NCBI GenBank assembly: GCA_964631475.1 | Contig: CAZVWK010000003.1 | Span: forward strand, 1 to 60,727 | Direction: 5' to 3' | DNA: 60,727 nt | Source: an uncultured Elusimicrobiaceae bacterium | GTDB lineage: Bacteria; Elusimicrobiota; Elusimicrobia; Elusimicrobiales; UBA9959 | Shown: one piece after another, positions 1 through 60,727 of the stretch | How the letters are laid out: each line of letters starts with the position of its first letter | Position numbering within the stretch: the first letter of the stretch is position 1 | Notes under the pieces: model-generated | Databases searched by the model: none | Seen by the model: only the letters and a program-made list of their open reading frames with translations | Told to the model about the DNA's origin: nothing | Translations under genes and position numbers: made by a program

Positions 1-508
1 CTCGTCGCGCCTCGCACCCGTCTCAAAGTTCAAGCCTCCAGCGCCGACATTATTTGCGCAGGTCTCAGTAGCTCCGGCACATACTCCGTAAGCTCGCGGC
101 TTCGGACGGTTTTCTTAGGTGAGTCCCCGCCATCCCCCCGGGTGTTTCCTTATATGACTCCAGACCGGAGAGTTCCCGCCCGGCCGAGCGCAGCGCCTGG
201 CGCGTTTCAAAAAGCCGGACCGCGGCGGCTCATGAGACCCGGGCAGGAGCCGGGGGCGTGTGACGAGCGCGGGAGCCTTGGGGGTCCGGGGGCCTAGTGG
301 CGGAATGGGCCTTTCGGTTCTGGCGTGGGGAGAACGGATAACGGATGATATGATGATGGGTATAAAATACCTGGCCCCGTTTTCGCGCTGCTGATGGCGG
401 CGCTGCCTTTTACGGCTTTGGCCCAGCAGACGCCGCCGCTGCCGCCCATGCCCGTCACCGGCGACATGGGGACCCTGCCGCCGCCGGCCCTCCCCGCGCC
501 GCGCGCAG

Positions 509-542
509 AAAAAAAGAAGCCCTCCGTGGGGGGGAGGGCTTC
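509..542 (-). terminator. Intrinsic terminator downstream of the RND pump gene
   Basis: Perfect 10-bp stem gaagccctcc (516-525) / ggagggcttc (533-542) with a 7-nt loop. Read on the minus strand, the hairpin is followed by seven T (509-515). It lies 25 nt past the stop codon (567-569) of the 1029-aa ORF. Confidence 0.65.
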
Positions 543-566
543 GCGGCGGTCAACGGAACGGCAAGG

Positions 567-3500
567 TCAGACGGCTTCCCGTGCGGCAAGCCCGAACTTT
601 TTCCTGGCCCACTCCTGGAAGTCGTCCATATAGGCGTAGGTCACCGGCGTCATGAGCAGCGTGATGAGCAGCGACAGCAACTGGCCGCCTATGATGACCA
701 TGGCCATGGTGCGGCGCGTGCCCGAGCCGGCGCCGGTGCCCAGCGCCGTTGGTATCATGCTGACTATCAGGGTCAGCGTGGTCATCAGGATCGGGCGCAG
801 CCGGGTGCGGTTAGCCTCTATCATCGCCTGGTGCCTGGGCATCCCTTTCGCCCGCAGCGTATTGGTATAGTCCACCTGCAGGATGGAGTTCTTGGTGACT
901 ATGCCGAAGAGCATGAACATGCCCATGATGCTGAACAGCGTCAGGTTCTGGCCGGTCAGGAACAGCGAGATGATGGCGAACGGGATGGTCAGCGGCAGGA
1001 CCACCATGATGGAGACCGGGTAGACGAAGCTCTCGAACTGGCTGGCCAGCACGATGTAAATGAAGATGAAGGCCAGCGCGAAGGCTATGCCGAACTCCTT
1101 GAGCATGTTGCCGAGCTCCTTGGCCCGGCCGTACACCCCGGCCTTGTATTCCGGCGGCGCGCCCAGCGCCTTGAAAGCCTTGTCGGCTTCGGCCAGCAGC
1201 CGGTTGACCGGGATGCCGTCCACGTTGGCCGTGACCTGCACGTTGCGCTGGCGGTTGTAGCGGGCTATCTGCGTGGGGCCGAGCCCCTCGGTCACGCGCG
1301 CCACGCTGTCGAGGCGGGCGACGCGCTCGCCGGCGGCCGGCACCATCAGGGCCTCTATGGCCTCCTTGCGGTCGCGGAAGACGTCCTCGGCGCGCAGCCG
1401 GACCTGGTAGAGCTCGTCCCGGTCCTTGAACTTGGTGATGTCCTCCTCTCCGCCCACCAGCGTGCGCAGCGAGGTGGCTATGTCCTGCACCTTGACGCCC
1501 AGATCGTGGGCGCGGCCGCGGTCTATCTCCACGCGGTACTCGGGCTTGGCGTAGGAGAAGCTGGTGTCCACGTCCACGGCGCCCTTTATGCCGCGCAGCT
1601 TTTCGGCCACGGCGTTGGAATATTCCTCGAGCTTTCCGAGGTCCGGCCCCGAGATATTGAACATCAGCTCGGCGTCGCCGCCGCCGAAGCCGCCCGCGGG
1701 CATCACGGACGCCCGCAGGCCCTTGTACTTGGACATCATCTCGCGCGAGGCGAACATCAGCTCGCTCATCGGTATGTCGCGGCCGGACAGGCCGTCGAGC
1801 TCCACCAGCACGTAGCCCTGGTTGGCGGAAGACCCGCCGAAATTGCCGCCGGTGCCGGTGCCTATCGAAGAGAGGATGTTCTTCACGTGAGGCAACTGCC
1901 GCGTCTCGGCCTCTATCTGCGCGAAGATCTCTTTCATTTTGCCGAGGCTGGTGCCCTCCGGCGCGGTGACGTTTATCTGGTAGAGGCTGGTGTCGTCGGC
2001 CGGCATGAAGTCCTTGCCCAGGAGGATGAACAGCGGGACCATCGAGAAGACGACCGCGCCGGCGAAGACGACCATCCTGCGCTTGTGCGCCAGCGCCCAT
2101 TCGAGCATGGCTATGTAGCGCGAGGCCAGCCATTCGTTGACGCCGTCGGTGAACCTCTCCAGCCGGTTCTTGGCGCCGGGCCTGACTTTCAGGAAAAGCG
2201 AGCAGAGCATGGGAGTCAGCGTCAGCGCGACGAAGACGCTCAGGGCCACGGCGAAGGCTATGGTGAGGCCGTAACTCTTGAGGAAGCGGCCGATGATGCC
2301 GCCCATGTAGGCCAGCGGCACGAAAATGACCAGCAACGCGGCCGACATGGCCACCACGGCGAAGCCTATCTCGCGGGAGCCGTCGAGCGCCGCCTTGACC
2401 GGGCTCATCTTGCGCTCCTCCATGTGCCGGTAGATGTTCTCGAGCATGACTATGGCGTCGTCGACCACTATGCCCACGGCTATGGTCAGGCCCAGCAGGG
2501 TCATGATGTTTATGGTGAACCCGGCGGCCTGCATGAAGACGAAAGTCCCTATCAGCGAGGTGGGGATGGCCAGCGCGGAGATAATGGTCGAGCGGAAGTC
2601 GCCGAGGAAGAGCAGCACCATCAGCGCGGCGAACAGCGCGCCCAGGACCAGATGCTCGGTCACGCTGTTGACCGAGTCCTTGATGAAGACGCTCTGGTCG
2701 CCGATTATGGTGGTCCGCACGTCGGGCGGCAGGGAGCCCCGTATCTCCCCCAGGCGCGCCTTGATGTTCTCCACCACGGCGACCGTGTTGGTGCCGGACT
2801 GCTTCTTGACCACGGCGGTGACCGACGGGCGGCCGTTGTAGAACGAGGCGGTGCCCATCCGCTCGCCCGTGTCCTCGACCCGGCCTATGTCGGAGACGCG
2901 CACCGGCGAGCCGTCGATGGTGGCGACGACTATGGCGCCGAAATCCCGGGCGTCGTTTATGCGGCCCAGCGTGCGCAGGACGAATTCCCTGTCCTTCTGC
3001 TCGACCTTGCCGCCGGGGATCTCTATGTTCTGCTGGACGATGGCGTCCCGGACCTTGTTTATCGGCAGGTTCAGCGCGGCCAGCTTGAGCGGGTTGACCA
3101 CTATGTGGATCTCGCGCTCGCGGCCGCCGACTATGTCCACCGCGCCCACGCCGCTGACGGTCTCGATGTTCTCCTTGATGCTCTTTTTGGCGATCCGGGT
3201 CAGGTCTATCAGGTCGCGGTCGCCGTAGACGACCACGTTGAGCACGGACTGGGCGCCTATGTCGAATTTGCCTATGACCGGCGGGTCCGTGCCCTGAGGC
3301 AACTGGGCCAGCACGGAGTTGACTTTGTCGCGCACCTCCTGTGCGGCCACGTCGCCGTCCTTCTCCAGGGCGAACTTGAGTATGACCAGCGAGAGCCCCT
3401 CGAAGCTGGTGGAGTTGATATCCTCGATGCCGGAGATGGTGTTGACCGCCTCCTCTATGGGCTTGGTGACGGAGGACTCCATCTCCTCCGGCCCGGCGCC

Positions 3501-3656
3501 GCGCAGCGTGGTCTGTACCATCACGAAGGGGAATTCCACGTCGGGCATCAGGTCTATGCCCAGGCGGAGGTACGACGCCGCGCCCAGCACCAGGACGGTG
3601 AGGATCATCATCGTCGTCAGTACGGGGCGCTTTACCGAAAGGTCGGTGATCTTCAT
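567..3656 (-). CDS. RND (HAE1/AcrB-type) inner-membrane multidrug efflux transporter
   Basis: 1029-aa ORF. The N-terminus MKITDLSVKRPVLTTMMILTVLVLGAASYLRLGIDLMPDVEFPFV and the 12-TM, two-large-loop organisation are typical of the AcrB/AcrD/AcrF family. It sits 4 nt downstream of the adaptor gene. Confidence 0.95.
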   Translation of the reverse strand: MKITDLSVKRPVLTTMMILTVLVLGAASYLRLGIDLMPDVEFPFVMVQTTLRGAGPEEMESSVTKPIEEAVNTISGIEDINSTSFEGLSLVILKFALEKDGDVAAQEVRDKVNSVLAQLPQGTDPPVIGKFDIGAQSVLNVVVYGDRDLIDLTRIAKKSIKENIETVSGVGAVDIVGGREREIHIVVNPLKLAALNLPINKVRDAIVQQNIEIPGGKVEQKDREFVLRTLGRINDARDFGAIVVATIDGSPVRVSDIGRVEDTGERMGTASFYNGRPSVTAVVKKQSGTNTVAVVENIKARLGEIRGSLPPDVRTTIIGDQSVFIKDSVNSVTEHLVLGALFAALMVLLFLGDFRSTIISALAIPTSLIGTFVFMQAAGFTINIMTLLGLTIAVGIVVDDAIVMLENIYRHMEERKMSPVKAALDGSREIGFAVVAMSAALLVIFVPLAYMGGIIGRFLKSYGLTIAFAVALSVFVALTLTPMLCSLFLKVRPGAKNRLERFTDGVNEWLASRYIAMLEWALAHKRRMVVFAGAVVFSMVPLFILLGKDFMPADDTSLYQINVTAPEGTSLGKMKEIFAQIEAETRQLPHVKNILSSIGTGTGGNFGGSSANQGYVLVELDGLSGRDIPMSELMFASREMMSKYKGLRASVMPAGGFGGGDAELMFNISGPDLGKLEEYSNAVAEKLRGIKGAVDVDTSFSYAKPEYRVEIDRGRAHDLGVKVQDIATSLRTLVGGEEDITKFKDRDELYQVRLRAEDVFRDRKEAIEALMVPAAGERVARLDSVARVTEGLGPTQIARYNRQRNVQVTANVDGIPVNRLLAEADKAFKALGAPPEYKAGVYGRAKELGNMLKEFGIAFALAFIFIYIVLASQFESFVYPVSIMVVLPLTIPFAIISLFLTGQNLTLFSIMGMFMLFGIVTKNSILQVDYTNTLRAKGMPRHQAMIEANRTRLRPILMTTLTLIVSMIPTALGTGAGSGTRRTMAMVIIGGQLLSLLITLLMTPVTYAYMDDFQEWARKKFGLAAREAV

Positions 3657-3660
3657 GGCC

Positions 3661-4542
3661 TTAGTTCTGCGCCTTTATCTTGCTGCCGTCCTTGAGGCCG
3701 TAGAGGCCGAATGTGATGACCTCGTCTCCCGGCTTCAGGCCGTCCACCTGCGTATAGTCGGCGGTGGCGATGCCGGTCTTCACCGGCACCCGGCGCGCAG
3801 TATCGCCGGCCGGGACGAAGACCCAGGCCTGGCCGTTCTCCCTGAGCACTGCGCCCGACGGTACCGTGACGGCGGCGCCGCGCGAGGCGACGATGACGCG
3901 CACCTCGGCGAACATGCCGGACTTGAGGCGCCCTTCGGGATTGTCGAGCAGCACTTCCACCGCGGTGCTGCGCGAGCGGGCGTCGACCACAGGGCTGACG
4001 CGGTAGACGCGGCCGGTGAAATAACGGTCGGGGAAAGCGTCCACCTTTATCCGGGCGGTCTGGTCGCGGAAAACTTTGCCGATGTACTTCTCGGGGACGT
4101 CCACCTCGACGCGGACCTTGGACTGGTCCACCACCAGGGCTATGGGCGTCTGGGAGGTTACATTGGCGCCGGTGTCCTGGTAGACGCGGCCCACTATTCC
4201 GCTCAGCGTGGAGGGCACGGGCGCGGGCTCGTAGACCACGCCGACCTCGTCGCGCTCCACCAGGGCCACCGCCTCGTCCTTTTTGACCGGGTCGCCCTCT
4301 TTGAGCAGGTTGCGCAGCAGCTTGCCGGCGGCGCGCGGGTAGAGCGTCGCTTCGTCGAGCGCGCGGACCGAGCCTGTCAGGAGTATGTAGTCCTCGAGCG
4401 GGCGTGTCCGCGCCTGCTCGGTCCTGACCAGGAAGCGGTCCTTCTCCAGGGCGTCGAGCGCCTCCCTGGCGCGGCTGCCGCAGCCGGCCGACGACAGGGC
4501 GAAGGAGGCCAGGAGCAGGGCGGTGATATGGTTCTTGTTCAT
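3661..4542 (-). CDS. RND periplasmic adaptor (membrane fusion protein, HlyD/AcrA family), lipoprotein
   Basis: 293 aa with a lipobox-type signal peptide LLLASFALSSAGC. It has barrel-sandwich/beta-barrel MFP motifs (VRVEVDVPEKYIGKV, FTGRVYRVSPVVDARSRS) and lies between the TolC-like and RND genes. Confidence 0.9.
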   Translation of the reverse strand: MNKNHITALLLASFALSSAGCGSRAREALDALEKDRFLVRTEQARTRPLEDYILLTGSVRALDEATLYPRAAGKLLRNLLKEGDPVKKDEAVALVERDEVGVVYEPAPVPSTLSGIVGRVYQDTGANVTSQTPIALVVDQSKVRVEVDVPEKYIGKVFRDQTARIKVDAFPDRYFTGRVYRVSPVVDARSRSTAVEVLLDNPEGRLKSGMFAEVRVIVASRGAAVTVPSGAVLRENGQAWVFVPAGDTARRVPVKTGIATADYTQVDGLKPGDEVITFGLYGLKDGSKIKAQN

Positions 4543-4560
4543 ATTTTTTCCTTGTATTTT

Positions 4561-6429
4561 TCACTTTCCCACGGCCCAGTCAAGCCCGGCGGCCGCCGAG
4601 CAGACATCGTGCTGGGCCTGGGTGTGGAGGGTCTGGGCCCTGTTGAGGGCGAGCGTGGCGTCATTGAGGTCGAGCTGGCCGGCGAGGCCGTTCTTGAAGC
4701 GCAGCTCCGTCGCCGAGAGGGCCTTGCGGGCCGTCTCCACGGCGGCCGCCTGGGAGGCGAGGCGCTGGGAGGCCTCCCTGAGCTCCAGCCAGGCTTTCTT
4801 GACGGTTATCTTCAGGTCGCGCCCGGCGCTCTCCATATTTTCTTCCGCCACCCGCAGCGCCAGGTCGGCCTGCTTTACGCGCGAGGAGACCGAGCCGCCG
4901 GCGAACAGCGGCAGGCTGAGTTTGACCCCGGCGGTCAGGGCCCAGCTCCGCTGATCGGCGCCGGGAAAGGAGGAATCGGTCTGGCCCTGGAAGCCTCGCG
5001 AGGCGAAAGCGCCCAGGTAGGGATAATGCCCCGCCCGCTCCAGCGTAACGCCCTGTTCCGCCAGCTTTTTTTCCAGGCCGGCCAGCCGGTATTCCGGCCT
5101 CGCCGTCCTCGCGGCGGCGTAGAGTTCGTCTAGCGGGGGCGGTCCGGCTGGGGCGCAGCCCATCTGCCCGGTGAGCTCTATTTCGGCGTCCGGGTCCATG
5201 CCCAGCAGGTCCTTGAGCGCCAGCAGGCCCGACTCGTAAAAGTTCAGGTTCTGCGTTACGGCCGGCTCGTTGTTGGAGACCTCCACGCGCTGGCGCAGCA
5301 GGGCCAGGTCGCTGGCCAGGCCCTGCTTGTACCGGGCCTCTATGACGGCCAGGTGTTGGCGGGAAAGGTCGAGCGTCTCCCGCTGTATGTCGGCCATGGC
5401 CTTGGACAGCAGGACGGCGTAGTACATCTGCGTGACGGCCTTGCGCACCGAGTTGCGGACGGAGCGCAGCCGCTCGGCGCTGGAGTCGGAGTAGATGCCG
5501 GCCATCTCTATGCCGGTGCGCACCTTGCCGCCGGCCCAGAGAACCTGGTTGAGGTCCAGCGAGGCGGCCCAGGCGTTGTCGGAGCCCAGCTCTATCCTGT
5601 TCCCCCCGAAGAAGATGGAGGGCTTCTCTATGTTCCGGGTGTAGGAGGCCGCGGCGCTGAGCTGCGGGTAGACCCCGCCCCAGTACTCGCGGATCTTTTC
5701 CTTATATATGAGGCGGCCGCGCTCGGCGTTGGCCACGCCGGCGTTGTTCTCCATGGCCAGCTCCACGGCCCGGTCCACGTCCAGCGCGACCGTCCCGGCG
5801 CCGGCGGACAGGGGGGAGAGGAGGAACAGCAGGCAGGCGGCCTGCAGGGAGCGCGCGCCGGCGCAGATGATGCGGGCGAGGCGGCGGGGGAGGCCCTTGT
5901 CGATGGCGGAGGCTCCTTTCTCCCTGGCCTCTATCATGAAATGCTCTATGACAGAGCTAATCATGTGAAGTACGTCCTCTGCGGCGCGCGGGGAGAAATT
6001 CTCCTTCTTGAGCATGGCGCGCAGGGCGGCGCGGTTGCGCTCCTTGAGCCCGCGCGCGAGTTCGGCCAGCGTGCCCTCGGAGGGGGAGGACATCACCCTC
6101 AGCGCGCATTTGGGCATCTCCGGATAGCGGCGTATGAAGGCCAGGTGGTTGGAGAACACCTTCTCAAGGCGGCTTTCCAGGTCCAGCCCGGGCTGGTCTA
6201 TTTCTACCCGCACTTCCTTGAAATGCTTGGTCCCTTCCTCGAAGGCCGCTTTTATTAGAGCGGCCTTGTCCCTGAAATAGTAATAGAGGACCGGCTTGGT
6301 GATCTTCAGCGTGGCCGAGATCTCGCGCATCGAGACCGCGTCGGGTCCGCGCTCGGCCATCATGGCCGCCGCCGTCTCGAGTATCCTGCGCCGGGTCTCT
6401 TCGGCGCGCTTCCGCCTGGGGGTGGGCAT
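4561..6429 (-). CDS. TetR-family HTH regulator domain continuous in frame with a TolC-like outer membrane factor
   Basis: 622-aa ORF. Residues 1 to about 165 form a TetR N-terminal HTH (RRRILETAAAMMAERGPDAVSMREISATLKITKPVLYYYFRDK). From about residue 185 there is a signal-like segment RRLARIICAGARSLQAACLLFLLSPLSAGAG, then TolC/OprM-type repeats. No stop codon separates the two parts. An internal in-frame ATG lies at 5935-5937. Confidence 0.8.
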   Translation of the reverse strand: MPTPRRKRAEETRRRILETAAAMMAERGPDAVSMREISATLKITKPVLYYYFRDKAALIKAAFEEGTKHFKEVRVEIDQPGLDLESRLEKVFSNHLAFIRRYPEMPKCALRVMSSPSEGTLAELARGLKERNRAALRAMLKKENFSPRAAEDVLHMISSVIEHFMIEAREKGASAIDKGLPRRLARIICAGARSLQAACLLFLLSPLSAGAGTVALDVDRAVELAMENNAGVANAERGRLIYKEKIREYWGGVYPQLSAAASYTRNIEKPSIFFGGNRIELGSDNAWAASLDLNQVLWAGGKVRTGIEMAGIYSDSSAERLRSVRNSVRKAVTQMYYAVLLSKAMADIQRETLDLSRQHLAVIEARYKQGLASDLALLRQRVEVSNNEPAVTQNLNFYESGLLALKDLLGMDPDAEIELTGQMGCAPAGPPPLDELYAAARTARPEYRLAGLEKKLAEQGVTLERAGHYPYLGAFASRGFQGQTDSSFPGADQRSWALTAGVKLSLPLFAGGSVSSRVKQADLALRVAEENMESAGRDLKITVKKAWLELREASQRLASQAAAVETARKALSATELRFKNGLAGQLDLNDATLALNRAQTLHTQAQHDVCSAAAGLDWAVGK

Positions 6430-6448
6430 GCCTTTCTCCGTCTCTATG

Positions 6449-6496
6449 TATACTTACCGGTAGGTAAGTATATTAGAAAGGAGGCGCGGCGGTCAA
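6449..6496 (-). promoter_or_regulatory. Candidate promoter plus TetR-type operator of the efflux operon
   Basis: On the minus strand: TTGACC (6496-6491), then TAATAT after 15 nt or TATACT after 18 nt, then GGAGA about 5 nt before the ATG (6429). A 10-bp inverted repeat tatacttacc (6449-6458) / ggtaagtata (6463-6472) with a 4-bp spacer overlaps the -10/start region. Confidence 0.5.
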
Positions 6497-6866
6497 GCGG
6501 CGGAGCGCGGCGCGTTCCGGGGGCGCGGGCCGCGCGGCTTCAGCGGGCGGAGACGGCGGCGGCGACGCGGCGGGCCATGCGGTCCGCGAAGTCGGGGGGG
6601 AAATTGGAGAAGCGGCTGTGCTGGAACTCGAAGATGGTCAGCGTCATTACGCCGCGCACGAGCAGCCTGGCGTCCTCGGCGGCGCCGTCAAACCGGGGCC
6701 GAAGGGCCCAGAAAGGAGTAGGCCTTTTTTTCAGCCACAGGTGGGCTTACGGGCCCTTGGGCCGCCGCCCGGTTTAAGTTAACATTTATCAAGTCATTTC
6801 CTTTGTAATCCCCCGAAAGGCGGGGGAGTATCCACGCGGCCGCCTATGAATGGCCGTTCACCAGGG

Positions 6867-6906
6867 GAAAACAGGATAAGGGTTTATTCCTGTTTTCTTG
6901 TTTTTT
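6867..6906 (+). promoter_or_regulatory. Terminator-like hairpin in the 5' leader of the 6928 gene
   Basis: 10-bp stem gaaaacagga (6867-6876) / tcctgttttc (6888-6897) with an 11-nt loop, followed by ttgtttttt. No plus-strand gene lies upstream, because the region is a divergent intergenic spacer. Confidence 0.4.
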
Positions 6907-6927
6907 GGTCGCCCTGGTGAAAAACGG

Positions 6928-7812
6928 ATGATAAAAACACTTCTAATAACACTGCTATCGGCGCTGCCGGCCCATGCCGGCGGGGCCAGCGTATTCACGG
7001 ACCCCTCTTTTCAGAACTTCAACGAACTGGCCTACGGCTACAAGCGTCCCGGCCGGAACAATGAGCCGCCGGCTCATCAAGTGCCGGGCGCTATGCCGCC
7101 CGGCCTGCGCGACGCGGTCGCGTCGGCCCCGTCCGGCCTGGCGGCCGTGACGCCGCCGTCGGCCGTCTCCGCGCCCAAGGACGGGGCCGCCCAGCCTTCC
7201 GCCACGCTGCCGCCCGATGTGCCCGCCGGCTGGCCGCACCTGGTTTACCGGGTGCGTTCGGCCCTGCGCCGCGGCCCCATCTCGGCCTTCGTCCCTCAGC
7301 CGGGTTCGTCCCCGGACGGCGCCCACAAAGGCCTGGTCTATATAAGTTTCGTTCCGGTGCCCGAAGATTTCGGCCCGCTGGTGAAAGAGCTGGCGGAAAC
7401 GTCGGGCTTTTTTTACACCGGCGAGAGGGCCTTGCGCTACACGCCCTCGACCACCGCCCAGGTAAAGGTCTACGGCCTGGTGCCTTCGGCCTCGCTGCCT
7501 GAAGTCTATAGCCACCCGGCCGTGGCCCGGGCGGGCCTGGAGGGCGGCCGGCCCGAACTGCCGCTCAAGAGCTCCGTCGCTTTCACTCTGCGCGTGCCCG
7601 CCGGCGTGAACCCCGGCGAGTTCATAGACTCTTTCACGGCCGCCATGTCCGAGCGGACGGGCTTCTCCCTCGCCGTCTCGGCCCCGGCCGGCGGCGGCCG
7701 CCCCGGCCACGACAGTTTCACCCCTTATTCGCTCACCGGCGAGATACACTCGGACAGGGTCAGGGAGCTTATCGGGTCCCCCTTCGTTACCGCCGTTTCC
7801 GTAAAGAGCTGA
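6928..7812 (+). CDS. Hypothetical secreted protein
   Basis: The ORF track has 6898..7812. I prefer the ATG at 6928, which gives the signal peptide MIKTLLITLLSALPAHAGG. There is a Pro/Ala-rich linker, then a roughly 180-aa globular part. I recognise no family. Confidence 0.6.
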   Translation: MIKTLLITLLSALPAHAGGASVFTDPSFQNFNELAYGYKRPGRNNEPPAHQVPGAMPPGLRDAVASAPSGLAAVTPPSAVSAPKDGAAQPSATLPPDVPAGWPHLVYRVRSALRRGPISAFVPQPGSSPDGAHKGLVYISFVPVPEDFGPLVKELAETSGFFYTGERALRYTPSTTAQVKVYGLVPSASLPEVYSHPAVARAGLEGGRPELPLKSSVAFTLRVPAGVNPGEFIDSFTAAMSERTGFSLAVSAPAGGGRPGHDSFTPYSLTGEIHSDRVRELIGSPFVTAVSVKS

Positions 7813-7831
7813 GTTTCCCGCAGTTCAAAAC

Positions 7832-7864
7832 AGGCCGCGCCCTTTGAAGGCGCGGCCTTGTGTT
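7832..7864 (+). terminator. Intrinsic terminator after the 6928 gene
   Basis: 10-bp GC stem aggccgcgcc (7832-7841) / ggcgcggcct (7849-7858) with a 7-nt loop, followed by tgtgtt. It starts 20 nt after the stop codon. Confidence 0.6.
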
Positions 7865-7877
7865 ATATAATAATAAT

Positions 7878-8672
7878 ATGCAGGAACATACCCATAACGT
7901 CTCCAACGCACCTGAGGCCGCCCGCCGCAAAGGCTACAGGGTTGTCTTCCTTCTCGCTTTTACGGCGGCCATGCTCTTCGAGGCCCTGCTTTTCCTGCAC
8001 ACCCAGGCCAGGGAGATTCTCGGGTTGCTGGAAGACGACTTCCGGGTGGTCGTCCTCCTCAAGGACGGCAAACGGAAGGAGCGCGACGCCCTCTGGGAGT
8101 CCATACGCGCGCTGCAGGGGGTCAGGAGCGCGGTGTTCATTTCCAAGGACGAGCGGCTGGCGCGCATGCGCGAAGAGGACCCCGAGCTCATAAAGGGCGC
8201 CCTTTCGCTGGGCCCCAACCCGCTGCCCGACTCCTACGAGATAGCGGTGGACCAGTCCGTCATGAGCTCGCTCAACACCTGGACCGAGCTGCTCTGGGGC
8301 ATGAGCGGGGTCGCGGAGGTGCGCTATAAGCAGCTGGAGGCCTACGCCATCCTCCATTTCTCCTTTTACGACAATTTCATAGCCCTGGCTTTCGGACTCT
8401 CTCTGCTGGGCGCAGTGCTGTTCTCGCTGACCGTCCTGCTTTACCGCTTTTCCCCGGCCGGGCTCATGGAAGGCATCAGGAAGGACAAGCGCTGGTTCCT
8501 CTCCGGAGCCGGCGGGGCGGCCGCGGCCGTGCTGGCCTGCTACCTGATAGTCTATCCCGTGAGGTATCTGAGCCCCGTCTGGGCCTGGCCTAACCCGCTC
8601 TGGCACCTGGCCGGCGTACTGACGGCGGGCTTCCTGGCCTGGACCATGGTGCAATGGAAAAATTCGCGATAG
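7878..8672 (+). CDS. ftsX: Cell-division permease-like protein FtsX
   Basis: N-terminal TM segment, then a periplasmic domain with the FtsX signature (VVVLLKDG..., GVRSAVFISKDERL, LGPNPLPDSYEIAV), then three C-terminal TM segments. The ATG at 7878 is preferred to the GTG at 7860. Confidence 0.75.
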   Translation: MQEHTHNVSNAPEAARRKGYRVVFLLAFTAAMLFEALLFLHTQAREILGLLEDDFRVVVLLKDGKRKERDALWESIRALQGVRSAVFISKDERLARMREEDPELIKGALSLGPNPLPDSYEIAVDQSVMSSLNTWTELLWGMSGVAEVRYKQLEAYAILHFSFYDNFIALAFGLSLLGAVLFSLTVLLYRFSPAGLMEGIRKDKRWFLSGAGGAAAAVLACYLIVYPVRYLSPVWAWPNPLWHLAGVLTAGFLAWTMVQWKNSR

Positions 8673-9811
8673 CCGCCCTGGCCATGCTGCTGCTGGCGTC
8701 GCCCGCTTTTACGCAGACGGCGGAGAAGTTGCGCGACCGGAAGGACAGGCTGGGGGAGATAAACAGGCAGCTCGCTGAGAAGCAGGCCGAACTGGAGCGC
8801 TACCAGGCGGAACAGAAGAAGATCTCGTCCGAGATAGATTCCCTCAGGGCGCAGGACCGGCTGACCAAGACCAGGCAGCGTGAGCTGGAGGGGCAACTGG
8901 GAGCTTCGCGCAGGAAAGGCGCCGAGGCCAGGGACAAGCTCGCCGCGCTCGAGCGCGCGCAGAAAGAACTGGCCGGCGCGGCCTCTTCCGAGGTCGCGAT
9001 GTACTCGATGGACAGGCTCTTCTACTCCCCTTATTACGGGCGCCCCGACCTGATGCGAGACGTTTTTATCAGGACCGCCATAATGAACAAGTACGCCTTG
9101 GCCGCCACCCTGAAGGGGGAGAAGAGGAAGGTTTCGGACGATATGCGGACGCTGGAGAAGCGCCAGAAAGAACTGGCCGTCAGCCGGGACAGGCTGGCCA
9201 GGGAGATAACCGTAAGCCAGCGCAACGTGCGCGACAAGCAGAAGGAGCTTTCCCGGGCGAAGGACAGGGAGAAGGCGCTGCGCCGGGAGCTCGAGGACCT
9301 GAAGAACGCGGCCGCCGGCCTGAACACGCTGGTAAAAAAGCTCGAGAAGCAGGCTCCCTACAGGACCCGCCAGCCCGGCGAACTGCCTATTGAGAAGGGC
9401 TCCCTGCCCTGGCCCGCAGCCGGCCGCGTCATAAGCAAGTACGGGCGGGAGCAGGTGCCAGAGCTCAAGACCTGGATAGTGCGGGAGGGCATAAGGATCC
9501 GCACGGCCGACCGGGCGCCGGTCACGCCGGTGCTGCCGGGCAAGGTCATCTATTCCGGCCCTTTCAGGACCTACGGCAATGTGGTGATAGTCGACCACGA
9601 GAAAGGATTTTTTACGGTTTACGGTCTGCTCGGTTCGGTGGCCGCGTCCAGGGGCGACCGGGTGACCGAATCGTCGAGGATAGGCTTCGCCGGCGCCGAC
9701 ACGCAGGCCATCTCGGGCGGCGAGCAGGCGGAGGGGAGCACGGTGTATTTCGAGATACGCTCCGGCTCTGACGCCATAAACCCGCTGCCCTGGCTCGCCC
9801 CGGAGCCCTGA
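8654..9811 (+). CDS. EnvC-like coiled-coil murein hydrolase activator with a C-terminal M23 (LytM) domain
   Basis: Signal peptide, about 230 aa of coiled coil, then an M23 domain (GKVIYSGPFRTYGNVVIVDHEKGFFTVYGLL..., TVYFEIRSGSDAINPLPWL). It overlaps the end of ftsX by 19 nt. Confidence 0.85.
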   Translation: MEKFAIAALAMLLLASPAFTQTAEKLRDRKDRLGEINRQLAEKQAELERYQAEQKKISSEIDSLRAQDRLTKTRQRELEGQLGASRRKGAEARDKLAALERAQKELAGAASSEVAMYSMDRLFYSPYYGRPDLMRDVFIRTAIMNKYALAATLKGEKRKVSDDMRTLEKRQKELAVSRDRLAREITVSQRNVRDKQKELSRAKDREKALRRELEDLKNAAAGLNTLVKKLEKQAPYRTRQPGELPIEKGSLPWPAAGRVISKYGREQVPELKTWIVREGIRIRTADRAPVTPVLPGKVIYSGPFRTYGNVVIVDHEKGFFTVYGLLGSVAASRGDRVTESSRIGFAGADTQAISGGEQAEGSTVYFEIRSGSDAINPLPWLAPEP

Positions 9812-9841
9812 GTCCGGCGGAAGCGGAATAAGGAGAAATGT

Positions 9842-11122
9842 ATGCGGATACCCAGGAAAGTCATTCTGATAGGCGGGACGGCGGCGCTGATGGGGCTGGC
9901 CTTCCCCTACGCCAGCTCGGCGGTGGACCAGACCTACCAGCAGCTCAAGACCATAGTGGACGTGATGGAGCTGATAAGGGAGAACTACGTCGACGAGACG
10001 GACTCCCAGAAGCTGATCTACGGCGCCGCGCACGGCATGGTGCAGCAGCTCGACGACTTCTCGCAGTTCATGGAGCCAGACCTCTACAAGCGCGTCAAGA
10101 GCGACACGGAGGGCGAGTTCGGCGGTATAGGGATAAGGGTGGATATGCGCGAGGGCTGGCTGACCGTGGTCACGCCGCTGCCCAATACCCCGGCCTACCG
10201 CGCCGGTCTTTATCCGGGCGACAAGATAATCAAGATCGAGGGCGAGAGCACCAAGGAGATGATAATCGACGAGGCCATCAAGCGCCTCCGGGGCGCGCCG
10301 GGCACCAAGGTCAACATCACCACGGCCCGCGAGCCTGACGACAAGGACGCGGAGTGGATACAGCGCGACGTGGCGCTGGTCCGGGAGCTTATAAAGACCG
10401 AGGCCGTGCGATACAAGATGCTGGAAGGCAAGGTCGGCTACATAAGGCTGGTGGATTTTACCGGCCACGTGGTGGAGGACGTCAACAAGGCCCTGGAGTC
10501 GCTCAAGACACAGGGCATGGAGGCGCTGGTCATCGACGTGCGCTATAACCCGGGCGGCCTGCTCTCCGCCGCGGTAGACGTCTCCAAATTTTTCGTCGAC
10601 GGCAACAGGATGATCGTCTACACCAAGGGGCGCAAGCCCGAGAATTACCAGGAGTTCCGGGCGGCCTCCAGGGCCCCTTTCCCCACCCTGCCGGTAGTGG
10701 TGCTGGTCAACCGCTTCTCGGCCTCGGCCAGCGAGATCCTGGCCGGCGCGCTGCAGGACAACAAGCGCGCCGTCGTCATAGGCGAGCGCACCTTCGGCAA
10801 GGCCAGCGTGCAGTCCATGATCCCGCTCTCGGACAAGTCGGCCCTGCGCCTGACCATAGCCAAGTATTACACCCCCACCGGCAAGTCGATACACCGCGAC
10901 GCCAAGGGCGAGAACGGCGGCATCACGCCGGACATAGAGATAAAGGTGGACCGGGAGACCGAGACCAAGCTGATAAAGCAGGCCGAAGAACTTTTCTACC
11001 CGGGCAAGGAGAGCGAGCAGAACGGGAAGGCGAAGCCCAGGACCCGCGACGAGATGCTCGAGCGCGGGCTGGAGCTGCTCAAGGCTAGGGAAGTGCTGGG
11101 CAACCTGAGGGCGGCCAAGTAA
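9842..11122 (+). CDS. ctpA: Carboxy-terminal processing protease (S41, PDZ-containing)
   Basis: PDZ segment (GGIGIRVDMREGWLTVVTPLPNTPAYRAGLYPGDKIIKIEG). The S41 core (IDVRYNPGGLL, VVLVNRFSASASEILAGAL, GERTFGKASVQ) keeps the Ser/Lys dyad context. AAGGAG lies 7 nt upstream of the start. Confidence 0.9.
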   Translation: MRIPRKVILIGGTAALMGLAFPYASSAVDQTYQQLKTIVDVMELIRENYVDETDSQKLIYGAAHGMVQQLDDFSQFMEPDLYKRVKSDTEGEFGGIGIRVDMREGWLTVVTPLPNTPAYRAGLYPGDKIIKIEGESTKEMIIDEAIKRLRGAPGTKVNITTAREPDDKDAEWIQRDVALVRELIKTEAVRYKMLEGKVGYIRLVDFTGHVVEDVNKALESLKTQGMEALVIDVRYNPGGLLSAAVDVSKFFVDGNRMIVYTKGRKPENYQEFRAASRAPFPTLPVVVLVNRFSASASEILAGALQDNKRAVVIGERTFGKASVQSMIPLSDKSALRLTIAKYYTPTGKSIHRDAKGENGGITPDIEIKVDRETETKLIKQAEELFYPGKESEQNGKAKPRTRDEMLERGLELLKAREVLGNLRAAK

Positions 11123-11133
11123 GCCTTAAAGAA

Positions 11134-12171
11134 GTGCAGACGCTCGCCATAGAGACCACCTGCGACGAGACCGCGGCCTGCGTGCTGCGGGACGGCAGGA
11201 TAATCTCCGAGGCCGTATTCTCGCAGATAGCCCTGCACCGGCGCTACAGCGGCGTGGTGCCGGAGCTGGCCAGCCGCGCGCACCTGGAAAAGATAAACCA
11301 TGTCCTGCGCGCCGCGCTGGAGGGCGCGGGTATAAGGCTGCCGGCGGGCAAAAAAGGCAAAAAGATATTCGACGCGGTCGCTTTTTCCCGCGGCCCCGGC
11401 CTTCCCGGGGCGATACTTGTAGGCCGCGTGGCCGCGCAGACCGCCGCCCGGGTCTTCGGCGCGCCGCTGATAGGAGTGAACCACCTCGAAGGCCACCTGC
11501 TGGCCTGCGAATTCCGCAGGGGGCGCGCGGACGCCCGGCTGAAGTTCCCGCTAGCCGCGCTGATAGTCTCCGGCGGGCACACCGAGCTCTGGCGGGCCGG
11601 GGGCTACGGCGACTACGAGCGGCTGGGGAGCACGCGCGACGACGCCGCCGGCGAGGCTTTCGACAAGGTCGCCCGCCTGCTCGGACTGGGCTATCCCGGC
11701 GGGCCGGAAGTGGAGCGCCTGGCCCTGCGGGCCGGCCCGCGAAGGCCGGCCTTCCCCCGGCCTTTCATGGACGGCGGCCTGGATTTCTCTTTCAGCGGCC
11801 TCAAGACGGCGGTCGCCTATTATCTGCAGGACCATCCGCGCCCCGGCGCCGCCGCCAAGGCCGCCGTGTGCGCGGCTTTCCAGGAGGCGGTAGCCGACAC
11901 GCTCGCGGCCAAGGCCGCGCTGGCCTGCCGCAAGTACGGCCTCGGGTCCGCGGCCGCCGGCGGCGGCGTCTCGGCCAATTCGCTGCTGAGGGAGCGGATG
12001 ACGGCTTCCTGCGCGGCGGCGGGCGCCCCGGCCGTGTTCTCCGAGAAAAAATACTGCACCGACAACGCCGCCATGATAGCCCTGGCCGCACAGCGCCGGC
12101 TGGAAAGCGGCCGGCGACTGAAGCACAACGTGGAGGTCGACCCGGACCTGGAGATAGAAAGCTGGCGTTAA
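11134..12171 (+). CDS. tsaD: tRNA N6-adenosine threonylcarbamoyltransferase TsaD
   Basis: GTG start. LAIETTCDETAACVL, GVVPELASRAHLE, GVNHLEGHL, SGGHTEL and GYPGGPEVERLA are canonical Kae1/TsaD motifs. Confidence 0.95.
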   Translation: MQTLAIETTCDETAACVLRDGRIISEAVFSQIALHRRYSGVVPELASRAHLEKINHVLRAALEGAGIRLPAGKKGKKIFDAVAFSRGPGLPGAILVGRVAAQTAARVFGAPLIGVNHLEGHLLACEFRRGRADARLKFPLAALIVSGGHTELWRAGGYGDYERLGSTRDDAAGEAFDKVARLLGLGYPGGPEVERLALRAGPRRPAFPRPFMDGGLDFSFSGLKTAVAYYLQDHPRPGAAAKAAVCAAFQEAVADTLAAKAALACRKYGLGSAAAGGGVSANSLLRERMTASCAAAGAPAVFSEKKYCTDNAAMIALAAQRRLESGRRLKHNVEVDPDLEIESWR

Positions 12172-12212
12172 CATTAATTTAACAACGCCCTGTTATAAAT
12201 TAGCGCGCTATA

Positions 12213-13403
12213 ATGAAAATCTGGATATTGTCGGATTACGACTCCCGCAAGCACCTGGCGGTCAAGAACCTGCTGGCGCGCTTCTACGCGGAATACCCGG
12301 AGCGAAAGTCCGGTTTCGAGGTGCTCAGCCGACGCTCGCTCTGGGACGCGCTGTTCGCCCACCTGCGCGACCCGAAGAACGCCCCGGCCGCCGACCTTAT
12401 CGAGCTCCCCCAGTCCTGGATCCCGCTTTTCTCCAAGCTGGGCCTGCTCGCCGACCTGTCCGGTCAGCTGGAGGGCCCCTCGGCCCGCTATCCCGAGTTC
12501 ATCCGCCGCAGCTGCCTGCCGGCCGAGGGCGGCGCGGTTTACGCCATGCCCTGGTGGGTCGAGATAGTCTGCCTGCACTACAGGGCCGACTCGCTTAAAA
12601 AAGTCTCGAAGGACCCCGAGGCGGACCTCGCCTCCTGGGAGGGCCTGCTGGACGTCTGCGGCAGGCTGAAGGCCGCCTGCCGGAAGAAGGACTATTACCC
12701 TCTGGAGAATTCCAACCCGTCGGGGGCGGTCAGCGCCGCCGACGCGCTGCCCTGCGTCTGGAACCGCGGCGGCGATCTCTTCAGCGAGGGCTTCAGCCGC
12801 TGCGCGGTGACGCGCGCCGAGACCGTGCGCGGCATCGAGGACTATCTCGGACTGGCCTCCAGGGAGTACATGCCGCTTTTCGAGGAGAATTTCCACGAGA
12901 GCGGATTCCTGGCTTCGGGCCTGAGCGACCTGGTCTTCTCGGGCCGGCTGCCGATACAGGTCAAGGCCGGCGGCCGCGGCGCCCAGCTGCGCCCCGTCCC
13001 CTACCCCTCTTTCGGCAGGCCCGTCTCGCCGTGCTTCGTCAATTCGCTGGCGCTGTGCAGCGGGTCCGCCGGCCAGGAGGGTCCGGCGGAACTCCTGAAA
13101 TGGCTGCTGGACCCGAGGCGGGCCAGGTATTTCACCGGCGCCTTCGGCGCCTTCCCCTGCCACCGCCAGCCCCTGGAGGACGCGCTGGACGCCAGCCGCC
13201 ACGGGGCGACGTACCGCAAGATCACCGAAAGCGCCAGGTTCAGGCCCGGCGTCACGGCCTACCCCACCTGCGAGCTGCTGCTGGACGCCGCGCTGGCCGG
13301 GGCCGCGCTGCGCTCGGCCGAGCGGGACTACGACGGTTCGGACCTGCGGCGGGAGCTGATAAAGATACAGGGCGAGGTGGATTACCTGCTTTCGATTTAC
13401 TGA
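12213..13403 (+). CDS. Periplasmic-binding-protein fold (SBP family 1-like) protein without a signal peptide
   Basis: 396 aa beginning directly with MKIWILSDYDS. SBP_bac_1-like blocks are present (DLIELPQSWIPLFSKLGLLADLS, YAMPWWVEIVCLHYRADSLKK). Only 41 nt separate it from tsaD, so there is no room for a leader peptide. Its stop overlaps the next start (TGATG). Confidence 0.65.
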   Translation: MKIWILSDYDSRKHLAVKNLLARFYAEYPERKSGFEVLSRRSLWDALFAHLRDPKNAPAADLIELPQSWIPLFSKLGLLADLSGQLEGPSARYPEFIRRSCLPAEGGAVYAMPWWVEIVCLHYRADSLKKVSKDPEADLASWEGLLDVCGRLKAACRKKDYYPLENSNPSGAVSAADALPCVWNRGGDLFSEGFSRCAVTRAETVRGIEDYLGLASREYMPLFEENFHESGFLASGLSDLVFSGRLPIQVKAGGRGAQLRPVPYPSFGRPVSPCFVNSLALCSGSAGQEGPAELLKWLLDPRRARYFTGAFGAFPCHRQPLEDALDASRHGATYRKITESARFRPGVTAYPTCELLLDAALAGAALRSAERDYDGSDLRRELIKIQGEVDYLLSIY

Positions 13404-14944
13404 TGAAGAGGAAAGAGCGCGATATTTACGAGGAACTGGAGCGGGCGGGCCTGACCGGGCCCAACGCCTTCTTCGGACACCTGCTCGGCGAGCTGGCCGC
13501 GGCCTATTCGCTGGACGGCGTCTCTTTCTTCGAGACGGACCTCAAGCGGTCGCTGCTGGGCCTGAAACTGCGCTGGAAGCACGGCCTGGTTTTCGAGCAC
13601 GAGGAGAACATCCGGCTGGACCAGGCCTCCGCGCTCGGCCAGGCTATACTGCGCGGCCGCTCGCACGCCGCGCGCGTACCCGGCATGCACCATCTCTACA
13701 TCCCCTTCTCGCTGGAGGGCCAGGCCGGGATCCCCGGACCGCAGCGCTCCGGCGTCATCCGCGCCGAGCGGCTGCACGGCAAGCGCGGGTTCCGCGACCG
13801 CGAGCGGCAGGGCGCGGCGGCCATGGTCCGCGGCCTGGTCCGGCACTATTACAGGGCCGAGTACGCGGACCTGCTGCGCCGCCACGAGCGCGGCATGGCC
13901 GCCGTGGCCGAGCTGACCGAGATCTTCGCCACCTCGATACGCGTGCGCGAGAGTTTCAAGCATATCCTGACCGGCGTGCAGAAATATTTCGGTTTCGACC
14001 GGGTCCGCCTCTACCTAATAGACAAGGGCGCCAACAAGCTGAAAGGGGAGTACAGCGCCGACATCCGCGGACAGGTCAAGAGCATCTCCTACGACGAGAT
14101 TCCGCTCGAGCCCGGCGCCCACCGCTTCGCCGACATCGTGCTCGGCAAGAGCACCGGCGCGTTCATGGACCGCTACCGCGAATGCGTGCTCTACCTGCCG
14201 CTGGTCGTTCAGGGCTCCACGATAGGGCTGCTCATCGTCGACAATATCCTCTCCCAGCACAAGATAGACCCGGCCGACCTGTCGATGCTCAGGTCTTTCG
14301 CCGGGCAGATCGCGCTGGCCGTGGATAACGTCAAGCTCTTCGATAAAGTCGAGGAACTGTCACTGCACGACGAACTGACCAGGCTGCCGCTGCGCCGTTA
14401 TTTCATGCAGCGCTTCCAGGAGGAATTCTACCGCGCCGAGCGTTCGCGCAAGCCGATGGCGCTGGTCTGGATAGACCTGGACTACTTCAAGGAGATCAAC
14501 GACACCTACGGCCACCAGATCGGCGACAAGGTGCTCAAGGAGGTCGGCCGCGTCATACTGGGCAACCTCCGCAAGATAGACTTCCCGTGCCGCTACGGCG
14601 GCGACGAGATACTCATACTGCTGCCCGAAACCGCCGCTTTCGACGCCAGGAAGCTCTGCGAGCGCCTCGCCGCCGAGATACGCGACCTCAAGATCCCCGT
14701 GCCTTTCTCGCGCAACCGCGAACTGCAGGTGTCGCTGAGCGTGGGCATCTCGGTGTTCCCGCACGACGCCTCGTCCACCGAAGAATTGCTGCGCAAGGCC
14801 GACGAGGCGCTCTACAAGGTAAAGTCCGGCGGCCGCGGCCTCATCATGCTCTACGACGAAAAGGCGGCCCAGACCACCGCCCCGGCTCAGGACTGCGCCG
14901 GAGCGCCGCTCCCCACTAAGGAGGCCGCGCCCGATGCGAAGTAA
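13403..14944 (+). CDS. GAF-domain diguanylate cyclase (GGDEF)
   Basis: The track ORF 13031..14944 overlaps the previous gene. The ATG at 13403 is in frame and shares one nucleotide with the upstream stop. It has a GAF-like segment and a GGDEF domain (DYFKEINDTYGHQIGDKVL, RYGGDEILILLPE), with an RxxD I-site (RKID) five residues before GGDE. Confidence 0.9.
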   Translation: MKRKERDIYEELERAGLTGPNAFFGHLLGELAAAYSLDGVSFFETDLKRSLLGLKLRWKHGLVFEHEENIRLDQASALGQAILRGRSHAARVPGMHHLYIPFSLEGQAGIPGPQRSGVIRAERLHGKRGFRDRERQGAAAMVRGLVRHYYRAEYADLLRRHERGMAAVAELTEIFATSIRVRESFKHILTGVQKYFGFDRVRLYLIDKGANKLKGEYSADIRGQVKSISYDEIPLEPGAHRFADIVLGKSTGAFMDRYRECVLYLPLVVQGSTIGLLIVDNILSQHKIDPADLSMLRSFAGQIALAVDNVKLFDKVEELSLHDELTRLPLRRYFMQRFQEEFYRAERSRKPMALVWIDLDYFKEINDTYGHQIGDKVLKEVGRVILGNLRKIDFPCRYGGDEILILLPETAAFDARKLCERLAAEIRDLKIPVPFSRNRELQVSLSVGISVFPHDASSTEELLRKADEALYKVKSGGRGLIMLYDEKAAQTTAPAQDCAGAPLPTKEAAPDAK

Positions 14945-16298
14945 GACCATCTTTCAGGCCCTGCTGGCCCTGTTCCTCGCGGTCTCCCCGGCCCGCGCGG
15001 TATTCGAGGACGTCGGCCTGGGCGCGGCCCAGGCGGCTATGGCCTGGTCGGGCTCGGTCCTGGACGGCCACGGCCTGCTCAATCCCGCCGCGGCGGGCGG
15101 GACGCGAAAGACCGTCGCGGGCGCCCACTATCTTTCGTCACGCCGGCTGCCGGGCGGTCCCTATGATTTCGACGACTATTCCTTCGACCTGCGCCATCCC
15201 CTGCTCATGAAGGGGAGGCAGGGCACTCTCACCGGGGCCCTGCGCTACCGCACCGACGGCTCGCTGGCGCGCCAGCGCGATATCGCGCTGGGCTGGTCCA
15301 GCTGGCAGCTCCTGCGCGTCGCCGGCGGCTCGCTGGACCTGGGCGTCAATTTCCGCATGCAGCAGCTGACGCATATACCCAGCGAGGAGGCCGCCTCCAA
15401 TCCCGGCCTGGACATAGGCGCGGTCTACAGGGCGGAAGAGGGCGTCTCGTACGGCTTCTCCGCGCTGAACCTCGGCAACCCGGAGTTTACGGCCGGCACA
15501 CTGGCCGATAATTCGCCCAGGATATACAAACTCGGCGCGGCCCAGGAGGCGCGGCACTACCGGCTGGCCATGGACTTCACCCGCCGCTCGGACTCCGCCG
15601 GCCACGGGGCCACCTACACGCTCAGTTCCGGCGCGGAGCGGGCCTGGCATTTCCTCAGGCGGGGCACGCTGCTGGCCCGGGGTGGCCTGCACCTGGGCGA
15701 CGCCTCGTCCCTGCTGGCGCTGGGCGCCGGGTGGCGGCTGGCCGAATCCGATCTTTCATACGCCTTCATGCTGCCGCTCAGCGGCGGCCGGTCCGCCGGG
15801 CACGCGCTGACGCTCAACTTGCGCTTCGGCGACAGGGACGCTTCCCAGGAATGGGAGAGGCTGCTGGAGCGGGAGATGAAGTTCCGCAAGGACCTGCTCC
15901 AGGCCCTCGACGAGGCCTCGCTGCGCGAGGGGGCGCTCAAAGACGAGCTGGATTTCCTGCGCCGGGAATTCGTAGCTCTCAACGCCATGTTCGCCGCCGA
16001 GTCGGAGCGGGCGGCGGCCGCCGGCGACCAGAAGCGCCGCGTCGAGGCCGCCCTGGAGCGGCAGCGCCGCGCGGCGGCCGAGCTGAAAGAACTGGAGGAG
16101 AAGCGCCGCAGGGACAGGCTGACCCAGCTTGCCTACCAGTTCAGCGTAGATTTCGAGGCCTACCTGAAGATGAAGGCGGGGGGGGGGCCGCCCGAAAGCC
16201 TGCGCGCCGCGCTGGGCCGGGTCATAGGCCAGTACCAGGATTCCGGCATAGACATCAGCCGGGCCACGGTGGAACTGCAGTCGCTGGTGGGAAAGTGA
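14934..16298 (+). CDS. Outer-membrane beta-barrel (PorV/PorQ-like) with a C-terminal coiled-coil extension
   Basis: Signal peptide ending ARA. The N-terminal motif VFEDVGLGAAQAAMAWSGSVLDGHGLLNPAA resembles the PorV/PorQ-type start, followed by alternating barrel-like strands for about 290 aa. A charged coiled-coil tail of about 150 aa follows. It overlaps the GGDEF gene by 11 nt, and AAGGAGG lies upstream. Confidence 0.6.
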   Translation: MRSKTIFQALLALFLAVSPARAVFEDVGLGAAQAAMAWSGSVLDGHGLLNPAAAGGTRKTVAGAHYLSSRRLPGGPYDFDDYSFDLRHPLLMKGRQGTLTGALRYRTDGSLARQRDIALGWSSWQLLRVAGGSLDLGVNFRMQQLTHIPSEEAASNPGLDIGAVYRAEEGVSYGFSALNLGNPEFTAGTLADNSPRIYKLGAAQEARHYRLAMDFTRRSDSAGHGATYTLSSGAERAWHFLRRGTLLARGGLHLGDASSLLALGAGWRLAESDLSYAFMLPLSGGRSAGHALTLNLRFGDRDASQEWERLLEREMKFRKDLLQALDEASLREGALKDELDFLRREFVALNAMFAAESERAAAAGDQKRRVEAALERQRRAAAELKELEEKRRRDRLTQLAYQFSVDFEAYLKMKAGGGPPESLRAALGRVIGQYQDSGIDISRATVELQSLVGK

Positions 16299-16302
16299 TT
16301 CC

Positions 16303-16380
16303 GGGGACAGTATATCTATTTCCCCCGGTCGGGGCGCGTGCGCGCGATGGCTGGCGGATGGAAACAGGTATACTGTCCCC
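16303..16380 (+). other. Long-range inverted repeat just after the 14934 gene
   Basis: 12-bp arms ggggacagtata (16303-16314) / tatactgtcccc (16369-16380) enclose 54 nt of GC-rich sequence. Only a weak T4 run follows, 7 nt downstream. Confidence 0.35.
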
Positions 16381-16470
16381 CGTAATCTTTTGTTAACAAT
16401 TAGTTCACCGCCCCTTAACGGCCTCCCCGGTAAAATAATATGACCGCCGGCTCACAGCCGACCGGTCCCT

Positions 16471-18192
16471 ATGGAAAACTCAGAACTGGACAAGAAGATA
16501 TCCGAGGTCTGGAAGCGCGTGGCCGGGACGGACCTGCCCCCGTCGGCGCCGCGCCTGCCGGAGATGCGCGAATCCTCGGTGGAGACCGTCCGGTTCCTCA
16601 AGGACAATTACGGCAAGGCCCAGGCCGAGTGGGAACGCCTGCTTTCGGCCAAGGAACTCAATATCCGGGACCTCTCCTCCCAGCTGGAGGAGACCCGCGC
16701 CCACCTGGCCGAGCTCAAGCAGCATTACACCGAGGCCCGCGAGAAGCTGGTCACCGAGCAGCTCAATACGGCCCTGAACCTGGAGGAGACACGCAAGGTG
16801 CTGCGCGAGCAGAAGGCTTCGCACCAGAAAGAGCTGCGCCTGCTGCAGGAGGTCCTCGAGCGCGGCAGGACCGAGCTGCGCGAGCTGGGCGCCCGCCTGG
16901 AAGCCCTGACCCGCGAGCGCGACGAGCACCGCCGCAGGCACGGAGAGGCGAACGTCGAGTCCGCCAATCTGCGCGACGCCGCGGCGGCCCTGGAAAAGAA
17001 GCTTTCCGACGCCAAGGCCGCCGTCGAAGCCACCCTCTCCGAACTGCTGGCCGAGCGCAAAGAACGCGCCGAGGCCGGCAGGCGGATCAAGGAGCTCGAG
17101 CGCAAGAATTCCGAGATGGCCGAAGAACTTTCGGCCGCCAAGGCCGCCTGGGACGCCGAGCGGACGCAGTGGAAGGAACTCTGGGAGCGCGAGCGCTCCG
17201 TCTGGGAGACCCACCGCCAGGAATTCGCCGTCTGGGAGGAGCGCCTGCGCTCCGAGCGCCAGGCCTGGCTGGAGAAACTGCGCGGCGAGGAGCGGAAGGG
17301 CCTCGCTCACGCCGAAGGCCTGGCCAGGGTCCTGCAAGATTCTTCCGAATGGTCGCAGAAGGTCACCCAGGTGCTGCAGCTTTACGCCCTTAAAGGAGTC
17401 GAACTGCCGAAGGTTTTCGTCTCCGCCCCGTCCGGCCCCGTGGAGCGCACCCGCGGCCTGCGCCGCGCTTTCATGATGGCCGGCGCCGCCCTGGTATTGC
17501 TGGCCGGCACCGCCTTCTATATCCACGACTACCGCTCCAGGCCCCATTTCAGGCTGCTGCAGTCCTGGCCGCTGGACCTTAAAGGAGTATCTTATATAGC
17601 CGGCTCGGAGGAGGGCCTCTGGCTGGCCGACTGGGAGCAGGGACTGGTGCTTAAAGACCGCAAGGACCTGTCCACCCTGCGCCGCATAGACGGCAACGCG
17701 GGCGTGCCGTTGCGCGCGGCCGCCGCCGCGCCGGTTCCGGGTTCCGTCTGGGCGCTGGACCTGGCCCAGCTGCGCCTGGTTCGCAAAGAGTCCGTCTCCG
17801 GCCGCGAACTCGACGGCGTCCGCACCCCCGGCCCGGCACCGCAGGGCCTGGCCCACGACGGCCACAGTCTCTGGTCCTTCGACGCCGCCTCGGGCCTGTT
17901 CTACCGCCACGGCCCCGATCCCTCCAGGGGCGCCCTGGCCAGCTACGAGATCAGGGGCGTAAAGACCGTCAAGGCCATGCAGTGGGCCGGCGGCCGGCTC
18001 TGGGTCCTAGACGGCAACGGCGCGCTGGCTATATACGACTTCAGCCACGGGGGCTTTAAGAGGGCTTCGCGCGGGGACCTCGGTCCCGGTGCCGAGGGCT
18101 TCTGGCTGGACGGGGAGAACTTCTGGACCCTGCAGAAGGCCCGCGATTCCTCGGCCCTGGAGCTGCGCAAGAGCGCCCTTAAGTTATATTGA
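16471..18192 (+). CDS. Bitopic protein: long cytoplasmic coiled coil, one TM segment, C-terminal propeller-like domain
   Basis: About 300 aa of heptad-rich, charged sequence, then a TM segment AFMMAGAALVLLAGTAFYI. The C-terminal 200 aa carry about five repeated LW-x-D strands (GLWLADWE, SVWALDLA, SLWSFDAA, RLWVLDGN, GFWLDGEN). Confidence 0.65.
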   Translation: MENSELDKKISEVWKRVAGTDLPPSAPRLPEMRESSVETVRFLKDNYGKAQAEWERLLSAKELNIRDLSSQLEETRAHLAELKQHYTEAREKLVTEQLNTALNLEETRKVLREQKASHQKELRLLQEVLERGRTELRELGARLEALTRERDEHRRRHGEANVESANLRDAAAALEKKLSDAKAAVEATLSELLAERKERAEAGRRIKELERKNSEMAEELSAAKAAWDAERTQWKELWERERSVWETHRQEFAVWEERLRSERQAWLEKLRGEERKGLAHAEGLARVLQDSSEWSQKVTQVLQLYALKGVELPKVFVSAPSGPVERTRGLRRAFMMAGAALVLLAGTAFYIHDYRSRPHFRLLQSWPLDLKGVSYIAGSEEGLWLADWEQGLVLKDRKDLSTLRRIDGNAGVPLRAAAAAPVPGSVWALDLAQLRLVRKESVSGRELDGVRTPGPAPQGLAHDGHSLWSFDAASGLFYRHGPDPSRGALASYEIRGVKTVKAMQWAGGRLWVLDGNGALAIYDFSHGGFKRASRGDLGPGAEGFWLDGENFWTLQKARDSSALELRKSALKLY

Positions 18193-18339
18193 TTTGTGAG
18201 AAACCAAAATGCGAGAATCCAAGGTATGCTAATGGGACACAATACCTGATTCCCGTTAACCAGGACGGAGACGGCATCGCGAGAGTAAAATCCAGGGGGA
18301 ATTAAGTGTTATGTCCCCATTTTTACGGAGCCCGAGATT

Positions 18340-19335
18340 ATGAAAAACAGGATTTTGGCGGCTATATTCGCGGGGGCGGCGCTGTTCTGGGCCGCGCCGG
18401 CCGCGGCCCAGCAGCTCTATATCTCCACCATGGTGGTGGGCGACGGCGGAGGAACCTACTGCAACAGCGGCGGTCTCGGAACGAACAGGTCCTTCTTCAC
18501 CGGCCTCACCGGCGATCCCTGGACCGATTCCGCGCTCATCGAGTTCGAGCGCCCCAGGGCCTCCTACCCAGGCGCCTGCCTGGCCCTCTGCGTGCAGATA
18601 CAGTGCGTAGTGCCCAGCACCCCCACCACTTTCGGCATAGACGAGCTCTCTTTCGAGATCTTCAAGTTCGGCCCCGGCGGCAATCCCCTGGACCCCGCCT
18701 CGACCCCGCCGATACGCACCATCAACATGTACAATATCGGCACCTGTTCGCAGACTAGCGGGACCCCCGCTGCAATGACCATTGCTAACACGAGTACGGG
18801 AGGAAATTATTTCTGCGGAGCCTGGGACGGTATGTATAATATCAACGGCATGTTCGGCAAGACCAACGGCCAGTACGGTTTCCGGGCCACGGTCAAGACC
18901 AACCAGGTCAGCCAGACGGCCGGAAACATCTCGATACAGCAGACCGCGGCCTACCCGGGCCAGAACCAGATTCCCATACAGGTCAATGTCACCAATATAC
19001 ACGCGGTGCGCTCCAGCCCCACCGTGGTGGGACGGATAACCGGAGTAGCGGCTCAGCCCTACAATATCCTTTACCGTCTCTCCAAGGACGCCACCACTAC
19101 CATAAGGATATACGCCGCCAATGACGGCAATCTCCCCCTAGTCCGTACCCTGGTGAACAGTTTGCCGAGGGTCGGGGAGGGCGTGCCCGACGGCACGCTC
19201 ACCAACGGCGACTTCTGGGACGGCCGCGACAATAACGGGCGCATGCTGCCCTCGGGGGTCTACCTGGCGCAGATAGACGCCGAGTCCAACGACATGTGGG
19301 CCGGGACCTGGCCCGGCCCGCCACGGTGCAGATAG
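18340..19335 (+). CDS. FlgD-Ig-repeat surface protein, N-terminal segment (signal peptide; interrupted)
   Basis: Signal peptide MKNRILAAIFAGAALFWAAPAAAQQ. It ends inside a FlgD-Ig-type repeat (GDFWDGRDNNGRMLPSGVYLAQIDAES), and the downstream frame continues that same domain. Confidence 0.7.
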   Translation: MKNRILAAIFAGAALFWAAPAAAQQLYISTMVVGDGGGTYCNSGGLGTNRSFFTGLTGDPWTDSALIEFERPRASYPGACLALCVQIQCVVPSTPTTFGIDELSFEIFKFGPGGNPLDPASTPPIRTINMYNIGTCSQTSGTPAAMTIANTSTGGNYFCGAWDGMYNINGMFGKTNGQYGFRATVKTNQVSQTAGNISIQQTAAYPGQNQIPIQVNVTNIHAVRSSPTVVGRITGVAAQPYNILYRLSKDATTTIRIYAANDGNLPLVRTLVNSLPRVGEGVPDGTLTNGDFWDGRDNNGRMLPSGVYLAQIDAESNDMWAGTWPGPPRCR

Positions 19336-21452
19336 GCCTGGACCCGCTTCAGATAACCGACGTGGCCATAAAGCCGCTCGGCTCTTCGTCCACCGACATG
19401 GCCACTATCAGTTACATGCTGACCGAAGCCGCCACGGTATATGTGGGCATCTACTCGCCTGGCACCAGCTTCACGAACATAAACGCCTCCCCGCCCGTCA
19501 TATCGTCCGGCCAGCTCCTACGGCTGATAACCGAGCAGAAGGACAGGCGCACTACCGTGTCCACGCTCTGGGACGGTCGCGACTCCAACGGCAGCCCCGT
19601 CTGCGACGGGGATTATGTCTACGCGATCTGGGCCGAGCTGCCTTCCGGGGCTTGGACGGTCAGGACCAGCAGGACCATGGTGGGTATGGTGCCGGTGGCC
19701 AGGGGCCTGCCGCTGAACCTGATGACCCCCTCGTCCACCGTCATAGGCTCCAGCCCTACCGCGGCCGGACTGGACCCCTTCTATTTCCGCTACACGCCGC
19801 AGCGCGACGCCCTAGTGAACCTCACCATCAAGGAGATGAACGGCTCCGCCGTCGTCCGACGGGTGGTGCAGAACGAAGTGCGCTACGCCAACTTCTCCAA
19901 CCGCGACGTCTGGGACGGCAAGAACGACAGCGGCAACTATGTCTCCAGCGGCACCTACCTGGCGGAGCTGGCCACCACCGACCCGCTGCTCTGCTCCGCG
20001 CTCAAGACCTCCACTTTCACCGCTATAATACCGGTCAATATATTCCGCATCGTGGACGTGCGCAGCACCGCGCTGCTGGGCGGCTCCACCGCCCAGGCCT
20101 CGGTCAGCTTCGAGCTGTCCAAGACCATGTGGATCGACCTGAAAATCTATCCCGCCGGCACCACCGTGGCCGCCAACGCGTGGCCCTGGGAGACCGGCAT
20201 GCCTTCGACGGTCTACAGAGTGTCCGGCGTCAGGCCCGGCCGCTTCCGCATAACCGAGTACTGGGACGGCCGCGATTCCGACGGCTACCTGGTGCCCGAC
20301 GGCCGCTACCCGTTCACGCTGACGGCCAAGAGCAGCGGCACGGCCGGCGCCCAGATGATGTACGCGACCGACAAGGTCAGCGGCTATATAGACGTGACGC
20401 GCGGCCAGATCATCTTCTCCGGCTTCGACGTCATACCTACGATCCCCACGATGTACAACTCCAGCGACGTGGTCAAGCTGCCCCCCTACGAGATCACCTA
20501 CGCGCTCAACCGCCAGAGCTCGGTCACCGTCCAGGTCCTGAATGCTGTAAACTCCACGGAAGTGAAGGCCAACATCGTGAGCGGCGGCATACGCGACGGC
20601 GATATAATCTACCGGGAGTACTGGGACGGCAAGGACGACAAGGGGAATTACGTGAAGGGCCCCCATAACGTGCGCATTATCGCCGAGGACCTGCAGGCGC
20701 AACTCACCTCGCGCGCCACGGCGCAGATGACGGTAGACGTGTTCCCGCTGCGCATCTACGACGTCTCCATCGTGCCGTTGACGGCGGACAACCCGGCCAT
20801 GATCTCCTACCAGGTCTCGGAAGCCATGAAGGTGGCGACCAAGATTTACAAGCCGGGCACCAGCCGCGCGGGCGTGGCCGATCCGGGCGCGGAGTCCCCC
20901 GACACCCTGGTCAAGCGGATAATCGGCGTGCGGCCGGCCCGCACGCAGATAACCGAATACTGGGACGGCACGGACCTGACGCTCTCAAAAGTCCCGGACG
21001 GCACCTATGTCTTCCAGATATACGGCTCCACGGATACTTCGAACATCAACACACTGGACGGCCTGATATCGAACATCGGCGTCCTGGCCGACGACGTGGT
21101 GACGGCCAATATCCCGCTGACCAAGGGGGGGGTGGCCGACCTCTGCGGCCAGTTCAATAGCGGCTCATACTTCCGCCCAAACCCCTACACCGGGACTTCG
21201 GGCAGGTTCAGGCTCTGGTCGCCGATAAGCGGGACCATGAGCCTGCGGCTCTACAACCTCGCCGGCGACCTAGTTTACAAGTACGACTTCGGCGCCCAGC
21301 AGGGCGACAACGAGGTCCTGCATCCCTGGGCGCGCGTGAACACGGCCGGCCGGACAGTGGCGCAGGGCGTCTACCTGGCCGTCCTGCGCTTCGAAGCCAC
21401 GCAGGGCACCAGGGAAGTGTGCCAGACCGTGAAGAAGATACTGATACCCTGA
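19296..21452 (+). CDS. FlgD-Ig-repeat surface protein, C-terminal segment with a T9SS-type/FlgD-Ig C-terminal domain
   Basis: No signal peptide. At least five repeats carry the motif WDG(R/K)D-x-x-G-x(5-7)-G-x-Y. The last 90 aa (FRPNPYTG...MSLRLYNLAGDLVY...GVYLAVLRFEA...VKKILIP) have the pattern of Por-secretion-tail / FlgD_ig C-terminal domains. Confidence 0.75.
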   Translation: MGRDLARPATVQIGLDPLQITDVAIKPLGSSSTDMATISYMLTEAATVYVGIYSPGTSFTNINASPPVISSGQLLRLITEQKDRRTTVSTLWDGRDSNGSPVCDGDYVYAIWAELPSGAWTVRTSRTMVGMVPVARGLPLNLMTPSSTVIGSSPTAAGLDPFYFRYTPQRDALVNLTIKEMNGSAVVRRVVQNEVRYANFSNRDVWDGKNDSGNYVSSGTYLAELATTDPLLCSALKTSTFTAIIPVNIFRIVDVRSTALLGGSTAQASVSFELSKTMWIDLKIYPAGTTVAANAWPWETGMPSTVYRVSGVRPGRFRITEYWDGRDSDGYLVPDGRYPFTLTAKSSGTAGAQMMYATDKVSGYIDVTRGQIIFSGFDVIPTIPTMYNSSDVVKLPPYEITYALNRQSSVTVQVLNAVNSTEVKANIVSGGIRDGDIIYREYWDGKDDKGNYVKGPHNVRIIAEDLQAQLTSRATAQMTVDVFPLRIYDVSIVPLTADNPAMISYQVSEAMKVATKIYKPGTSRAGVADPGAESPDTLVKRIIGVRPARTQITEYWDGTDLTLSKVPDGTYVFQIYGSTDTSNINTLDGLISNIGVLADDVVTANIPLTKGGVADLCGQFNSGSYFRPNPYTGTSGRFRLWSPISGTMSLRLYNLAGDLVYKYDFGAQQGDNEVLHPWARVNTAGRTVAQGVYLAVLRFEATQGTREVCQTVKKILIP

Positions 21453-21459
21453 GGCGACC

Positions 21460-22473
21460 GTGAACGGGAGAAAGGCGGAATTTATGAATAACTTTATGGG
21501 TCCGAATGCGCGGCTTGCGGCGGTCCTGGCGGCGGCGCTCTGCTGCCCCGCGGCCCCGCTCGAAGCCGCGGACGGGAGCGCCGGCACCTACGGGGCCGTG
21601 TTCATGAAGATACCGACGGGCTCTCCCAGGGCGCAGGCCCTGGGCAACTCCGGCGCGGCGCTGGTGGAGGGTTCCGAGGCGCTCAACATAAACCCGGCCG
21701 GCATAGCCACCTCGCAGCTGCGCGAGTTCAGTTTCTCCTACCTGGGCTGGTTCGGCGGGTACGGCGGACAGTACATGGCCTATATCCACCCGATAGGGCA
21801 GTCCGTGCTCGGCCTCAACGCGGCCTATTACAGCATCGAGGACTTCGACGTACGCGATTCGGCCGGCATCCCCCAGTACTCCACCGACGTCCGGGTGCGC
21901 AACGCCTACGCCACCCTCGCCCTGGCCAAGTCCTTCTTCCTGGAGCGCTTCTCGCTCGGGGCTTCCGTCAAGAGCGTCCTGGAGGACAACCACAGCGTCT
22001 CCTACCGGAATTACGTCTTCGACCTCGGGGCCTCGCTCAGGCTGGGCCGCAGGCTTTCCCTGGGCTGGAGCGGCCAGAACTATTCCGGCCGCGACCAGGA
22101 GGTGGTGCAGATACGCCGGCTGGGCGCGGTATTCTCGCCCAGCCCTTTCTTCACCTTCCTGCTCGAGAACAAGAAGTACAGCGACCGGGGCGATTCCGCC
22201 CTGGGCGGCGGCCTCGAGTTCAGCATCCCCGAGGAGGTCCTGCAGGTGGGCAAGGTCTCCTTCCGGGCCGGCTATACCGACACCAGCGACTTCGGCAAGA
22301 GCTACGACGAGTTACTGGACCGCTTCGGCCTGACCGAAGCCAGCGGCTGGAGCTTCGGCATAGGCATCTACACCGCCCAGTCGCTGGGCTACGGCGTGGG
22401 CATCGACTACGCCCTGGTCCCCTACGGCGCCCTGGGCAAGGCCAGCCAGATTTCGGTCAAGATGCAGTTCTAG
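21460..22473 (+). CDS. PorV/PorQ-family outer-membrane beta-barrel
   Basis: Signal peptide, then GAVFMKIPTGSPRAQALGNSGAALVEGSEALNINPAGIA, the characteristic N-terminal motif of this family. Alternating beta strands follow and it ends in an aromatic residue (VKMQF). It starts 7 nt after the cargo gene. Confidence 0.7.
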   Translation: MNGRKAEFMNNFMGPNARLAAVLAAALCCPAAPLEAADGSAGTYGAVFMKIPTGSPRAQALGNSGAALVEGSEALNINPAGIATSQLREFSFSYLGWFGGYGGQYMAYIHPIGQSVLGLNAAYYSIEDFDVRDSAGIPQYSTDVRVRNAYATLALAKSFFLERFSLGASVKSVLEDNHSVSYRNYVFDLGASLRLGRRLSLGWSGQNYSGRDQEVVQIRRLGAVFSPSPFFTFLLENKKYSDRGDSALGGGLEFSIPEEVLQVGKVSFRAGYTDTSDFGKSYDELLDRFGLTEASGWSFGIGIYTAQSLGYGVGIDYALVPYGALGKASQISVKMQF

Positions 22474-22476
22474 CCT

Positions 22477-22716
22477 ATGGCCGGGCCGCGCCTGAAGCTG
22501 TGCGTCCTGGGCCGCCCGGGCGGTATGCCGGGGGGGGCGGCCGGTCGACGGCGCGGACGCCGGCGGCTCGGTCAGACCGCGGTCGAATATATCCTGGTCA
22601 CCACCGCCCTCCTGATCGCTTTCGTGATGATATACAGGGTCATGCAGTGGTACCTGACGGCGCAGTTCAGGGACGGGGGCATGGTGATAATGCGCAAATA
22701 CGAGGCCTTGCCCTGA
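22477..22716 (+). CDS. Flp-type prepilin with a long Arg-rich leader
   Basis: RRRLG|QTAVEYILVTTALLIAFV fits the Flp/TadE G/xxxxEY processing motif plus a hydrophobic helix. The start is uncertain (ATG 22477 or the internal Met at 22525). Confidence 0.55.
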   Translation: MAGPRLKLCVLGRPGGMPGGAAGRRRGRRRLGQTAVEYILVTTALLIAFVMIYRVMQWYLTAQFRDGGMVIMRKYEALP

Positions 22717-22787
22717 GCCGGACCGGGGCGGACGCCGGCCCCAAATAATATATAATTCCCAAGACAGACTCTGCGGAGGTTTCAATA

Positions 22788-22976
22788 ATGAAACTGCTTA
22801 AGAACAGGAAAGGTCAGAATACGGTGGAATACCTGCTGATGCTCGCGGTCGTGGTCGGCGTGGTGCTAATCGCCGGTATGGCGCTCAAGAACTACATGCC
22901 CGGTCTCTTCCAGAGCATACAGGGCATGATCAGCGGCGCGGCCAGCTCGCTGGGCGCCAGCGGCGGCAACCGCTGA
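22788..22976 (+). CDS. flp: Flp family type IVb pilin
   Basis: 62 aa. MKLLKNRKG|QNTVEYLLMLAVVVGVVLIAG is a textbook Flp leader, cleavage motif and hydrophobic core. GGAGG lies 9 nt upstream. Confidence 0.85.
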   Translation: MKLLKNRKGQNTVEYLLMLAVVVGVVLIAGMALKNYMPGLFQSIQGMISGAASSLGASGGNR

Positions 22977-23004
22977 AGACGAAGCGGACGGAGCCGGACG
23001 CCGC

Positions 23005-23042
23005 CGTTCCCGGCCGCCCCCCCGAGGGTGCGGCCGGGAACG
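23005..23042 (+). terminator. Strong hairpin after the flp gene (partial terminator or stabiliser candidate)
   Basis: Perfect 13-bp stem cgttcccggccgc (23005-23017) / gcggccgggaacg (23030-23042) with a 12-nt loop, 29 nt after the flp stop. No U-tract follows. Confidence 0.45.
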
Positions 23043-23074
23043 GACGTTACGGCGGGCCGGCGCTAGGAGCGGCG

Positions 23075-23566
23075 ATGGAGCGGGGCGAACGCAGGAGGGG
23101 ACAGGTCACGGTGGAGCTTCTGCTGGTGCTCCCCGTGTTCATGCTGATGCTCTTCCTAATAATGGAGCTCGGCAACCTGGCCTTCCAGACCATCCTCGCC
23201 CATCACAGCACCTACGAACTGGCGCGCATCGGTTCGCTGGTGGCCGGCCCCAGGGGAGGGGAGCTTTCCAACAACTGCGACAAGGGCAAGGCCGAGATAA
23301 AGATGCGCGAAGTGCTCTGCGATATGTTCACCAACTGCAACAACATGAGCGTTACGGCTGAATGCGTCTGGACCGGCCGGGACAGGCAGGTGCAGGACAC
23401 GGGCCTGCGGCACGACAACCACGACCTGCAGGTAACCCTGCTCTACCCGGCCAGGCTGGTATTCCCGGGCGCCAATTACATACTGTCCGACCCGCCCAGG
23501 CAGAAGCATTCCAAGGAAATAAAGGTGGTGTTGCGGATGCCCGTGGAGAAGCCGTTCCTGCAGTAG
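23075..23566 (+). CDS. tadE: TadE-like pseudopilin
   Basis: RRRGQVTVELLLVLPVFMLMLFLIMELGNLAF is a TadE-family N-terminus. 163 aa. Confidence 0.8.
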   Translation: MERGERRRGQVTVELLLVLPVFMLMLFLIMELGNLAFQTILAHHSTYELARIGSLVAGPRGGELSNNCDKGKAEIKMREVLCDMFTNCNNMSVTAECVWTGRDRQVQDTGLRHDNHDLQVTLLYPARLVFPGANYILSDPPRQKHSKEIKVVLRMPVEKPFLQ

Positions 23567-23638
23567 CAGCGATTTAACAGTAATTTAACAACCCTGTAAC
23601 CCGGGGCCGGTAAACTATAAGCCAGAGGTGCTCTGTCT

Positions 23639-24394
23639 ATGGAAAAGAAAGGATTCCTTCTCCCGCTGCTGCTTGCGCTGGGCGCGGCCATGATCTACTG
23701 GTGGATACTCTCCCAGAAGGAGAAGAACCTCGCCAAGGCCTACGAGATCGGGCAGGTGCTGGTCGCCCGGTTTGACCTGCCGGCCCGCACGGTCATCAAG
23801 GAGGACCTCGTCGAGGTCATCCAGATCCCGCGCAAGTACATGCAGCAGGACGTCTACGAGGTCCGCAGCCCCTCGGACATCAAGCACGTCGCCAATCTCG
23901 TGACCGCGGTCCGCATCCCCAAGGGCAACCAGGTCACCCAGAGCGCGCTGGTCTCCCTGAGCCCCGAGGCGGGCCTCAGCGTGAAAGTGCCTCCCGGCTA
24001 CCGCGGTTGCATCCTGCCGCTGGAGAACGAACTGCTCAGACTGGTCAAGCCCGGCGACCGCGTGGACGTGCTGGTCACTTTCGACGCCGTCATGGGCGAC
24101 AGCCGTAAGGAGAAGGTCACGGCCACGATCCTGCAGAACGTGCTGGTCCTGGGCGTCGGCACCAACCTCGGCCAGGGCATGTCCGCCGGCATGGCCAAGG
24201 ACAAAGCGGGCAAAGAGGCCGCCGACCAGGCCTTCTCCGACAAGGGCGTACTGAGCCTGGCCCTCAACCCCAACGAGGCGCAGTATCTCTCGCTCTCCGC
24301 CAAAACCGGCGAGGTGTCCGTGATAGTCCGAGGCCTCGGCGACATAGAACTGCATCCGATGGAGATAGCCAGCTTCAGGAAACTGATAAGGTGA
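23639..24394 (+). CDS. cpaB: Flp pilus assembly protein CpaB/RcpC
   Basis: N-terminal TM segment, a SAF-like segment (VLVARFDLPARTVIKEDL) and an RcpC-like beta part (VDVLVTFD...ILQNVLVLGVG). The position between tadE and the secretin is canonical. Confidence 0.85.
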   Translation: MEKKGFLLPLLLALGAAMIYWWILSQKEKNLAKAYEIGQVLVARFDLPARTVIKEDLVEVIQIPRKYMQQDVYEVRSPSDIKHVANLVTAVRIPKGNQVTQSALVSLSPEAGLSVKVPPGYRGCILPLENELLRLVKPGDRVDVLVTFDAVMGDSRKEKVTATILQNVLVLGVGTNLGQGMSAGMAKDKAGKEAADQAFSDKGVLSLALNPNEAQYLSLSAKTGEVSVIVRGLGDIELHPMEIASFRKLIR

Positions 24395-24416
24395 GCCCGT
24401 CCACGGGAGGATTTGG

Positions 24417-25142
24417 ATGAAAAGAATAATGCTGGCCCCCGCCCTCGCCGCCCTCCTGGCGTCGCCGGCGCAGGCCCAGAAGACCCAGATGGTGGCCGTC
24501 AGCGCCGACATCGTGGAGATAAGCGGCTCGATACAGAAGACGCGCGGCTTCTCCTGGAACCAGCTCTTCGAATTCGGGGAAAAGTCGGTCCCCGGGATAA
24601 TACGGCTGGGCGAGTTCGAACGCAAGACGCAGCTGAGCACCTCGCTCAAGCTCCTCGAGACCGAGGGCAAGGCCCAGCTGCTTTCCAACCCCAAGGTCAT
24701 AGCCAAGAGCGGCTCGCAGGCCAACTTCACGGTCGGCGGCGAAGTCCCCGTCCCCTATTCCAACAACCAGGGAGTCGGCGCGGAGTTCAAGAAGCACGGC
24801 GTCATCCTGCAGGTGCTGCCGGTGGTGCTGGCGGAGAAGAAGGACACCGTCGACGTGCAGATCGCGCTGGAGGTCTCCAACCCCGACTATTCCAAGCCGG
24901 TGGTCGTGGGCGGCACCACCATCCCGTCGATGATAACTAGGCAGGTGCAGACCGAGGTGGAGCTCAAGAGCGGCGAAACCCTGGTCATAGGCGGCCTCAA
25001 GAAGAGCAGCCGCAACGTTTCCAAGAACCGCGTGCCGATACTGGGCCATATCCCGCTGATCGGCAAGCTTTTTAGCTCTACGGACATAGTGGAGGACCAG
25101 AGCTCCCTGTTCCTCTTCGTGACTTTCGAGATAATAAAGTAG
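24417..25142 (+). CDS. cpaC: Secretin (CpaC/RcpA type), unusually short
   Basis: Signal peptide and a secretin C-domain (LLSNPKVIAKSGSQANFTVGGEVPVP, GVILQVLPVV, VELKSGETLVIGGL, VPILGHIPLIGKLF). It is only 241 aa in total, with about 70 aa before the secretin domain. Confidence 0.85.
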   Translation: MKRIMLAPALAALLASPAQAQKTQMVAVSADIVEISGSIQKTRGFSWNQLFEFGEKSVPGIIRLGEFERKTQLSTSLKLLETEGKAQLLSNPKVIAKSGSQANFTVGGEVPVPYSNNQGVGAEFKKHGVILQVLPVVLAEKKDTVDVQIALEVSNPDYSKPVVVGGTTIPSMITRQVQTEVELKSGETLVIGGLKKSSRNVSKNRVPILGHIPLIGKLFSSTDIVEDQSSLFLFVTFEIIK

Positions 25143-25155
25143 CGAGGCTGCAAGG

Positions 25156-27393
<2,238 letters not shown>

Positions 27394-27403
27394 GGGCGGT
27401 CTT

Positions 27404-28948
27404 ATGAGGAAAGCCGCCGCCGCCGCCCTTTTCCTGCTGGTCCTCGCCGTTCCCCGGGCGGAGGCCTCCGTCTTCACGCGCGCGGAGATGGACGAGATAA
27501 GCTGCGCCGCCCTCAAGCTGCAGCTCTTCTATTACTACTTGGCCCCGGACAGGGAGCAGAAGATCCTAGACTACTCCTTCAAGTGCCGCGGCCGCGACAT
27601 ACGGCTGAAGATGCCGCAGTGGATGATAGATTCCGTCCAGGGCATGGCGGCCAAGCCCGCCTGGCGCGACCCCGAGGAGGGCGAGATAAGCGAGGCGGCC
27701 CTCTGGCAGGCCTCGGTCTCCATCCTCTACGAGTTCATGGAGATAAGCCGCAAGACCTTCCCGCCCGACCAGGGCGGGGCCTCCATCGCGCCGGCGCTGC
27801 TGGTGAAGGAATATTCCGACATGCGCATCCGGTTCCAGATGTCCCTGGACCGGCTCTACCGCGCCCGGCTGGGCGATTCCATGGAGGGGCGCGGGCGCGG
27901 CATGCTGGCGACCCTCTCCCTGATACTAAAGGAGATGGAGAGCATCGCCGACGCCATCTCCAGTTCCGACTCCAAGGCCTACGCCGCTGCGGTGACCGCC
28001 TCCTCGGTCCTGGCGCAGGACGCCTTCTTCCAGGTCTTCGAGCCGCCCCGCAAGTACGAGCCGCCCCGCCAAGCTTCGCGGTACGACAACCTAGTTACCG
28101 TGGCGGCCACGGTCCTCGGCGTCATACTGGTCTTCGCGGCGGTCCGCCTCTTCTTCATGCTCAACGAGAAAGAGACGGAGAAGATGACCGCGGATTACAT
28201 GGGCCGCGTCAACAGGTGGACCGACGACTTCTCGCGCCAGTTCATGACGGTCAAGGTGCACTACCTGGTCTTCCTGCCGGCGGGCTTCTTCGCGCTGTTG
28301 GGACTGCTGACCTTCAACCTGCTGATGTTCCTGCTGCTGAGCGCCTTCGGCATCTACGTCGGCATGAAGATGCCCGGCATCGTGCTGAAGTCCATGAAGC
28401 AGAGCCGCGGCAAGAAGATCGACACGCAGCTGATGGACGCGCTGATCCTGCTCTCCAACTGCCTCCGTTCGGGCCTGGACGTGGTCCAAGGCTTCGAAAT
28501 GGTCTCCAAGGATCTGCTGCCGCCCATCTCGGACGAGTTCGGCCTGGTCATAAAGAACTACCAGCTCGGCATGCCCTTCGAGAAGGCGCTGGGCGTCATG
28601 GAGGAGCGCGTCGAGTCAAAACTGCTCTCCTACATGATACGCGCCATCGTCCTGCAGCGCCAGATGGGCGGCAACCTGACCAAGGTCTTCGAGCGCATCG
28701 TGGTGGACATCCGCGAGGAGTCCAAGCTGGAGGAGAAGACCAAGGCGATGACGGCCCAGCAGAAGATACAGTCCATAGTCGTGGGCATCATGCCGTGGAT
28801 CATGGTCTCGGTCATGTTCATGTTCCAGCCGGACACGATGATGAAATTCTACGGGACGCCGCTCGGCATGTTCGTTTTCGTCGGCTGCGCCATCTGGATA
28901 AGCATAGGGATGAAGGTCGTTTCCAGCCTGGGTAAGATCCGGGTCTAG
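27404..28948 (+). CDS. tadB: TadB (T2SS-F family) with an N-terminal extension of about 250 aa
   Basis: The C-terminal 250 aa are T2SSF-like (LILLSNCLRSGLDVVQGFEMV, AIVLQRQMGGNL, flanking TM segments). The N-terminal part has a signal-like start MRKAAAAALFLLVLAVPRAEA and no family I recognise. Confidence 0.85.
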   Translation: MRKAAAAALFLLVLAVPRAEASVFTRAEMDEISCAALKLQLFYYYLAPDREQKILDYSFKCRGRDIRLKMPQWMIDSVQGMAAKPAWRDPEEGEISEAALWQASVSILYEFMEISRKTFPPDQGGASIAPALLVKEYSDMRIRFQMSLDRLYRARLGDSMEGRGRGMLATLSLILKEMESIADAISSSDSKAYAAAVTASSVLAQDAFFQVFEPPRKYEPPRQASRYDNLVTVAATVLGVILVFAAVRLFFMLNEKETEKMTADYMGRVNRWTDDFSRQFMTVKVHYLVFLPAGFFALLGLLTFNLLMFLLLSAFGIYVGMKMPGIVLKSMKQSRGKKIDTQLMDALILLSNCLRSGLDVVQGFEMVSKDLLPPISDEFGLVIKNYQLGMPFEKALGVMEERVESKLLSYMIRAIVLQRQMGGNLTKVFERIVVDIREESKLEEKTKAMTAQQKIQSIVVGIMPWIMVSVMFMFQPDTMMKFYGTPLGMFVFVGCAIWISIGMKVVSSLGKIRV

Positions 28949-28961
28949 CGGGACACGCGAT

Positions 28962-29858
28962 ATGGAACAGTTCGTGAGCTTTTTCATGCTGGCGCTCCTC
29001 TTCGTGGGGTCGATGGCGACCTTCACGGCGGTGCAGCGCCTGATGAAGCCGCCGGACGCCGGGCCGTCCCCCATCGGCGACATCAGCGACATGGAGGGCA
29101 AGGAAACCTCGGTCTTCTCGCGCCTGGACCCCAACCGCAGCGCCTTCGAGCGGCTGGACCTCTTCCTGGCCCGGGACCTGGGCCTGGAGAAGAAGCTGGA
29201 GGAGACCTACATGCTCCTCGGCAAGCCGGCCAACACCGACCCGCTCAAGATCCTCCACGCCAAGGAGATGGCCGCCGTCGGCCTGCCGCTGATAATGTAC
29301 CTGGCCAGCGGCTCCGTCTTCTCCATCATATTCATGCCCCTGGGGTTCCTGCTGCCGGACGGGGTCATATTCTCCCGCCGCATCCGCGAGCGCCAGGAGG
29401 ACATCATCCGCAACTTCCCGACCTTCGTGGACCTTTCGGCGCTGATGATAGAGTCGGGCCTGGACTACATGACGGCCTTCGACCGCATCGTGAAGATCTC
29501 CACCCAGAAGACAGGCCTGGAGCTGGAGGTGGAGCGCATGATAAACGAGGTGCAGCTGGGGTACTCCCGCCGCGACGCGCTGCGCAACCTCGCTATGCGC
29601 ACCGGCCTGCAGGAGATCCGCTCCTTCGTGGGCCTGATCATCCAGTCGGACGAGCTGGGCACCAGCCTCGTCGAGCTGCTGCGCAACTTCTCCACGGACA
29701 TGCGCTTCCGGCGCCTCAACAAGGCAGAGAAGCTGGCGGCGCAGGCCTCCACGAAGATGCTCATCCCGCTCTTCATATTCATTTTCCCGACCGTGTTCAT
29801 ACTGATGCTGTCGCCCATGATAGCCGACCTGCTGATGGGCGGAGCTCTCCCGTTCTGA
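28962..29858 (+). CDS. tadC: TadC (T2SS-F family)
   Basis: NFPTFVDLSALMIESGLDYMTAF, GLIIQSDELGTSLVELL and terminal TM segments. It follows tadB. Confidence 0.85.
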   Translation: MEQFVSFFMLALLFVGSMATFTAVQRLMKPPDAGPSPIGDISDMEGKETSVFSRLDPNRSAFERLDLFLARDLGLEKKLEETYMLLGKPANTDPLKILHAKEMAAVGLPLIMYLASGSVFSIIFMPLGFLLPDGVIFSRRIRERQEDIIRNFPTFVDLSALMIESGLDYMTAFDRIVKISTQKTGLELEVERMINEVQLGYSRRDALRNLAMRTGLQEIRSFVGLIIQSDELGTSLVELLRNFSTDMRFRRLNKAEKLAAQASTKMLIPLFIFIFPTVFILMLSPMIADLLMGGALPF

Positions 29859-29893
29859 CGGGGGGGCGGAAATAACGAATCAAAGAGGGCCTT

Positions 29894-31216
29894 ATGAAAA
29901 ACATCGCTATGTTCCTCCTGGCCGCGGCGGCGGCCTGGGCGCCGGCCTACGGGCGGCAGCCCGCCAAGCCCTCCCACACGGAGGAATCGCTGTTCCTCAA
30001 CATGCAGAAGATCGGCCTGGGCGCGCTCGACGACGCGGACGAGAAAAAGAAGTTCCTCGACACGGTGCAGCTCGAGAAGCAGAAGATCCAGTACAAGATG
30101 CTGCAGGGCGTCTACGAGAACGCCTACCAGCTCTACCGCTCCGGCGACTACGACAGCGCCAGGAACCTGGCGGCGCGGATACTTTCGATAGACCCCAATT
30201 TCCAGGACGCCTCCATGATCATGGAGGCGTCGGCCCAGCTGCGCGGCAGCGCCAGGCCGGCGCTCTCCGAGCGCGTCATGATAGAGGACCGGTTCAAGGA
30301 GGCCCTCTCCCTGTACCAGGAGGGCCGTATCGTGGAGGCCCACCGCAAGATGGAGGAGGTCGCCAAGCTCTCTCCCAACAACATCAAGGCCCGCTACTGG
30401 CTGGGCCGCATGAAGGACAACCTCAAGGACTATTACGTCTCCAAGGGCGAGGAATCCTACGGCAAGCGCGACCTCAAGGGCTCGCTGGACAACTACTACA
30501 ACGCGCTGCTGATAAAGCCGCGCGAAACCGCGATTATCGACCGCATAGCCCGCGTCGAGGACGAGCTCAGGCGCGAGCGCGCCACCGACAGCCTGAAATC
30601 CGCGCTCGAGGCCTACGCGCAGGGCAACCTGCAGGGCGCCTACAACGGCCTGCGCAAGGCGCTCGAGATCCAGCCCGGCGACGCCAAGGCCGGCAAGCTG
30701 CTGGGCGACGTCAAGAGCGAGATAGAGCAGGGCTTCATCGCCCGCGGCCGCAAACTTTACGGGGAGCGCAAGTACACAGAGGCCATCTCGGAGTGGGACA
30801 AGGCCAAACCCTATTCCGCCAATCCCAAGTACCTAGCCCAGCTGGTCTCCCGCGCCAAGGAGCAGATGCGGCTCGAGGAGGAGGCGCGCAAGCGCAGGGC
30901 CGAGGAGGCCGCGCGCAGGGCCCGCGAGGAGGAGGAGCGCAGGGCGAAGGAGGAGGAGGAGCGGCGCAAGGCGGAGGAGGAGGCCAGGCGCAGGGGAACG
31001 GCCTCCGGCCCCATAGAAAAGAAGCCCCAGGGCGTCAGCGAGGAGAACCGCCAGGCCGCCCAGCGGCACTACATGGAGGGCATCAAGCACTTCCAGAGCG
31101 CCAACTACGACAAGGCCCGCGACGAATGGACCATCGCCAAGCAGCTCGATCCGGGCAACGCCGACGCCGACGCCGGCCTCAAGCGCATCGAGCAGCTGCT
31201 CTCCGGGGGGCGCTAG
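29894..31216 (+). CDS. Secreted TPR-repeat protein (TadD-like position) with an embedded E/R/K-rich helix
   Basis: Signal peptide, several TPR-like units (YQLYRSGDYDSARNLAARILSIDPNF, HFQSANYDKARDEWTIAKQLDPGN) and a charged run RKRRAEEAARRAREEEERRAKEEEERRKAEEEARRR. Confidence 0.8.
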   Translation: MKNIAMFLLAAAAAWAPAYGRQPAKPSHTEESLFLNMQKIGLGALDDADEKKKFLDTVQLEKQKIQYKMLQGVYENAYQLYRSGDYDSARNLAARILSIDPNFQDASMIMEASAQLRGSARPALSERVMIEDRFKEALSLYQEGRIVEAHRKMEEVAKLSPNNIKARYWLGRMKDNLKDYYVSKGEESYGKRDLKGSLDNYYNALLIKPRETAIIDRIARVEDELRRERATDSLKSALEAYAQGNLQGAYNGLRKALEIQPGDAKAGKLLGDVKSEIEQGFIARGRKLYGERKYTEAISEWDKAKPYSANPKYLAQLVSRAKEQMRLEEEARKRRAEEAARRAREEEERRAKEEEERRKAEEEARRRGTASGPIEKKPQGVSEENRQAAQRHYMEGIKHFQSANYDKARDEWTIAKQLDPGNADADAGLKRIEQLLSGGR

Positions 31217-31289
31217 CCGGGGCCGCCCCGGACCGGGGCGCGCCAGGCGCGAAACATTTCCGCAATCGGGGCCGGTTATACTATAACCT

Positions 31290-32408
31290 ATGAGACTCAC
31301 CGGGAAATGGCTGCTCTGGTTCACGATGATAGGCGCCTACGTCATGGTGCTGGGCGGCGTCTTCTATTACAACCTATTCAAGTGGACCTTCGACGAGAAA
31401 CTGAAGCAGGACATCGTCGAGACCGTGAAGGTCTACGCCCCCACCATGCGCAACGGCCTGCTCAAGAACCCGCGCGCGATCACCTTCGAGGAATACGACA
31501 TCATGCAGTCCCTGGCCAAGGACGAGCGCATCAGCTCGATGATCTACCTCAGCCGCCATGGCACCATACGCTGGCATAAGGAGCCGCGCTTCCTGGGCAT
31601 TCCCTGGGACGAGTTCCAGAAGCAGGTGCCGCCGCCGACCGACGCCATCGCGCAGGCCTACCTCTCCAAGATGCCCAAGACGCGGCAGGTGCCCAAGGAG
31701 CCCTTCTACGAGATAGCCATCCCCTTCTCGGTGCGCGGGGAGATCATCGGCATCATAGACCTGCTGGTCTCGCGGGCCGGGGCCGAGGTGCTGATCGGCT
31801 CGGCCATGCGCAAGTACGTCTTCGGCGCCGTCGGCGTGCTTTTCCTGCTGGGGCTGCCGCTCTATTTCTTCTTCCACCACTACGTAATCTCGCCCCTGGA
31901 GGCGCTGCGCGACAGCGTCGACACCATCTCGCTCAAGAACATGGACCTGCGCTTTCCCCAGCGCCCCGACGAGATAGGGGAGTTGGGCCAGGCGATAGCG
32001 ATGTTCCTCCAGAAAGTGAAGGGGGAACTCGACTCCCAGCTCAACAAGGACAGGAAGTACCGCGAGGCCGAGCAGCGCTGGTGGCGCTCGCTGCTGGGCG
32101 TCATAATCCCGGCCACGGAATACGTGATAGTGGTGGACGAGAACAACAACGTGCTCTACGCCAATTTCGAGCTCGGCGGCGGCCTGGACGCCAAGAATAT
32201 CCACCTGCTGGACGTGGTGGACAGCCAGCAGCAGAACCTGCTGCGGCTGGTCGGCCAGGGCTTCGAGAGCCCCAACCGGACCATAGAAGGGGAGACCGTC
32301 TTCAAGGGCCAGGCCTCCACGGTCAAGGTGCTGCACGTCGGCGAGGGCGCGGACCTCAGCCGCACGCTGATCCTCTTCTCCCCCAGAAAGACCGCCGTAA
32401 GTATCTAA
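31290..32408 (+). CDS. Membrane sensor with HAMP and PAS-like domains but no output domain
   Basis: Two TM segments flank a periplasmic domain of about 150 aa. HAMP segment (ISPLEALRDSVDTISLKNMDLRFPQRPDEIGELGQAIAMF), then about 130 aa that look PAS-like. No kinase or GGDEF motifs. Confidence 0.7.
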   Translation: MRLTGKWLLWFTMIGAYVMVLGGVFYYNLFKWTFDEKLKQDIVETVKVYAPTMRNGLLKNPRAITFEEYDIMQSLAKDERISSMIYLSRHGTIRWHKEPRFLGIPWDEFQKQVPPPTDAIAQAYLSKMPKTRQVPKEPFYEIAIPFSVRGEIIGIIDLLVSRAGAEVLIGSAMRKYVFGAVGVLFLLGLPLYFFFHHYVISPLEALRDSVDTISLKNMDLRFPQRPDEIGELGQAIAMFLQKVKGELDSQLNKDRKYREAEQRWWRSLLGVIIPATEYVIVVDENNNVLYANFELGGGLDAKNIHLLDVVDSQQQNLLRLVGQGFESPNRTIEGETVFKGQASTVKVLHVGEGADLSRTLILFSPRKTAVSI

Positions 32409-32434
32409 ATCAGGATAAAATTGCTAATATAAAT

Positions 32435-32467
32435 CCGGCCCCGGGCGCGCAGCCGCGCGGGGGCCGG
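32435..32467 (+). terminator. GC-rich hairpin after the HAMP gene
   Basis: Outer 8-bp stem ccggcccc (32435-42) / ggggccgg (32460-67) with further internal GC pairing. It lies 27 nt after the stop. The U-tract is poor. Confidence 0.4.
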
Positions 32468-32503
32468 CTGTTCCGCACATATTCGACCCGGAGGTAGTTA
32501 GCG

Positions 32504-32800
32504 ATGAAACTAGAGGTAAAAGGCGTTCAGCTGGGTTCGCTGGTCCTTTCTTCCGTTCCCGCCGTTCTGTTCTTCATCGGCCTGCTCGGAGGCGTTATAA
32601 CCTTCTTCGTGGAGAACCCGCAGACCGCCTACCTGCCGCTGGGCGGGAAACTGCTCGGCACGGCCGTCTTCTCCCTCCTCTACATGCTGCTGATGGCCGC
32701 GCTGGTGGTGATAGCCGCCTTCATCTACAACATGCTGACCACCGTCATAGGGATGCGCGGGGTGCGCCTGGAAATAGAAGAGATTGCCGAAGGGGAGTGA
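32504..32800 (+). CDS. Small integral membrane protein (hypothetical)
   Basis: 98 aa with three hydrophobic segments. GGAGG lies 10 nt upstream. Confidence 0.5.
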   Translation: MKLEVKGVQLGSLVLSSVPAVLFFIGLLGGVITFFVENPQTAYLPLGGKLLGTAVFSLLYMLLMAALVVIAAFIYNMLTTVIGMRGVRLEIEEIAEGE

Positions 32801-32809
32801 CGCGAACCC

Positions 32810-33565
32810 GTGAAGATCAACGTAATATTCGCCGCAAAGGATTTCTCCCGCGCATCGCTGGTGCTGGAGATGCTCTCCCGCCAGGGCTACTCGGTGCTGA
32901 CCGCCCACAAGGCCCGCGAGGTCATGGGGCTCCTGTCCGAGAAGAGCTTCGACCTGCTCATAGTCGGGCAGAACCTGGCCGACGAGGAAGGCCTGAGCTT
33001 CCTCAAGAACCTCCGCGCGAAGAACAAGACCCTGCCGGTCATCGCGCTGCTCGAGTCCCCGGACACTTACCTCGACCACATGCCCTCCGGCCTGACCGCC
33101 GAGGCGTTCCACCTGCGCGGCTCGTCCGGCTCGCCCAAGATCACCTATAAGCTGGCTTTCTTCCAGCTCGGCGCCGACGAGTGCCTCAGCTGCAGCCAGG
33201 ACCTGCACGAGAGCATGGCCCGCATCAGGGCCGTCGTGCGCCGCACCGCCTCGGTGCAGCCCGAAGAGCTCATCAAGATGAGCGAGATAGAGCTCAACAT
33301 GTCGAGCTACACCGTAAAGATAGCCGGCAAGGAGATCACGGTCACCGCCAAGGAGTTCGACCTGCTCTACGTCTTCCTGAGCTCCCCCAACCGCGTGCTC
33401 TCGCGCCCCTACCTCATCGAGCGCGTCTGGGGCTACAACTACTTCGGCTCCCCCAGGACCGTCGACGTGCACGTCAGGCGCCTGCGCGCCAAGATGGGCA
33501 AGGCCGCCCGCTACGTGCACACGGTGCCCTGCGTCGGCTACAAGCTCGTGCCCGGCTCGAAATAA
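32810..33565 (+). CDS. OmpR/PhoB-type winged-helix regulator with a degenerate (pseudo) receiver domain
   Basis: The C-terminal Trans_reg_C domain is intact (TAKEFDLLYVFLSSPNRVLSRPYLIERVWGYNYFGSPRTVDVHVRRLRAKMG...VGYKL). The receiver-like N-terminus lacks the acidic pair (IFAAKD), has Gly where the phospho-Asp belongs (DLLIVGQNL), and lacks the conserved Thr and Lys. GTG start. Confidence 0.8.
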   Translation: MKINVIFAAKDFSRASLVLEMLSRQGYSVLTAHKAREVMGLLSEKSFDLLIVGQNLADEEGLSFLKNLRAKNKTLPVIALLESPDTYLDHMPSGLTAEAFHLRGSSGSPKITYKLAFFQLGADECLSCSQDLHESMARIRAVVRRTASVQPEELIKMSEIELNMSSYTVKIAGKEITVTAKEFDLLYVFLSSPNRVLSRPYLIERVWGYNYFGSPRTVDVHVRRLRAKMGKAARYVHTVPCVGYKLVPGSK

Positions 33566-33577
33566 CGGAGGTTCGAT

Positions 33578-33952
33578 ATGGCTTACAAAGTCCTCATAAT
33601 AGACGACGACACCCACCTCAGGGAGGGCCTGGCCGAGGTCCTCGACGCGGAAGGCTTTTCCTGCACGGAGGCCGGCAACGCCAGGGGCGGCGTCGATTCC
33701 GCCAAGAAGCAAAACCCGGACGTCGTCATCATGGACATACAACTGCCCGACTCCAGCGGCTTCCAAATCTGCCAGGAGCTCCGCAGGCACTCGAAGGAGT
33801 TCGTCCTGATCATGATGACAGGCCGGTTCCTCTCCGCGGAGGAGAAGACGCAGGGCTTCGAACTGGGCGCCGACGAGTACATCACCAAGCCTTTCGACAT
33901 ACAGGAGTTGTCCATACGCATAAAGCAGCTCCTCTCCAGGAAGGGAAAATGA
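33578..33952 (+). CDS. Single-domain (CheY-like) response regulator
   Basis: VLIIDDD, VVIMDIQLPDSSG, MMTG and ITKPF are all present, so all receiver signatures are intact. 124 aa. Confidence 0.9.
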   Translation: MAYKVLIIDDDTHLREGLAEVLDAEGFSCTEAGNARGGVDSAKKQNPDVVIMDIQLPDSSGFQICQELRRHSKEFVLIMMTGRFLSAEEKTQGFELGADEYITKPFDIQELSIRIKQLLSRKGK

Positions 33953-35385
33953 AGCGCCTGATGCCGGTCCTCCTGCTGCTCGCCTGCTCTTTCCAGGCCG
34001 CGCCCTCGCGCGCCGCCGGACCGGAGCTGGAACTCTATTTCGAGGCGATGGACGGGCAGAGCTGGCAGTGGTTCTTCATGGCCGACGCGGTCCGCAGGCG
34101 CATGCCCGGCGCGAAACTGGAGGTCCTGCCGCTGGTCTCCCGGGGGGAGAGCGGATGGGTCTCCAAGCGCGGCGAGCCGGAGCTGGAGGAGTCGGCCAGG
34201 ATAGCCTGGGTCGCCGCCGAGCGCCGGGAAGACCTTTTCAACTACCTCAACGCCCGCTCGCTGAGCCCCTGGGCCGACGGCTGGCGCGACGCGGCGCTCT
34301 TCAGCGGCATCGACCCCGACGAACTGGGCCGGAAGTCCGCCGAGGCCAGGGAGAAGCTTCTCGCCGGCCTCCACGAGCGCTCGGCCGCCCGCAAGGCCGA
34401 CTCCACCGCGCTGTACATAAACGGGGGGCTTTACGAAGGGGGACAGCGCCTGCTGGACCTCTACGCGGCCGCCAACGCCGTCCTGCCCGAGGCCTCGCGG
34501 CTCTACAAGCCCGCCGCGGAGGCCCCCGGCAAGCCCTCCGCCGCCGCCCGGACCCCCAGGATGTGGGTGCTGCTCTCCGCGAAGGACGAGGTGTCCGGCG
34601 ATCCCAACGTCGCCGGGGCTTTCAAGCGTTATTTCGCCGGCATAAAGCCCAAAGAGCTGGACTACGCCTCCGCGGAGGCGAAGAAGCTCCTCCGGTCGCC
34701 CAAATCCCTCCCCGCCTATGTCATCGAAGACACCCCGGAGGTGCGCAAGGCCTTCGAACAGGCGATACAGGCCGGCGCCTTCGAGCAGGCCGGCAGGAAT
34801 TTCGTCTACTACGACAGGGGCCGCAGGTCCGTTCTGCCGCTGGAGAAGTCCCTGCCCGGCGAGCTGGAGCTTTTCACCATGAGCATGTGCCCCTACGGCG
34901 TGCAGGCCGGCAACTCGCTGGCCGTCGCCCAGAAGCAGGGGCTGCTGCCGAAGGGTACGAAGCTGCGCTTCCGCTACATAGCCGACGCGGTCGCCGACGA
35001 GAAAGGCGGCCTGACCTTCAAGAGCCTGCAGGGCACCCCCGAATGGGAGGAGAACGCCAGGCAGCTCTTCATAAAAAAGAATTTCCCCGACAAGTTCTTC
35101 GACTACCTGCTGACGCGCAACAAGGACGTCAAGTCCAGCCGCTGGGAGGCCGCCGCCGAGGCGGCCGGCATAGACCCGGCGGCGGTGGCGGCCGGTTTCG
35201 AGGAAGGCAAGAGGCTGCTGGCCGAGGACGTCAAAAAGGCCGGCGCCCTGCGCATCGGGTCGTCGCCGACCTTCCTCGTCGACGGGCGCGTGCTGGTCAC
35301 CGGCCTGGGCGGCCTGGTCCAGATGAAGGGTTTCGAGAAGATACCCGTCAACCCTTCCGCGCAGGACATGGCCTGCGGCCGCTGA
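33949..35385 (+). CDS. Secreted protein with two DsbA/thioredoxin-like halves and degenerate active sites
   Basis: The in-frame ATG at 33949 overlaps the CheY stop (ATGA). Signal peptide MKRLMPVLLLLACSFQAAPSRAAG. Two similar halves each start ELELYFEAMD / ELELFTMSMCPYG, and the second ends in a DsbA-like GSSPTFLVDGRVL. Only CPYG is present, with no CxxC. Confidence 0.55.
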   Translation: MKRLMPVLLLLACSFQAAPSRAAGPELELYFEAMDGQSWQWFFMADAVRRRMPGAKLEVLPLVSRGESGWVSKRGEPELEESARIAWVAAERREDLFNYLNARSLSPWADGWRDAALFSGIDPDELGRKSAEAREKLLAGLHERSAARKADSTALYINGGLYEGGQRLLDLYAAANAVLPEASRLYKPAAEAPGKPSAAARTPRMWVLLSAKDEVSGDPNVAGAFKRYFAGIKPKELDYASAEAKKLLRSPKSLPAYVIEDTPEVRKAFEQAIQAGAFEQAGRNFVYYDRGRRSVLPLEKSLPGELELFTMSMCPYGVQAGNSLAVAQKQGLLPKGTKLRFRYIADAVADEKGGLTFKSLQGTPEWEENARQLFIKKNFPDKFFDYLLTRNKDVKSSRWEAAAEAAGIDPAAVAAGFEEGKRLLAEDVKKAGALRIGSSPTFLVDGRVLVTGLGGLVQMKGFEKIPVNPSAQDMACGR

Positions 35386-35388
35386 CAG

Positions 35389-35423
35389 GGAAATATTTCC
35401 GCAACATAGTTTTGTGATAATAT
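35389..35423 (+). promoter_or_regulatory. 12-bp palindrome plus an extended -10 promoter candidate upstream of the histidine kinase
   Basis: GGAAATATTTCC (35389-35400) is a perfect palindrome. TGaTAATAT (35415-35423) is an extended -10. GGAGA lies 8-12 nt before the ATG at 35470. Confidence 0.35.
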
Positions 35424-35469
35424 CCGTGGCGGCGCGCGCAGCGCCTGACCCACGGAGACGGTTTCTATT

Positions 35470-37350
35470 ATGACACAGAGAAGGCAAAGAGGGCGGCTTT
35501 TTTACAAATTCCTGTTCGTTTTCCTGATAGTCTCGCTGGTGCCGCTCGGCATAGTGGGCTACTACCTGGTAAACCTCACGCAGGTCACCCTCAACAAGGC
35601 CATCACCCGCGACCAGGAGTCCCTGGCGGTCGGCTTCGCGGACACCGTCTCCACCTACATCACCTCCTTCCGGAACGTGCTCTACGACGCCGCGCACCTG
35701 AGCGACTTCGTCGGCATGGATACCGAGAAGCAGCGGAACATGGTGAACAACATCATGCAGCTGCACGCGGCCTTCCTCGAGGTGTCGGTCATCGGGGCGG
35801 ACGGGCAGGAGACCATACGCATAGGGCGCTTCCTCAAGGACAGCAGACTGCGCGATTTCTCCGGGGACGGCATCTTCCAGAAGGCGATAACGCGCGGCGA
35901 GTTCATCGGCGGCCTGGAACGCTATATGGGCTCCTACCCGACGCTCACCATAGCCATACAAATCGTCAGCCCGTCCGACAACCGGGCCGTGGGGGCGGTG
36001 CTGGCCAAGCTCAGCCTCAACGGGCTCTCCGGCATACTCAAGACCAGCTTTCCCGAGAGCACCCACACCCAGGCCGCGGTCATAGACTCGAGCGGCTTTC
36101 TGGTGGCGCATTCCAACCTGGAGGAGGTCTACAAGTCCGACGCCAAGATACCTGAGGACGTGCTCAAGATACTGCTGCAGAACGACGCCAGGACCGGCGG
36201 AGGGGAGATACTGCTCGACAGCGGGGAGAAAGTCCTGGGGGCCTTCGCCGAGGCAGAAGAGCTGGGCTGGGTCGTATACATACAGCGGTCCGTTTCCGTC
36301 GCCTACCAGGCCTCCGCGGATATGCTCGAGCGCACCTACAAGATGGGAGGCATCGTCTTCTTTTTCGTGCTCTTCCTGGGCTACGCCGTCTCGCTGGTCA
36401 TCGCCCAGCCCATACAGGCGCTGCGCGAGGCGGCCATAAAGCTGGGCGAGGGCGACTTCGACTACCTGCCCGACCTCAGTATGCCCAACGACGAGATCGG
36501 CGAGCTGGCCCACACCTTCATGCAGATGAGCGAGAGCCTCAAGGTCAAGACGGCCGAGATCATCTCGGCCAGGGACGAGATGGAGCGCCTCAACCGCAGC
36601 CTCGAGAACCGCGTCGAGGCCCGCACGCGCGAGCTGCGCAGCGCCCAGGACGAGCTGATCAAGAAGGAGCGCCTGGCCGCCATCGGGCAGATGTCGTCCG
36701 TCGTAGGCCACGAGATCCGCAACCCCCTGGCCGTCATCAACAACTCCATCTACTTCATAAAGACCAAGCTCGGCGCCGCGCCGCAGCAGCCGGACCCCAA
36801 GATGCTCAAGCACATCTCTATCATCGAGTCCGAGATACGCCAGGCCAACGGCATCATAGACGAGATACTCGGCTTCGCCAGGACCCGCGAGTTCAACCTC
36901 AAGCCCGCCAGCCTGAACTCCTATCTCGAGGACCTGACGATGTCTTTCCCTTTCCCGCCCCACGTGGAACTGGTCAAGCAGTTCTCCCCCGAAAACCCCG
37001 GGGTCAACATAGACGCGGACCAACTTGCCCAGGCCCTGCGCAACCTCATAAAGAACGGCATAGAGGTCATGCCCGAACGCGGCAGGGTCTACGTCCGCAG
37101 CGAGGTGGTCTCCCAGGACTGGGTGCGGGTCGATATCGAGGACGAGGGCCCCGGCATCCCCAAGGACGTCCTGGAAAAGATCTTCGCCCCCTTCTTCACC
37201 ACCAAGGCCCGCGGCACCGGCCTCGGCCTGGCGGTGGTCAAGAAGGTCACCGACGGGCACAAGGGTAAAGTGGAAGTGGTCAGCACCGTCGGCAAGGGCA
37301 CCTGTTTCAAGATTTACCTGCCTATTGTAAATATCGGTCGAAATAAGTGA
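35470..37350 (+). CDS. Sensor histidine kinase (TM, Cache-like periplasmic domain, TM, HAMP, HisKA, HATPase)
   Basis: HAMP segment (QPIQALREAAIKLGEGDFDY...DEIGELAHTF), H-box (SSVVGHEIRNPL), N/G boxes (NLIKNGIEV, DEGPGI, GTGLGLAVV). Confidence 0.9.
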   Translation: MTQRRQRGRLFYKFLFVFLIVSLVPLGIVGYYLVNLTQVTLNKAITRDQESLAVGFADTVSTYITSFRNVLYDAAHLSDFVGMDTEKQRNMVNNIMQLHAAFLEVSVIGADGQETIRIGRFLKDSRLRDFSGDGIFQKAITRGEFIGGLERYMGSYPTLTIAIQIVSPSDNRAVGAVLAKLSLNGLSGILKTSFPESTHTQAAVIDSSGFLVAHSNLEEVYKSDAKIPEDVLKILLQNDARTGGGEILLDSGEKVLGAFAEAEELGWVVYIQRSVSVAYQASADMLERTYKMGGIVFFFVLFLGYAVSLVIAQPIQALREAAIKLGEGDFDYLPDLSMPNDEIGELAHTFMQMSESLKVKTAEIISARDEMERLNRSLENRVEARTRELRSAQDELIKKERLAAIGQMSSVVGHEIRNPLAVINNSIYFIKTKLGAAPQQPDPKMLKHISIIESEIRQANGIIDEILGFARTREFNLKPASLNSYLEDLTMSFPFPPHVELVKQFSPENPGVNIDADQLAQALRNLIKNGIEVMPERGRVYVRSEVVSQDWVRVDIEDEGPGIPKDVLEKIFAPFFTTKARGTGLGLAVVKKVTDGHKGKVEVVSTVGKGTCFKIYLPIVNIGRNK

Positions 37351-37372
37351 TAATTCAACTGGCCTGCGGGGG

Positions 37373-37400
37373 CCGGGCGGGACGGGTCCCGCCCGGTTTT
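37373..37400 (+). terminator. Intrinsic terminator between the kinase and the hybrid kinase
   Basis: ccgggcgggac (37373-83) / gtcccgcccgg (37386-96) form 10-11 bp of GC-rich stem, followed by TTTT (37397-400). It lies 23 nt after the kinase stop and 17 nt before the next ATG. Confidence 0.65.
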
Positions 37401-37416
37401 ACGGGGCCGTTCTCTC

Positions 37417-38601
37417 ATGGGAAGCAAGATACTCATAACCGACGACGATTCGCATCTCCGCGAGACGCTGCGCGACCTCCTGGAAATGGAGGGCTACCAG
37501 GTATTCGAGGCCGCCTCTGGCGCCGAGGCCATGAAGATGGTGGTCTCGGATTTCTTCCACGTCATCCTGATGGACTTCAACCTGACCGACAAGACCGGCA
37601 TCGAGGTCATCAAGGACATCCGCAAGCTCAATACCGACAGCCAGATCCTCATGATGACCGCGCACGCCTCGCTCGACACCGCAGTCAAGGCCATACAGGA
37701 GTCGGTCTACGACTTCCTGATAAAGCCCGTCGATTTCAACTACCTGCGGCGCGCCATCAAGAAGGCCGAGGAGAAGCTCTACCTCGAGCAGGAGAACAAG
37801 CGGCTCATCGACATGCTGCGCCGCAACAACGAGCAGCTCGACCGGCTCAACAACATGAAGTCGAAGTTCCTGTCGATGGCCTCGCACGACCTGTCCAACT
37901 CGCTGATGACGCTGCAGATTAGCTTCGAGATGCTGGCCGGCACAATCAAGCCCGACGACGACCAGAAGAAAAAGATGGATTTCATCACCGCCAGCATCAC
38001 CCAGATCTCGCGCCTCATCGGGGACCTGGTGGACTGGGCGTCCATCGAGCAGGGCAAGTTCCGGCTCGAGAAAAACTATTTCGAGATGGACAAGATGGTC
38101 GCCGAGCTCGTCGCCGGGCCCAAGGCCCGCGCGCACCAGAAAAGCATCGAGATCGACTACAAGATCGGCGAGGGCCTCAAGATGGTCTGCGCCGACAGGC
38201 GCCGCATCGGCCAGGTCCTGCTCAACCTCCTCGAGAACGGCATCCGCCACACGCAGCGCGGCGGGAAGATCATCGTCTTCGTGGACAAGCTGGAGGACTC
38301 GGTCTGCGTCTCCGTGACCGACAACGGCGAGGGCATCCCCGCCGACGTGCTGACCAAACTTTTCCAGAGCTTTTACCAGCCGCAGGGCGGCAAGTCGCCG
38401 CACGGGCGGCTGGGCCTCGGCCTGAGCATTTCGAAAGAGATAATCCAGAGCCACGACGGGCGGATATGGGTGGAGTCGGAGGGGGAGGGGAAAGGCTCCT
38501 CCTTCAAGTTCACCATCCCTTTCGCCAAGGAAGGGTCCCGGACGGAGGGCGCGCCCCAGGCGCAGCAGCTGCCCAGGCAGCCGCCGGCCCAGCAGCAGTA
38601 A
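37417..38601 (+). CDS. Hybrid protein with an N-terminal receiver and a C-terminal histidine kinase
   Basis: REC domain (ILITDDD, VILMDFNLTD, MMTAH, LIKPV), then HisKA (FLSMASHDLSNSL) and HATPase (LLENGIRHT, DNGEGI, GLGLSISKEI). Confidence 0.9.
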   Translation: MGSKILITDDDSHLRETLRDLLEMEGYQVFEAASGAEAMKMVVSDFFHVILMDFNLTDKTGIEVIKDIRKLNTDSQILMMTAHASLDTAVKAIQESVYDFLIKPVDFNYLRRAIKKAEEKLYLEQENKRLIDMLRRNNEQLDRLNNMKSKFLSMASHDLSNSLMTLQISFEMLAGTIKPDDDQKKKMDFITASITQISRLIGDLVDWASIEQGKFRLEKNYFEMDKMVAELVAGPKARAHQKSIEIDYKIGEGLKMVCADRRRIGQVLLNLLENGIRHTQRGGKIIVFVDKLEDSVCVSVTDNGEGIPADVLTKLFQSFYQPQGGKSPHGRLGLGLSISKEIIQSHDGRIWVESEGEGKGSSFKFTIPFAKEGSRTEGAPQAQQLPRQPPAQQQ

Positions 38602-38680
38602 AGGCCGTGGACGGGGGATGCCATGCGGCATGATGTCCCCTGGGGTCCCGGCAGAGAAACCAAGGCAAGGAGCTAGAAAC

Positions 38681-39358
38681 ATGGCAAGCCCCAAAAAGAC
38701 GGTTACGGTTCTTATAGCGGACGACCAGACCCTTTTCCGGGAGGGAATAAAGGACCTCCTGGAGGATGAGAAAGGGATAACGGTGGTCGGCGAGGCCTCC
38801 AACGGCCCCGAGGCCGTCGCTATGGCCAAGAAGATAAAGCCCGACGTTATCCTGATGGACATAAAGCTGCCCCAGATGGACGGCGTCTCGGCCACCCGCA
38901 TCATCCGCAAGGACTGCCCGCAGACCAACGTGCTGATACTCTCCTCCTACGAGGACGAGGCCCACATCACCGAGGCCATACAGGCCGGCGCCAACGGCTA
39001 CCTGTCCAAGATGCTCCCGGCCAGTGAACTGGTCCACGCGCTCAAGACCTTCACCGCCGAGGGAGTCATGATCCCGCAGCCCATCATGGGCAAGCTGATA
39101 CAGGGCCTGCGCCAGATGGGCCCCGGAGGCTACGACAGCGCCCCGGATTCCCTGACCGCCACCGAGATCAAGGTGATGGCGCTGCTGGGCAAGGGCAAGA
39201 GCAACAAGGAGATAGCCGCTGAGCTCGGCTGCTCAGTCAAGACGGTCAAGAACCACCTCAACAGCATCTTCCAGAAACTGGGCGTCAACAACCGCACCGA
39301 GGCGGTCGTCAAGGCCATAGAGAAGGGCCTGATTACGCCGGAGGATGGCGCGAGGTAA
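38681..39358 (+). CDS. NarL/FixJ-type response regulator (REC plus LuxR HTH)
   Basis: The ATG at 38681 is preceded by AAGGAG. REC domain (VLIADDQ, VILMDIKLPQMDG, LSSY, YLSK) and LuxR HTH (LTATEIKVMALLGKGKSNKEIAAELGCSVKTVKNHLNSIFQKLGV). Confidence 0.9.
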   Translation: MASPKKTVTVLIADDQTLFREGIKDLLEDEKGITVVGEASNGPEAVAMAKKIKPDVILMDIKLPQMDGVSATRIIRKDCPQTNVLILSSYEDEAHITEAIQAGANGYLSKMLPASELVHALKTFTAEGVMIPQPIMGKLIQGLRQMGPGGYDSAPDSLTATEIKVMALLGKGKSNKEIAAELGCSVKTVKNHLNSIFQKLGVNNRTEAVVKAIEKGLITPEDGAR

Positions 39359-39397
39359 AAACCGGGCTGGGGTGCGAACGGTGTCCCCGTTCTCTCC

Positions 39398-39432
39398 GGA
39401 GAGGCGGCCGGTCCCGGACCGCCCGCCTCTCC
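39398..39432 (+). terminator. GC-rich hairpin after the NarL-type regulator
   Basis: 10-bp stem ggagaggcgg (39398-39407) / ccgcctctcc (39423-39432) with further pairing inside the 15-nt loop. It lies 40 nt after the stop. No U-tract follows. Confidence 0.45.
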
Positions 39433-39483
39433 ATTGCCCGCCGCGCAACACCTATTTAACAATGGCTATCCATAATAGGGGTA

Positions 39484-39512
39484 TTGAAAACCCCGGTTTT
39501 TGGTGGTATAAC
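39484..39512 (+). promoter_or_regulatory. Sigma70-type promoter of the second flp cluster
   Basis: TTGAAA (39484-89), a 17-nt spacer, then TATAAC (39507-12). It lies 35 nt upstream of the flp ATG at 39547. Confidence 0.55.
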
Positions 39513-39546
39513 ATCGAGTAGAATCAGCGGGCCGGGAACGCGGAAA

Positions 39547-39750
39547 ATGACGGAACTGGAACTTGTTAAATACCTGCCGGCGCCTGCCGCCCTCCGCTTC
39601 AGGCGGGGGCAGAACCTAGTGGAGTATATGCTCATGCTGGCCGTAGTGGTCGGCGTGACGCTGATGCTCGGGGTCGCCTTTCACCGGAGGTTCCTCGGCG
39701 GGTTCTTCACGCTGATAGGCATGATTATAGGCGGCGGCGCGCCTAAATGA
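39547..39750 (+). CDS. flp: Flp family pilin (third paralogue)
   Basis: LRFRRG|QNLVEYMLMLAVVVGVTLMLG. The core is nearly identical to the 22788 pilin (GQN-VEY-LMLAVVVGV). The ATG at 39547 is preferred to the TTG at 39484, which sits inside the promoter. Confidence 0.8.
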   Translation: MTELELVKYLPAPAALRFRRGQNLVEYMLMLAVVVGVTLMLGVAFHRRFLGGFFTLIGMIIGGGAPK

Positions 39751-39763
39751 GCGGCGGGGACTT

Positions 39764-40948
39764 ATGAACGCGAGCGGGACCGAAGGCGGACGCGGGTGGA
39801 CCGGGCTCAGGCGCGCGGGACAAGTCCTCATTCCCTCCATCTTCGTAATTCCCACGCTTTTCCTTTTCGTCTACCTCCTGTTTGAGACGGCCAAGATCTC
39901 CCGCGAGAAGATCCGCCAGCAGTTCGCGGTGGACTCGGCCGCCTTCATACAGATGGGCGACTATACCAATTTCTTCAACCGCACGGCCTACGTGAACGGC
40001 GCCTTCCCCTACCGCATTTTCAAGGAGGCTTTCGAGTGCCCCTCCATCGGGCCGGAGATAGACAACGTCTACAAGTACACCAACAAAGAGGAATACCTCT
40101 GCCTCTACGACATGCTCTACGACAACGGCGTCATTCCCAAGTACGACGGCGACGAGCCGCGCGTGCAGCCCAGGCCGCTCGACTCCGAGACCAAGTGGAG
40201 CATCGCCTACAAGGACACGCTCCGGCCCGGCATCAACGACCTGCAGCCCGGCACCGACCTCGACGAGAGGCTCATCCTGCTCACCTACAACCAGGGCCAG
40301 TACGTCTACATCTTCTGGAACGAGGCCTCGGGCTTCGTCTACAAGTTCTACGCCCAGGTCTATACGCTCCTCGGGTCCGTGCAGGAATCCCAGTACACGG
40401 TCTTCAAGCGCCTGACGGAGAACTTCAATTTCTTCCGCAAGTCGTACTACCTCAACGCCAGCCCGCAGGACTGCGTGGACAACCCGGCCACCTGCGGCGA
40501 GCAGGGGCTCACGTCCGGGGGCAACAACTTCATCTCGCGCCGGATCACCAAGAGCGACGGCAACTTCGCGATGCACTTCATACAGAAGATAAAGTTCTTC
40601 TCCAAGAAGCCCTATATGCACCCCATACTGGGGCAGCAGTACCAGATGGTGGAGACGCCCGACATAGACATGCCCTCGCCCGGGCTCTTCCAGGTCGCGT
40701 CGATCAGGAAAGACGATCTGCGCCGGCTGGGAGAGGGCGTGGAGATCTTCCAGGGCTGGAACGCCGGGGCCAACTATTTCAACGTGCCGCTTGACACTCT
40801 CGCCGCCTGCCGGGAGACCGGACGCCCATGCGTGCACGCGCGCGTGGCCACGCAGTGCCCTGCGATGTGGGGCGGCGGCTGGTCCGGCAAGAACAACTGC
40901 GTCTGGCCCAACCCCACGCCCAAATACCAGACCAGGCTCTATCCCTGA
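39764..40948 (+). CDS. TadG-like large pseudopilin / pilus-associated protein
   Basis: N-terminus RRAGQVLIPSIFVIPTLFLFVYLLFETAKISREKIRQQFAVDSAAF resembles the Tad_N/TadG start. 394 aa with several Cys. It lies directly after flp. Confidence 0.65.
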   Translation: MNASGTEGGRGWTGLRRAGQVLIPSIFVIPTLFLFVYLLFETAKISREKIRQQFAVDSAAFIQMGDYTNFFNRTAYVNGAFPYRIFKEAFECPSIGPEIDNVYKYTNKEEYLCLYDMLYDNGVIPKYDGDEPRVQPRPLDSETKWSIAYKDTLRPGINDLQPGTDLDERLILLTYNQGQYVYIFWNEASGFVYKFYAQVYTLLGSVQESQYTVFKRLTENFNFFRKSYYLNASPQDCVDNPATCGEQGLTSGGNNFISRRITKSDGNFAMHFIQKIKFFSKKPYMHPILGQQYQMVETPDIDMPSPGLFQVASIRKDDLRRLGEGVEIFQGWNAGANYFNVPLDTLAACRETGRPCVHARVATQCPAMWGGGWSGKNNCVWPNPTPKYQTRLYP

Positions 40949-41520
40949 TGACCCGTCATAAGGCCCCTGACATCCGCCTGAAGGACCGCCTGGAGGCCGC
41001 CGGCCTCTGGCCCCGCCCGCGCCGCCGCAGAGGGCAGGCCATGACCGAGGTCGTGCTGCTGTTCCCCATCTTCATGATTATCGCCTTCCTGACGCTGAAG
41101 ATCTTCCAGCTGCTGGTGCTGGTGCAGAAGATGGAGATAGCCTCTTACTACGCCGGCCGCCGCTGGCAGCTGGAGTCCCATATCAATGTCGCCTACACTC
41201 CCGACGACAAGGCCCTGAAGATGGACATAGAGAAGGTGGTGCGGGACTATCTCGGCTACGGTACCGACGCCAGGAGCGTCAGGCTGGACATCGAGCGCAC
41301 CCAGGTCTGGAACGTAGTGACGATAACCGTCGAGACCCGCCCCCCGGGGCTCGGGCTCTTCTGCAGGTATCCCAAACAGACCATCTGCGCCCATCCCTAC
41401 GGCCAGGCCTGCAACGACGGCTACGATTATATCTGCGGCGGCGGGAAGAAGCTGGAGGTGGTCAAGTACGTGCCCAACCGCGACCGCCCCATACGGTTCG
41501 TGCTGCCGGGCCTGCAATAG
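40948..41520 (+). CDS. tadE: TadE-like pseudopilin
   Basis: The ATG at 40948 shares a nucleotide with the upstream stop (TGATG). RRRGQAMTEVVLLFPIFMIIAFLTLKIF is a TadE-type N-terminus. Confidence 0.75.
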   Translation: MTRHKAPDIRLKDRLEAAGLWPRPRRRRGQAMTEVVLLFPIFMIIAFLTLKIFQLLVLVQKMEIASYYAGRRWQLESHINVAYTPDDKALKMDIEKVVRDYLGYGTDARSVRLDIERTQVWNVVTITVETRPPGLGLFCRYPKQTICAHPYGQACNDGYDYICGGGKKLEVVKYVPNRDRPIRFVLPGLQ

Positions 41521-41531
41521 GGCGCGCCCCC

Positions 41532-41560
41532 TTGAAATCCGCGCCGCGGCCTGCTATAAC
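41532..41560 (+). promoter_or_regulatory. Sigma70-type promoter with the same hexamers as the flp promoter at 39484
   Basis: TTGAAA (41532-37), a 17-nt spacer, then TATAAC (41555-60). It starts 12 nt after the tadE-like stop. Confidence 0.55.
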
Positions 41561-41686
41561 ATTGGCGTAGGGAGCGCGGCCGGAGCAGGGCGGCAATGCC
41601 GCAGTCGGTGCCGCGAACTCTGCGGGCGGCCCCGGAGATGGCGAGAGGCTATTCCCCGGGCCGTAGTGTCTTTTTACGGAGGCCGT

Positions 41687-42949
41687 ATGGAAGAGGAAAA
41701 GGGTTCTAAAAAAGGCGGAGGCTGGTTCTGGCTGTTGCCCGTGGCCGGTTTCCTCCTCGTCGGCGGCTTCATAGCTCTGGTGACGATGCGCGACGCCGCT
41801 GAAAAACTTTCCGGCCGGCCCCAGGCGGGCGGTAATCCGGCCGGCGGCGGGCCGGCGCTGGCCGGGGGCGGCTCCGCGCTGGAGAGCCGCGATTTCTTCT
41901 CCTCCGACGAGACCGTCTCCCCAGAGGCCCTGGCCTCTTATGAGAAGCACCGGCTGGAGGTGGAGGACAGGCTCTATGAAAAAGGCCCCTCCGCCGGAAA
42001 AGTCGCGGCTTTCTCCGCGGGCGCGGCGCAGGCCGGGTCGGGCGACGGCGCGGACGCCGCGGGCGGCGCCGCAGCGGCCAGGCCGGGCGGCGGCCCGGGG
42101 CCGGCGCCAAGGATGTCGGCGTCCCTGTCTTCCGCCGGGGGCGCGGGCGGCGGGGGCTCCAGGTCCTCGCTGGGCGCCGCCGGCGCCTCCTCTTTCGGCG
42201 GGCCGGGCGCCAGGCCCGCCGTGGTGGCTTCCGCTTCGGGCGAGACGGGGGTCAGGGGCGGCGCCTCCAGGTCCGGCGGGGGCGGCGTAATAGAATCGCT
42301 GCGCAGCGCCTGGCGGGGGTCGGTGATGGGCGCGCGCGAGGCCTCCAACGACGCGGCCAGGACCCTGCTCGCCCGTTCCTTCGACGGCTCTCCCGCCAGC
42401 GAGCGGCTCTCGCTGCAGTACGACGAGAAAATGAAGAAGGAACTGGACGTGGTCAACCCGGATTCCATTCCCAAGTTCCTGCGCGACCAGGACATCAGCG
42501 CCGACCGCGCCTCCGCCTTCGAAGTGCCCGACATAAAGGGCGTCAAGGTGAACAGGGAAGGAACCGAGGCCTCGCTCAAGGAGGACAAGAACTACCAGGA
42601 GGCCCTGTCCAAGATGGCCGGCGGTATGCTCAACCCGATGTTCGGCGGGCTTACCGACAAAAACGAGGCCGCCGGCGCCGACGGCGGCCCGGAGACGGCC
42701 GGCGGCCTGAGCATACCGGACACCCCCCAGGACGACCAGTGGTTCAACGACCTCGGCAATGAGCAGCTCATGAACGCGGCCGGTTTCGAGGACTGCGGAG
42801 AGAGCTGCGGCTGCAGCTGCGCCGCGCCCTGCTGCTGCCTGCCGCAGGCGCCCGCCGGCTGCCCGCTGTACGGGCCTTTCCTGCCCGACGACCCCTGCGG
42901 TTCGGATTTCGGCGCCCCGCCCCCGGGCGGCGAACTGGTATGGGTGTAG
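41687..42949 (+). CDS. Membrane-anchored Gly/Ala/Ser-rich protein with a C-terminal Cys cluster (hypothetical)
   Basis: The ATG at 41687 has GGAGG 4 nt upstream (the track starts at GTG 41666). TM segment WFWLLPVAGFLLVGGFIALV, about 200 aa of low-complexity G/A/S/P sequence, then CGESCGCSCAAPCCCLPQAPAGCPLYGPFLPDDPC. Confidence 0.6.
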   Translation: MEEEKGSKKGGGWFWLLPVAGFLLVGGFIALVTMRDAAEKLSGRPQAGGNPAGGGPALAGGGSALESRDFFSSDETVSPEALASYEKHRLEVEDRLYEKGPSAGKVAAFSAGAAQAGSGDGADAAGGAAAARPGGGPGPAPRMSASLSSAGGAGGGGSRSSLGAAGASSFGGPGARPAVVASASGETGVRGGASRSGGGGVIESLRSAWRGSVMGAREASNDAARTLLARSFDGSPASERLSLQYDEKMKKELDVVNPDSIPKFLRDQDISADRASAFEVPDIKGVKVNREGTEASLKEDKNYQEALSKMAGGMLNPMFGGLTDKNEAAGADGGPETAGGLSIPDTPQDDQWFNDLGNEQLMNAAGFEDCGESCGCSCAAPCCCLPQAPAGCPLYGPFLPDDPCGSDFGAPPPGGELVWV

Positions 42950-42959
42950 GAAAGGACGC

Positions 42960-44066
42960 GTGATGGTGAAAAGGACGCTGCTCTGCGCGCTGGCCGCCCT
43001 CGCCTGCGCCTGCTCTTCCGAGGGTTCGAGGGACAGGAAGATAATCGCCATTTTCGGCAAACATTCGGCGGAACTTCACGACCCGTCCAGGCTCGCCTCC
43101 GAACTGCGCTCCCGCGGCCCGGCCGGGCTGCGGCTTTTCGACCCCTACGCTTCGATAGTCGCGAAGGAGGTCGAAACCAGGGTGGCCGGCCCGCGCGAGG
43201 ACGCCCCGGCGCCCAGCGGACTGCTGCTGGGCCCCTGCGGCGCCTCGGCCTGCGTGCTGCGCGTCTTCAGGGGTTCTCCGGCCGAGCGCGCCGGGTTCAG
43301 GGATTACGACAGGATAGTTTCGGCCGGCGGCGCCGGGCCCGGGGCCGCGGAGGTCCTGGCCTCTTTATCTTCGGGCGCGCGGGAAGTCGCGGTCTCCCGC
43401 CGCGGAGCCGTCTCGGCCCTGCCCCTCGCCAGAGAGGCCTTCTCCCCGCCGCCGGTTTTCGGCTTTTACGACCCGGCCACCAGGTCGGTTTACATCAGGC
43501 TGGGCATGCTCTACGAGGGAGCCTCCGCCGTCATGGAGAAGGGGCTGGCCGCCTACCGGTCCGCCTCCCCGCGCAGGATAGTCGTGGACCTGCGCTATAA
43601 CCGCGGCGGGCTGCCGCAGGAGGCCGCGGCGGTGTTCCGCCTCCTGGCCGGCCGGGGAAAGAAGTGTTTTTCGCTGGCTTCCCGCCACCCCGGCTATTCG
43701 GTTTCCTTCCCGCCGGCCGCCGGCGGGGCTTACGCCGGCGCGGAGCTGGCGGTGCTGGTCAACGGCGAGACCGCCGCGGCGGCCGAGGCGCTGGCCGCGG
43801 CGCTCAAGGAGGCCGGGGCCCGGGTCTACGGCTCGCGGACCAGGGGCGCCGCGGGGCTGCAGCGTAATTTTGCGCTGGACGGGAGGAACTCCCTGAGGCT
43901 CACCGTCGCCAGGTTCCTGGCCCCGTCAGGCGCCGAACTGGAAGGCAGGGGCCTGGTCCCTTCGTATGAGGCAAAAGAACCGGCGGACTTCGCGCCCGTC
44001 TGGCGCGCCCCGGCGGAGGACCTCTTTTTCAGGGACCCGGCCTGGCTCGCCGCCATAAAAGGCTGA
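42960..44066 (+). CDS. S41-peptidase-like lipoprotein with a PDZ segment, predicted catalytically dead
   Basis: Lipobox LAALACAC. Homologous blocks to ctpA are present (VDLRYNRGGLPQEAA). The Ser motif reads VLVNGETAAAAEALAAAL (versus SASASE) and the Lys motif reads RTRGAAG (versus TFGKAS). The start is GTG 42960 or ATG 42963. Confidence 0.8.
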   Translation: MMVKRTLLCALAALACACSSEGSRDRKIIAIFGKHSAELHDPSRLASELRSRGPAGLRLFDPYASIVAKEVETRVAGPREDAPAPSGLLLGPCGASACVLRVFRGSPAERAGFRDYDRIVSAGGAGPGAAEVLASLSSGAREVAVSRRGAVSALPLAREAFSPPPVFGFYDPATRSVYIRLGMLYEGASAVMEKGLAAYRSASPRRIVVDLRYNRGGLPQEAAAVFRLLAGRGKKCFSLASRHPGYSVSFPPAAGGAYAGAELAVLVNGETAAAAEALAAALKEAGARVYGSRTRGAAGLQRNFALDGRNSLRLTVARFLAPSGAELEGRGLVPSYEAKEPADFAPVWRAPAEDLFFRDPAWLAAIKG

Positions 44067-44104
44067 AGTCCCGCCGGCCGCTTGACCTGTCAAGACCTAA
44101 CCCC

Positions 44105-44132
44105 TTGACAAAGGAGAAAAATCCTGTATACT
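44105..44132 (+). promoter_or_regulatory. Sigma70-type promoter of the riboswitch-like leader
   Basis: TTGACA (44105-10), a 16-nt spacer, then TATACT (44127-32). It is preceded by the palindrome CTTGAC-ct-GTCAAG (44081-94). Confidence 0.55.
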
Positions 44133-44159
44133 ATAGTGCCCGGCCCCGGTGGCCGCGCG

Positions 44160-44252
44160 TTTTGGTGTGTCACGACAATAGCAAACCCGTCCAAAGACGG
44201 GGGCGCAAAGCCGAGGGTCCGACCGCGGACTGCCTGGCTGCCGAAGACCGGA
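44160..44252 (+). promoter_or_regulatory. Candidate c-di-GMP-I (GEMM-I) riboswitch aptamer
   Basis: Ordered conserved blocks: AGCAAACC (44180-87); hairpin CCCGUC-CAAA-GACGGG (44186-44201); GGCGCAAAGCC (44202-12); hairpin GUCCG-ACCG-CGGAC (44217-30); CCUGGCUGCCGAAG (44233-46). These match the GEMM-I consensus as I recall it. Terminator hairpins follow. Not verified with a covariance model. Confidence 0.55.
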
Positions 44253-44257
44253 AAGCG

Positions 44258-44280
44258 GAAAAGGGCGCTTGCGCCTTTTC
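44258..44280 (+). terminator. First terminator-like hairpin of the leader
   Basis: GAAAAGG(G)CG-CUUG-CGCCUUUUC: short GC stem, A/U extension and a U4 run. Confidence 0.4.
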
Positions 44281-44296
44281 AACGCAATCTTTCAGG

Positions 44297-44341
44297 CCGT
44301 TCGCCTGTCTTCGGGATACCGGAGCCGGCGGGCGGTTTTTT
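44297..44341 (+). terminator. Second, stronger intrinsic terminator of the leader
   Basis: CCGUUCGCC (44297-305) pairs with GGCGGGCGG (44327-35) for 9 bp including two G-U pairs. An internal UUCG mini-hairpin is present, followed by U6 (44336-41). Confidence 0.6.
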
Positions 44342-44499
44342 ATTTCGGCGGGGTTTTTATGAAAAAAGACCTGATTTGCGGAAAAAGGCGTCTCGCGCGC
44401 GCTGAAACAAATCCGAAATATTGTACTATTATCATAATCAACGCGCTTTGCCGCCTGGAAAGGGCTCTGCGGCAAGGCGTGGTTCTACTTTATTGCCTG

Positions 44500-45201
44500 A
44501 TGACCGGACTTTCACTAATCATCCTGTTGGCCGCCGCCCCGGCGGCTTTCGCCGACGCCGGGACCGTCTCCGTTTCCACCCGGCCGCCCTCGCAGGCCGA
44601 GCTGGCCCCCGCGCAGGCTGTCAATATTCCCGCCGCGGTGAGCGCGCTCAAGGGGAAGAATTACTCGGCCAAAATGGCGGCCATCTTGAACCTGGCGAAA
44701 ACCCGGGACAGCGGCGCCGTGCCAGAGCTGCTCAGGCAGTACATGAGAGAGAAGGACTCCGGCGTAAAAGCGAAGATATTGGAGGCGGCCTCCGCTTTCG
44801 GCGACTCGGCTCTTATGCGGGAGGCGGCCGGCGAACTGCTGACCAGCACTGACACCCGCCTTCGCTACAGCGCGGTCTACGCGCTGGGCTACTCCCCCTC
44901 CGGTGCCGCAGTCCCCTCGCTGCTGGCCATCTTCCGCGGCGCCGACGAGCCAAAACCTCTGCGTATGCAGGCGGCCAACGCGCTTTCCCGCTTCCCGCGC
45001 GAGGACGTCTACGCGGCTTTCGTGGAGGCATTGTCCGACGGCGACCCGGAGATGCGCAGACAGGCCGCGGTCTCTCTGTCCCTCTGCTTCGCCGGCGAGC
45101 CGGACAGGGTGCGGCCCCACCTGGAAAAATTAAGGTCCGATCCGGAGACCGCGGAGACCGCGGAGACTTACCTGGAGATGATGGGCCCGGTGAAAAAATG
45201 A
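44500..45201 (+). CDS. Secreted HEAT-repeat (PBS-lyase-HEAT-like) protein
   Basis: The ATG at 44500 gives the signal peptide MTGLSLIILLAAAPAAFADA. Repeated units of about 30 aa follow (AILNLAKTRDSGAVPELL; RYSAVYALGYSPSGAAVPSLL; RMQAANALSRFPREDVYAAFVEAL; MRRQAAVSL). In-frame codons upstream (44269-44499) are AT-rich and atypical, so I treat them as non-coding. Confidence 0.65.
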   Translation: MTGLSLIILLAAAPAAFADAGTVSVSTRPPSQAELAPAQAVNIPAAVSALKGKNYSAKMAAILNLAKTRDSGAVPELLRQYMREKDSGVKAKILEAASAFGDSALMREAAGELLTSTDTRLRYSAVYALGYSPSGAAVPSLLAIFRGADEPKPLRMQAANALSRFPREDVYAAFVEALSDGDPEMRRQAAVSLSLCFAGEPDRVRPHLEKLRSDPETAETAETYLEMMGPVKK

Positions 45202-45208
45202 GGCGAAG

Positions 45209-48200
45209 ATGACCCCGGCCAGCCGGAAAAAACGCGCCGCCCTCGCGGCAGCCCTGCGCGGCTGCCTCGCGACCGGGCTTTTCCTCCTGCCGGAGCCGGC
45301 CGCCGCCCAGGCCATACCCTGGGGCAATACGCATACCGGCAAGAACGTGCGCATACATGTCTCGATGAATGGCGTCGGCGACGGCTCGGCCATAAGCTTC
45401 ACGGCACCCAAGGACGGCAAGATCGCCGAGATACAGATAGTCGGCTCACGCGACGTGGACGGCTCGTTCATCCTCGGCCTCAGCGAGACGCTTACCTCGG
45501 ATTTCAATGTCTGGCTGGATTCCGCCTCATATACGCTCAATACGGCGGGCGACGGCGTCTTCTGGGCCGGTTCCAATATGCCGGACCTGCCGGACGTTGT
45601 CGGCGGCCGGCTCTACTATATAATCGCAATGCGCAATACCGGCGCCGACACCGAGAACGGCGTTGTCTGTTTCGAGGATAATCCCACCATCGCCTTCGAC
45701 AATAGCGGTAACCCGGTGGAAGACGTCAACCTCGGCGCCTTCGCCAATGAGAACGGCTTGGCCTGGGGCGGCATCACCGGCGCCCCCATCTTCCTCGTCC
45801 GCTATACCGACGGCACCTGGTACGGCCAGCCCTATGTCAGGGCGCCCAATAACGCCTCCACCACCGGCTACGATACCGTCTTGGCCGGCGCGCCGATACT
45901 CAGCGTCCCGGTCTACTCCAACACCAACCTCGTCGCCCAGCGCTTCACGCCCGGCGCCTCCGATATAGGCGTCACCGGCTTCGGCCTCTATATGCAGCGT
46001 GTGGGCAGTCCCGCCGGCGACCTTTTCGCGCGGCTGCACAATGTCACCGATAATATGGTGGTCGTCGATACCGTTTCCGTGACGAACGCGGCCTCGGTCC
46101 CCCTAAGCCCGGCCGCCGGCTGGCTGGACGTGGTCTTCCCCGGAGTGAGACTGCAGGCCGGCAAGAACTACCGGCTCTCCTTCTTCTCGCCGGCGGCCAA
46201 CGCCAGCAATTATTACCGCCCGATAGTTCACGATGTGAGGAACAGCGGCGCCCCATACGAGAACGTCAGCTTCGGCGGCACCGGAGCCTGGTACGAGACC
46301 AGCGCCAATAACGGTGCCAGCTGGAACCTGCCGGCCATCGGCGGAGACGTGGCTTTCCGCCTGCTCAGGGACGTCAACCCGCCCACGGTGACGCTGCTGC
46401 AGCCTCAGCATAATACCTGGCGCAAAACGTTGCCGCAGATAACCGGCACGGCGGTGGACGACTACTACATCCCCGCCGGAGGCGTGAAACTCTTCCTGAT
46501 AGACGATATCGCGGGCAAACGCTGGAACGGGACGGACTGGAACACCGACTATTTCACCGGCGACGAAAATACGCCCGCGCTATGGGTCTCCGCCGGCGCG
46601 CAGTCCGCCGCGCCCGGCGCCATAGTGAACTGGACATACGATATCTCCTGGCAGCACGACAGGCGCTATACCATCTACGCCAGAGCTATGGACCGGGCCG
46701 GCAACTATTCGGCCGGCTGGTCCACCACAACATTTCATTACGACAATTATCAGCCGGCGCCGGAGCGGCCCGATTCGCTGGTCACCACACCATCTCCCGG
46801 CTCCTATGTAAGCCAGATGACGGCCCTCGTCGGCACGTCTTATGACAACCTGCGCGGCGGCATAAACCTGGTCAAGTGGCTGCTCTGGCGTCAGTCGGAC
46901 GGTAATTACTGGAACACCTCTGTCTGGACGCCAGGCCCGCTGCCCGCTGCCGACGCCTGGTACAATTCCAATATCTTCCCCGCCGGCGGCGTCAGCGTGA
47001 CCTGGCAGCCGGACCCGGCCACCCTGCCGCTGGCGGCGGATATGCTGGCCGGCGATATCTACCACATTTCCGCGCGCGCCCAGGACCGGGTCGTGGACGC
47101 CGCCGGCGCCCCGGCCCCCAACTTGGAGGTAGACAGGTCCACCATAACCTTTTACTGGGACGATATTCCTCCAACCTCGTCGATCACGCTGCCGCTTGAT
47201 GGCGGCGTGGTAGGCCAGACCCCTGTTTTTTACGGCACCTATTACGACCAGCACGCGGGCATCGGCCCGTCCATCGGCGGCACGGTCAAGATTAAACTCT
47301 ATGATAAGACCATGAACCTGTGGTACTACACGGGCGACTGGCGCAGCGCCGCGCCGACCAACGACCAGCTGCCCTCGGCCCAGGTCTGGGCTTCCTCCTG
47401 GACCTTCGCCACCCCGCCTCTGACGGGCGGACATCAGTACCTGGTCGTCAGCGTGGCGCAGGACCGCGCCACGCCCGGAAATTACCAGACTTCTTTCGCC
47501 GAAGGAACCTCCTCCAACACTTTCGTCTGCGACAACGAGAACCCTTCCGCCGGCATAACCACGCCTTCCCATAACCATCACAATATCATGGCCCAGCTGG
47601 CAGGCACGGCTTCAGACAGCCCCCAGGCTTCCCAGATAAACCGCGTGGAGTTCGAGCTCGTCTACCCGGCGGGTTCCCCGGCCTGGGCCTGGGACGGCGC
47701 GGCGGGTATCTGGCGCGCCTCCTCCGGGAATTTCAGCACCTACAACGTGGTTATGGGGGGATATCCCGCCTGGACTTACGATGTGCCGGGCGGCATAAAC
47801 TGGCAGCAGGATACCCTCTACAGGCTGCGCGTCCGCTCGGTGGACAATATCGGCAACAAGAGCCAGAATTTCGTCGACGGCCTGACCGAGCGCACTTTCT
47901 ACTACGACGTGTCCAACCCCACTTCCACCGTCACTACGGCGGTGCAGGCCGGCCAGCCTGTCCCGCTGCTGGCCGGGACGAGCAATTATCTGCGCGACAT
48001 AAGCCTGGTCTACGGCACGGCCGCGGACTGGCCGGCCGTCGGCAGCGAGCTGAGCGCCGTCTCCGTCTTCATCAGGAAGATGGACGACCCGGCCGTCAAC
48101 TATTACTGGTACGAGCCGGGCAAATGCTGGAGGACGGGCGGCACCGTATACGCCAATAATTACGAGACCCGGGTGGGCGGCTGGCAGTACGACACTTTCG

Positions 48201-51200
48201 CGCAGGGCGTTTCCTGGTCCACCGGCACCAGGTGCGACAACGGCGCCGCCGCCTGGAACAACGGCGGCACTTTCGAGATACGGACCGAAGCCCGGGACAG
48301 CGCCTATCCCGGCAATAACCCGCTGCCTTACGGCAACCGGGAAAAAGGCGGCACCTACGACAGCCTGGGCCGCGCCGTCGTGGTCTACGATCCGAAAAGA
48401 CCTTTCTCCCGGCTTTCCAATATCCCGGGGACCAATTACACCAACAGCCTGCCGACTCTTTACGGCACGGCCTCCGACAACGACGCGGGAGTCGTCACCT
48501 ACTCGCCCGGCATAAGTTCGGTGAAAGTGCATATCTACAAGCAGGGCCCGCCGCCGGTGCAGACCTACAACGGCACGGCCTGGGTGGACGGCGAGCAGAT
48601 GGACGACGCCTACTGGCTGAACGCGACCTATACGCCTTATTTCGCGGGGGCTTCGTCCGGCACCTGGTCCTACACTGTCGGCAACGATAAATGGCAGCAC
48701 GGCACCACCTACCGTATAGTGCCCAAGACCTACGACCTCGCGGGCAATTACGACGCGGTCCTGGCCACCAGGACTTTCGTTTACGACGTTTACCAGGCCC
48801 CTCCTTCCGAGGCCCCGCGCAGCGAGATCTCTTACCCCGTGGACGATTTCCACACCAATAACTGGAGCGACCTGGTCACCGTGACCGGCACGGCCCATGA
48901 CAATCCTCCGATAGGCAAGGTCCATAAACTCAAACTGATACTCAAGCGCATACAGGGGAATACTACCTCCTACTGGAACGGCGTGACCTGGGCCGACGGC
49001 GACGTGCCCTCCGATACGACGGCCTGGCCCGAGGGCGATCCCGCCGACGGGGCCTACAATACCTCGGAAGAGGCTTTCATCTGCGGAGCCGGCGCGACGG
49101 CCTGTGTGGTGCCCGACGGAGCCACGGTCTGGACGCCCGACCTGAAATACTACCTCTACGCCGAGACGCAGGACCAGGCGGGCAACTATGAGCGGGAGCG
49201 CACCACTCATACCTTCGTCTACGAGGTGCAGGCCCCCACGGTGACCATTACCTACCCGCAGACGGATCTGTATGTTTCCCAGACCGGCAGGGTCGCCGGC
49301 ACAGCGGCCGATAACTGGCCGGGCCGGGTCAATCACGTCGAGGTGCGCATAAGGCGCGACGACGGCTATTACTGGAGGGCCTCGGACGATACCTGGACCC
49401 AGGACGGCGCGCCCGAGGTCTGGAACAATATCGTGTCGCAGGGCACGCTGAGCCCCTCCGGCACCTGGTGGCAGCTCAACGATACCCCCTGGGAAACGAA
49501 CAGGACATACGGCGTCAACGCGCGCGTACGCGACAAGGCCGGCAACTGGGGTCTCGTCTACAGCACCGCTTCCAATGTCGCGGCCGACTTTACCACGCCA
49601 ACTTCCACCGTCACCTACCCGGCGCACGGCGCCAACCTGCAGGAGGAGGTCACGATCATCTCCGGTTCGGCCTCGGACGCGGCGCCCGGCCAGGTGGACA
49701 AAGTCCTGGTCTCCTTCTACTGCAATAACGATATCTGCCAGGGCAATTACTGGAACCCCGTGGCGTCGGCCTGGAATTCCGCGTCGGAGATATTCAGCGA
49801 GGCGACCCTGCTGACCGGCAACAGGTGGCAGATAGCGGCCCCTATATGGGCCAATTCCACCGGCGAAGTGGAATACCAGGTCTTCGCAAAGGCGGTGGAC
49901 AAGGCGGGCGGGGAAGTCCCCAAACCCGGCGCCACCGGCGACGGCCCCTGGATAACTTTCTACCTGACAACTCCCGGGCCCAGTTCCGGGATCACTACGC
50001 CGAACGACGAAACTCCGCATTGGAACCCGTCGGTGGCCCCGGCGCTGGCCGGTACGGCCAACTTCGCCAACTCGGTGGCCCTGAGGCTTGTCGATCACGG
50101 CTCTGACAACCTGCTGGGCACCGGCGACGACCTTGCCTGGGACGGCGATTCCTGGGAGCCGGCCGGCGCCTATACCGGCTATTTCCCGGTAACCGTCTTC
50201 AATGCCCCCAACTGGCAGTGGTCGATGGCGGCCGGCAACTGGAACCCGGACCGCAAATACCGCGTCCGCTCCAAGGCCACGGGCGCGACCGAAGAGGTCC
50301 CGGGCCTGGGCGTTGACTTCGTGCTGGACGCGGACGATCCTTCAGCGGCCATTACCCTGCCGACGGCCGACTACGTCCGGTCCGTGCCGCTGCTGGCCGG
50401 CAACGCCTCGGACGCGGCGCCCGGCGTAGTACAGGAAGTCTATTTCAGGGTAAGGCGGCAGGAATCGTCCCAGTTCTGGAACTGGAACGCCGCCACTTTC
50501 ACCGCGCTGAGCGGCGCCGACACCAACCTGACGGCTTACCTGGACGCGGGCGTTTACAAGTACGACATGCCGTCCGAGGCCTTCGAGACCGACAAGGGCT
50601 ATATCGCCCAGCTCGTCGTGAAGGATAAGGCCGGCAACCTGACCCAGGCCACCGACAGGCCTTTTGCCATAGACAAGTCCTCGCCCGTGGCCAGGCTACT
50701 GCTGCCCTACGACGCCAATGACAAGGGCGTCCGTTCGATACCGGCCATCTCGGGTACCGCAGCCGATACGCAGAAAAATAGCTCGGTGCAGATAGCCATA
50801 CAGAAATGGGTCGGCGCCACACTGGTCTGGTACGACGGGTCCGGTTTCACCTCGCTGCAGGAGGAGCCTTACTGGATTCCCGTCACGCCCCTCAACGGCT
50901 TCCTGTCGCCGGATGCCACCTCCTGGGCCTACGCCCCGGCCGGCCTCAACGATAATTTCGAGGGAGGGTATCGCTATCTGATACTCACCCGCGCCGTGGA
51001 CACGGCCGGAAATACGCAGGAATCATTCTCGGTGGGCGTTTCCTCCCGGGTCGTGAAAGTGGACAAGGCGCCGCCTTCCTCGCTGTTCATCGCGCCGCTG
51101 GACAACGGCGACGGGGTCAGCGGGCGGTACAAGCCGTCCGCCATAGGCCAGTTCCCCGCCAATCACCTGCGCGGCACGGCCTCAGACAACCCTTCCAACC

Positions 51201-54200
51201 TGGCGGCCGGGCTGCAGACGGCGCAGATACGGCTCTCTTACCTGCTCGCGGGCGACACCTATTACTGGACCGGCGCCTCCTTCAGCTCCGGAGCCGTGGC
51301 CGAGGCCGCGGCCTGGCGCAACGCCTCCATAACCGGCTCGGCCCCGATCTGGAACTGGGACTATACCACCAGCGTGGTCTGGCCCGCCGGGGACAGGGAG
51401 TACCTAGCCGAGGCGCGCGGCATGGACGACTCGCGGCTCTCCGACGACGGCGGCGACGGCAACTGGGAGCAGGCCCCCTATGTCAGCCGCGGGTTCATAG
51501 TCGACAATACCCCGCCTGAAGTCCTCATCACCTCGCCCGTGGCTGCGGCGGTCAGGACGATGAGCATCATACGCGGCACGGCGGAAGCCGGCCTGGCGGG
51601 CCACAAGTGGACCGAGCTGAAGCTCTCCACCTCCGGAGTGGACGGCACCCGCTACTGGACCGGTTCGGATTGGACGCCGGCGGAGACCTGGATAACGACG
51701 GTTAAGGAGGGCCCGACTTCCTGGTATTACACCGTCCCTCCCGCTCTGCTCTCCGACGGCAGGGACTATACGGCCGTCGCGCGGGCGCTCGATTTCGCCG
51801 ATAACTACTCCTCAGTTTACTCCACCTACGTCTTCACCTATGACACCGTGCCGCCGTATGTCGCCGTCTCGTTCCCGCTCAACGACGCGCCTTACTCGCA
51901 AATAAGGCTTTCCACGCCGGTGGCCGGCTCCTCGCATCAGAACGACCAGGCCTCGGCCCGGGCCAAGGTCAGCACGGTGGCGGTGCAGATAGCCGACCTG
52001 GACGCTCCCGGCGGGCCTTTCTGTTTCGACGGCGCCCTCTTCGGCGCCTGCCCCAGCTGGCACCCGGCGCAGGGGACCGTCGACTCCTGGACCTGGAACA
52101 GCGCCGCCCTGGCTTTCGTCAACGACAGGCGCTACCAGTTCACCGCCAAGGCCGTCGACTTCGCCGGCAATGAGTCGGCGGCGGCGCAGGTCTTCATCCG
52201 CTACGACGTGGAGCGGCCCACGTCCACCATAACCCAGCCGCTGGCCGGCTATACCACGGGCTTCACCCAGATACGCGGCACCGCCAGCGACGAACGGGAC
52301 GGCCCCCGGAGCTACGAGGCGAGGCTGTCCAGCTATACCGTGAAGGTCGCTCTCAAGCGGCTCACGGCGCCGGCCGGCTGGTGGAACCCGGCCACCGACG
52401 ATTTCAGCGACGCCAACCCGCTCTGGTTCGAGGCCTATACCAGCACCTCGGCCACCCCCAACCAGTTCACCTACAACCTGACGGGTCCCATGCTATCTTA
52501 CCTGGCCAACCCGTCCAACCAGAACGTCACCTACCGCATAGTGCCGTGGGCCTTCGACCGGGCGCTCAACAGGGAGTACGGCCCTTCTGCGGCCGAGCCG
52601 CAGGACGGCGATATCCCGGCGGACGTGGGGATAACCGTCATCTACGACAACGAGAAGCCGGTCACTTCCATAACGCTGCCAAATGCCGCGGCCCATAATA
52701 CGCTGCCGAACATAACCGGCACCGCCGACGATAATATTCGCGTAAATTCCGTGCGCTTCACGGTCTACAACCAGAGCCAGAGCAAGTACTACGACCCGTC
52801 GCAGAACCCCCCGTGGGTCATCGACGTGGAGAACAACGCCCCGTGGGTCCTTGCCCAGAGCACCATCTATCAGACCTCGGCGGCCTGGACCTACAATATC
52901 CAGAATTCCAGCTGGACCAGCGGCGTGCGCTACCGCGTGCGGGCCAGGGCCACGGACCTCGCCGGCAACCTGGACGTCGTCTACAGCACTTCTACCTTCC
53001 AGTTCGACAATAATGCCCCGGTCTCCAGCGTGACCTACCCGGCCAACGGCCAGCACCTCAGCGCCGCCGCCCTGCCGGTGACCATAACCGGCACCAGCTT
53101 CGACTTCCCCGTAGGCGACCAGAGCGGCGTCAGCCAGATCGGTATGTACCTGCAGCGCGCCTCAGACCTGGCCTACTGGTCCGGCAGCGGCTGGGAGCCG
53201 CTCGAGCAGGTGCTGCTGGCCAACCCCGTCGGAGATTACTCCTCCTGGAACAGGGGGGTGGAAGGCGGCATGTTCACCGGCAATGACGGGGAGCGCTTCC
53301 ACATCCACCTCAACGCCCGCGACGCGGCGACGAACCAGGAGGGCTACTCGGTCAAATCCACCTTCGTCTACGACATCGGCAGGCCCACCGGGACCATCTC
53401 CTACCCCTTTGACAACGGCTACATAAGCCAGACGGGCCGGATAACCGGCGGCTCCTATGACAAGCCCAACGGCGCGGTCAGCGACGTGCGCGTGCGCATA
53501 AGGCAGACCGCCGGGCCGAACGCCGGCCGCTACTGGCGCGTCTCGGACGGCAGCTGGACCATAGACGGCGCGCCGGAAGTCTGGAACAGCGCGGCGCAGT
53601 ACGGGACCCTGAGCCCGGCGGGCACCTGGTGGCAGCTCAATACCGCGCCCTGGCAGAGCGGCGAGACCTACGAGGTGGACGCCTATGCGCTGGACATGGC
53701 GGGCAACTACCAGCTGCCTTTCTCCACGGCGACGAACGTAAAGGCCGACTTTACGGCGCCGTCTTCGACGGTCACTTATCCGGCTCACGCCTCGGTTGTG
53801 GAATCCGAACTGACCGTCATCTCCGGCTCCGCCTCGGACCCGGCGCCCGGCGTACTGGACAAGGTGCGGGTCTCCTACTACAAGGTGGACACGGCCAGGT
53901 GGTGGGATTTCGGCGCGCAGGCCTGGAGCGCGACCTCTGAGCAATTCACCGAGGCGGCCCTGCTGGCCGGCAATCGCTGGGAGGCCACCGGCGTCTCTAC
54001 GCCGACCTGGATCGCCACGCTGGCCGGTCTCGATTACCGCATTTTCGCCAGGGCCGTGGACCAGGCCGGCAACGAGGTGGCCAAGCCCGGCGCCCCGGCC
54101 GCCGACTCCTCTTTCATACAGTTCACGCTGCGGCCTCCGCCGCCGGAGTCTACCATAACGACCCCCGACGACACCGTGCCGCATCTGCGGACTTCGCCGG

Positions 54201-57200
54201 CCCCGACCATCATCGGCACGGCCATATACTCCACCACGGTGCAGCTCAGGATAGTCGACTACGGCGCGGACCTCGCCGAAGGTCTCGGCAACGACGACCT
54301 GGCCTGGAACGGCTCGGCCTGGGTGTCAACCACGGCCTTCGCCGGCTATATCGGCGTGAACAGTTTCGCCTCTCCCAACTGGCAGTGGACCATGGCGGGG
54401 GGGAACTGGAACAATAACCGCCGCTACCGGGTGCGTTCCATGTCCGCCCACGAGGTGGACGGCACCAGCGAGGCGCCGGCCCCCGGCCGCGAGTTCATAA
54501 TAGACGATACTCCGCCTTCCGCCGCGGTCACCGCCCCGGACAGGGCCTATCTGCCGCGCCTCCAGGAACTGCGCGGCTCGGTCTCAGACGTGTCTCCCGG
54601 CCTGCTGCAGTCCGGCTATTTCCGTGTCACGCGCCAGGGGGCGGCCCAGTTCTGGGACTGGCGCCTGTCCACTTTCACGGCCGCCGGCGCGGACATAAAC
54701 CTCCCGGCGTCCATCCTGGCCGGCATCGCCTCCTATACGACCGACTATTTCCAGACGGGCCAGGCGTGGGAGGCCGACCGGACTTACGAGGTTCAGCTTT
54801 TCGCCTCGGACCGGGCCGGCAACCTGGGCTCCTCACCGGTCGCGACTTTTACAGTAGACCGCAGTTCGCCGGCGGCCCGCATCCTCGTGCCGCGCGACGC
54901 CAACGGCAAAGGCATCCGCTCGATAGCCTCGATCAGCGGCACCGCCGCCGACAACTGGGGCAACGCCAATATAGAGGTGGCCGTGCAGCAGTGGGGCAGC
55001 CCGCGGCTCTGGTTCAACGGCACGGATTTCCTGGAGCCCGGCGAAACACCCTACTTCATACCGCTGGACGCCAACGGCACGCTCTCGCAGTACGCCACCT
55101 CCTGGGCCTACGCTCCCGCGGTCCTGGACACGCGCTTTACCGCCGGGACCACCGGCCTGCGCTACCTGGTGCTGGCGCGGGCCACGGATATAGCGGGCAA
55201 TATCCAGGACCAATACGCCGTCGGTTTCTCTTCGGTCATCATCTCCATCGACAAGAGGCCTCCATCCTCGCTCATCGCTTTTCCGGCCGACCACCAAGAC
55301 GGCGTGAGCGGACGCTATAAGCCGTCCAATGCCGGCAAGGCGGGCACCGGGACCCGCTTTTTAGGCTCCGCTTCCGACAATTTCTACAGCGAGCGCAATG
55401 CCGGCGTGTCGGCCGCCAGGATACGGCTCTCCCATCTGCTCGCCGGCGATACCTGGTACTGGCTGGGCGCGTCGTTCAGTTCCGGCACGCTGGCCGAGGC
55501 GGGCGCCTGGCAGCCGGTCAGCGTCAGCGCCAATCCCCCGGACTGGGACTGGGTCTACCTGCCCGACGTGGAGTGGCCGGCGGGCGACAGGGAGTACAGG
55601 CTGGAATCCATGGCGATGGACGACTCGCGGCTCTCCGACGACGGCGGCGACGGCAACTGGGAGAGCGCCTGGACCAGGGGCGCCAACCTCAGGCAGTTCA
55701 TCATCGACGATACCCCGCCGGCCGTGCTGATAACTTCGCCGACTTTCGACGCCTCGGGCGCGCTGGCCGAGATACGCGGCACCGCCGACGCCGACATCGC
55801 CGGCTTCAAGCGTACTGAAATAAAGATTTCCACCAGCGGCGTGGACGGCGCCCGCTACTGGACCGGCGCCGGCTGGTCGCCTTCGGAGACCTGGATAAAC
55901 TCCGACAAACAGGGGCCGGCCTCCTGGTACTATACGGTGCCCGGCGCCATGCTCAGTGACGATACGGTCTACACGGCCGTGACCCGCGCCGTGGACTACG
56001 CCGATAATTTTTCCTCGGTCTATTCGACGAAGACCTTCACTTACGACGTCACCCCGCCGCTGGTCTCGATGTCGCACCCTGAGAACGCCGCCACCTATTC
56101 GCGCATCTCCCTCTCCACCCCGATAGCCGGCGCCACCGCCAATACGCAGTCCTCGCCTTTCACCGGCGCCAGCGCGGTCGCCGTCGCGATCAGCGAGATA
56201 GACGGCGCCGGCGGTTACTCCGCCTGTTTCGACGGCAACGCCTTCGCGGGCTGTCCCTCGCCGGTCTGGCTGCCGGCGCAGGGTACGCCGGCCAGCTGGA
56301 CCTTCAACGACGCGGACCTGTCCTTCCTGAGCGACAGGCGCTACAAGTACGAGGCCCGGGCGACGGACATAGCGGGCAACCAGTCCGCCCCCGCGTACGT
56401 TATAACAAAGTTCGACCTGGATATCCCGACCTCGACCGTGGTCTCCCCTTCCGCCGAATATGTCAGGACTCTCACGCTGATATCCGGCACCGCCTCCGAC
56501 GAGCGCTACGGCGCCCGCACTTACGAAGCCGGCCTGGGCACCTACACGGTCAAGGTCGCCGTCCGGCTGGTGGGAGGCGACTGGTGGAACGGCGTCGACG
56601 CTTTCAATTCGGCCAATCCGCTCTGGTACGAAGCCTCGGTGGACACCGCGCCCTACGGCGCCGGCCAGCCGGTGCTGAACTGGACCTACGCCGTGCCGGC
56701 CAGCATGCAGGGCGTCATCTCCGGCCTGGGCAGGAAAGATTACCTGGCCGTGCCCTGGGCCTATGACCTGGCGCTCAACCGCGAATTCGGCCCGGGCGGC
56801 GCCGAGCCTTCCAACGCCGACATCCCGGCCGGCGTCGGCCGCGTCATACGCTACGACAATATCATCCCCGTGGCGGAGTCCACCGCCCCGGCCGACGGCG
56901 GCTACTACAACAGCGTCGCCGCCCTCTACGGAGTCGCCTACGACACCGGCTCGGTGACCGGCGTGCAGGTGCTCTTCAAGGCGAGGGGGTCGTTCAACGC
57001 GACCTGGCGCGGCACCTATAACAACGACACCTCCGACTGGGACGACACGGCGTCCAAGTACACGCGCTGGAGCACCGCCACCTTCAACAACGGCGCCTGG
57101 ACCATAGCGCTGCCTTCGCTGATGCCGGTCAACAATAACCGCTTCTCAGTCTGGGCGCGGGCCATAGACGCGGCCGGCAACTGGCAGCTAAGCCCCTCCC

Positions 57201-60200
57201 CGGCCCAGATAGACGCCAACCTGAAGGCGGACGGCTCTCCCGCCCATGTCTTCACTTTCGACCGCACCATCCCGGTCACGGGCGTCACGGCCCCGTCCAG
57301 CTACGCGCTGGCCGTCTCCACCGGCCTCATCACCGGCACTTCGTTCGACGCGGGCACCGAGCCCTCGGGCGTCAGCGAGGTGCGCCTGCGCTTCCGCCGT
57401 TCCGACAACTCTTGGTGGAGTTTTATAGACAATAACTGGACCAGCGCCACCCAGTCCGACACCTTCGGCGTGGACGGCTCCGACCCTTGGTCCAAACCGA
57501 TAAACCAGGCTTCGCAGGAGGACGGCTACCGCTACGATATCTACCACTTCGCCAAGGACCGCGCGGGCAACAATGAGTCGGGCGCCTCTTTCTCCACCTT
57601 CACTTTCATCACCGACTATACCGCGCCTTCGTCCAGCATCACCTTCCCGGCCAATAACAGCTTCATCGGCGCGGTCACCAGCCTCTCCGGCACCGCGGAC
57701 GACAGCGCGGAGAACCTGCGCGGCTGGTCCGGCGCCCGCGGCTTTGAGTCCGGCGTGTCCGCCGGAGGCGTGGCGGTCGCTCTCCAGCGCCTGACCGACA
57801 ACTACTGGTGGAACGGGACCAATAACTTCGTGTCCGGCGCCATGCAGTGGCATGCGGCCGCCTTCGACGGCGCGTCTTCCGGCACCTGGACCTACGCCCT
57901 GCCGGCCGGGGCCATAGCCGACGGCACCACGTACTACGCGATGAGCCGGGTGACGGACATCGCGGGCAACATAAAGACGCAGTGGACGACCAACTACTTC
58001 ACCGGCGACACGACCCCGCCCGATTCCAGGGCCACCGGGCCCATGGGAACGCAGTCCGTAGTCAACACCATCTCGGGCACCGCGCAGGATACACCTCCGG
58101 GCGAGCTTAGGCCGACGGGGACCATCATGGTGGCGCTGCGGCAGATTTCGCCCGTAGTGAACTGCTTCAACGGCTCCGGTTTCGTCGCTTGCCCGGCCGG
58201 CGTCTATCCGGACGACCGCGTCTGGATCGCCACCGGCACAACCGGAAACCCGGCCGGGCAGCCCGCGGCCTGGACCTGGGACACCTCGCTGATAAACTGG
58301 GCCAATAACGCCGACTACGACGTGCAGGCGCTGGCGGTGGACCGCGCCGGCAACACCCGTCCCCAGCCCGGGGCCTCCTCGCCCGACCTGACATTCAGGT
58401 TCGTCAGCCCGGCGGCGGACACGGTCATTACGCAGCCCGCGACCGAGTTCGGCAATTACCGCGCGGGAGACGTGCTGTCGATGCTGGGCACCGGCGTCAA
58501 CCTGCGCGCCTCCAACAGCGTGGAGATACGGGTAAAGCGGCTGAAGGAGCCGGCCAGCTGGTGGTTCGAGCCCTCGGTGCACTGGGTGAACAGCGACACC
58601 TTTACCTATGTCGGCCACACCGCCGGCTCCTGGTCCATGGGCCTCAGCGGCTCGTCGGCCTTCAACGTGGACAATGCCAGCTACACCCTGTCGGCGGTGG
58701 GCTATAACGCCGCCAATGAGGCGGAAGTCCCGCCGACCAACAGGACGATAATAATAGACAATACCGTCCCGCTGGCGGTCATCCAGTCGCCGTCATACCA
58801 GTACATCAGGACCATGCCGGCCATAAGCGGCACCGCGGCCGATCCCGGACGCGGCGAACTGCCGTCCGATTACCGCGAGGGGATGAGCCATGTCCGAGTC
58901 ATTATCAAGGACCTTTTCGCCGGCACCTACTGGAGCGGTTCCTCTTTCGGGTCATTTGGCCCGCAGAGCGAACTTCCCGTCAACGGCGTGCTGAACTGGT
59001 CCACCTCCACCCACGTGACCCCGGCGCTGCTCGACGGGCGCAACTACCGCGTCTTCGCCAAGGCTTACGACAAGGCCGGCAACCGCGACGACAACGAGGG
59101 CTCGATGCCCGGCTTCGGCGTGGTCTTCGACACCGCCCCGCCGAACTCGTTCGTCGCCTACCCGGCGCATATGCAGGTGCTGCGCTCCCTCTCGCCGCTG
59201 GCCGGCACCGCCGAGGATCCGGCCGGGGCCAATCCGCCCAATCTGAAATCCGACCTAGGGCGGGTCGCGGTGCAGCTCTACGACGAGGCCGGCGTGAAAT
59301 GGTGGCATCACGGCGCCGGCGCCTTCTCGGTGCTCAGTTCCAGCTTCAACATAACCTCAGGCACCGATACATGGTCCTATACGCACCCGAACCTGGAGGC
59401 CTCGCTGGAGTCGGGCAAGTACTACATACTGAGCTCCAGCGCGGTGGACCGCGCCGGCAATCCCCAGGCCGCGGTGGTCAACGAGGTGTCCTCCCTCACC
59501 TTCGTCTGGGACAGGACGGCCCCCGAGGCCTTCTTCGCCGTGCCGGTCGAGGGCGGGCGCTACCGCCCGTCGGTTCTCACCGGCGTCAATGCGCTCAACG
59601 GTACCGCCTCGGACGCGCCGCTGCCGGGCATTACGGACCAGCTCAATAAGGCGCAGATAAACCTGAGTTATCTGCACTCCGGCGACACCTATTACTGGAC
59701 CGGCGCGGCCTTCAGTTCCTGGACAGTGACCTTCGACGGGGCCTGGCAGGACGTGGTCGGGGCCGCTTCGTGGAACTATCCTTTCGACGGCGCGAAATGG
59801 GTGTCCGACAGGGAGTACACGCTGCTGGTACGGGCCTTCGACAAGGCCGAGCCCATGGGCGCCAACGGCGGCAACGAGAGCGCCTGGGCGCAGGTGAAGT
59901 TCGTGGTGGACGGCACTCCCCCGGTCTCCCGGGTTTCCACGCCCACCGCCGGCAGCTACATCCAGGCTTCGCTCTCCGAAATATCCGGCACTTCCTTCGG
60001 CGGCCTGTCGGGCCTGCAGTCCGGGGCGTCGGGCCTGCGGTTGCGCGCCTACTACACCCAGGGCGTGAACACCTGGTACTGGCGCGGCACCGCCGCCCTA
60101 GGCTGGTCGCTGAACTCCCCGGTGGATCTGCCAGTGGATTTCACGGCCTCCGCCTCAACCGTAACCTGGAGCTACCCGCCGGTGGGATGGGAGCCGCCGG

Positions 60201-60727
60201 TCATCTCCACCAACAACCAGGTTTATAACTTCTCCATATCCGGCCAGGACCTGGCCGGGAACGCCGAAGCCTACGCCGCGATTTCCGTCACCTCCGACTT
60301 TAACTATCCGGCCATAACCATCTCCACGCCGATGGCCGGAGCGAACGCCTTCTACGGCGCGGCGAGAACGATGCCCGACATGCGCGGCCTCGCGGGCGAC
60401 TCACCGGCCGGCATAGTCCTGCCGGTACTGGCGCAGATGTCGAACATATCCGAGAGCGGCGCCGTCAAGCCCAAGTGGGACGGGGCTCAGTGGAGCGTGG
60501 CGGGGTCCACCTGGATGGCCGTCGCCGCCGCGCTGCCGAACTGGACCTTCTCCTCTCCCTCGTGGCCGGTGAACAAGCGCTTCCGCGTCGAGATGACAGG
60601 AGTCGACGCCGCGGGCAACTCCGTGCCGCCGGGGACCTATACCCGCGACTTCATCTACGACGTCAACAGGCCGTCCACGTCTATAAACGGGCTCGCCGCC
60701 GCCGGTTTCCGGAATCCCTCCCAGATA
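45209..60727 (+). CDS. Giant secreted multi-Ig-like-domain surface protein (partial; open to the window end)
   Basis: ATG at 45209, 8 nt after the HEAT gene. Signal peptide MTPASRKKRAALAAALRGCLATGLFLLPEPAAAQA. I read the frame (positions congruent to 2 mod 3) codon by codon to 60727 and saw no stop, which gives 5173 codons. It has genome-typical codon usage and a recurring module F-x-YD-x-x-P-x-S-x-I-x-x-P...I-x-GTA-x-D...YW...W...Y...A-x-D-x-AGN. It is not in the ORF track. Confidence 0.9.
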   Translation, partial: MTPASRKKRAALAAALRGCLATGLFLLPEPAAAQAIPWGNTHTGKNVRIHVSMNGVGDGSAISFTAPKDGKIAEIQIVGSRDVDGSFILGLSETLTSDFNVWLDSASYTLNTAGDGVFWAGSNMPDLPDVVGGRLYYIIAMRNTGADTENGVVCFEDNPTIAFDNSGNPVEDVNLGAFANENGLAWGGITGAPIFLVRYTDGTWYGQPYVRAPNNASTTGYDTVLAGAPILSVPVYSNTNLVAQRFTPGASDIGVTGFGLYMQRVGSPAGDLFARLHNVTDNMVVVDTVSVTNAASVPLSPAAGWLDVVFPGVRLQAGKNYRLSFFSPAANASNYYRPIVHDVRNSGAPYENVSFGGTGAWYETSANNGASWNLPAIGGDVAFRLLRDVNPPTVTLLQPQHNTWRKTLPQITGTAVDDYYIPAGGVKLFLIDDIAGKRWNGTDWNTDYFTGDENTPALWVSAGAQSAAPGAIVNWTYDISWQHDRRYTIYARAMDRAGNYSAGWSTTTFHYDNYQPAPERPDSLVTTPSPGSYVSQMTALVGTSYDNLRGGINLVKWLLWRQSDGNYWNTSVWTPGPLPAADAWYNSNIFPAGGVSVTWQPDPATLPLAADMLAGDIYHISARAQDRVVDAAGAPAPNLEVDRSTITFYWDDIPPTSSITLPLDGGVVGQTPVFYGTYYDQHAGIGPSIGGTVKIKLYDKTMNLWYYTGDWRSAAPTNDQLPSAQVWASSWTFATPPLTGGHQYLVVSVAQDRATPGNYQTSFAEGTSSNTFVCDNENPSAGITTPSHNHHNIMAQLAGTASDSPQASQINRVEFELVYPAGSPAWAWDGAAGIWRASSGNFSTYNVVMGGYPAWTYDVPGGINWQQDTLYRLRVRSVDNIGNKSQNFVDGLTERTFYYDVSNPTSTVTTAVQAGQPVPLLAGTSNYLRDISLVYGTAADWPAVGSELSAVSVFIRKMDDPAVNYYWYEPGKCWRTGGTVYANNYETRVGGWQYDTFAQGVSWSTGTRCDNGAAAWNNGGTFEIRTEARDSAYPGNNPLPYGNREKGGTYDSLGRAVVVYDPKRPFSRLSNIPGTNYTNSLPTLYGTASDNDAGVVTYSPGISSVKVHIYKQGPPPVQTYNGTAWVDGEQMDDAYWLNATYTPYFAGASSGTWSYTVGNDKWQHGTTYRIVPKTYDLAGNYDAVLATRTFVYDVYQAPPSEAPRSEISYPVDDFHTNNWSDLVTVTGTAHDNPPIGKVHKLKLILKRIQGNTTSYWNGVTWADGDVPSDTTAWPEGDPADGAYNTSEEAFICGAGATACVVPDGATVWTPDLKYYLYAETQDQAGNYERERTTHTFVYEVQAPTVTITYPQTDLYVSQTGRVAGTAADNWPGRVNHVEVRIRRDDGYYWRASDDTWTQDGAPEVWNNIVSQGTLSPSGTWWQLNDTPWETNRTYGVNARVRDKAGNWGLVYSTASNVAADFTTPTSTVTYPAHGANLQEEVTIISGSASDAAPGQVDKVLVSFYCNNDICQGNYWNPVASAWNSASEIFSEATLLTGNRWQIAAPIWANSTGEVEYQVFAKAVDKAGGEVPKPGATGDGPWITFYLTTPGPSSGITTPNDETPHWNPSVAPALAGTANFANSVALRLVDHGSDNLLGTGDDLAWDGDSWEPAGAYTGYFPVTVFNAPNWQWSMAAGNWNPDRKYRVRSKATGATEEVPGLGVDFVLDADDPSAAITLPTADYVRSVPLLAGNASDAAPGVVQEVYFRVRRQESSQFWNWNAATFTALSGADTNLTAYLDAGVYKYDMPSEAFETDKGYIAQLVVKDKAGNLTQATDRPFAIDKSSPVARLLLPYDANDKGVRSIPAISGTAADTQKNSSVQIAIQKWVGATLVWYDGSGFTSLQEEPYWIPVTPLNGFLSPDATSWAYAPAGLNDNFEGGYRYLILTRAVDTAGNTQESFSVGVSSRVVKVDKAPPSSLFIAPLDNGDGVSGRYKPSAIGQFPANHLRGTASDNPSNLAAGLQTAQIRLSYLLAGDTYYWTGASFSSGAVAEAAAWRNASITGSAPIWNWDYTTSVVWPAGDREYLAEARGMDDSRLSDDGGDGNWEQAPYVSRGFIVDNTPPEVLITSPVAAAVRTMSIIRGTAEAGLAGHKWTELKLSTSGVDGTRYWTGSDWTPAETWITTVKEGPTSWYYTVPPALLSDGRDYTAVARALDFADNYSSVYSTYVFTYDTVPPYVAVSFPLNDAPYSQIRLSTPVAGSSHQNDQASARAKVSTVAVQIADLDAPGGPFCFDGALFGACPSWHPAQGTVDSWTWNSAALAFVNDRRYQFTAKAVDFAGNESAAAQVFIRYDVERPTSTITQPLAGYTTGFTQIRGTASDERDGPRSYEARLSSYTVKVALKRLTAPAGWWNPATDDFSDANPLWFEAYTSTSATPNQFTYNLTGPMLSYLANPSNQNVTYRIVPWAFDRALNREYGPSAAEPQDGDIPADVGITVIYDNEKPVTSITLPNAAAHNTLPNITGTADDNIRVNSVRFTVYNQSQSKYYDPSQNPPWVIDVENNAPWVLAQSTIYQTSAAWTYNIQNSSWTSGVRYRVRARATDLAGNLDVVYSTSTFQFDNNAPVSSVTYPANGQHLSAAALPVTITGTSFDFPVGDQSGVSQIGMYLQRASDLAYWSGSGWEPLEQVLLANPVGDYSSWNRGVEGGMFTGNDGERFHIHLNARDAATNQEGYSVKSTFVYDIGRPTGTISYPFDNGYISQTGRITGGSYDKPNGAVSDVRVRIRQTAGPNAGRYWRVSDGSWTIDGAPEVWNSAAQYGTLSPAGTWWQLNTAPWQSGETYEVDAYALDMAGNYQLPFSTATNVKADFTAPSSTVTYPAHASVVESELTVISGSASDPAPGVLDKVRVSYYKVDTARWWDFGAQAWSATSEQFTEAALLAGNRWEATGVSTPTWIATLAGLDYRIFARAVDQAGNEVAKPGAPAADSSFIQFTLRPPPPESTITTPDDTVPHLRTSPAPTIIGTAIYSTTVQLRIVDYGADLAEGLGNDDLAWNGSAWVSTTAFAGYIGVNSFASPNWQWTMAGGNWNNNRRYRVRSMSAHEVDGTSEAPAPGREFIIDDTPPSAAVTAPDRAYLPRLQELRGSVSDVSPGLLQSGYFRVTRQGAAQFWDWRLSTFTAAGADINLPASILAGIASYTTDYFQTGQAWEADRTYEVQLFASDRAGNLGSSPVATFTVDRSSPAARILVPRDANGKGIRSIASISGTAADNWGNANIEVAVQQWGSPRLWFNGTDFLEPGETPYFIPLDANGTLSQYATSWAYAPAVLDTRFTAGTTGLRYLVLARATDIAGNIQDQYAVGFSSVIISIDKRPPSSLIAFPADHQDGVSGRYKPSNAGKAGTGTRFLGSASDNFYSERNAGVSAARIRLSHLLAGDTWYWLGASFSSGTLAEAGAWQPVSVSANPPDWDWVYLPDVEWPAGDREYRLESMAMDDSRLSDDGGDGNWESAWTRGANLRQFIIDDTPPAVLITSPTFDASGALAEIRGTADADIAGFKRTEIKISTSGVDGARYWTGAGWSPSETWINSDKQGPASWYYTVPGAMLSDDTVYTAVTRAVDYADNFSSVYSTKTFTYDVTPPLVSMSHPENAATYSRISLSTPIAGATANTQSSPFTGASAVAVAISEIDGAGGYSACFDGNAFAGCPSPVWLPAQGTPASWTFNDADLSFLSDRRYKYEARATDIAGNQSAPAYVITKFDLDIPTSTVVSPSAEYVRTLTLISGTASDERYGARTYEAGLGTYTVKVAVRLVGGDWWNGVDAFNSANPLWYEASVDTAPYGAGQPVLNWTYAVPASMQGVISGLGRKDYLAVPWAYDLALNREFGPGGAEPSNADIPAGVGRVIRYDNIIPVAESTAPADGGYYNSVAALYGVAYDTGSVTGVQVLFKARGSFNATWRGTYNNDTSDWDDTASKYTRWSTATFNNGAWTIALPSLMPVNNNRFSVWARAIDAAGNWQLSPSPAQIDANLKADGSPAHVFTFDRTIPVTGVTAPSSYALAVSTGLITGTSFDAGTEPSGVSEVRLRFRRSDNSWWSFIDNNWTSATQSDTFGVDGSDPWSKPINQASQEDGYRYDIYHFAKDRAGNNESGASFSTFTFITDYTAPSSSITFPANNSFIGAVTSLSGTADDSAENLRGWSGARGFESGVSAGGVAVALQRLTDNYWWNGTNNFVSGAMQWHAAAFDGASSGTWTYALPAGAIADGTTYYAMSRVTDIAGNIKTQWTTNYFTGDTTPPDSRATGPMGTQSVVNTISGTAQDTPPGELRPTGTIMVALRQISPVVNCFNGSGFVACPAGVYPDDRVWIATGTTGNPAGQPAAWTWDTSLINWANNADYDVQALAVDRAGNTRPQPGASSPDLTFRFVSPAADTVITQPATEFGNYRAGDVLSMLGTGVNLRASNSVEIRVKRLKEPASWWFEPSVHWVNSDTFTYVGHTAGSWSMGLSGSSAFNVDNASYTLSAVGYNAANEAEVPPTNRTIIIDNTVPLAVIQSPSYQYIRTMPAISGTAADPGRGELPSDYREGMSHVRVIIKDLFAGTYWSGSSFGSFGPQSELPVNGVLNWSTSTHVTPALLDGRNYRVFAKAYDKAGNRDDNEGSMPGFGVVFDTAPPNSFVAYPAHMQVLRSLSPLAGTAEDPAGANPPNLKSDLGRVAVQLYDEAGVKWWHHGAGAFSVLSSSFNITSGTDTWSYTHPNLEASLESGKYYILSSSAVDRAGNPQAAVVNEVSSLTFVWDRTAPEAFFAVPVEGGRYRPSVLTGVNALNGTASDAPLPGITDQLNKAQINLSYLHSGDTYYWTGAAFSSWTVTFDGAWQDVVGAASWNYPFDGAKWVSDREYTLLVRAFDKAEPMGANGGNESAWAQVKFVVDGTPPVSRVSTPTAGSYIQASLSEISGTSFGGLSGLQSGASGLRLRAYYTQGVNTWYWRGTAALGWSLNSPVDLPVDFTASASTVTWSYPPVGWEPPVISTNNQVYNFSISGQDLAGNAEAYAAISVTSDFNYPAITISTPMAGANAFYGAARTMPDMRGLAGDSPAGIVLPVLAQMSNISESGAVKPKWDGAQWSVAGSTWMAVAAALPNWTFSSPSWPVNKRFRVEMTGVDAAGNSVPPGTYTRDFIYDVNRPSTSINGLAAAGFRNPSQI
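49214..57598 (+). repeat. Tandem duplication of an 11-module super-repeat inside the giant gene
   Basis: Copy A is 49214-53362 (1383 codons) and copy B is 53363-57598 (1412 codons). They are colinear module by module (for example GAPEVWN...GTLSP(S/A)GTWWQLN; CFDG-x-x-F-x-x-CPS; MDDSRLSDDGGDGNWE). A 48-nt identical run occurs at 51422-51469 and 55616-55663. Confidence 0.8.

Follow-up and report, generated by a model that had tools for sequence, protein, structure and literature searches.

The window, by which we mean the whole 60,727-nt contig from an uncultured Elusimicrobiales bacterium, was analysed over positions 12213-60727, and the features found there are collected in Table 1. As the initial annotation had it, all the parts that it named lie on one strand, every feature class being confirmed on the plus strand, and each piece is ordinary in the sense that every part could be assigned to a known kind or family; the classification of no part is changed.

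Table 1. Genes and regulatory features between positions 12213 and 60727 of the window.
Feature	Position	Strand	Evidence or remark
SBP-like gene (SBP_bac_8)	12213..13403	+	Pfam 7e-8; overlaps cyclase start (ATGA)
GAF-GGDEF diguanylate cyclase (predicted)	13403..14944	+	Pfam GGDEF 3.5e-46, GAF 4e-8
Protein with PorV-like N-terminal half and C-terminal coiled coil	14934..16298	+	hhalign
Coiled-coil protein	16471..18192	+	SMC-like coiled-coil matches only
Protein with C-terminal FlgD_ig/CTD-like domain	18340..19335	+	Pfam FlgD_ig 7e-4
FlgD_ig-repeat protein with T9SS-type C-terminal domain (CHU_C)	19296..21452	+	Pfam
PorV/PorQ-like outer-membrane barrel	21460..22473	+	NCBIfam; 4 nt upstream of first Flp gene
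Two Flp prepilin genes	22477-22716, 22788-22976	+	G-Q-x-x-V-E-Y motifs
Tad core	23075..31216	+	Pfam: TadE, RcpC/CpaB, short secretin, TadZ-TadA, TadB, TadC, TPR (TadD-like)
TadZ(CbiA)-TadA(T2SSE) fusion	25156-27393	+	Pfam
Signalling block and two extra genes	31290..39358	+	Pfam
Third Flp prepilin	39484-39750	+	G-Q-x-x-V-E-Y
Third Flp, TadG-like, second TadE-like, 427-aa protein without assigned family, S41 protease	39484..44066	+	
Perfect palindrome CTTGACCTGTCAAG, candidate operator	44081..44094		10 nt upstream of -35 box
Sigma-70 promoter TTGACA-16-TATACT	44105..44132	+	11/12 consensus positions
GEMM-I (c-di-GMP-I clan) aptamer	44171..44246	+	Rfam RF03167 63.1 bits (gathering 59), E 1.4e-12
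P1 3' strand and linker GCCGAAGACCGG, proposed antiterminator strand	44237..44250	+	Complementary to 44302-44313
Intrinsic terminator	44293..44350	+	Stem ~19 bp (-29 kcal/mol), then U6AUUU
Secreted HEAT-repeat protein	44500..45201 (alternative start 44359)	+	Pfam HEAT_2 1.9e-18
Giant surface protein	45209..60727	+	>5,173 aa, no stop before contig end

The cyclase had been described as having an intact GGDE and I-site, and this is borne out by its Pfam match, by the motif GGDEI and by the I-site RKID five residues upstream. Together with the canonical Asp in GHQIGD, the protein thus has the active site, the RxxD I-site and the guanine-reading Asp by which a GGDEF diguanylate cyclase is predicted, and its orthologues in three related loci (L094, L096 and L003) keep all three motifs. 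A Hypr, that is, cGAMP-making, GGDEF was rejected, since Asp and not Ser/Thr is conserved in the window and in these three orthologues. The cyclase is the only GGDEF within 60 kb, and in L094 and L096 it is likewise preceded by the SBP-like gene.

Of the two PorV-like barrels proposed earlier, the one encoded immediately before the pilins (21460-22473) can be called PorV-like, but not a demonstrated member of the family, its 59.8 bits with the PorV/PorQ model NF033709 (E 3e-16) lying below the cut-off of 90; the best PDB match of its family profile is PorV 6h3i (E 0.0035). The other (14934-16298), whose gene overlaps the cyclase stop by 11 nt (14934-14944), had no Pfam or NCBIfam match and is homologous to this family over its N-terminal ~220 aa only (hhalign 88.5%, E 2.7e-6). 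The CTD-bearing repeat protein, in turn, was correctly recognized: it has FlgD_ig repeats (Pfam 9.5e-25) and, as C-terminal sorting domain of type IX secretion (T9SS) cargo, a CHU_C match (1.5e-9, 38.3 bits against a cut-off of 27), with TIGR04183 at 21.3 bits, slightly below its cut-off of 23. The protein encoded before it is 48-80% identical in relatives, and the coiled-coil gene is kept in L001, L002, L094, L096 and L099. A CHU_C/Por_Secre_tail-type domain on a repeat protein adjoining a PorV/PorQ-like barrel recalls PorV and CTD cargo of type IX secretion; here, however, the barrel is below cut-off, the genes lie within a Tad pilus operon, and none of the core T9SS genes (SprA/Sov, PorK/L/M/N, PorU) was found among the window's genes. 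Elusimicrobiota is not a phylum known for T9SS. In all relatives the genes for the PorV-like barrel and the CTD-bearing proteins directly precede those for Flp, and their products may be an outer-membrane anchoring module by which a lineage lacking type IX secretion holds its Tad pilus.

The pilus locus had been read as a complete Tad machinery with three pilins. Its three Flp prepilins have a G/XXXXEY-type processing motif, and its Pfam matches comprise T2SSE, two T2SSF, RcpC, Secretin, CbiA fused to T2SSE, TPR and two TadE; 'complete' is slightly overstated, given that Peptidase_A24 (TadV/CpaA) had no match at E values up to 5 in any gene-like ORF of the window, a search that included the 340-aa N-terminal extension of TadB. 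The prepilin peptidase may be encoded elsewhere in the genome. The second Flp gene has Flp1_like/Class_IIIsignal matches and the Flp pair is conserved in relatives, while the Tad core is colinear in L001-L003, L094, L096 and L099. The TadZ-TadA fusion was rejected as a novelty, its full-length matches being spread over many phyla. Within the locus are embedded six signalling proteins, not seven as first counted, namely, a HAMP protein, an OmpR-type regulator with a degenerate receiver, CheY, a dCache-HAMP kinase, a Rec-kinase hybrid and a NarL-type regulator; the two extra genes encode a small membrane protein and a secreted DsbA-like protein. The NarL-type regulator, with a true start at about 38681, shares 80-100% identity with its counterparts in over 100 Elusimicrobia clusters, and the genes from the third Flp to the S41 protease are kept after it in L081, L083, L085, L088, L091, L103 and L106.

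Conserved synteny had been named as a check on the proposed island, and for most of its length it was found. The TadZ-TadA fusion is 81, 57 and 56% identical to those of Elusimicrobiales MAGs, and relatives with 56-91% identity in this protein keep the order from cyclase to S41 protease. Colinear blocks were found in L001-L003, and the stretch from TsaD-SBP-GGDEF through HAMP is colinear in L094 and L096, so that the block from cyclase through Tad to the two-component genes is conserved (L094, L096, L003, L001 and L002). The riboswitch cassette downstream, in contrast, is separable from it.

This cassette begins after the S41 gene and carries two coding sequences. The HEAT protein has 233-280 aa depending on the start, and a signal peptide follows ATG 44500, which is also where the database gene call starts; its orthologues in L103 and L081 are 37% and 33% identical. 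The giant protein consists of a signal peptide, a ~385-aa N-terminal domain and at least 37 tandem ~120-aa Ig/FN3-like modules with Pfam Big_7/Big_13 matches, and a module modelled with AlphaFold2 (pLDDT 82) gave FN3/Ig-like structural matches. An orphan cargo was rejected, since tblastn/blastp against related loci aligned the giant protein colinearly with the giant gene of L109 (11,714 aa) at 52-57% identity and with that of L103 at 33%. The HEAT protein and the giant's first 400 aa, when used as queries in word-indexed searches for homologues, had yielded nothing or themselves alone; an exhaustive phmmer search, which also counts against orphan cargo, found 69 distant relatives of the giant's N-terminal domain, some with weak DUF4082 similarity.

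Between 12 and 45 kb, the promoter of the cassette alone comes near the consensus; it is kept in related leaders, and transcription would start near 44140. The palindrome preceding it is unique within the window. Across 102 loci, TTGACNNGTCAA was found at the promoter of the riboswitch in L081, L083, L088, L103 and L109, and at two sites outside riboswitch promoters, in L001 and L014. An island-wide operator was rejected, as the palindrome is unique in the window and the L001 occurrence lies in a low-GC insertion without a riboswitch.

The candidate c-di-GMP aptamer of the initial annotation is confirmed, to judge from model score and nine covarying pairs, as a GEMM-I aptamer, and its match is far beyond chance. 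Within Rfam clan CL00126 the window scores above the gathering threshold of RF03167, and with RF01051 (gathering 35) the aptamers of relatives reach 55.1-59.9 bits. RF03167 is the best-scoring Rfam model for the window and for L081 (61.3 bits), and RF01051 for L083, L088, L103 and L109, the Rfam-detected aptamers thus representing six lineages (window, L081, L083, L088, L103/L104 and L109). Over six orthologues and 21 pairs, 99.2% of the positions are paired, compared with 25-45% once the partners are slid, and nine of the pairs have compensatory changes, which back helices P1, P1a/P1b and P2 in the six sequences. The P1b tetraloop, in this class a GNRA loop that docks into P2, is CAAA in the window and L083, CUAA in L081, UAAA in L088 and L103, and GCAA in L109, the consensus being GAAA.

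At the ligand-contact positions (Vc2 numbering), the A47-equivalent is A (44207) and the C92-equivalent is C (44244), but the G20-equivalent is A, at 44180 in the window and in all six aptamers, which therefore depart from the G20/A47/C92 set; 'AAUAGCAAA', which carries this A as in GEMM-Ib, is present in all six. Despite the top score, membership in the GGC variant (RF03167) was rejected, the characteristic G being absent and model position 37 (A47-equivalent) being A. Where the RF03167 consensus has G and RF01051 has A (GACGCGAA versus GACGCAAA), the window and its relatives have A, reading GCGCAAAGC against the RF03167 consensus GACGCGAAgC, and they also differ from the GGC variant in having A, not G, at the G20-equivalent.

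That the aptamer stands in front of the giant gene, as first noted, is right insofar as it lies upstream and the pairing recurs in six lineages, although the HEAT gene intervenes. The cassette adjoins the Tad locus in six of 11 related contexts, and in each the giant gene, which reaches 12,759 aa, follows the aptamer. Each aptamer is directly upstream of a HEAT gene, a giant gene (6,115+ to 12,759 aa) or both, and the Tad loci have no aptamer at any other place. Five related Tad loci lack the cassette, one of these genomes keeping cyclase and Tad (L096/L091). Among complete or near-complete MAGs, GCA_040753515.1 and GCA_023701245.1 have the cassette and GCA_001799575.1 does not. The riboswitch-HEAT-giant cassette is a separable module, because it has its own near-consensus promoter and is absent from these five loci. 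Our best explanation, which taken as a whole we regard as reasonably probable, is that the 48 kb consist of two linked yet separable units. Unit A (12.2-44.07 kb) is a conserved, tightly packed, same-strand cluster that starts with a solute-binding protein and a GAF-GGDEF cyclase predicted to be active and ends with an S41 protease; it also holds the genes for the outer-membrane proteins of PorV-like and CTD-bearing type, for a Tad/Flp pilus and for a phosphorelay of several components. Unit B, which runs from 44.08 kb to the end of the contig, would be an independent transcription unit with, in this order, a candidate palindromic operator, a strong sigma-70 promoter, the GEMM-I aptamer, a Rho-independent terminator, the HEAT gene and the giant gene.

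How the leader of Unit B may switch was evaluated by folding. Terminators equivalent to that of the window lie downstream of all six aptamers, and aptamer and terminator do not overlap and can coexist. The 5' arm of the terminator contains GUCUUCGG (44306-44313), and GCCGAAGACCGG forms with 44302-44313 a duplex of -15.8 kcal/mol, which is present in the MFE of the truncated transcript. For a transcript cut after the 5' arm, the computed energies are -60.8 kcal/mol for the antiterminator state versus -52.2 for the P1 state, whereas in the full-length leader aptamer plus terminator reach -74.8 versus -71.1 kcal/mol for the enforced antiterminator. The GUCUUCGG/CCGAAGA complementarity is retained in the window, L081 and L088; in L083 the 3' half of the aptamer pairs with the terminator 5' arm, while the duplex of L103 reaches no more than -7.1 kcal/mol and that of L109 is ambiguous. 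As the antiterminator strands do not vary, covariation offers no check on them, and the terminators were read from single-sequence folds, four of them aligning poorly in MAFFT/RNAalifold because two terminator types exist.

These data suggest a switch in which GUCUUCGG and CCGAAGAC would take part. Without ligand, the P1 3' strand would pair with the terminator 5' arm as an antiterminator and the operon would be transcribed; with ligand, P1 would be locked, the terminator would form and transcription would stop before the HEAT gene. Judged by thermodynamic folding and conserved complementarity, on which the direction of switching rests, the leader is probably a Cd1-type OFF switch by which the ligand represses the giant protein. 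High ligand would then lower the giant protein and not display it, contrary to the initial proposal that the messenger switches adhesin display on. Class I riboswitches may be ON or OFF, and extrapolation has been warned against (PMC6366702). The closest counterpart is C. difficile Cd1 (Cdi-1-3), upstream of the flgB operon, a GEMM-I fold whose aptamer can form together with the downstream terminator; the 3' strand that closes the aptamer there competes for the terminator 5' arm, so that ligand favours termination (OFF), the same strand logic as proposed here (PMC9262584; PMC6366702). The two differ at the G20-equivalent, which is G in Cd1 and A here, and Cd1 serves flagella in Bacillota, whereas the predicted OFF switch of Elusimicrobiota would serve a HEAT and a giant Ig-repeat protein. 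Predicted repression by the messenger is the reverse of the textbook view that c-di-GMP turns adhesins on, and six orthologous leaders are open to comparison; in relatives the riboswitch precedes genes of 11,045-12,759 codons, which rank among the largest recorded in bacteria.

The ligand would be a G-containing 3',5' cyclic dinucleotide, of which c-di-GMP is most likely the physiological one, and 3',3'-cGAMP binding is also expected because A is invariant at the G20-equivalent. An A there is a signature of 3',3'-cGAMP-sensing or bispecific GEMM-I RNAs and weakens the c-di-GMP assignment: cGAMP riboswitches have A for G20, and the mutation G20A makes Vc2 bind cGAMP; A20 RNAs bind c-di-GMP too, however, and some natural ones are bispecific, A20 alone giving bispecific binding in Vc2 G20A and Cbe 1-2 (PMC6140456). 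G20 is a selectivity factor, and lower P2 positions also affect selectivity (PMC9262584). It is therefore conceivable, if doubtful, that the aptamer is a GEMM-Ib-type 3',3'-cGAMP sensor that answers to a cGAMP synthase encoded at another place in the genome and not to the adjacent cyclase. Retention of the A in six of six orthologous aptamers, although nine stem pairs changed, argues for such a sensor, as do the G20 data just cited, which nonetheless cut both ways, given c-di-GMP binding by A20 RNAs and the part of lower P2 in selectivity. The sole visible cyclase (60 kb) has Asp and not the Hypr Ser/Thr, in the window as in three orthologues, and the known Geobacter GEMM-Ib switches are ON switches, both of which weigh against it. 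The J1/2 segment of the window, CACGACAAUA, presumably resembles that of Geobacter Gs1761, and we count it in favour of a cGAMP sensor. The Geobacter GEMM-Ib RNAs (Gs1761, pilM) share the A for G20 in an otherwise GEMM-I fold and lie upstream of genes for surface, pilus and extracellular functions (PMC6140456, PMC8835794, PMC9262584), as here of a surface-protein gene; yet in these ON switches the terminator overlaps the aptamer, whereas here the two are separate and OFF is predicted, and cGAMP is supplied by the Hypr GGDEF GacA (Ser348), whereas the adjacent GGDEF here is of the canonical Asp type. Only tentatively, then, do we propose that the Elusimicrobia A20 aptamers are 3',3'-cGAMP or dual cGAMP/c-di-GMP sensors shutting off a ~12,000-residue surface protein. 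If so, the cGAMP pathway, linked so far mainly to Geobacter-type bacteria, would act in a deep-branching, mostly uncultured phylum, and the adjacent canonical cyclase would serve the pilus unit; the invariant A offers probes for the reach of 3',3'-cGAMP sensing beyond Geobacter. With c-di-GMP retained as the most likely ligand, the neighbouring cyclase is still not established as input of the riboswitch, because the aptamer has A at the G20-equivalent and the cyclase the canonical c-di-GMP-specific Asp.

A single c-di-GMP regulon spanning the island, as first suggested, remains a hypothesis. In its strongest form, cyclase-made c-di-GMP would turn ON two things at once, the giant adhesin by way of the riboswitch and the Tad pilus by way of a receptor not yet recognised, for which TadZ-TadA is an example; this we consider quite improbable. 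The cyclase-Tad synteny, conserved down to 56% TadZ-TadA identity, the translational coupling of the cyclase to the first PorV-like gene through their overlap, and the adjacency of cassette and Tad locus in six lineages fit a common attachment regulon, and ON c-di-GMP riboswitches of adhesins exist (Bc2/cap and Cdi-2-3/CD2831; PMC6366702). But the predicted architecture of the platform is OFF, A20 departs from the nucleotide that is canonical for c-di-GMP specificity, and five related Tad loci, one of them with cyclase, do without the cassette, which shares its promoter and candidate operator with no other operon of the window. The search for PilZ/MshEN-type receptors recommended by the initial annotation, which had singled out the TadZ-TadA fusion as a candidate binder, also speaks against it: domain searches found no PilZ, MshEN, VpsT-type or other recognisable c-di-GMP receptor in the pilus genes, the fusion or other island proteins, and regex matches fell solely in unrelated proteins, so such receptors were rejected. 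As far as the sequence can be read, the tie between pilus and messenger is the adjacency of the cyclase and nothing else. At the opposite extreme, co-linearity may reflect genomic neighbourhood, the junction after S41 being a variable insertion hot-spot with no functional relation to the pilus, and this we deem unlikely. After S41 there are toxin-antitoxin-like genes in L081, L091 and L093, glycosyltransferase and radical-SAM genes in L085 and L089, and an 811-aa protein in L106, while the L092 locus ends at the NarL gene, followed by housekeeping genes; moreover, the giant gene evolves far faster than the Tad core (33-57% versus 86-100%). Against a mere hot-spot, HEAT genes follow S41 even without the riboswitch (listed for L085, L089 and L083), and six separate lineages have the cassette next to their Tad locus, with no occurrence at any other place in ~100 loci, a sample chosen by Tad-gene anchoring and thus biased for this adjacency.

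Two linked yet separable units, which remain our preferred reading, have partial precedents. B. thuringiensis Bc2/cap and C. difficile Cdi-2-3/CD2831 likewise have a cyclic-di-GMP riboswitch in the leader of a large surface adhesin (PMC6366702), but both are ON switches, that of CD2831 being class II, and the adhesins are sortase-anchored and far smaller, whereas here OFF is predicted and the cargo reaches ~12,000 aa. By analogy, the best precedent for pilus and giant adhesin as one programme is the P. aeruginosa PprAB regulon, in which a two-component system of the tad locus co-regulates Flp pili and the giant repeat adhesin BapA (PMC3510237), and which also covers CupE. PprAB, however, acts through a response regulator on promoters, without a riboswitch; here the candidate palindrome is at the giant-gene promoter only, and co-regulation would be hypothetical. 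For a phylum with almost no experimental genetics, the locus nevertheless provides a cyclic-dinucleotide riboswitch that can be put to a concrete test, and the conserved order of cyclase, PorV-like, CTD, Tad and phosphorelay genes is a comparative set for Tad pilus regulation and anchoring in non-model diderms.

Expression of the giant gene may have further inputs. A phase-variable inverton between terminator and HEAT gene was rejected, as there are no conserved flanking inverted repeats and the window has no recombinase. No terminator was found between the S41 gene and Unit B, and read-through from the Tad operon is possible. An AT-rich, promoter-like segment (44401-44445) lies between the terminator and the HEAT start, and it could allow riboswitch-independent expression.

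The initial annotation read this locus as a single c-di-GMP regulon uniting a cyclase, a Tad pilus, CTD-bearing cargo and a riboswitch-gated giant adhesin. Its observation was, overall, correct and careful: domain scans and synteny confirmed its pieces, and the neighbourhood they form, as real and conserved. The window has a G+C content of 64.7%, third-position G+C cleanly separated real genes from shadow ORFs, and from 6.9 kb to the window end all genes lie on the + strand. The 622-aa ORF adjoining AcrB and membrane-fusion protein genes carries a TetR_N DNA-binding domain (residues 16-62) and an outer-membrane efflux protein (OEP) domain, and represents a genuine fusion or else two genes joined by the ORF call.

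Features of the window and of related loci in other Elusimicrobia (window gene order from Pfam and NCBIfam scans of ORFs)
Locus	Feature	Coordinates	Strand	Remark
Window	TetR_N-OEP ORF	4561-6429	-	
Window	FtsX-like, M23, CtpA-type S41, TsaD	up to 12171		housekeeping
Window	Solute-binding-protein-like (SBP) gene	12213-13403	+	
Window	GAF-GGDEF protein	13403-14944	+	
Window	454-aa protein	14934-16298	+	
Window	573-aa coiled-coil protein		+	next after 454-aa protein
Window	Two FlgD_ig proteins	second 19296-21452	+	CHU_C type IX-style C-terminal domain at end of second
Window	337-aa barrel-like protein	21460-22473	+	
Window	Two Flp prepilins		+	next after barrel
Window	TadE, RcpC/CpaB, short secretin, CbiA(TadZ)-T2SSE(TadA) fusion, TadB, TadC, TPR protein	TadB 27404-28948	+	in this order
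Window	HAMP protein, small membrane protein		+	after TPR protein
Window	OmpR-type regulator, CheY, secreted DsbA-like protein, dCache-HAMP kinase, receiver-kinase hybrid, NarL-type regulator	OmpR-type 32810-33565	+	in this order
Window	Third Flp, TadG-like, TadE-like genes		+	after NarL-type regulator
Window	427-aa protein, second S41 protease	S41 end 44066	+	427-aa: no assigned family
Window	Promoter, Rfam riboswitch match, HEAT-repeat gene, single ORF	ORF 45209 to contig end	+	3' of second S41
Window	Giant-protein N-terminal domain	45209-46408	+	
L088	Cassette order			S41, aptamer, HEAT, 12,759-aa gene
L083	Cassette order			S41, HEAT, small barrel, beta-propeller protein, aptamer, 12,501-aa gene
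L103 and sister contigs	Cassette order			S41, aptamer, HEAT, giant gene (6,115+ aa in L103, 11,045 aa in sister contigs)
L109	Cassette order			FtsH-like gene, aptamer, HEAT, 11,714-aa gene
L081	Cassette order			S41, aptamer, toxin-antitoxin-like genes, HEAT, giant gene
L088	Extra structured element	9712-9905		
L083	Extra structured element	about 15975-16165		
L103	Extra structured element	about 7995-8140		
L083	FtsH-like gene	8774-10390		
L085	FtsH-like gene	12833-14449		
L088	FtsH-like gene	5345-6991		
L089	FtsH-like gene	12894-14519		
L103	FtsH-like gene	3553-5361		
L109	FtsH-like gene	13349-14959		
L081	Toxin-antitoxin-like genes	15661-20169		after S41
L091	Toxin-antitoxin-like genes	16057-19669		after S41
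L093	Toxin-antitoxin-like genes	16071-19599		after S41

The GAF-GGDEF cyclase has the intact GGDE and I-site ascribed to it, but is the second rather than the first ORF of the range concerned. The protein (...IDLDYFKEINDTYGHQIGDKVL...LRKIDFPCRYGGDEI...) retains the GGDE(I) site, an RxxD I-site at canonical spacing and the guanine-reading Asp of ordinary diguanylate cyclases, where the cGAMP-making Hypr enzymes have Ser/Thr (PMC8835794). GHQIGD, RxxD and GGDE are kept in every orthologue compared.

Three Elusimicrobiales/Elusimicrobia MAGs encode proteins that share 81, 57 and 56% identity with the TadZ-TadA fusion. In their loci, tblastn with all window proteins recovered the window's gene order from the coiled-coil and PorV-like genes, via Tad, as far as the NarL regulator; L003, the most distant of the three, has a GAF-GGDEF gene (40% identical) directly upstream. 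A scan of metagenomes with the PorV-like barrel as anchor yielded two further loci, L094 and L096, that are fully colinear from TsaD, SBP, GAF-GGDEF, the 454-/573-aa proteins, both FlgD_ig, barrel, Flp and Tad to the HAMP protein, with GGDEF identities to the window cyclase of 91% and 60%, respectively; in L099 the block is present and the cyclase not detectable. Intergenic gaps in the window are mainly 4-100 nt, with several gene overlaps, and neither a convincing + strand terminator nor a consensus promoter was found at 12-44 kb. Given this spacing and the conserved order, the cyclase-to-S41 stretch is a genuine conserved supra-operon, and for this part the predicted synteny held (L001-L003, L094, L096).

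Within it, the CTD-bearing FlgD_ig protein, the PorV-like barrel and the first Flp gene (19296-22716) are separated by just 8 and 4 nt, and their order is kept in all relatives examined (L001-L003, L094, L096, L097, L099, L100), down to 56% TadZ-TadA identity, which suggests that the CTD/PorV-like pair belongs to the pilus operon rather than being its neighbour. Of the two PorV-like barrels proposed, the 337-aa protein matches the NCBIfam PorV/PorQ family, albeit under its cut-off; a profile of eight orthologues gave PorV (6h3i) as its best, though weak, solved-structure match. The 454-aa protein, however, resembles it over the N-terminal ~220 residues only (hhalign 88.5%). All three pilins were verified as Flp prepilins with G-Q-x-x-V-E-Y, whereas the Tad machinery, described as complete, has its Tad genes but no A24 prepilin peptidase detected in the window by Pfam/NCBIfam scans, and we counted six, not seven, signalling proteins within the pilus locus. 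The TadZ-TadA fusion is not unusual, since it occurs full-length across many phyla. TadB is unusually long (514 aa), with a 340-aa N-terminal extension lacking a Pfam match and kept in relatives (TadB identity 41-83% across about 500 aa). The OmpR-type regulator has a degenerate receiver, with the phospho-acceptor Asp replaced (DLLIVGQNL) and the N-terminal acidic pair absent, and is nonetheless 82-84% conserved in L001 and L083; these features suggest a regulator that acts independently of phosphorylation or binds a ligand.

The NarL-type regulator, 80-100% identical in more than 100 Elusimicrobia protein clusters, served as anchor for fetching the downstream side of related Tad loci. Rfam scans found a GEMM-I aptamer in L081, L083, L088, L103/L104 and L109, and none in L085, L089, L091, L092, L106, L001-L003, L094, L096 or L099. 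In all positive loci it occupies the leader of a HEAT gene that has a giant gene after it, or lies straight before the giant gene. The genome of MGTT01000011.1, a contig of which L096 and L091 are two pieces, keeps the cyclase and Tad locus, but the 10 kb that follow its NarL gene contain no aptamer. A TTGACA-16/17-TATAAT type promoter is common to all positive leaders, as is, at or just upstream of its -35 box, a TTGAC-NN-GTCAA palindrome whose single occurrence in the window is at the riboswitch promoter. The riboswitch cassette is thus a separate, recurrent, independently promoted unit.

The giant ORF encodes a signal peptide, a ~385-aa N-terminal domain and then a run of 37 tandem modules of ~120 residues that continues to the contig end; no DNA-level tandem repeats were found in it. 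Modelled with AlphaFold2 on the basis of all 37 copies, a single module (pLDDT 82) shows no more than a generic likeness to FN3/Ig-like sandwiches (TM 0.4-0.5). Reading the HEAT and giant genes as orphan cargo proved to be an artefact of word-indexed searches, as colinear homologues exist in L109 and L103. The window giant gene is 52-57% identical to that of L109 and 33% to that of L103, and HEAT proteins are 33-37% identical between loci; the adjacent Tad genes are 50-96% and NarL 86-100% identical. By these comparisons the giant genes are orthologous but fast-evolving. The N-terminal domain has no Pfam match; exhaustive phmmer gave 69 distant relatives, the best at 31% identity (E 5e-28); many of them form part of other very large proteins, and some show weak DUF4082 similarity.

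The candidate aptamer proved real (Rfam 63.1 bits, E 1.4e-12). Its six distinct sequences aligned straightforwardly, with pairing on the Rfam structure in 99.2% of cells, falling to 25-45% in a partner-sliding control, and with both-side changes in 9/21 pairs, including P1 (C-G, U-G, U-A), four P1b and four P2 pairs. By cmscan, the consensus is ...AAaGGCAAA...GACGCAAAgCc... for RF01051 and ...AAAGGCAAA...GACGCGAAgCc... for the GGC model RF03167. All six aptamers have AAUAGCAAA and G(C)GCAAAGC, and hence lack the distinguishing G, so assignment to RF03167 was rejected. All six also carry A (window 44180) where both families and Vc2 have G20. This change occurs in cGAMP riboswitches; Vc2 G20A binds cGAMP (120 nM) and c-di-GMP (53 nM), and among natural A20 RNAs specificity runs from cGAMP-selective to bispecific (PMC6140456). 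Position 20 is a selectivity factor and not a hard filter, with more determinants in lower P2 (PMC6140456; PMC9262584), and therefore sequence does not tell ligand identity. We consider c-di-GMP somewhat more likely, since c-di-GMP signalling is ubiquitous and the locus itself has a conserved cyclase; that A is strictly kept across lineages whose stems have diverged speaks modestly for cGAMP or dual sensing.

In the expression platform, a strong hairpin (-22 to -47 kcal/mol) with a U-rich tract follows the aptamer in all six leaders; in the window it spans 44293-44337 plus U6AUUU, ends 9 nt before ATG 44359 and does not overlap the aptamer. The terminator 5' arm contains GUCUUCGG, which in three of the leaders (window, L081 and L088) is the complement of the P1 3' strand and linker (GCCGAAGA...), giving duplexes of -15.8, -15.8 and -12.3 kcal/mol, respectively; in L103, where P1 has covaried, the duplex is -7.1 kcal/mol, and in L083 the 5' arm pairs with the aptamer 3' half. 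For the window leader truncated after the 5' arm, constrained folding gave -52.2 kcal/mol for the P1/aptamer state and -60.8 for the antiterminator state; at full length, aptamer plus terminator reached -74.8 and the enforced antiterminator -71.1 kcal/mol. At the decision point the antiterminator is thus preferred by 8.6 kcal/mol, a margin that the binding energy of a nanomolar ligand would be sufficient to overturn. In this predicted competition of the P1 3' strand for the terminator 5' arm the leader resembles Cd1, the C. difficile OFF switch whose aptamer/terminator strand logic has been described, and differs from the ON switch pilM, where terminator and aptamer are mutually exclusive (PMC9262584). 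Strand logic and ligand energy together lead us to predict, with moderate confidence, ligand-induced termination (OFF); class I riboswitches work in either direction, and reviews urge caution (PMC6366702).

The simplest one-regulon wiring is disfavoured by the separable, independently promoted riboswitch unit, by its predicted OFF design and by A20, which is not the c-di-GMP-specific nucleotide; nor did the pilus genes contain a recognisable c-di-GMP receptor. The nearest precedent for pilus and giant adhesin in one programme is the P. aeruginosa PprAB regulon, which works through a response regulator (PMC3510237), and a similar link is conceivable here, through the NarL-type regulator, which is highly conserved, and the palindrome at the promoter. 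The locus itself is an ordinary but well-organised surface-structure locus, and its riboswitch, judged by sequence, a new GEMM-I family member of A20 type in a new phylum, with a predicted OFF platform before exceptionally large genes.

Several variable elements accompany the cassette. Three related leaders, but neither the window nor L081 nor L109, have an additional structured element of ~150-190 nt between promoter and aptamer, whose long closing stem (GYCCCGCCCUUUUGG ... CCAAAAGGGCGGGRC) encloses GCGGU-rich repeats and an invariant GGUCGCAGACAGRCGCGG (fold z-score -3.4; no Rfam match). Between riboswitch terminator and HEAT start, an AT-rich promoter-like segment (44401-44445; TTGTACTATTATCATAAT in the window, TATATTATAAT in relatives), around which no inverton-like flanking repeats were found, recurs at the same relative place in L083, L103 and L109, is followed by a conserved small hairpin (44444-44479), and may act as a further promoter that is independent of the riboswitch. 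In most relatives an FtsH-like AAA+/M41 protease gene lies between the second TadE-like and 427-aa genes, but the window, L081, L091 and L106 do not have it; L109, without the 427-aa and S41 genes, has it between the TadE-like gene and the riboswitch. In some lineages the post-S41 junction holds nucleotidyltransferase/HEPN/DUF6036 and HATPase_c_2/DUF4325 toxin-antitoxin-like genes, placed in L081 between riboswitch and HEAT gene, which identifies the junction as a site of variable insertion.

What the first reader, a model, noticed from the sequence alone, without database searches (positions are those of the whole stretch)
22477..41520. Tad/Flp pilus locus split in two by an 8-kb signalling island
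Part one (22477-31216) carries two flp-type genes, tadE, cpaB, the secretin, tadZ-tadA, tadB, tadC and a TPR protein. Part two (39547-41520) carries a third flp, a tadG-like gene and a second tadE-like gene behind its own promoter. Between them sit a HAMP/PAS sensor without output, a small membrane protein, a pseudo-receiver OmpR-type regulator, a CheY, a tandem DsbA-like protein, a Cache-HAMP kinase, a REC-kinase hybrid and a NarL-type regulator. Classical tad loci (Aggregatibacter, Caulobacter) are contiguous and are not interleaved with a multi-component phosphorelay.
Basis: partly seen in the sequence, partly recalled or inferred. Interest (0 to 1): 0.7.

Follow-up and report, generated by a model that had tools for sequence, protein, structure and literature searches.

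The report
Tad pilus cluster with built-in regulators
An uncultured Elusimicrobia bacterium carries a Tad adhesion-pilus gene cluster with its own multi-part signalling module and a separately promoted pilus-tip operon; this layout is old and conserved across the order, and it elaborates a design already known from Pseudomonas.

Summary

The window comes from an Elusimicrobiales genome. The whole gene order is colinear in 40 of 40 species-level relatives. The signalling proteins are the best-conserved proteins in the block (NarL about 92%, REC-kinase about 85%, against TadE and TadG about 53%). So the island is not a recent foreign insertion.

"Split in two" misdescribes it. More distant relatives show three modules:
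- the machine plus a kinase-less WalK-like sensor, with or without smallTM, a DsbA-like protein and the Cache kinase;
- a pseudo-receiver OmpR-type regulator plus CheY, always gained or lost together;
- REC-kinase, NarL, terminator, conserved promoter, then flp3, tadG-like and tadE-like genes.

NarL sits directly upstream of the tadG-like gene in 54 of 56 metagenome loci.

The cluster also extends beyond the given coordinates. Upstream it includes a CHU_C adhesin-like gene and a PorV/Q-like gene. Downstream it includes an unknown membrane protein and an S41 protease behind the same promoter type.

The best reading is a dedicated phosphorelay that gates expression of a minor-pilin "tip" operon and so gates pilus deployment. 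This is inferred, not shown.

A precedent exists. The P. aeruginosa tad locus carries pprA and pprB among its pseudopilin genes. The verdict is a new variant of a known kind, of moderate interest.

The parts
18340..21452 (+). Large FlgD_ig-repeat surface protein with a CHU_C (T9SS type-B-like) C-terminal domain. In the window it is split into two overlapping ORFs (18340-19335 and 19296-21452) by a frameshift near 19299.
   Evidence: Pfam hits. Single 1059-1157-aa ORFs in L041, L043, L046, L047 and L051 align across the frame change. The gene is syntenic directly upstream of the tad genes in all relatives.
21460..22473 (+). PorV/PorQ-family-like outer-membrane protein. It ends 3 bp before flp1.
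   Evidence: NCBIfam PorV_fam E 3e-16, below cut-off. Conserved in position in all loci that reach it.
22477..22716 (+). flp1, a divergent Flp-type prepilin with the cleavage motif LG|QTAVEY.
   Evidence: Motif in sequence. GQTA[IV]E is kept in orthologues. About 50% identity across species.
22788..22976 (+). flp2, the likely major Flp pilin (KG|QNTVEY), with a strong GGAGG ribosome-binding site.
   Evidence: Pfam Class_IIIsignal and Flp1_like. 85-100% identity across species, the best-conserved structural gene. GQNTVE in 28 of 29 orthologues.
23002..23046 (+). G+C-rich hairpin right after flp2, a likely attenuator or mRNA-stabilising hairpin behind the major pilin gene.
   Evidence: MFE -48 kcal/mol, z -4.1 in the window. 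A hairpin of varying sequence is present in all 30 loci: median z -2.5, against +0.84 for a coding control.
23075..23566 (+). tadE-type pseudopilin (RG|QVTVE).
   Evidence: Pfam TadE E 9e-10.
23639..24394 (+). cpaB/rcpC.
   Evidence: Pfam RcpC E 7e-15 plus SAF.
24417..25142 (+). Minimal secretin of 241 aa: signal peptide plus secretin domain only.
   Evidence: Pfam Secretin E 2e-41. The best PDB relative is RcpA 8odn, matched only over its residues 207-370. Relatives are 237-263 aa.
25156..27393 (+). TadZ(ParA-like)::TadA/CpaF fusion ATPase with no N-terminal atypical receiver domain.
   Evidence: CbiA at residues 12-228 and T2SSE at 381-661. CpaF 9e24 E 2.5e-115 over residues 309-724. More than 120 clusters of about 740-aa proteins have both domains.
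27404..28948 (+). TadB-type platform protein with a signal peptide and an N-terminal extension of about 230 aa.
   Evidence: T2SSF at residues 347-472. Relatives are 496-538 aa.
28962..29858 (+). TadC-type platform protein.
   Evidence: T2SSF.
29894..31216 (+). Secreted TPR protein in the position of TadD. It has no lipobox.
   Evidence: TPR families. It was the anchor for 40 related loci.
31290..32408 (+). Kinase-less WalK-like sensor: TM, extracytoplasmic PAS/Cache-like domain, TM, HAMP, cytoplasmic PAS. It has no DHp or catalytic domain.
   Evidence: HAMP. AF2 pLDDT 87. Best PDB match is the WalK model 9a5d_A, TM 0.63, E 2e-15, and the WalK extracellular domains 4ywz and 7dud. The family has 381 proteins; every source name listed is Elusimicrobia or unclassified 'bacterium'. 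It stays with part one even where the rest of the island is absent (L043).
32504..32800 (+). 98-aa membrane protein. It is the first gene after a conserved AT-rich promoter-like element.
   Evidence: DUF3566-like TM hit. Conserved upstream motif AATAATTATGTATTATAT.
32810..33565 (+). OmpR/PhoB-type winged-helix regulator with a dead receiver.
   Evidence: Trans_reg_C E 3e-25 with partial Response_reg. Asp to Gly at the phospho-site, Lys to Ser/Cys, acidic pocket AAKD and a 15-25-aa insert in 30 orthologues.
33578..33952 (+). Stand-alone canonical receiver (CheY-like). Its nearest families are OmpR/PhoB-type receivers.
   Evidence: Response_reg E 4e-28. DD, D53, T81 and K104 are present. Top NCBIfam hits are PhoB, CreB and MtrA. 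80% identical even in L050.
33949..35385 (+). Periplasmic tandem thioredoxin-fold (DsbA-like) protein. The N-half has no Cys. The C-half has CP[YF]G plus an invariant C-terminal Cys.
   Evidence: Weak DSBA hit. Weak GILT hit on the L048 orthologue. Only C314 and C476 are invariant in 31 sequences.
35470..37350 (+). dCache_1-HAMP-HisKA-HATPase sensor kinase.
   Evidence: Pfam. The H-box SVVGHEIRNPL is in the sequence.
37325..37354 (+). Promoter-like site upstream of the REC-kinase gene (TTGTAA-18-GATAAT).
   Evidence: The homologous TTGTAT-N17-TATAAA is conserved in most distant relatives. Insertions occur at this junction in L011, L028, the P0240 contig and L132/L116.
37417..38601 (+). Cytoplasmic REC-HisKA-HATPase kinase with an N-terminal receiver.
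   Evidence: Pfam. Canonical receiver residues. About 85% identity across species.
38618..39358 (+). NarL/LuxR-type response regulator. The true start is possibly 38681.
   Evidence: Response_reg plus GerE. About 92% identity across species, the highest in the block. It lies directly upstream of the tadG-like gene in 54 of 56 metagenome loci.
39398..39432 (+). Terminator hairpin after the NarL gene.
   Evidence: Conserved as a structure with changing sequence and a T-run in most relatives. Median z -3.5, with 18 of 21 below -2.
39447..39461 (+). Conserved AACA-N7-AACA direct repeat with 11-bp register, upstream of the flp3 promoter. It is either a candidate regulator site or an UP element.
   Evidence: Alignment of 20 intergenic regions. 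It is absent upstream of the dn1 promoter.
39484..39514 (+). P_flp3: TTGAAA-N17-TATAACAT with a TGG extended -10.
   Evidence: Near-invariant in 20 aligned species. It occurs exactly once per locus, always before flp3, in 24 related loci. Chance expectation in the window is 0.03.
39547..39750 (+). flp3, an Flp-type minor pilin (RG|QNLVEY).
   Evidence: Motif. tblastn cross-hits to flp2.
39764..40948 (+). TadG-type large pseudopilin (AG|QVLIP) with a lineage-specific Cys-rich globular domain.
   Evidence: Family of 355 proteins, or 141 representatives; every source name listed is Elusimicrobia. Distant profile hits carry PF13400 in the matched N-terminus. AF2 pLDDT 79, with a 52-residue N-terminal helix plus an alpha/beta domain. 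No PDB fold match. Eight invariant or near-invariant Cys.
40948..41520 (+). Second TadE-like pseudopilin (RG|QAMTE), Cys-rich. It overlaps the tadG stop.
   Evidence: Sub-threshold TadE hit. It follows tadG-like in 69 of 69 metagenome loci.
41532..41562 (+). Second exact copy of TTGAAA-N17-TATAACAT, upstream of dn1.
   Evidence: The same motif lies before the dn1 orthologue in L045 and L049.
41666..42949 (+). dn1: a single-pass membrane protein with a Gly/Ala/Ser-rich linker and a Cys-rich C-terminus. Function unknown.
   Evidence: No Pfam or NCBIfam hit. Downstream of the tip genes in 27 of 35 metagenome loci. Translationally coupled to tadE2 in L048.
42960..44066 (+). PDZ-S41 C-terminal processing protease.
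   Evidence: Pfam. Downstream in 26 of 35 metagenome loci. Coupled to dn1 in L048.

Best explanation
This is one native Elusimicrobial Tad (type IVc) pilus supercluster, about 18.3-44.1 kb in the window. It is built from co-inherited modules. It is not a tad locus interrupted by foreign DNA.

Module A is the machine: adhesin-like CHU_C protein, PorV/Q-like protein, flp1, flp2, tadE, cpaB, mini-secretin, tadZ::tadA, tadB, tadC, TPR protein, and a kinase-less WalK-like sensor. In most lineages smallTM, a DsbA-like protein and a dCache kinase follow it.

Module B is a pseudo-receiver OmpR-type regulator plus a stand-alone OmpR-family receiver.

Module C is REC-kinase, a NarL-type regulator, a terminator, a conserved promoter, and then flp3, tadG-like and tadE-like genes. 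dn1 and an S41 protease follow behind the same promoter type.

What is shown: gene identities, colinearity across the order, module boundaries, conserved promoters and terminators, and the dead receiver.

What is inferred as the mechanism:
1. The periplasmic dCache kinase senses a ligand.
2. It passes phosphate to the receiver of the cytoplasmic REC-kinase, and to CheY.
3. The REC-kinase phosphorylates its adjacent NarL partner.
4. NarL~P activates P_flp3 and possibly P_dn1.
5. A minor-pilin 'tip' complex (Flp3, TadG-like, TadE-like) is made. It primes and functionalises the Flp2 filament.
6. The DsbA-like protein helps to fold these Cys-rich pseudopilins.
7. CheY~P may act in trans on the pseudo-receiver OmpR-type regulator, as a 'split' response regulator.
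For: Tad identity of the machine and pilins:
- CpaF-type ATPase, two T2SSF proteins, RcpC, an RcpA-like secretin, and a ParA-like TadZ domain.
- Six proteins share the G|Q prepilin motif, across both parts.
- The tadG-like N-terminus links to PF13400.

Co-inheritance:
- 40 of 40 species-level loci are colinear with no internal gene missing.
- Signalling proteins are more conserved than structural ones.
- CheY is 80% and NarL 75% identical in L050, where TadZA is 61%.

Module boundaries:
- Insertions and rearrangements fall only at TPR|HAMP, HAMP|smallTM and CacheHK|RECHK.
- These junctions carry conserved promoter-like elements.
- OmpR* and CheY are present or absent together.

Link between NarL and the tip operon:
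- NarL is upstream of tadG-like in 54 of 56 metagenome loci, RECHK in 41 of 43, and tadE2 is downstream in 69 of 69.
- The unit stays intact when 11.7 kb of housekeeping genes separate it from CacheHK on one 1.22-Mb contig.
- A conserved terminator plus promoter lies between NarL and flp3.
- The same promoter type lies before dn1.

Precedents:
- PprB, a NarL-family regulator encoded among the P. aeruginosa tad pseudopilin genes, activates all tad transcription units (PMC3510237).
- Tad minor pilins form tip complexes with a large, disulfide-rich TadG/KilN subunit that has no PDB homologue (PMC12075869). This matches.
Against: - There is no expression, binding or phosphotransfer data. Every regulatory arrow is inference from adjacency.
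- P_flp3 looks like an ordinary sigma-70 extended -10 promoter and could be constitutive.
- The AACA repeat could be an UP element, and it is absent at P_dn1.
- L050 has the whole phosphorelay but no tip operon behind it, so NarL must have at least one other target there.
- L043, L046 and L047 have the machine without this island, so the machine does not strictly need it.
- L108 and L131 have a tip module with no adjacent regulator.
- The DsbA-like protein lacks a CxxC site.
- No prepilin peptidase is encoded anywhere in the 60.7-kb window.
Confidence: 0.6

Rival explanations
1. Recent foreign insertion. An unrelated 8-kb signalling island landed in a once-contiguous tad locus and has no functional tie to it.
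For: Mobile elements do land in this block: IS200-like genes in L011 and L025, and a recombinase element in L023. Base composition of the island (0.61-0.66 GC) is slightly lower than some neighbours.
Against: The island is present and colinear in every species-level relative that reaches it. It also appears in lineages down to 53% HAMP identity. Its proteins are the most conserved in the block. GC3 and composition match the rest of the cluster. No relative shows an unsplit flp-to-tadG locus.
Confidence: 0.03
2. Conserved neighbours with a different job. The phosphorelay controls something other than the pilus, such as the giant Ig-domain surface protein downstream, envelope stress or c-di-GMP. 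It sits next to tad genes only through inherited synteny.
For: L050 keeps the phosphorelay without the tip operon, followed by an outer-membrane protein and a giant S8/HEAT protein. In the window, a >5178-aa Big-domain ORF follows, and a GAF-GGDEF gene lies upstream. Two-component systems are often poorly predictive of their neighbours.
Against: Flanking genes outside the block differ between lineages, while the tad-signalling linkage persists. RECHK-NarL stays glued to the tip operon even when separated from everything else. The experimentally proven PprAB case has the same layout (PMC3510237).
Confidence: 0.15
3. The pilus is the sensor. The kinase-less WalK-like protein and CheY couple the state of the Tad machine (surface contact, retraction load) to the phosphorelay. 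Signalling would then be downstream of the pilus, a Tad counterpart of Pil-Chp surface sensing. Outputs would run through NarL and OmpR* to tip pilins and adhesins.
For: The sensor stub belongs to the machine module even where no kinase follows (L043). It has the WalK sensor architecture but no output domain. TadZ here lacks its usual receiver-like domain, while a free receiver and a pseudo-receiver are encoded nearby. The REC-kinase has no sensor of its own.
Against: This is purely architectural. There is no CheA or CheW. A bona fide ligand-binding dCache kinase is present, which suggests chemical rather than mechanical input. L041 and L048 lack CheY and OmpR* but keep the rest.
Confidence: 0.2

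Closest known systems
Pseudomonas aeruginosa flp-rcp-tad locus with the embedded PprA-PprB two-component system (PA4293-PA4306; PMC3510237, citing Bernard et al. 2009)
   Same: A NarL/LuxR-family response regulator and a histidine kinase are encoded inside the tad locus, interleaved with the pseudopilin genes (pprA, tadF, fppA, pprB, tadG). The locus has several transcription units. There, the regulator activates the pilus genes.
   Different: Here there are two kinases (a dCache kinase and a REC-kinase), four receiver-type proteins including a dead one, a kinase-less sensor and a DsbA-like protein. All genes are on one strand. No prepilin peptidase lies in the locus. TadZ and TadA are fused and the secretin is minimal. 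Orthology of NarL to PprB was not tested, and regulation is not shown.
Pectobacterium flp/tad cluster with flanking OmpR-type two-component system ECA0785-0786 (PMC3767616)
   Same: [quoted passage not shown] It includes an OmpR-family regulator.
   Different: That system flanks the locus rather than lying inside it. Its regulator has a normal receiver. There is a single kinase.
Myxococcus Kil system and its 'Tip' minor-pilin clusters (PMC8460266, PMC12075869)
   Same: It is a Tad-type machine whose TadE/F/G-like minor pilins are encoded in separate modules. The large TadG/KilN-like subunit has a long N-terminal helix, a distal domain without a PDB homologue, and many disulfides. Flp-type minor pilins are associated with the tips.
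   Different: No sequence relationship to the Kil tips was tested. The module here has Flp3, TadG-like and one TadE-like protein, and no third pseudopilin was recognised. There is no link to predation or to a T3SS. Here the module is tied to a dedicated kinase-regulator pair.
Canonical Tad/Cpa loci of Aggregatibacter actinomycetemcomitans and Caulobacter crescentus; TXSScan 'Tad' model (PMC6668835)
   Same: The core set is present: Flp, TadE, RcpC/CpaB, secretin, TadZ, TadA/CpaF, TadB, TadC, and a TPR protein in the TadD position. Gene order is largely the same. Tad systems had already been detected in Elusimicrobia.
   Different: TadZ is fused to TadA and lacks the atypical receiver domain. 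The secretin is 241 aa. TadB has a long periplasmic extension. TadV is absent from the locus. Regulators are embedded.

Membership tests
Tad/Flp (type IVc) pilus system | CpaF/TadA-clade secretion ATPase | tested here: met
   T2SSE E 6e-64. CpaF structures 9e24 and 8rkd E about 1e-115 over residues 309-724.
Tad/Flp (type IVc) pilus system | Two separate platform proteins, TadB and TadC (T2SSF) | tested here: met
   Two adjacent T2SSF proteins.
Tad/Flp (type IVc) pilus system | TadZ/CpaE ParA/MinD-like protein | tested here: met
   CbiA and AAA_31 domains at residues 10-228 of the 745-aa ORF. The domain is fused to TadA and lacks the N-terminal receiver-like domain. The fusion is conserved in more than 120 clusters.
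Tad/Flp (type IVc) pilus system | RcpA/CpaC secretin and RcpC/CpaB | tested here: met
   Secretin E 2e-41 and RcpC E 7e-15. The best PDB relative is RcpA, but only the secretin domain is present.
Tad/Flp (type IVc) pilus system | Short Flp pilin with a G/xxxxEY processing motif | tested here: met
   flp2 hits Class_IIIsignal above cut-off and Flp1_like below cut-off. The motif is in flp1, flp2 and flp3.
Tad/Flp (type IVc) pilus system | TadE/TadF/TadG pseudopilins | tested here: met
   TadE E 9e-10. The tadG-like family profile reaches PF13400-bearing proteins through its N-terminus. The second TadE-like gene is only sub-threshold.
Tad/Flp (type IVc) pilus system | Dedicated prepilin peptidase (TadV/CpaA) in the locus | tested here: not met
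   No Peptidase_A24 hit on any of the 41 window ORFs scanned, which cover essentially all coding ORFs of the window. It may be encoded elsewhere. Peptidases are known to be shared between systems (PMC6668835).
PprAB-type tad-embedded two-component control | NarL/LuxR-family regulator and a kinase encoded among the tad pseudopilin genes | tested here: met
   REC-GerE and REC-HisKA-HATPase lie immediately upstream of flp3-tadG-tadE. This holds in 54 of 56 and 41 of 43 metagenome loci.
PprAB-type tad-embedded two-component control | The regulator binds and activates tad promoters | not testable with these tools
   This needs EMSA, DAP-seq or a reporter assay. Only conserved promoter and repeat elements were found.
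PprAB-type tad-embedded two-component control | Orthology to PprA/PprB | not tested
   NCBIfam gives only generic NarL, MctR and GacA-level similarity below cut-offs.
Tad 'Tip' minor-pilin complex (Kil-type) | Large TadG/KilN-like subunit: N-terminal pilin helix plus a distal domain without a PDB homologue, rich in disulfides | tested here: met
   Helix at residues 23-74 plus an alpha/beta domain, pLDDT 79. No Foldseek PDB hit better than E 2. Eight invariant or near-invariant Cys.
Tad 'Tip' minor-pilin complex (Kil-type) | Predicted heteromeric bundle of the minor pilins | not testable with these tools
   No multimer prediction was available.
OmpR/PhoB response regulators (for 32810-33565) | Phosphorylatable receiver: acidic pocket, Asp, Thr/Ser and Lys | tested here: not met
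   AAKD pocket, Asp to Gly, Lys to Ser/Cys, and a 15-25-aa insert, in 30 orthologues. The winged-helix domain is intact. This is an atypical, phosphorylation-independent member.
DsbA thiol-disulfide oxidoreductases (for 33949-35385) | CxxC active site in a thioredoxin fold | tested here: not met
   Only CP[YF]G plus a distant C-terminal Cys are invariant. The DSBA hit is below cut-off. The fold was not modelled.
Type IX secretion cargo plus PorV/PorQ shuttle (for 18340-22473) | CHU_C/type-B C-terminal domain on the cargo and a PorV/Q-family barrel next to it | tested here: inconclusive
   CHU_C E 1.5e-9. PorV_fam E 3e-16 but below cut-off. Core T9SS genes were not searched for.

The most novel reading that the evidence does not exclude
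The cluster encodes a Tad-pilus-coupled sensory circuit with no described counterpart. A kinase-less WalK-like sensor is built into the machine module. A 'split' OmpR-family regulator is formed by a dead-receiver DNA-binding protein that is switched in trans by the adjacent free receiver. A two-kinase cascade (dCache kinase, then REC-kinase, then NarL) licenses assembly of an exchangeable pilus tip. This would be a Tad analogue of the Pil-Chp surface-sensing system of type IVa pili.
Probability: 0.15. Interest if true: 0.7.

Novelty: new variant of a known kind. Interest (0 to 1): 0.38.

Why it matters
Tad pili drive adhesion, biofilm formation, surface sensing and, in predators, contact killing. 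How their assembly is switched on is known for very few organisms.

This cluster gives a phylum-level, strongly conserved example in uncultured Elusimicrobia. In it the regulators are physically wired to a separate minor-pilin 'tip' operon. That supports the recent idea that Tad pili are functionalised by exchangeable tips, and it suggests that tip expression is the control point.

The cluster also offers compact, testable oddities:
- a TadZ::TadA fusion;
- a 241-aa secretin;
- a kinase-less WalK-like sensor;
- a pseudo-receiver regulator paired with a free receiver.

If the regulatory inference is wrong, the finding is only a tidy piece of comparative annotation.

Tried and rejected
- An exact-sequence look-up of the window's TPR protein found no record.
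- The generic promoter and terminator scan of 22-42 kb gave counts no higher than shuffles. It missed P_flp3 because of its final-base rule. Phylogenetic footprinting was used instead.
- My first promoter pattern had the wrong spacer length and found nothing. It was corrected.
- The ORF listing reported a 449-aa ORF at 34068-35417. This is an Arg-rich off-frame artefact, and the real gene is 33949-35385.
It was repeated with database proteins.
- The Foldseek PDB search with the tadG-like model gave no hit, so its assignment rests on the profile link to PF13400.
- NCBIfam gave no equivalog-level name for any signalling or pilin protein.
- Literature searches found no description of this Elusimicrobial cluster.
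- L023, which seemed to lack the island, is interrupted by a scaffold gap followed by a low-GC recombinase element. It is not a counter-example.
- A recent insertion was considered and rejected on the basis.

Full report
**Observation**

Pfam identifies these genes in part one:
- flp2 (22788-22976);
- TadE (23075-23566);
- RcpC/CpaB (23639-24394);
- a 241-aa secretin (24417-25142);
- a 745-aa ORF with a ParA-like CbiA domain followed by T2SSE, which is a TadZ::TadA fusion (25156-27393);
- two T2SSF platform proteins (27404-28948 and 28962-29858);
- a TPR protein (29894-31216).

The island holds these genes:
- a TM-HAMP protein;
- a 98-aa membrane protein;
- an OmpR-type regulator with a partial receiver hit;
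- a CheY-like receiver;
- a weakly DsbA-like protein;
- a dCache-HAMP kinase;
- a REC-kinase;
- a REC-GerE regulator.

The DsbA-like gene is 33949-35385 and overlaps the CheY stop codon. The 34068 ORF in the mechanical list is an off-frame artefact.

flp1, flp3, both TadE-like proteins and the 394-aa 'tadG-like' protein all carry a G|Q prepilin-type motif. In five of the six, Glu sits at +5. This ties parts one and two to the same processing pathway.

The ATPase half is CpaF-like, E about 1e-115 to solved CpaF structures. The secretin's nearest solved relative is RcpA.

**Origin and conservation**

The TPR protein retrieved 40 loci from different species-level genomes, all Elusimicrobia/Elusimicrobiales MAGs.

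tblastn with 26 window proteins shows the same order in every locus. No gene is missing inside any locus.

Of the 22 loci that extend far enough, 21 carry the complete island through NarL. All 20 that reach further have flp3.

The only exception is L023. There a scaffold gap and a low-GC recombinase element follow the HAMP gene.

Among the more distant species, median identities are as follows:

| Protein | Median identity |
|---|---|
| NarL | 92% |
| flp2 | 87% |
| REC-kinase | 85% |
| OmpR-type | 82% |
| CheY | 81% |
| TadZ::TadA | 80% |
| Cache kinase | 77% |
| TadG-like | 54% |
| TadE | 53% |
| flp1 | 50% |
| DsbA-like | 48% |

**More distant relatives show modules rather than a split**

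These contexts came from database homologues of TadZ::TadA, of the tadG-like protein and of the HAMP protein:
- L041, L042 and L048 lack only the OmpR*-CheY pair.
- L043 and L044 end after the HAMP-like gene, and SecA follows.
- L046 and L047 have a GAF kinase after the TPR gene.
- L050 (HAMP 53%, TadZA 61%) has HAMP-smallTM-OmpR*-CheY-CacheHK-RECHK-NarL. It has no DsbA-like gene and no tip operon.
- L051 and L132 have HAMP-smallTM-DsbA-CacheHK only.

On the same 1.22-Mb contig as L132, RECHK-NarL-flp3-tadG-tadE2 lies 11.7 kb further on. A RecD-like helicase, ferredoxin, PFOR, nucleotidase and Lnt genes lie in between (L116).

A metagenome scan anchored on the tadG-like family gave 80 loci:
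- NarL is directly upstream in 54 of 56.
- The REC-kinase is upstream in 41 of 43.
- The Cache kinase is upstream in 28 of 33.
- The TadE-like gene is downstream in 69 of 69.
- dn1 is downstream in 27 of 35, and an S41 protease in 26 of 35.

Two divergent loci, L108 and L131, carry the tip genes alone among housekeeping genes.

Insertions also occur at junctions:
- a HAMP paralogue in L005 and L033;
- IS200-like genes in L011 and L025;
- glycosyltransferases in the P0240 contig;
- toxin-antitoxin-like genes in L028.

They fall only at TPR|HAMP, HAMP|smallTM and CacheHK|RECHK.

No relative shows flp-to-tadG without regulators in between. 'Split by an island' is therefore not the history the data suggest. 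The block is an accretion of a machine module, a sensor module and a regulator-plus-tip module.

**Transcription-unit signals**

Alignment of the NarL-flp3 spacer from 20 species shows three features:
- a hairpin of changing sequence, mostly followed by a T-run;
- an AACA-N7-AACA repeat;
- a near-invariant TTGAAx-N17-(TGG)TATAACAT.

The last motif occurs once per locus, always before flp3, in 24 related loci. It occurs exactly twice in the window, at 39484-39514 before flp3 and at 41532-41562 before dn1. The chance expectation is 0.03. It also precedes dn1 in L045 and L049.

Hairpins after NarL and after flp2 are much more stable than shuffles. Median z is -3.5 and -2.5, against +0.84 for a coding control.

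Conserved AT-rich promoter-like elements precede smallTM and the REC-kinase gene.

The predicted units are:
1. adhesin-like gene through HAMP, with an attenuator behind flp2;
2. smallTM through the Cache kinase;
3. REC-kinase and NarL;
4. flp3, tadG-like and tadE-like;
5. dn1 and the S41 protease.

**Individual proteins**

- **OmpR-type regulator.** It has a dead receiver. The acidic pocket reads AAKD, Asp is replaced by Gly, Lys by Ser/Cys, and there is an insert. This is conserved in 30 orthologues. The other three receivers are canonical.
- **Free receiver.** It is closest to OmpR/PhoB-family receivers. It is always present or absent together with the dead-receiver regulator. This suggests a regulator split into a DNA-binding half and a phosphorylatable half. 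That idea is inference only.
- **HAMP protein.** It models well, pLDDT 87. It superposes on a full-length WalK model through the extracytoplasmic PAS/Cache-like domain, HAMP and the cytoplasmic PAS domain, then stops short of the kinase core.
- **tadG-like protein.** It models at pLDDT 79, with a 52-residue N-terminal helix and a globular domain that has no PDB match. It has eight conserved cysteines. Its family is small: 141 representatives among 1.8 billion proteins. Distant profile hits carry the PF13400 TadE/G-like domain in the matched region.
- **DsbA-like protein.** It keeps only CP[YF]G and one C-terminal Cys.

**Comparison with known systems**

Tad systems have already been reported in Elusimicrobia, and Tad systems are nearly always single-locus (PMC6668835).

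The P. aeruginosa tad locus contains pprA and the NarL-family pprB among tadF, fppA and tadG. PprB activates all tad units (PMC3510237).

Pectobacterium has a flanking OmpR-type system that activates flp/tad (PMC3767616).

Myxococcus shows that TadE/F/G-like minor pilins form exchangeable, disulfide-rich tips. These are encoded in separate modules and include a large TadG/KilN subunit with no PDB homologue (PMC12075869).

The present cluster combines these ideas in a more elaborate, lineage-specific form. I found no paper describing it.

**Verdict**

The finding is a new variant of a known kind, of moderate interest. The regulatory mechanism is a well-motivated inference that needs transcript mapping, DNA-binding tests and phosphotransfer tests.

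Noticed in passing
window 18340-21452 (frame change near 19299): The FlgD_ig/CHU_C surface-protein gene is split into two overlapping ORFs. Homologues in L041, L043, L046, L047 and L051 are single ORFs of 1059-1157 aa that align across the frame change. This is either a real pseudogene or an assembly error.
   Followed up: partly
window 18340-22473: A protein with a T9SS-type CHU_C C-terminal domain sits next to a PorV/PorQ-family-like barrel gene, which ends 3 bp before flp1. The pair is conserved upstream of the tad genes in all relatives, in a phylum not known for type IX secretion. Its link to the pilus is unknown.
   Followed up: partly
window 25156-27393: TadZ and TadA/CpaF are fused into one protein of about 740 aa, and the usual N-terminal receiver-like domain of TadZ is missing. 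The fusion is conserved in more than 120 protein clusters. In L050 the fusion protein is 859 aa.
   Followed up: partly
window 24417-25142: The secretin is only 241 aa: a signal peptide, about 55 residues, and the secretin domain. It matches RcpA only over RcpA residues 207-370. Relatives are 237-263 aa.
   Followed up: partly
window 27404-28948: The TadB-type platform protein carries a signal peptide and an N-terminal extension of about 230 aa with no family hit. The extension is conserved in relatives.
   Followed up: no
window 45209-60727: An open reading frame of more than 5178 aa runs off the end of the window. It has scattered bacterial Ig-like domains (Big_13, Big_7, Big_3_2) and looks like a giant surface protein. 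It lies just downstream of the cluster and a HEAT-repeat gene (44269-45201). Giant ORFs follow in L045, L049 and L050 too.
   Followed up: partly
window 41532-44066: dn1 (membrane protein, low-complexity linker, Cys-rich end) and a PDZ-S41 protease sit behind an exact second copy of the flp3 promoter motif. They are translationally coupled to the TadE-like gene in L048. They probably belong to the tip module.
   Followed up: partly
window about 13400-14944: A GAF-GGDEF diguanylate cyclase gene lies upstream. The TsaD-SBP-GGDEF order is also found directly upstream of the adhesin-like gene in L041 and L042.
   Followed up: no
whole window: No prepilin peptidase (Peptidase_A24) gene was found among the ORFs scanned, although six predicted prepilins are encoded here.
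   Followed up: partly
window 32810-33952: The dead-receiver OmpR-type regulator and the adjacent free OmpR-family receiver are always gained or lost together across lineages. This suggests a response regulator split into two polypeptides.
   Followed up: partly
window 33949-35385: The tandem DsbA-like protein has lost the CxxC site. Only CP[YF]G (C314) and a C-terminal Cys (C476) are invariant. The N-terminal half has no cysteine at all.
   Followed up: partly
L001, L004, L033 upstream of the REC-kinase gene; L011 17788-18915; L025 1767-2750: Small inverted-repeat elements and IS200/REP-associated transposase-like genes have inserted at the module junctions in some relatives.
   Followed up: no
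window 567-6429 (- strand) and 7860-11122: Two ordinary neighbours: an AcrB/HlyD/OEP efflux operon in which a TetR domain is fused to the outer-membrane factor ORF, and an FtsX-M23-CtpB-like S41 cell-envelope cluster.
   Followed up: no

Follow-up and report, generated by a model that had tools for sequence, protein, structure and literature searches.

The DNA analysed here, referred to as the window, comprises positions 1–60,727 of contig CAZVWK010000003.1 in assembly GCA_964631475.1 of an uncultured Elusimicrobiaceae bacterium. Within it, an S41-like open reading frame ends at 44066 and the gene caller starts a HEAT-repeat gene at an ATG at 44500, which leaves the 433-nt spacer that an earlier note on this DNA had described; all the sequence features listed in that note were found where it had placed them. 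An ATG at 44359 was rejected as the start of the HEAT gene, since 44359–44499 is rich in A/T-ending codons and unconserved and the gene caller picks 44500. For comparison, metagenome contigs supply an orthologous leader, L121/L124, at a locus where the order S41, leader, HEAT gene and giant open reading frame is kept, so that the comparisons draw on only two independent orthologous leaders. About ten related MAGs encode a TsaD with 85–94% identity to that of the window, and the leader lies some 33 kb downstream of tsaD. The features of the locus are as follows.

44105–44110, + strand: −35 hexamer TTGACA from the promoter scan, the same in L121
44127–44132, + strand: −10 hexamer TATACT from the promoter scan, TATAAT in L121
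44141–44155, + strand: 5'-terminal hairpin H0 (CGGCC / GGCCG) from a constrained fold, followed by a U-rich linker
44169–44248, + strand: GEMM-I-fold aptamer, matched by RF03167 at 44171–44246 and by our own model R1 at 44167–44250
44169–71 and 44173–74 with 44242–43 and 44246–48, + strand: aptamer helix P1, bulged
44181–82/44205–06 and 44186–91/44196–201, + strand: aptamer helix P2, loop CAAA
44209–21/44226–39, + strand: aptamer helix P3
44180, + strand: pocket position 20, the last base of J1-2, A and not the canonical G in the cmscan alignment, also A in L121
44207–44209, + strand: A47 A48 A49 of J2-3, where the cmscan model reads CGC-G-AAgCc and the window CGC-A-AAGCC
44241–44251, + strand: switching strand made of C92 (44241), the P1 3' strand and two linker bases, pairing with the P1 5' strand or with 44304–44314
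44250–44293, + strand: spacer hairpin T1, core 44260–67/44272–79, outer pairs 44255–57/44283–85 and 44250–52/44288–90, −12.8 kcal/mol in folds
44294–44341, + strand: intrinsic terminator T2, lower stem 44294–305/44327–38, upper stem 44309–14/44319–24, loop GAUA, U6 at 44336–41, fold −29.1 kcal/mol
44304–44314, + strand: antiterminator partner CCUGUCUUCGG in the 5' arm of T2, complementary to 44241–51
44500–45201, + strand: first cargo gene from the gene caller, encoding a secreted HEAT-repeat protein of 233 aa (P0001; Pfam HEAT_2, 1.9e-18)
45209–60727, + strand: second cargo gene, encoding a giant secreted Ig-like-repeat protein (Big_7, Big_13, Big_3_2 and Big_3_3) of >5170 codons that runs off the window

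The cargo is as first described, a HEAT_2 protein followed by a gene whose open frame (45194–60727) counts 5178 codons to the window end and encodes Ig-like domains behind a signal-like N-terminus. A search of a 5.8-billion-protein index gave no usable homologues of the HEAT protein or of the giant protein's N-terminal 700 aa, and exact-sequence look-ups of the HEAT protein returned no match. The sole distant match in the cargo homologue search (P0002) stands amid a run of large genes and offered nothing informative.

The leader has a promoter of its own, as had been proposed. TTGACA-N16-TATACT agrees with the sigma-70 consensus at 11 of 12 positions, and its L121 counterpart, TTGACA-N16-TATAAT, at 12 of 12; the promoter scan found two promoter-like sites, with 0.1 expected in shuffles. 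From the promoter spacing, transcription would start near 44138–44140, directly before H0, whose outer pair C44141-G44155 is U-A in L121, where the counterpart folds as UGGCCC/GGGCCA.

The transcribed leader contains, in order, AGCAAACC, CCCGUC-CAAA-GACGGG, GGCGCAAAGCC, GUCCG-ACCG-CGGAC and CCUGGCUGCCGAAG, and the GEMM-I-like leader of the earlier note is confirmed as a real, conserved GEMM-I-fold riboswitch aptamer. When the whole 60.7-kb window was searched with cmscan at gathering thresholds (RF03167 GA 59; RF01051 threshold 35 bits), the single match was to RF03167 of clan CL00126, at 44171–44246 (+), over the full-length model, with 63.1 bits and E 1.4e-12; one more CL00126 match passed its own threshold and was masked by clan competition. 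The covariance model R1, for which the training set was limited to 17 canonical G20 aptamers from other phyla, scored 78.2 bits at the aptamer (E about 5e-23), its only match in the window. All 25 aptamer pairs form in the window; in an alignment of 24 relatives, paired cells make up 92.8%, with double changes at 12 pairs, a covariation score reached by 0 of 500 shuffles, and slid controls of the 24 sequences that are 25–46% paired. The three-way junction of P1, P2 and P3 is thereby backed by covariation, the check that had been suggested, and a U-A to C-G change in P2 separates the window from L121.

It has been reported that the conserved GEMM-I positions, in Vc2 numbering, are A47 A48 A49 in J2-3, C92, the pair C22-G45 and C44 (PMC3764141). 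In the cmscan alignment, the corresponding junction nucleotides are present as AAA at 44207–09, C at 44241, C at 44182 with G at 44205, and C at 44204. The aptamer resembles canonical c-di-GMP-I RNAs (RF01051; Vc2, Cd1) in its fold, in A47–A49, C92 and the C44-G83 positions, and in its R1 score of 78 bits, and differs from them in two places: G20 is replaced by A, and the GNRA-loop position G32 carries C. The note was right that P2 has no GNRA loop; the P2 loop fits GNRA in 98 of 101 comparable aptamers, whereas the window and L121 have CAAA, which no other of the 101 carries. RF03167, named c-di-GMP-I-GGC, is the best-scoring Rfam model; its consensus has G at position 47, while the window has A. 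We take 'GGC' in this name to denote positions 20, 47 and 92, which agrees with the model consensus. The family label is not diagnostic, as RF03167 also takes in the canonical G20/A47 aptamers L041, L003, L014 and L020.

The ligand pocket departs from the earlier description at one position. The conserved, ligand-contacting 'G before CAAACC' proved to be G21, which is paired; the true position 20 is A44180, which cmscan aligns to a model G that is unpaired and immediately precedes the G21 and C22 pairs. Position 47 is A44207, the canonical base, and C92 is C44241 by cmscan and Vc2 numbering. Judged by these letters, the triad A20/A47/C92 is the GEMM-Ib signature (3'3'-cGAMP-accepting or bispecific), neither G-A-C nor G-G-C, and because position 20 is A the pocket should accept 3'3'-cGAMP besides c-di-GMP. 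G20 reads the Hoogsteen face of G-alpha (PMC6140456, PMC3764141), and in cGAMP riboswitches it is replaced by A (PMC6140456); c-di-GMP, the ligand first proposed, is thus not established. In Vc2, c-di-GMP affinity falls from picomolar to 53 nM upon the G20A change, and cGAMP becomes bound at 120 nM; among natural A20 members, some are cGAMP-selective, some are bispecific and some prefer c-di-GMP, as does Cbe 1-2, with 30 nM for c-di-GMP and 463 nM for cGAMP (PMC6140456). A genome-wide scan for the aptamer pattern with R at position 20 returned at least 119 loci; neither a Geobacter genome nor the one that contains the window was among the matches listed, and the exact J1-2 motif ACAAUAGCAAACC occurred also in L101, from a Geopsychrobacteraceae (Desulfuromonadales) MAG. 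Two Cellulomonas aptamers are otherwise identical, with A20 in L029 and G20 in L052, so A20 can arise with no obvious change of signalling system. G43 was considered as an extra cGAMP signature and dropped, since it occurs in 20 of 93 G20 aptamers.

The leader RNA is under strong selection, because the aptamer is 96% identical to that of L121 (73/76, including U44190-A44197 to C-G in P2) while the flanking proteins are 22–55% identical (S41 55%, giant protein 22–24% against the L121/L124 locus). Compensatory changes between the window and L121 occur in P2, H0, T1 and T2. Conservation stops directly after the U-tract of T2, and the 154 nt that follow the leader are 42% identical.

Of the two tandem terminators that had been proposed, T2 (44294–44341, U6) stands and T1 does not. 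T2 has a GC-rich stem running directly into a U-tract, the pattern of an intrinsic terminator, and it is conserved in L121 (45/52 identical, with C44302-G44330 changed to G.U). The U run of T1 is U4 lying inside the stem in the window and U3 in L121, which does not fit the pattern of a terminator; its sequence is 27/47 identical to L121 with the hairpin kept through several double changes, and T1 is a conserved spacer hairpin, not a convincing terminator. The layout of aptamer followed by terminator holds in that T2 follows, and what had been overlooked is an antiterminator between 44241–51 and 44304–14. This duplex consists of 8 bp, a C.U mismatch and 2 bp in the window and of 11 continuous bp in L121; an equal complement would occur by chance in a 100-nt stretch with a probability of about 0.002, and across 112 related aptamers a downstream complement of the P1 3' strand is about fourfold enriched (18 observed, 4.6 expected). 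On folding, the antiterminator reaches −14.1 kcal/mol and P1 −3.0 kcal/mol; its pair probabilities are 0.79–1.0 in transcripts ending at 44318, and it dominates the ensemble for transcripts ending at 44315–44326, while T2 dominates at full length. In the constrained fold, the aptamer and T2 occupy separate stretches and can form side by side. In principle, the lower stem of T2 could also close around the antiterminator to give a pseudoknot, an arrangement outside the scope of the folding tools used.

Several other pairings were tried and rejected: the P1 3' strand with UUCGGC 44344–49, seen in one MFE structure, involves a stretch unconserved in L121; 44147–55 of the 5' leader with 44235–43 is weakened by three L121 substitutions and competes with the conserved 5' hairpin; 44159–68 with 44316–25 is unconserved; 44232–43 with 44320–29 is broken by L121 changes at 44325–26; and GGCGCAA 44202–08 with UUGCGCC 44269–75 needs the aptamer core unfolded and uses T1 sequence that differs in L121. 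Farther downstream, about 75–100 nt 3' of T2, there is a loosely conserved AT-rich box at 44415–44440, which contains TATAAT in L121. This box may serve as a second promoter, from which transcription would escape the switch; the promoter scan found no sigma-70-like site in it in the window or in L121.

Taken as a mechanism, these features incline us, with moderate confidence, towards a c-di-GMP/cGAMP-sensing A20 GEMM-I leader that acts as an OFF switch by transcription attenuation through an antiterminator. The sigma-70-type promoter at 44105–44132 would produce a leader of about 200 nt, in which a small 5' hairpin precedes the three-helix aptamer (44169–44248), and a cyclic dinucleotide would be bound by C92 and A47, the mode shared by all GEMM-I RNAs. 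When no ligand is present, P1, which is weak and bulged, would yield its 3' strand and C92 (44241–51) to 44304–14, T2 would be prevented and RNA polymerase would read into the operon of the HEAT-repeat and giant Ig-like surface proteins; with ligand, P1 would be locked, 44304–14 freed and T2 (44294–44341, U6) folded, so that transcription would stop. The hairpin at 44250–44293 would be the spacer joining the two competing strands and not a second terminator. The OFF polarity is implied by the complementarity of the P1 3' strand, including C92, to the 5' arm of T2, and antitermination would have to be kinetic because T2 (−29) beats the antiterminator (−14 kcal/mol) at equilibrium. Cd1 is likewise of the OFF type, its aptamer and terminator coexisting and competing with an antiterminator (PMC9262584).

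As the physiological ligand in this organism, c-di-GMP sensed with lowered affinity appears somewhat more likely, and 3'3'-cGAMP is a serious alternative. The only GGDEF protein in the 60.7 kb, which also has a GAF domain, carries the canonical Asp (GHQIGD) and not the Ser that marks Hypr GGDEF enzymes at the Asp344-equivalent position (PMC6456294); c-di-GMP is therefore plausible in this host, although the protein reads GGDEI and its activity is uncertain. It is also possible, though we hold this only tentatively, that the leader is a cGAMP-selective GEMM-Ib riboswitch that discriminates against c-di-GMP and is served by 3'3'-cGAMP from a Hypr GGDEF or CD-NTase elsewhere in the genome. A20, the stated signature of cGAMP riboswitches (PMC6140456), is found in both orthologues, and ACAAUAGCAAACC recurs in the Desulfuromonadales MAG; yet A20 alone is bispecific in Vc2 G20A, Cbe 1-2 favours c-di-GMP (PMC6140456), and the close Cellulomonas aptamers toggle between A20 and G20. 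The canonical Asp of the sole GGDEF enzyme in the window also counts against cGAMP selectivity, and the data at hand reveal no cGAMP synthase in the lineage. c-di-GMP usually induces adhesins; an OFF switch on an adhesin-like gene runs against this logic and fits a signal other than c-di-GMP more easily.

The Geobacter GEMM-Ib riboswitches (Gs1761/pgcA, pilM) are among the nearest known systems. Likened by published positions, they share with the window the three-helix fold, A20, A47 and C92, and also a short P3, control of an intrinsic terminator in which an alternative fold sequesters the ligand-pairing C (PMC9262584), and a cargo of extracellular or surface machinery (PMC6456294). They differ in their Desulfuromonadales hosts and in a GNRA P2 loop in place of CAAA, and no Hypr GGDEF is seen in the 60.7-kb window. 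Their polarity differs as well and counts both against the OFF reading and against cGAMP selectivity: the Geobacter A20 members are ON switches, and deleting the cGAMP synthase reduces expression downstream of every one of them (PMC6456294), whereas in the window the terminator is clear of the aptamer, which predicts OFF. That the element is specifically a 3'3'-cGAMP-selective OFF riboswitch on a giant adhesin operon in Elusimicrobiota, working without a GNRA loop, is a reading that we rate as unlikely.

The same aptamer could instead act as an ON switch, with T2 as the default and ligand favouring read-through by a pairing not yet recognised, a reading we regard as rather doubtful. T2 prevails on thermodynamic grounds in all the full-length folds, and the usual induction of adhesins by c-di-GMP would suit this polarity. 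The characterised A20 riboswitches are ligand-activated (PMC6456294), and the adhesin riboswitch Bc2 of B. thuringiensis is reported as ligand-activated (PMC4933901). An ON switch, however, needs aptamer sequence within its terminator, as has the pilM A20 riboswitch of Geobacter, an ON switch whose terminator sequesters C75 (PMC9262584); here the aptamer and T2 share none, and candidate helices between the 3' half of the aptamer and the 3' arm of T2, paired by hand, are broken in L121 (44325–26). The sole conserved alternative pairing, P1 3' strand against T2 5' arm, follows OFF logic.

It is improbable, in our view, that the platform is constitutive, with T2 always terminating to leave a short ligand-binding RNA and the operon read from a promoter near 44415–44440. 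The very stable T2, the halt of L121 conservation exactly at its U-tract, and the loose conservation of the AT-rich box with its TATAAT in L121 would be explained, and there is a precedent in Bc1 of the Bacillus cereus group, which is unresponsive to c-di-GMP with its second terminator staying folded (PMC11218506). Bc1 resembles the window in its GEMM-I aptamer, two hairpins and long expression platform, but both of its hairpins are rho-independent terminators, against only the second in the window (PMC11218506). A constitutive platform would leave the conserved 11-nt antiterminator complement without a role; the promoter scan gives the AT-rich box no sigma-70-like site in either sequence, and in both genomes the leader is sense-oriented and joins the operon without a break. 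Chance resemblance without a structured RNA, for which a GC-rich background permitting many hairpins and a leader fold z-score of just −2.4 might speak, is already refuted by cmscan and R1, two independent covariance models (E 1.4e-12 and about 5e-23), by covariation, and by the L121 comparison, in which a 96% identical aptamer with compensatory changes lies beside proteins of 22–55% identity.

The GEMM-I fold is already well known; here it is found in an uncultured Elusimicrobia genome before a giant surface-protein operon, and the promoter–aptamer–antiterminator–terminator unit, on the attenuation reading preferred above, is compact and readily tested in vitro. The standard label 'c-di-GMP-I-GGC' is wrong at the defining nucleotide and would hide the A20-type pocket. 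No part of the locus is more conserved than the leader, while the giant Ig-like protein that it precedes evolves very fast, and this conserved leader ahead of fast-evolving cargo marks the giant protein as a factor of surface lifestyle that is under regulation. Were c-di-GMP the ligand, the leader would be a naturally occurring A20 sensor that is detuned; were it cGAMP, the riboswitch would mark a pathway of cGAMP signalling in the Elusimicrobia, a phylum that is uncultured and poorly understood. Should the cGAMP-selective OFF reading be true, housekeeping cGAMP signalling and GEMM-Ib would occur far from the Desulfuromonadales, with a polarity opposite to that in Geobacter.

Two covariance searches single out a GEMM-I-fold element, and on their strength it is real, far beyond chance. 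At the gathering threshold, Rfam gave exactly one match in the whole 60.7-kb window, at 44171-44246 (+), to RF03167 'c-di-GMP-I-GGC' of clan CL00126 (63.1 bits, GA 59, E 1.4e-12, full model covered), with one more same-clan match of lower score masked by clan competition. An independent covariance model, trained on 17 canonical aptamers, all from other phyla and none of this lineage, found its sole window match at 44167-44250 with 78.2 bits. Both results bear out the GEMM-I-like leader proposed in an earlier note, the strings quoted there all being present on reading 43900-44600. For 24 length-matched aptamers, pairing within the GEMM-I structure reaches 92.8%, and 12 pairs have both sides changed, well above shuffled and slid controls; such covariation recurs as compensatory changes against the orthologous leader. 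The P2 loop is CAAA, as had been read; among the aptamers compared only the window and its orthologue have it, GNRA being found in nearly all others. The element is a genuine riboswitch of the GEMM-I fold, maintained by selection and noteworthy for its A20 (GEMM-Ib-type) pocket, its non-GNRA P2 loop and its antiterminator/terminator platform of predicted OFF type. No report of such an element in Elusimicrobia was found, and none of the ten top-ranked full-text results on Elusimicrobia, riboswitch and cyclic di-GMP contained the term Elusimicrobia. The features discussed are as follows, with pocket positions in Vc2 numbering.

13031-14944 (+): GAF-GGDEF protein, its substrate-reading Asp canonical (GHQIGD), motif GGDEI
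44105-44132 (+): sigma-70-like promoter TTGACA-N16-TATACT, 11/12 matches in the promoter scan
44207-44209 (+): A47-49
44241 (+): C92
44242-44174 (+): C93-G14 pair
44260-44267/44272-44279 (+): core of the first hairpin, its shape kept in L121
44294-44305/44327-44338 and 44309-44314/44319-44324, then U6 (+): terminator T2, strong, -29.1 kcal/mol

The S41-like ORF stops at 44066 and the HEAT-repeat product P0001 (233 aa) starts at ATG 44500 according to the gene caller, which bounds the 433-nt spacer as described earlier. The promoter claimed within it also stands, the scan calling two sigma-70-like sites versus 0.1 in shuffles. The first cargo gene encodes a secreted HEAT_2-repeat protein, and the second, whose open frame runs for at least 5173 codons, has a signal-like N-terminus as well as Ig-like domains (Big_7, Big_13, Big_3_2, Big_3_3); judged by codon usage and absent conservation, 44359-44499 is non-coding.

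An A20-specific pattern scan of metagenomes returned seven loci, and the whole leader is carried by two contigs, L121 and L124. L121 has the gene order of the window (S41-like protein, leader, HEAT-repeat protein, giant ORF) and a perfect TTGACA-N16-TATAAT promoter in the same scan.

Identity of leader segments between the window and L121
promoter: 24/28
5' leader: 28/38
aptamer: 73/76
linker and first hairpin: 27/47
T2 and U-tract: 45/52
next 154 nt: 65/154

Of the three differences in the aptamer, two make up a P2 U-A to C-G swap and one is a loop base; compensatory changes also occur in the 5' hairpin (C-G to U-A), the first hairpin and T2 (C-G to G.U). Since the S41-like proteins are 55% identical, the giant ORFs 22-24%, and the HEAT-repeat proteins similar only at repeat level, the stretch of RNA between the start site and the end of the U-tract is far more constrained than the neighbouring proteins. 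Elsewhere in the spacer, a 14-nt inverted repeat (CTTGAC-CT-GTCAAG, 44081-44094) precedes the -35 hexamer by 11 nt, its core TTGACCTGTCAAG being the same in L121 (1185-1198) while the bases around it differ; the repeat may bind a regulator or mark where the S41 transcript ends. Between T2 and the start codon, in a genome of 65% GC, an AT-rich box TATTGTACTATTATCATAAT (44415-44440) is loosely conserved in L121 (about 1525-1556, there with TATAAT); it is a possible second promoter, with no site called in it by the sigma-70 scan. Further away, a second riboswitch-like element at 6798-6869 (+) matches the full length of purine-clan RF03165 '2dG-II' with 57.6 bits, below GA 60 (E 5.8e-12 for the whole window). 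The gap from it to the downstream ORF 6898-7812 (304 aa), which has no Pfam or NCBIfam family, is 29 nt. Upstream of the riboswitch locus lies a Tad/Flp-type pilus cluster at about 22800-31200 (+), comprising TadE-like, RcpC/CpaB, secretin, TadA-family ATPase and TPR lipoprotein genes; genes for two-component kinases and response regulators come after it, at about 32.8-39.4 kb.

Of the tandem terminators proposed earlier, T2 holds, and the first hairpin does not: we read it as a spacer because its U run is U4 within the stem here and only U3 in L121. The P1 3' strand with C92 (44241-44248, CCGAAGAC) is a perfect complement of GUCUUCGG (44307-44314) in the T2 5' arm, for which chance expectation is about 0.002 per 100-nt stretch; a downstream complement of this strand is about fourfold enriched across 112 related aptamers. 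The resulting antiterminator helix (44241-44251/44304-44314) has two more pairs beyond a C.U mismatch and becomes 11 continuous pairs in L121 through a single linker substitution. The duplex is worth -14.1 kcal/mol versus -3.0 for P1 and is in the minimum-energy fold of transcripts ending at 44315-44326 (pair probabilities 0.79-1.0 at 44318), while T2 replaces it in the folded full-length transcript; the antiterminator must therefore act kinetically. The aptamer and T2 occupy separate stretches and can both be folded at once, an arrangement described in the OFF switch Cd1; in the ON switch pilM, by contrast, the terminator includes aptamer sequence (PMC9262584). The leader is therefore predicted to be an OFF switch, with the caveats that the Geobacter A20 switches are ON (PMC6456294) and that the lower T2 stem might yet form around the antiterminator as a pseudoknot. 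Further A20 aptamers (L101, L120/L123, L122, L126) share the ACAAUAGCAAACC junction, each followed by a self-contained terminator whose 5' arm or loop has CUUCGG, the complement of the P1 3' strand GCCGAAG; their platforms would be of the same OFF-type design.

The pocket was assigned by placing the Vc2 landmarks (J1-2 G20, G45-C22 pair, J2-3 A47-A48-A49, J3-1 C92, P1 apex pair G14-C93, bulged A95; PMC3764141) on the Rfam cmscan alignment. The G counted earlier as a conserved ligand contact is the paired G21; position 20 is A44180, aligned with an unpaired model G immediately 5' of the G21-C22 pairs, so the 20/47/92 triad is A-A-C. The 'GGC' variant identity was rejected, the RF03167 consensus having G at position 47 versus A in the window. 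RF03167 is also assigned to L041, L003, L014 and L020, which have the canonical G20/A47/C92 pocket, and because it outscores RF01051 there, automatic 'c-di-GMP-I-GGC' labels are unreliable for this subtype. Given A at 47 and a label that is not diagnostic, the element is to be classed as GEMM-I at the level of the clan, its pocket being of the A20 type.

It has been reported that cGAMP riboswitches have adenine in place of G20 (A14 of Gs1761), and for Vc2 G20A binding has been measured at 53 nM with c-di-GMP and 120 nM with cGAMP; the spectrum among natural A20 members runs from selective for cGAMP to bispecific, one preferring c-di-GMP (PMC6140456). A pattern scan of species-representative genomes found at least 119 GEMM-I-like sites, 109 G20 and 10 A20 among the matches listed, and the exact ACAAUAGCAAACC J1-2 motif also occurs in a Geopsychrobacteraceae MAG (L101). 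In Cellulomonas, L029 (C. triticagri, 7426-7509, -) is A20 and L052 (another Cellulomonas, 5710-5793, +) is G20. Since they are otherwise identical over the 84 nt compared, the 'cGAMP signature' toggles between close relatives; this pair, and the finding that G43 is not specific to A20 aptamers, temper the step from A20 to cGAMP. cGAMP-making GGDEFs are marked by a Hypr Ser (PMC6456294), which is absent from the GAF-GGDEF protein in this 60-kb part of the genome, where the GHQIGD Asp stands instead. c-di-GMP is somewhat favoured as the physiological ligand; cGAMP is the less likely but serious alternative, and another ligand, or none, takes the small remainder of probability. About ten MAG contigs encode proteins 85-94% identical to the window TsaD; those relatives that are named are Elusimicrobia bacteria, the order of genes around tsaD is shared, and the same GAF-GGDEF gene adjoins tsaD in related Elusimicrobia contigs. 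Because that protein has the canonical Asp rather than the Hypr Ser, c-di-GMP signalling is plausible in this host, and cGAMP signalling finds no support in it within these 60 kb.
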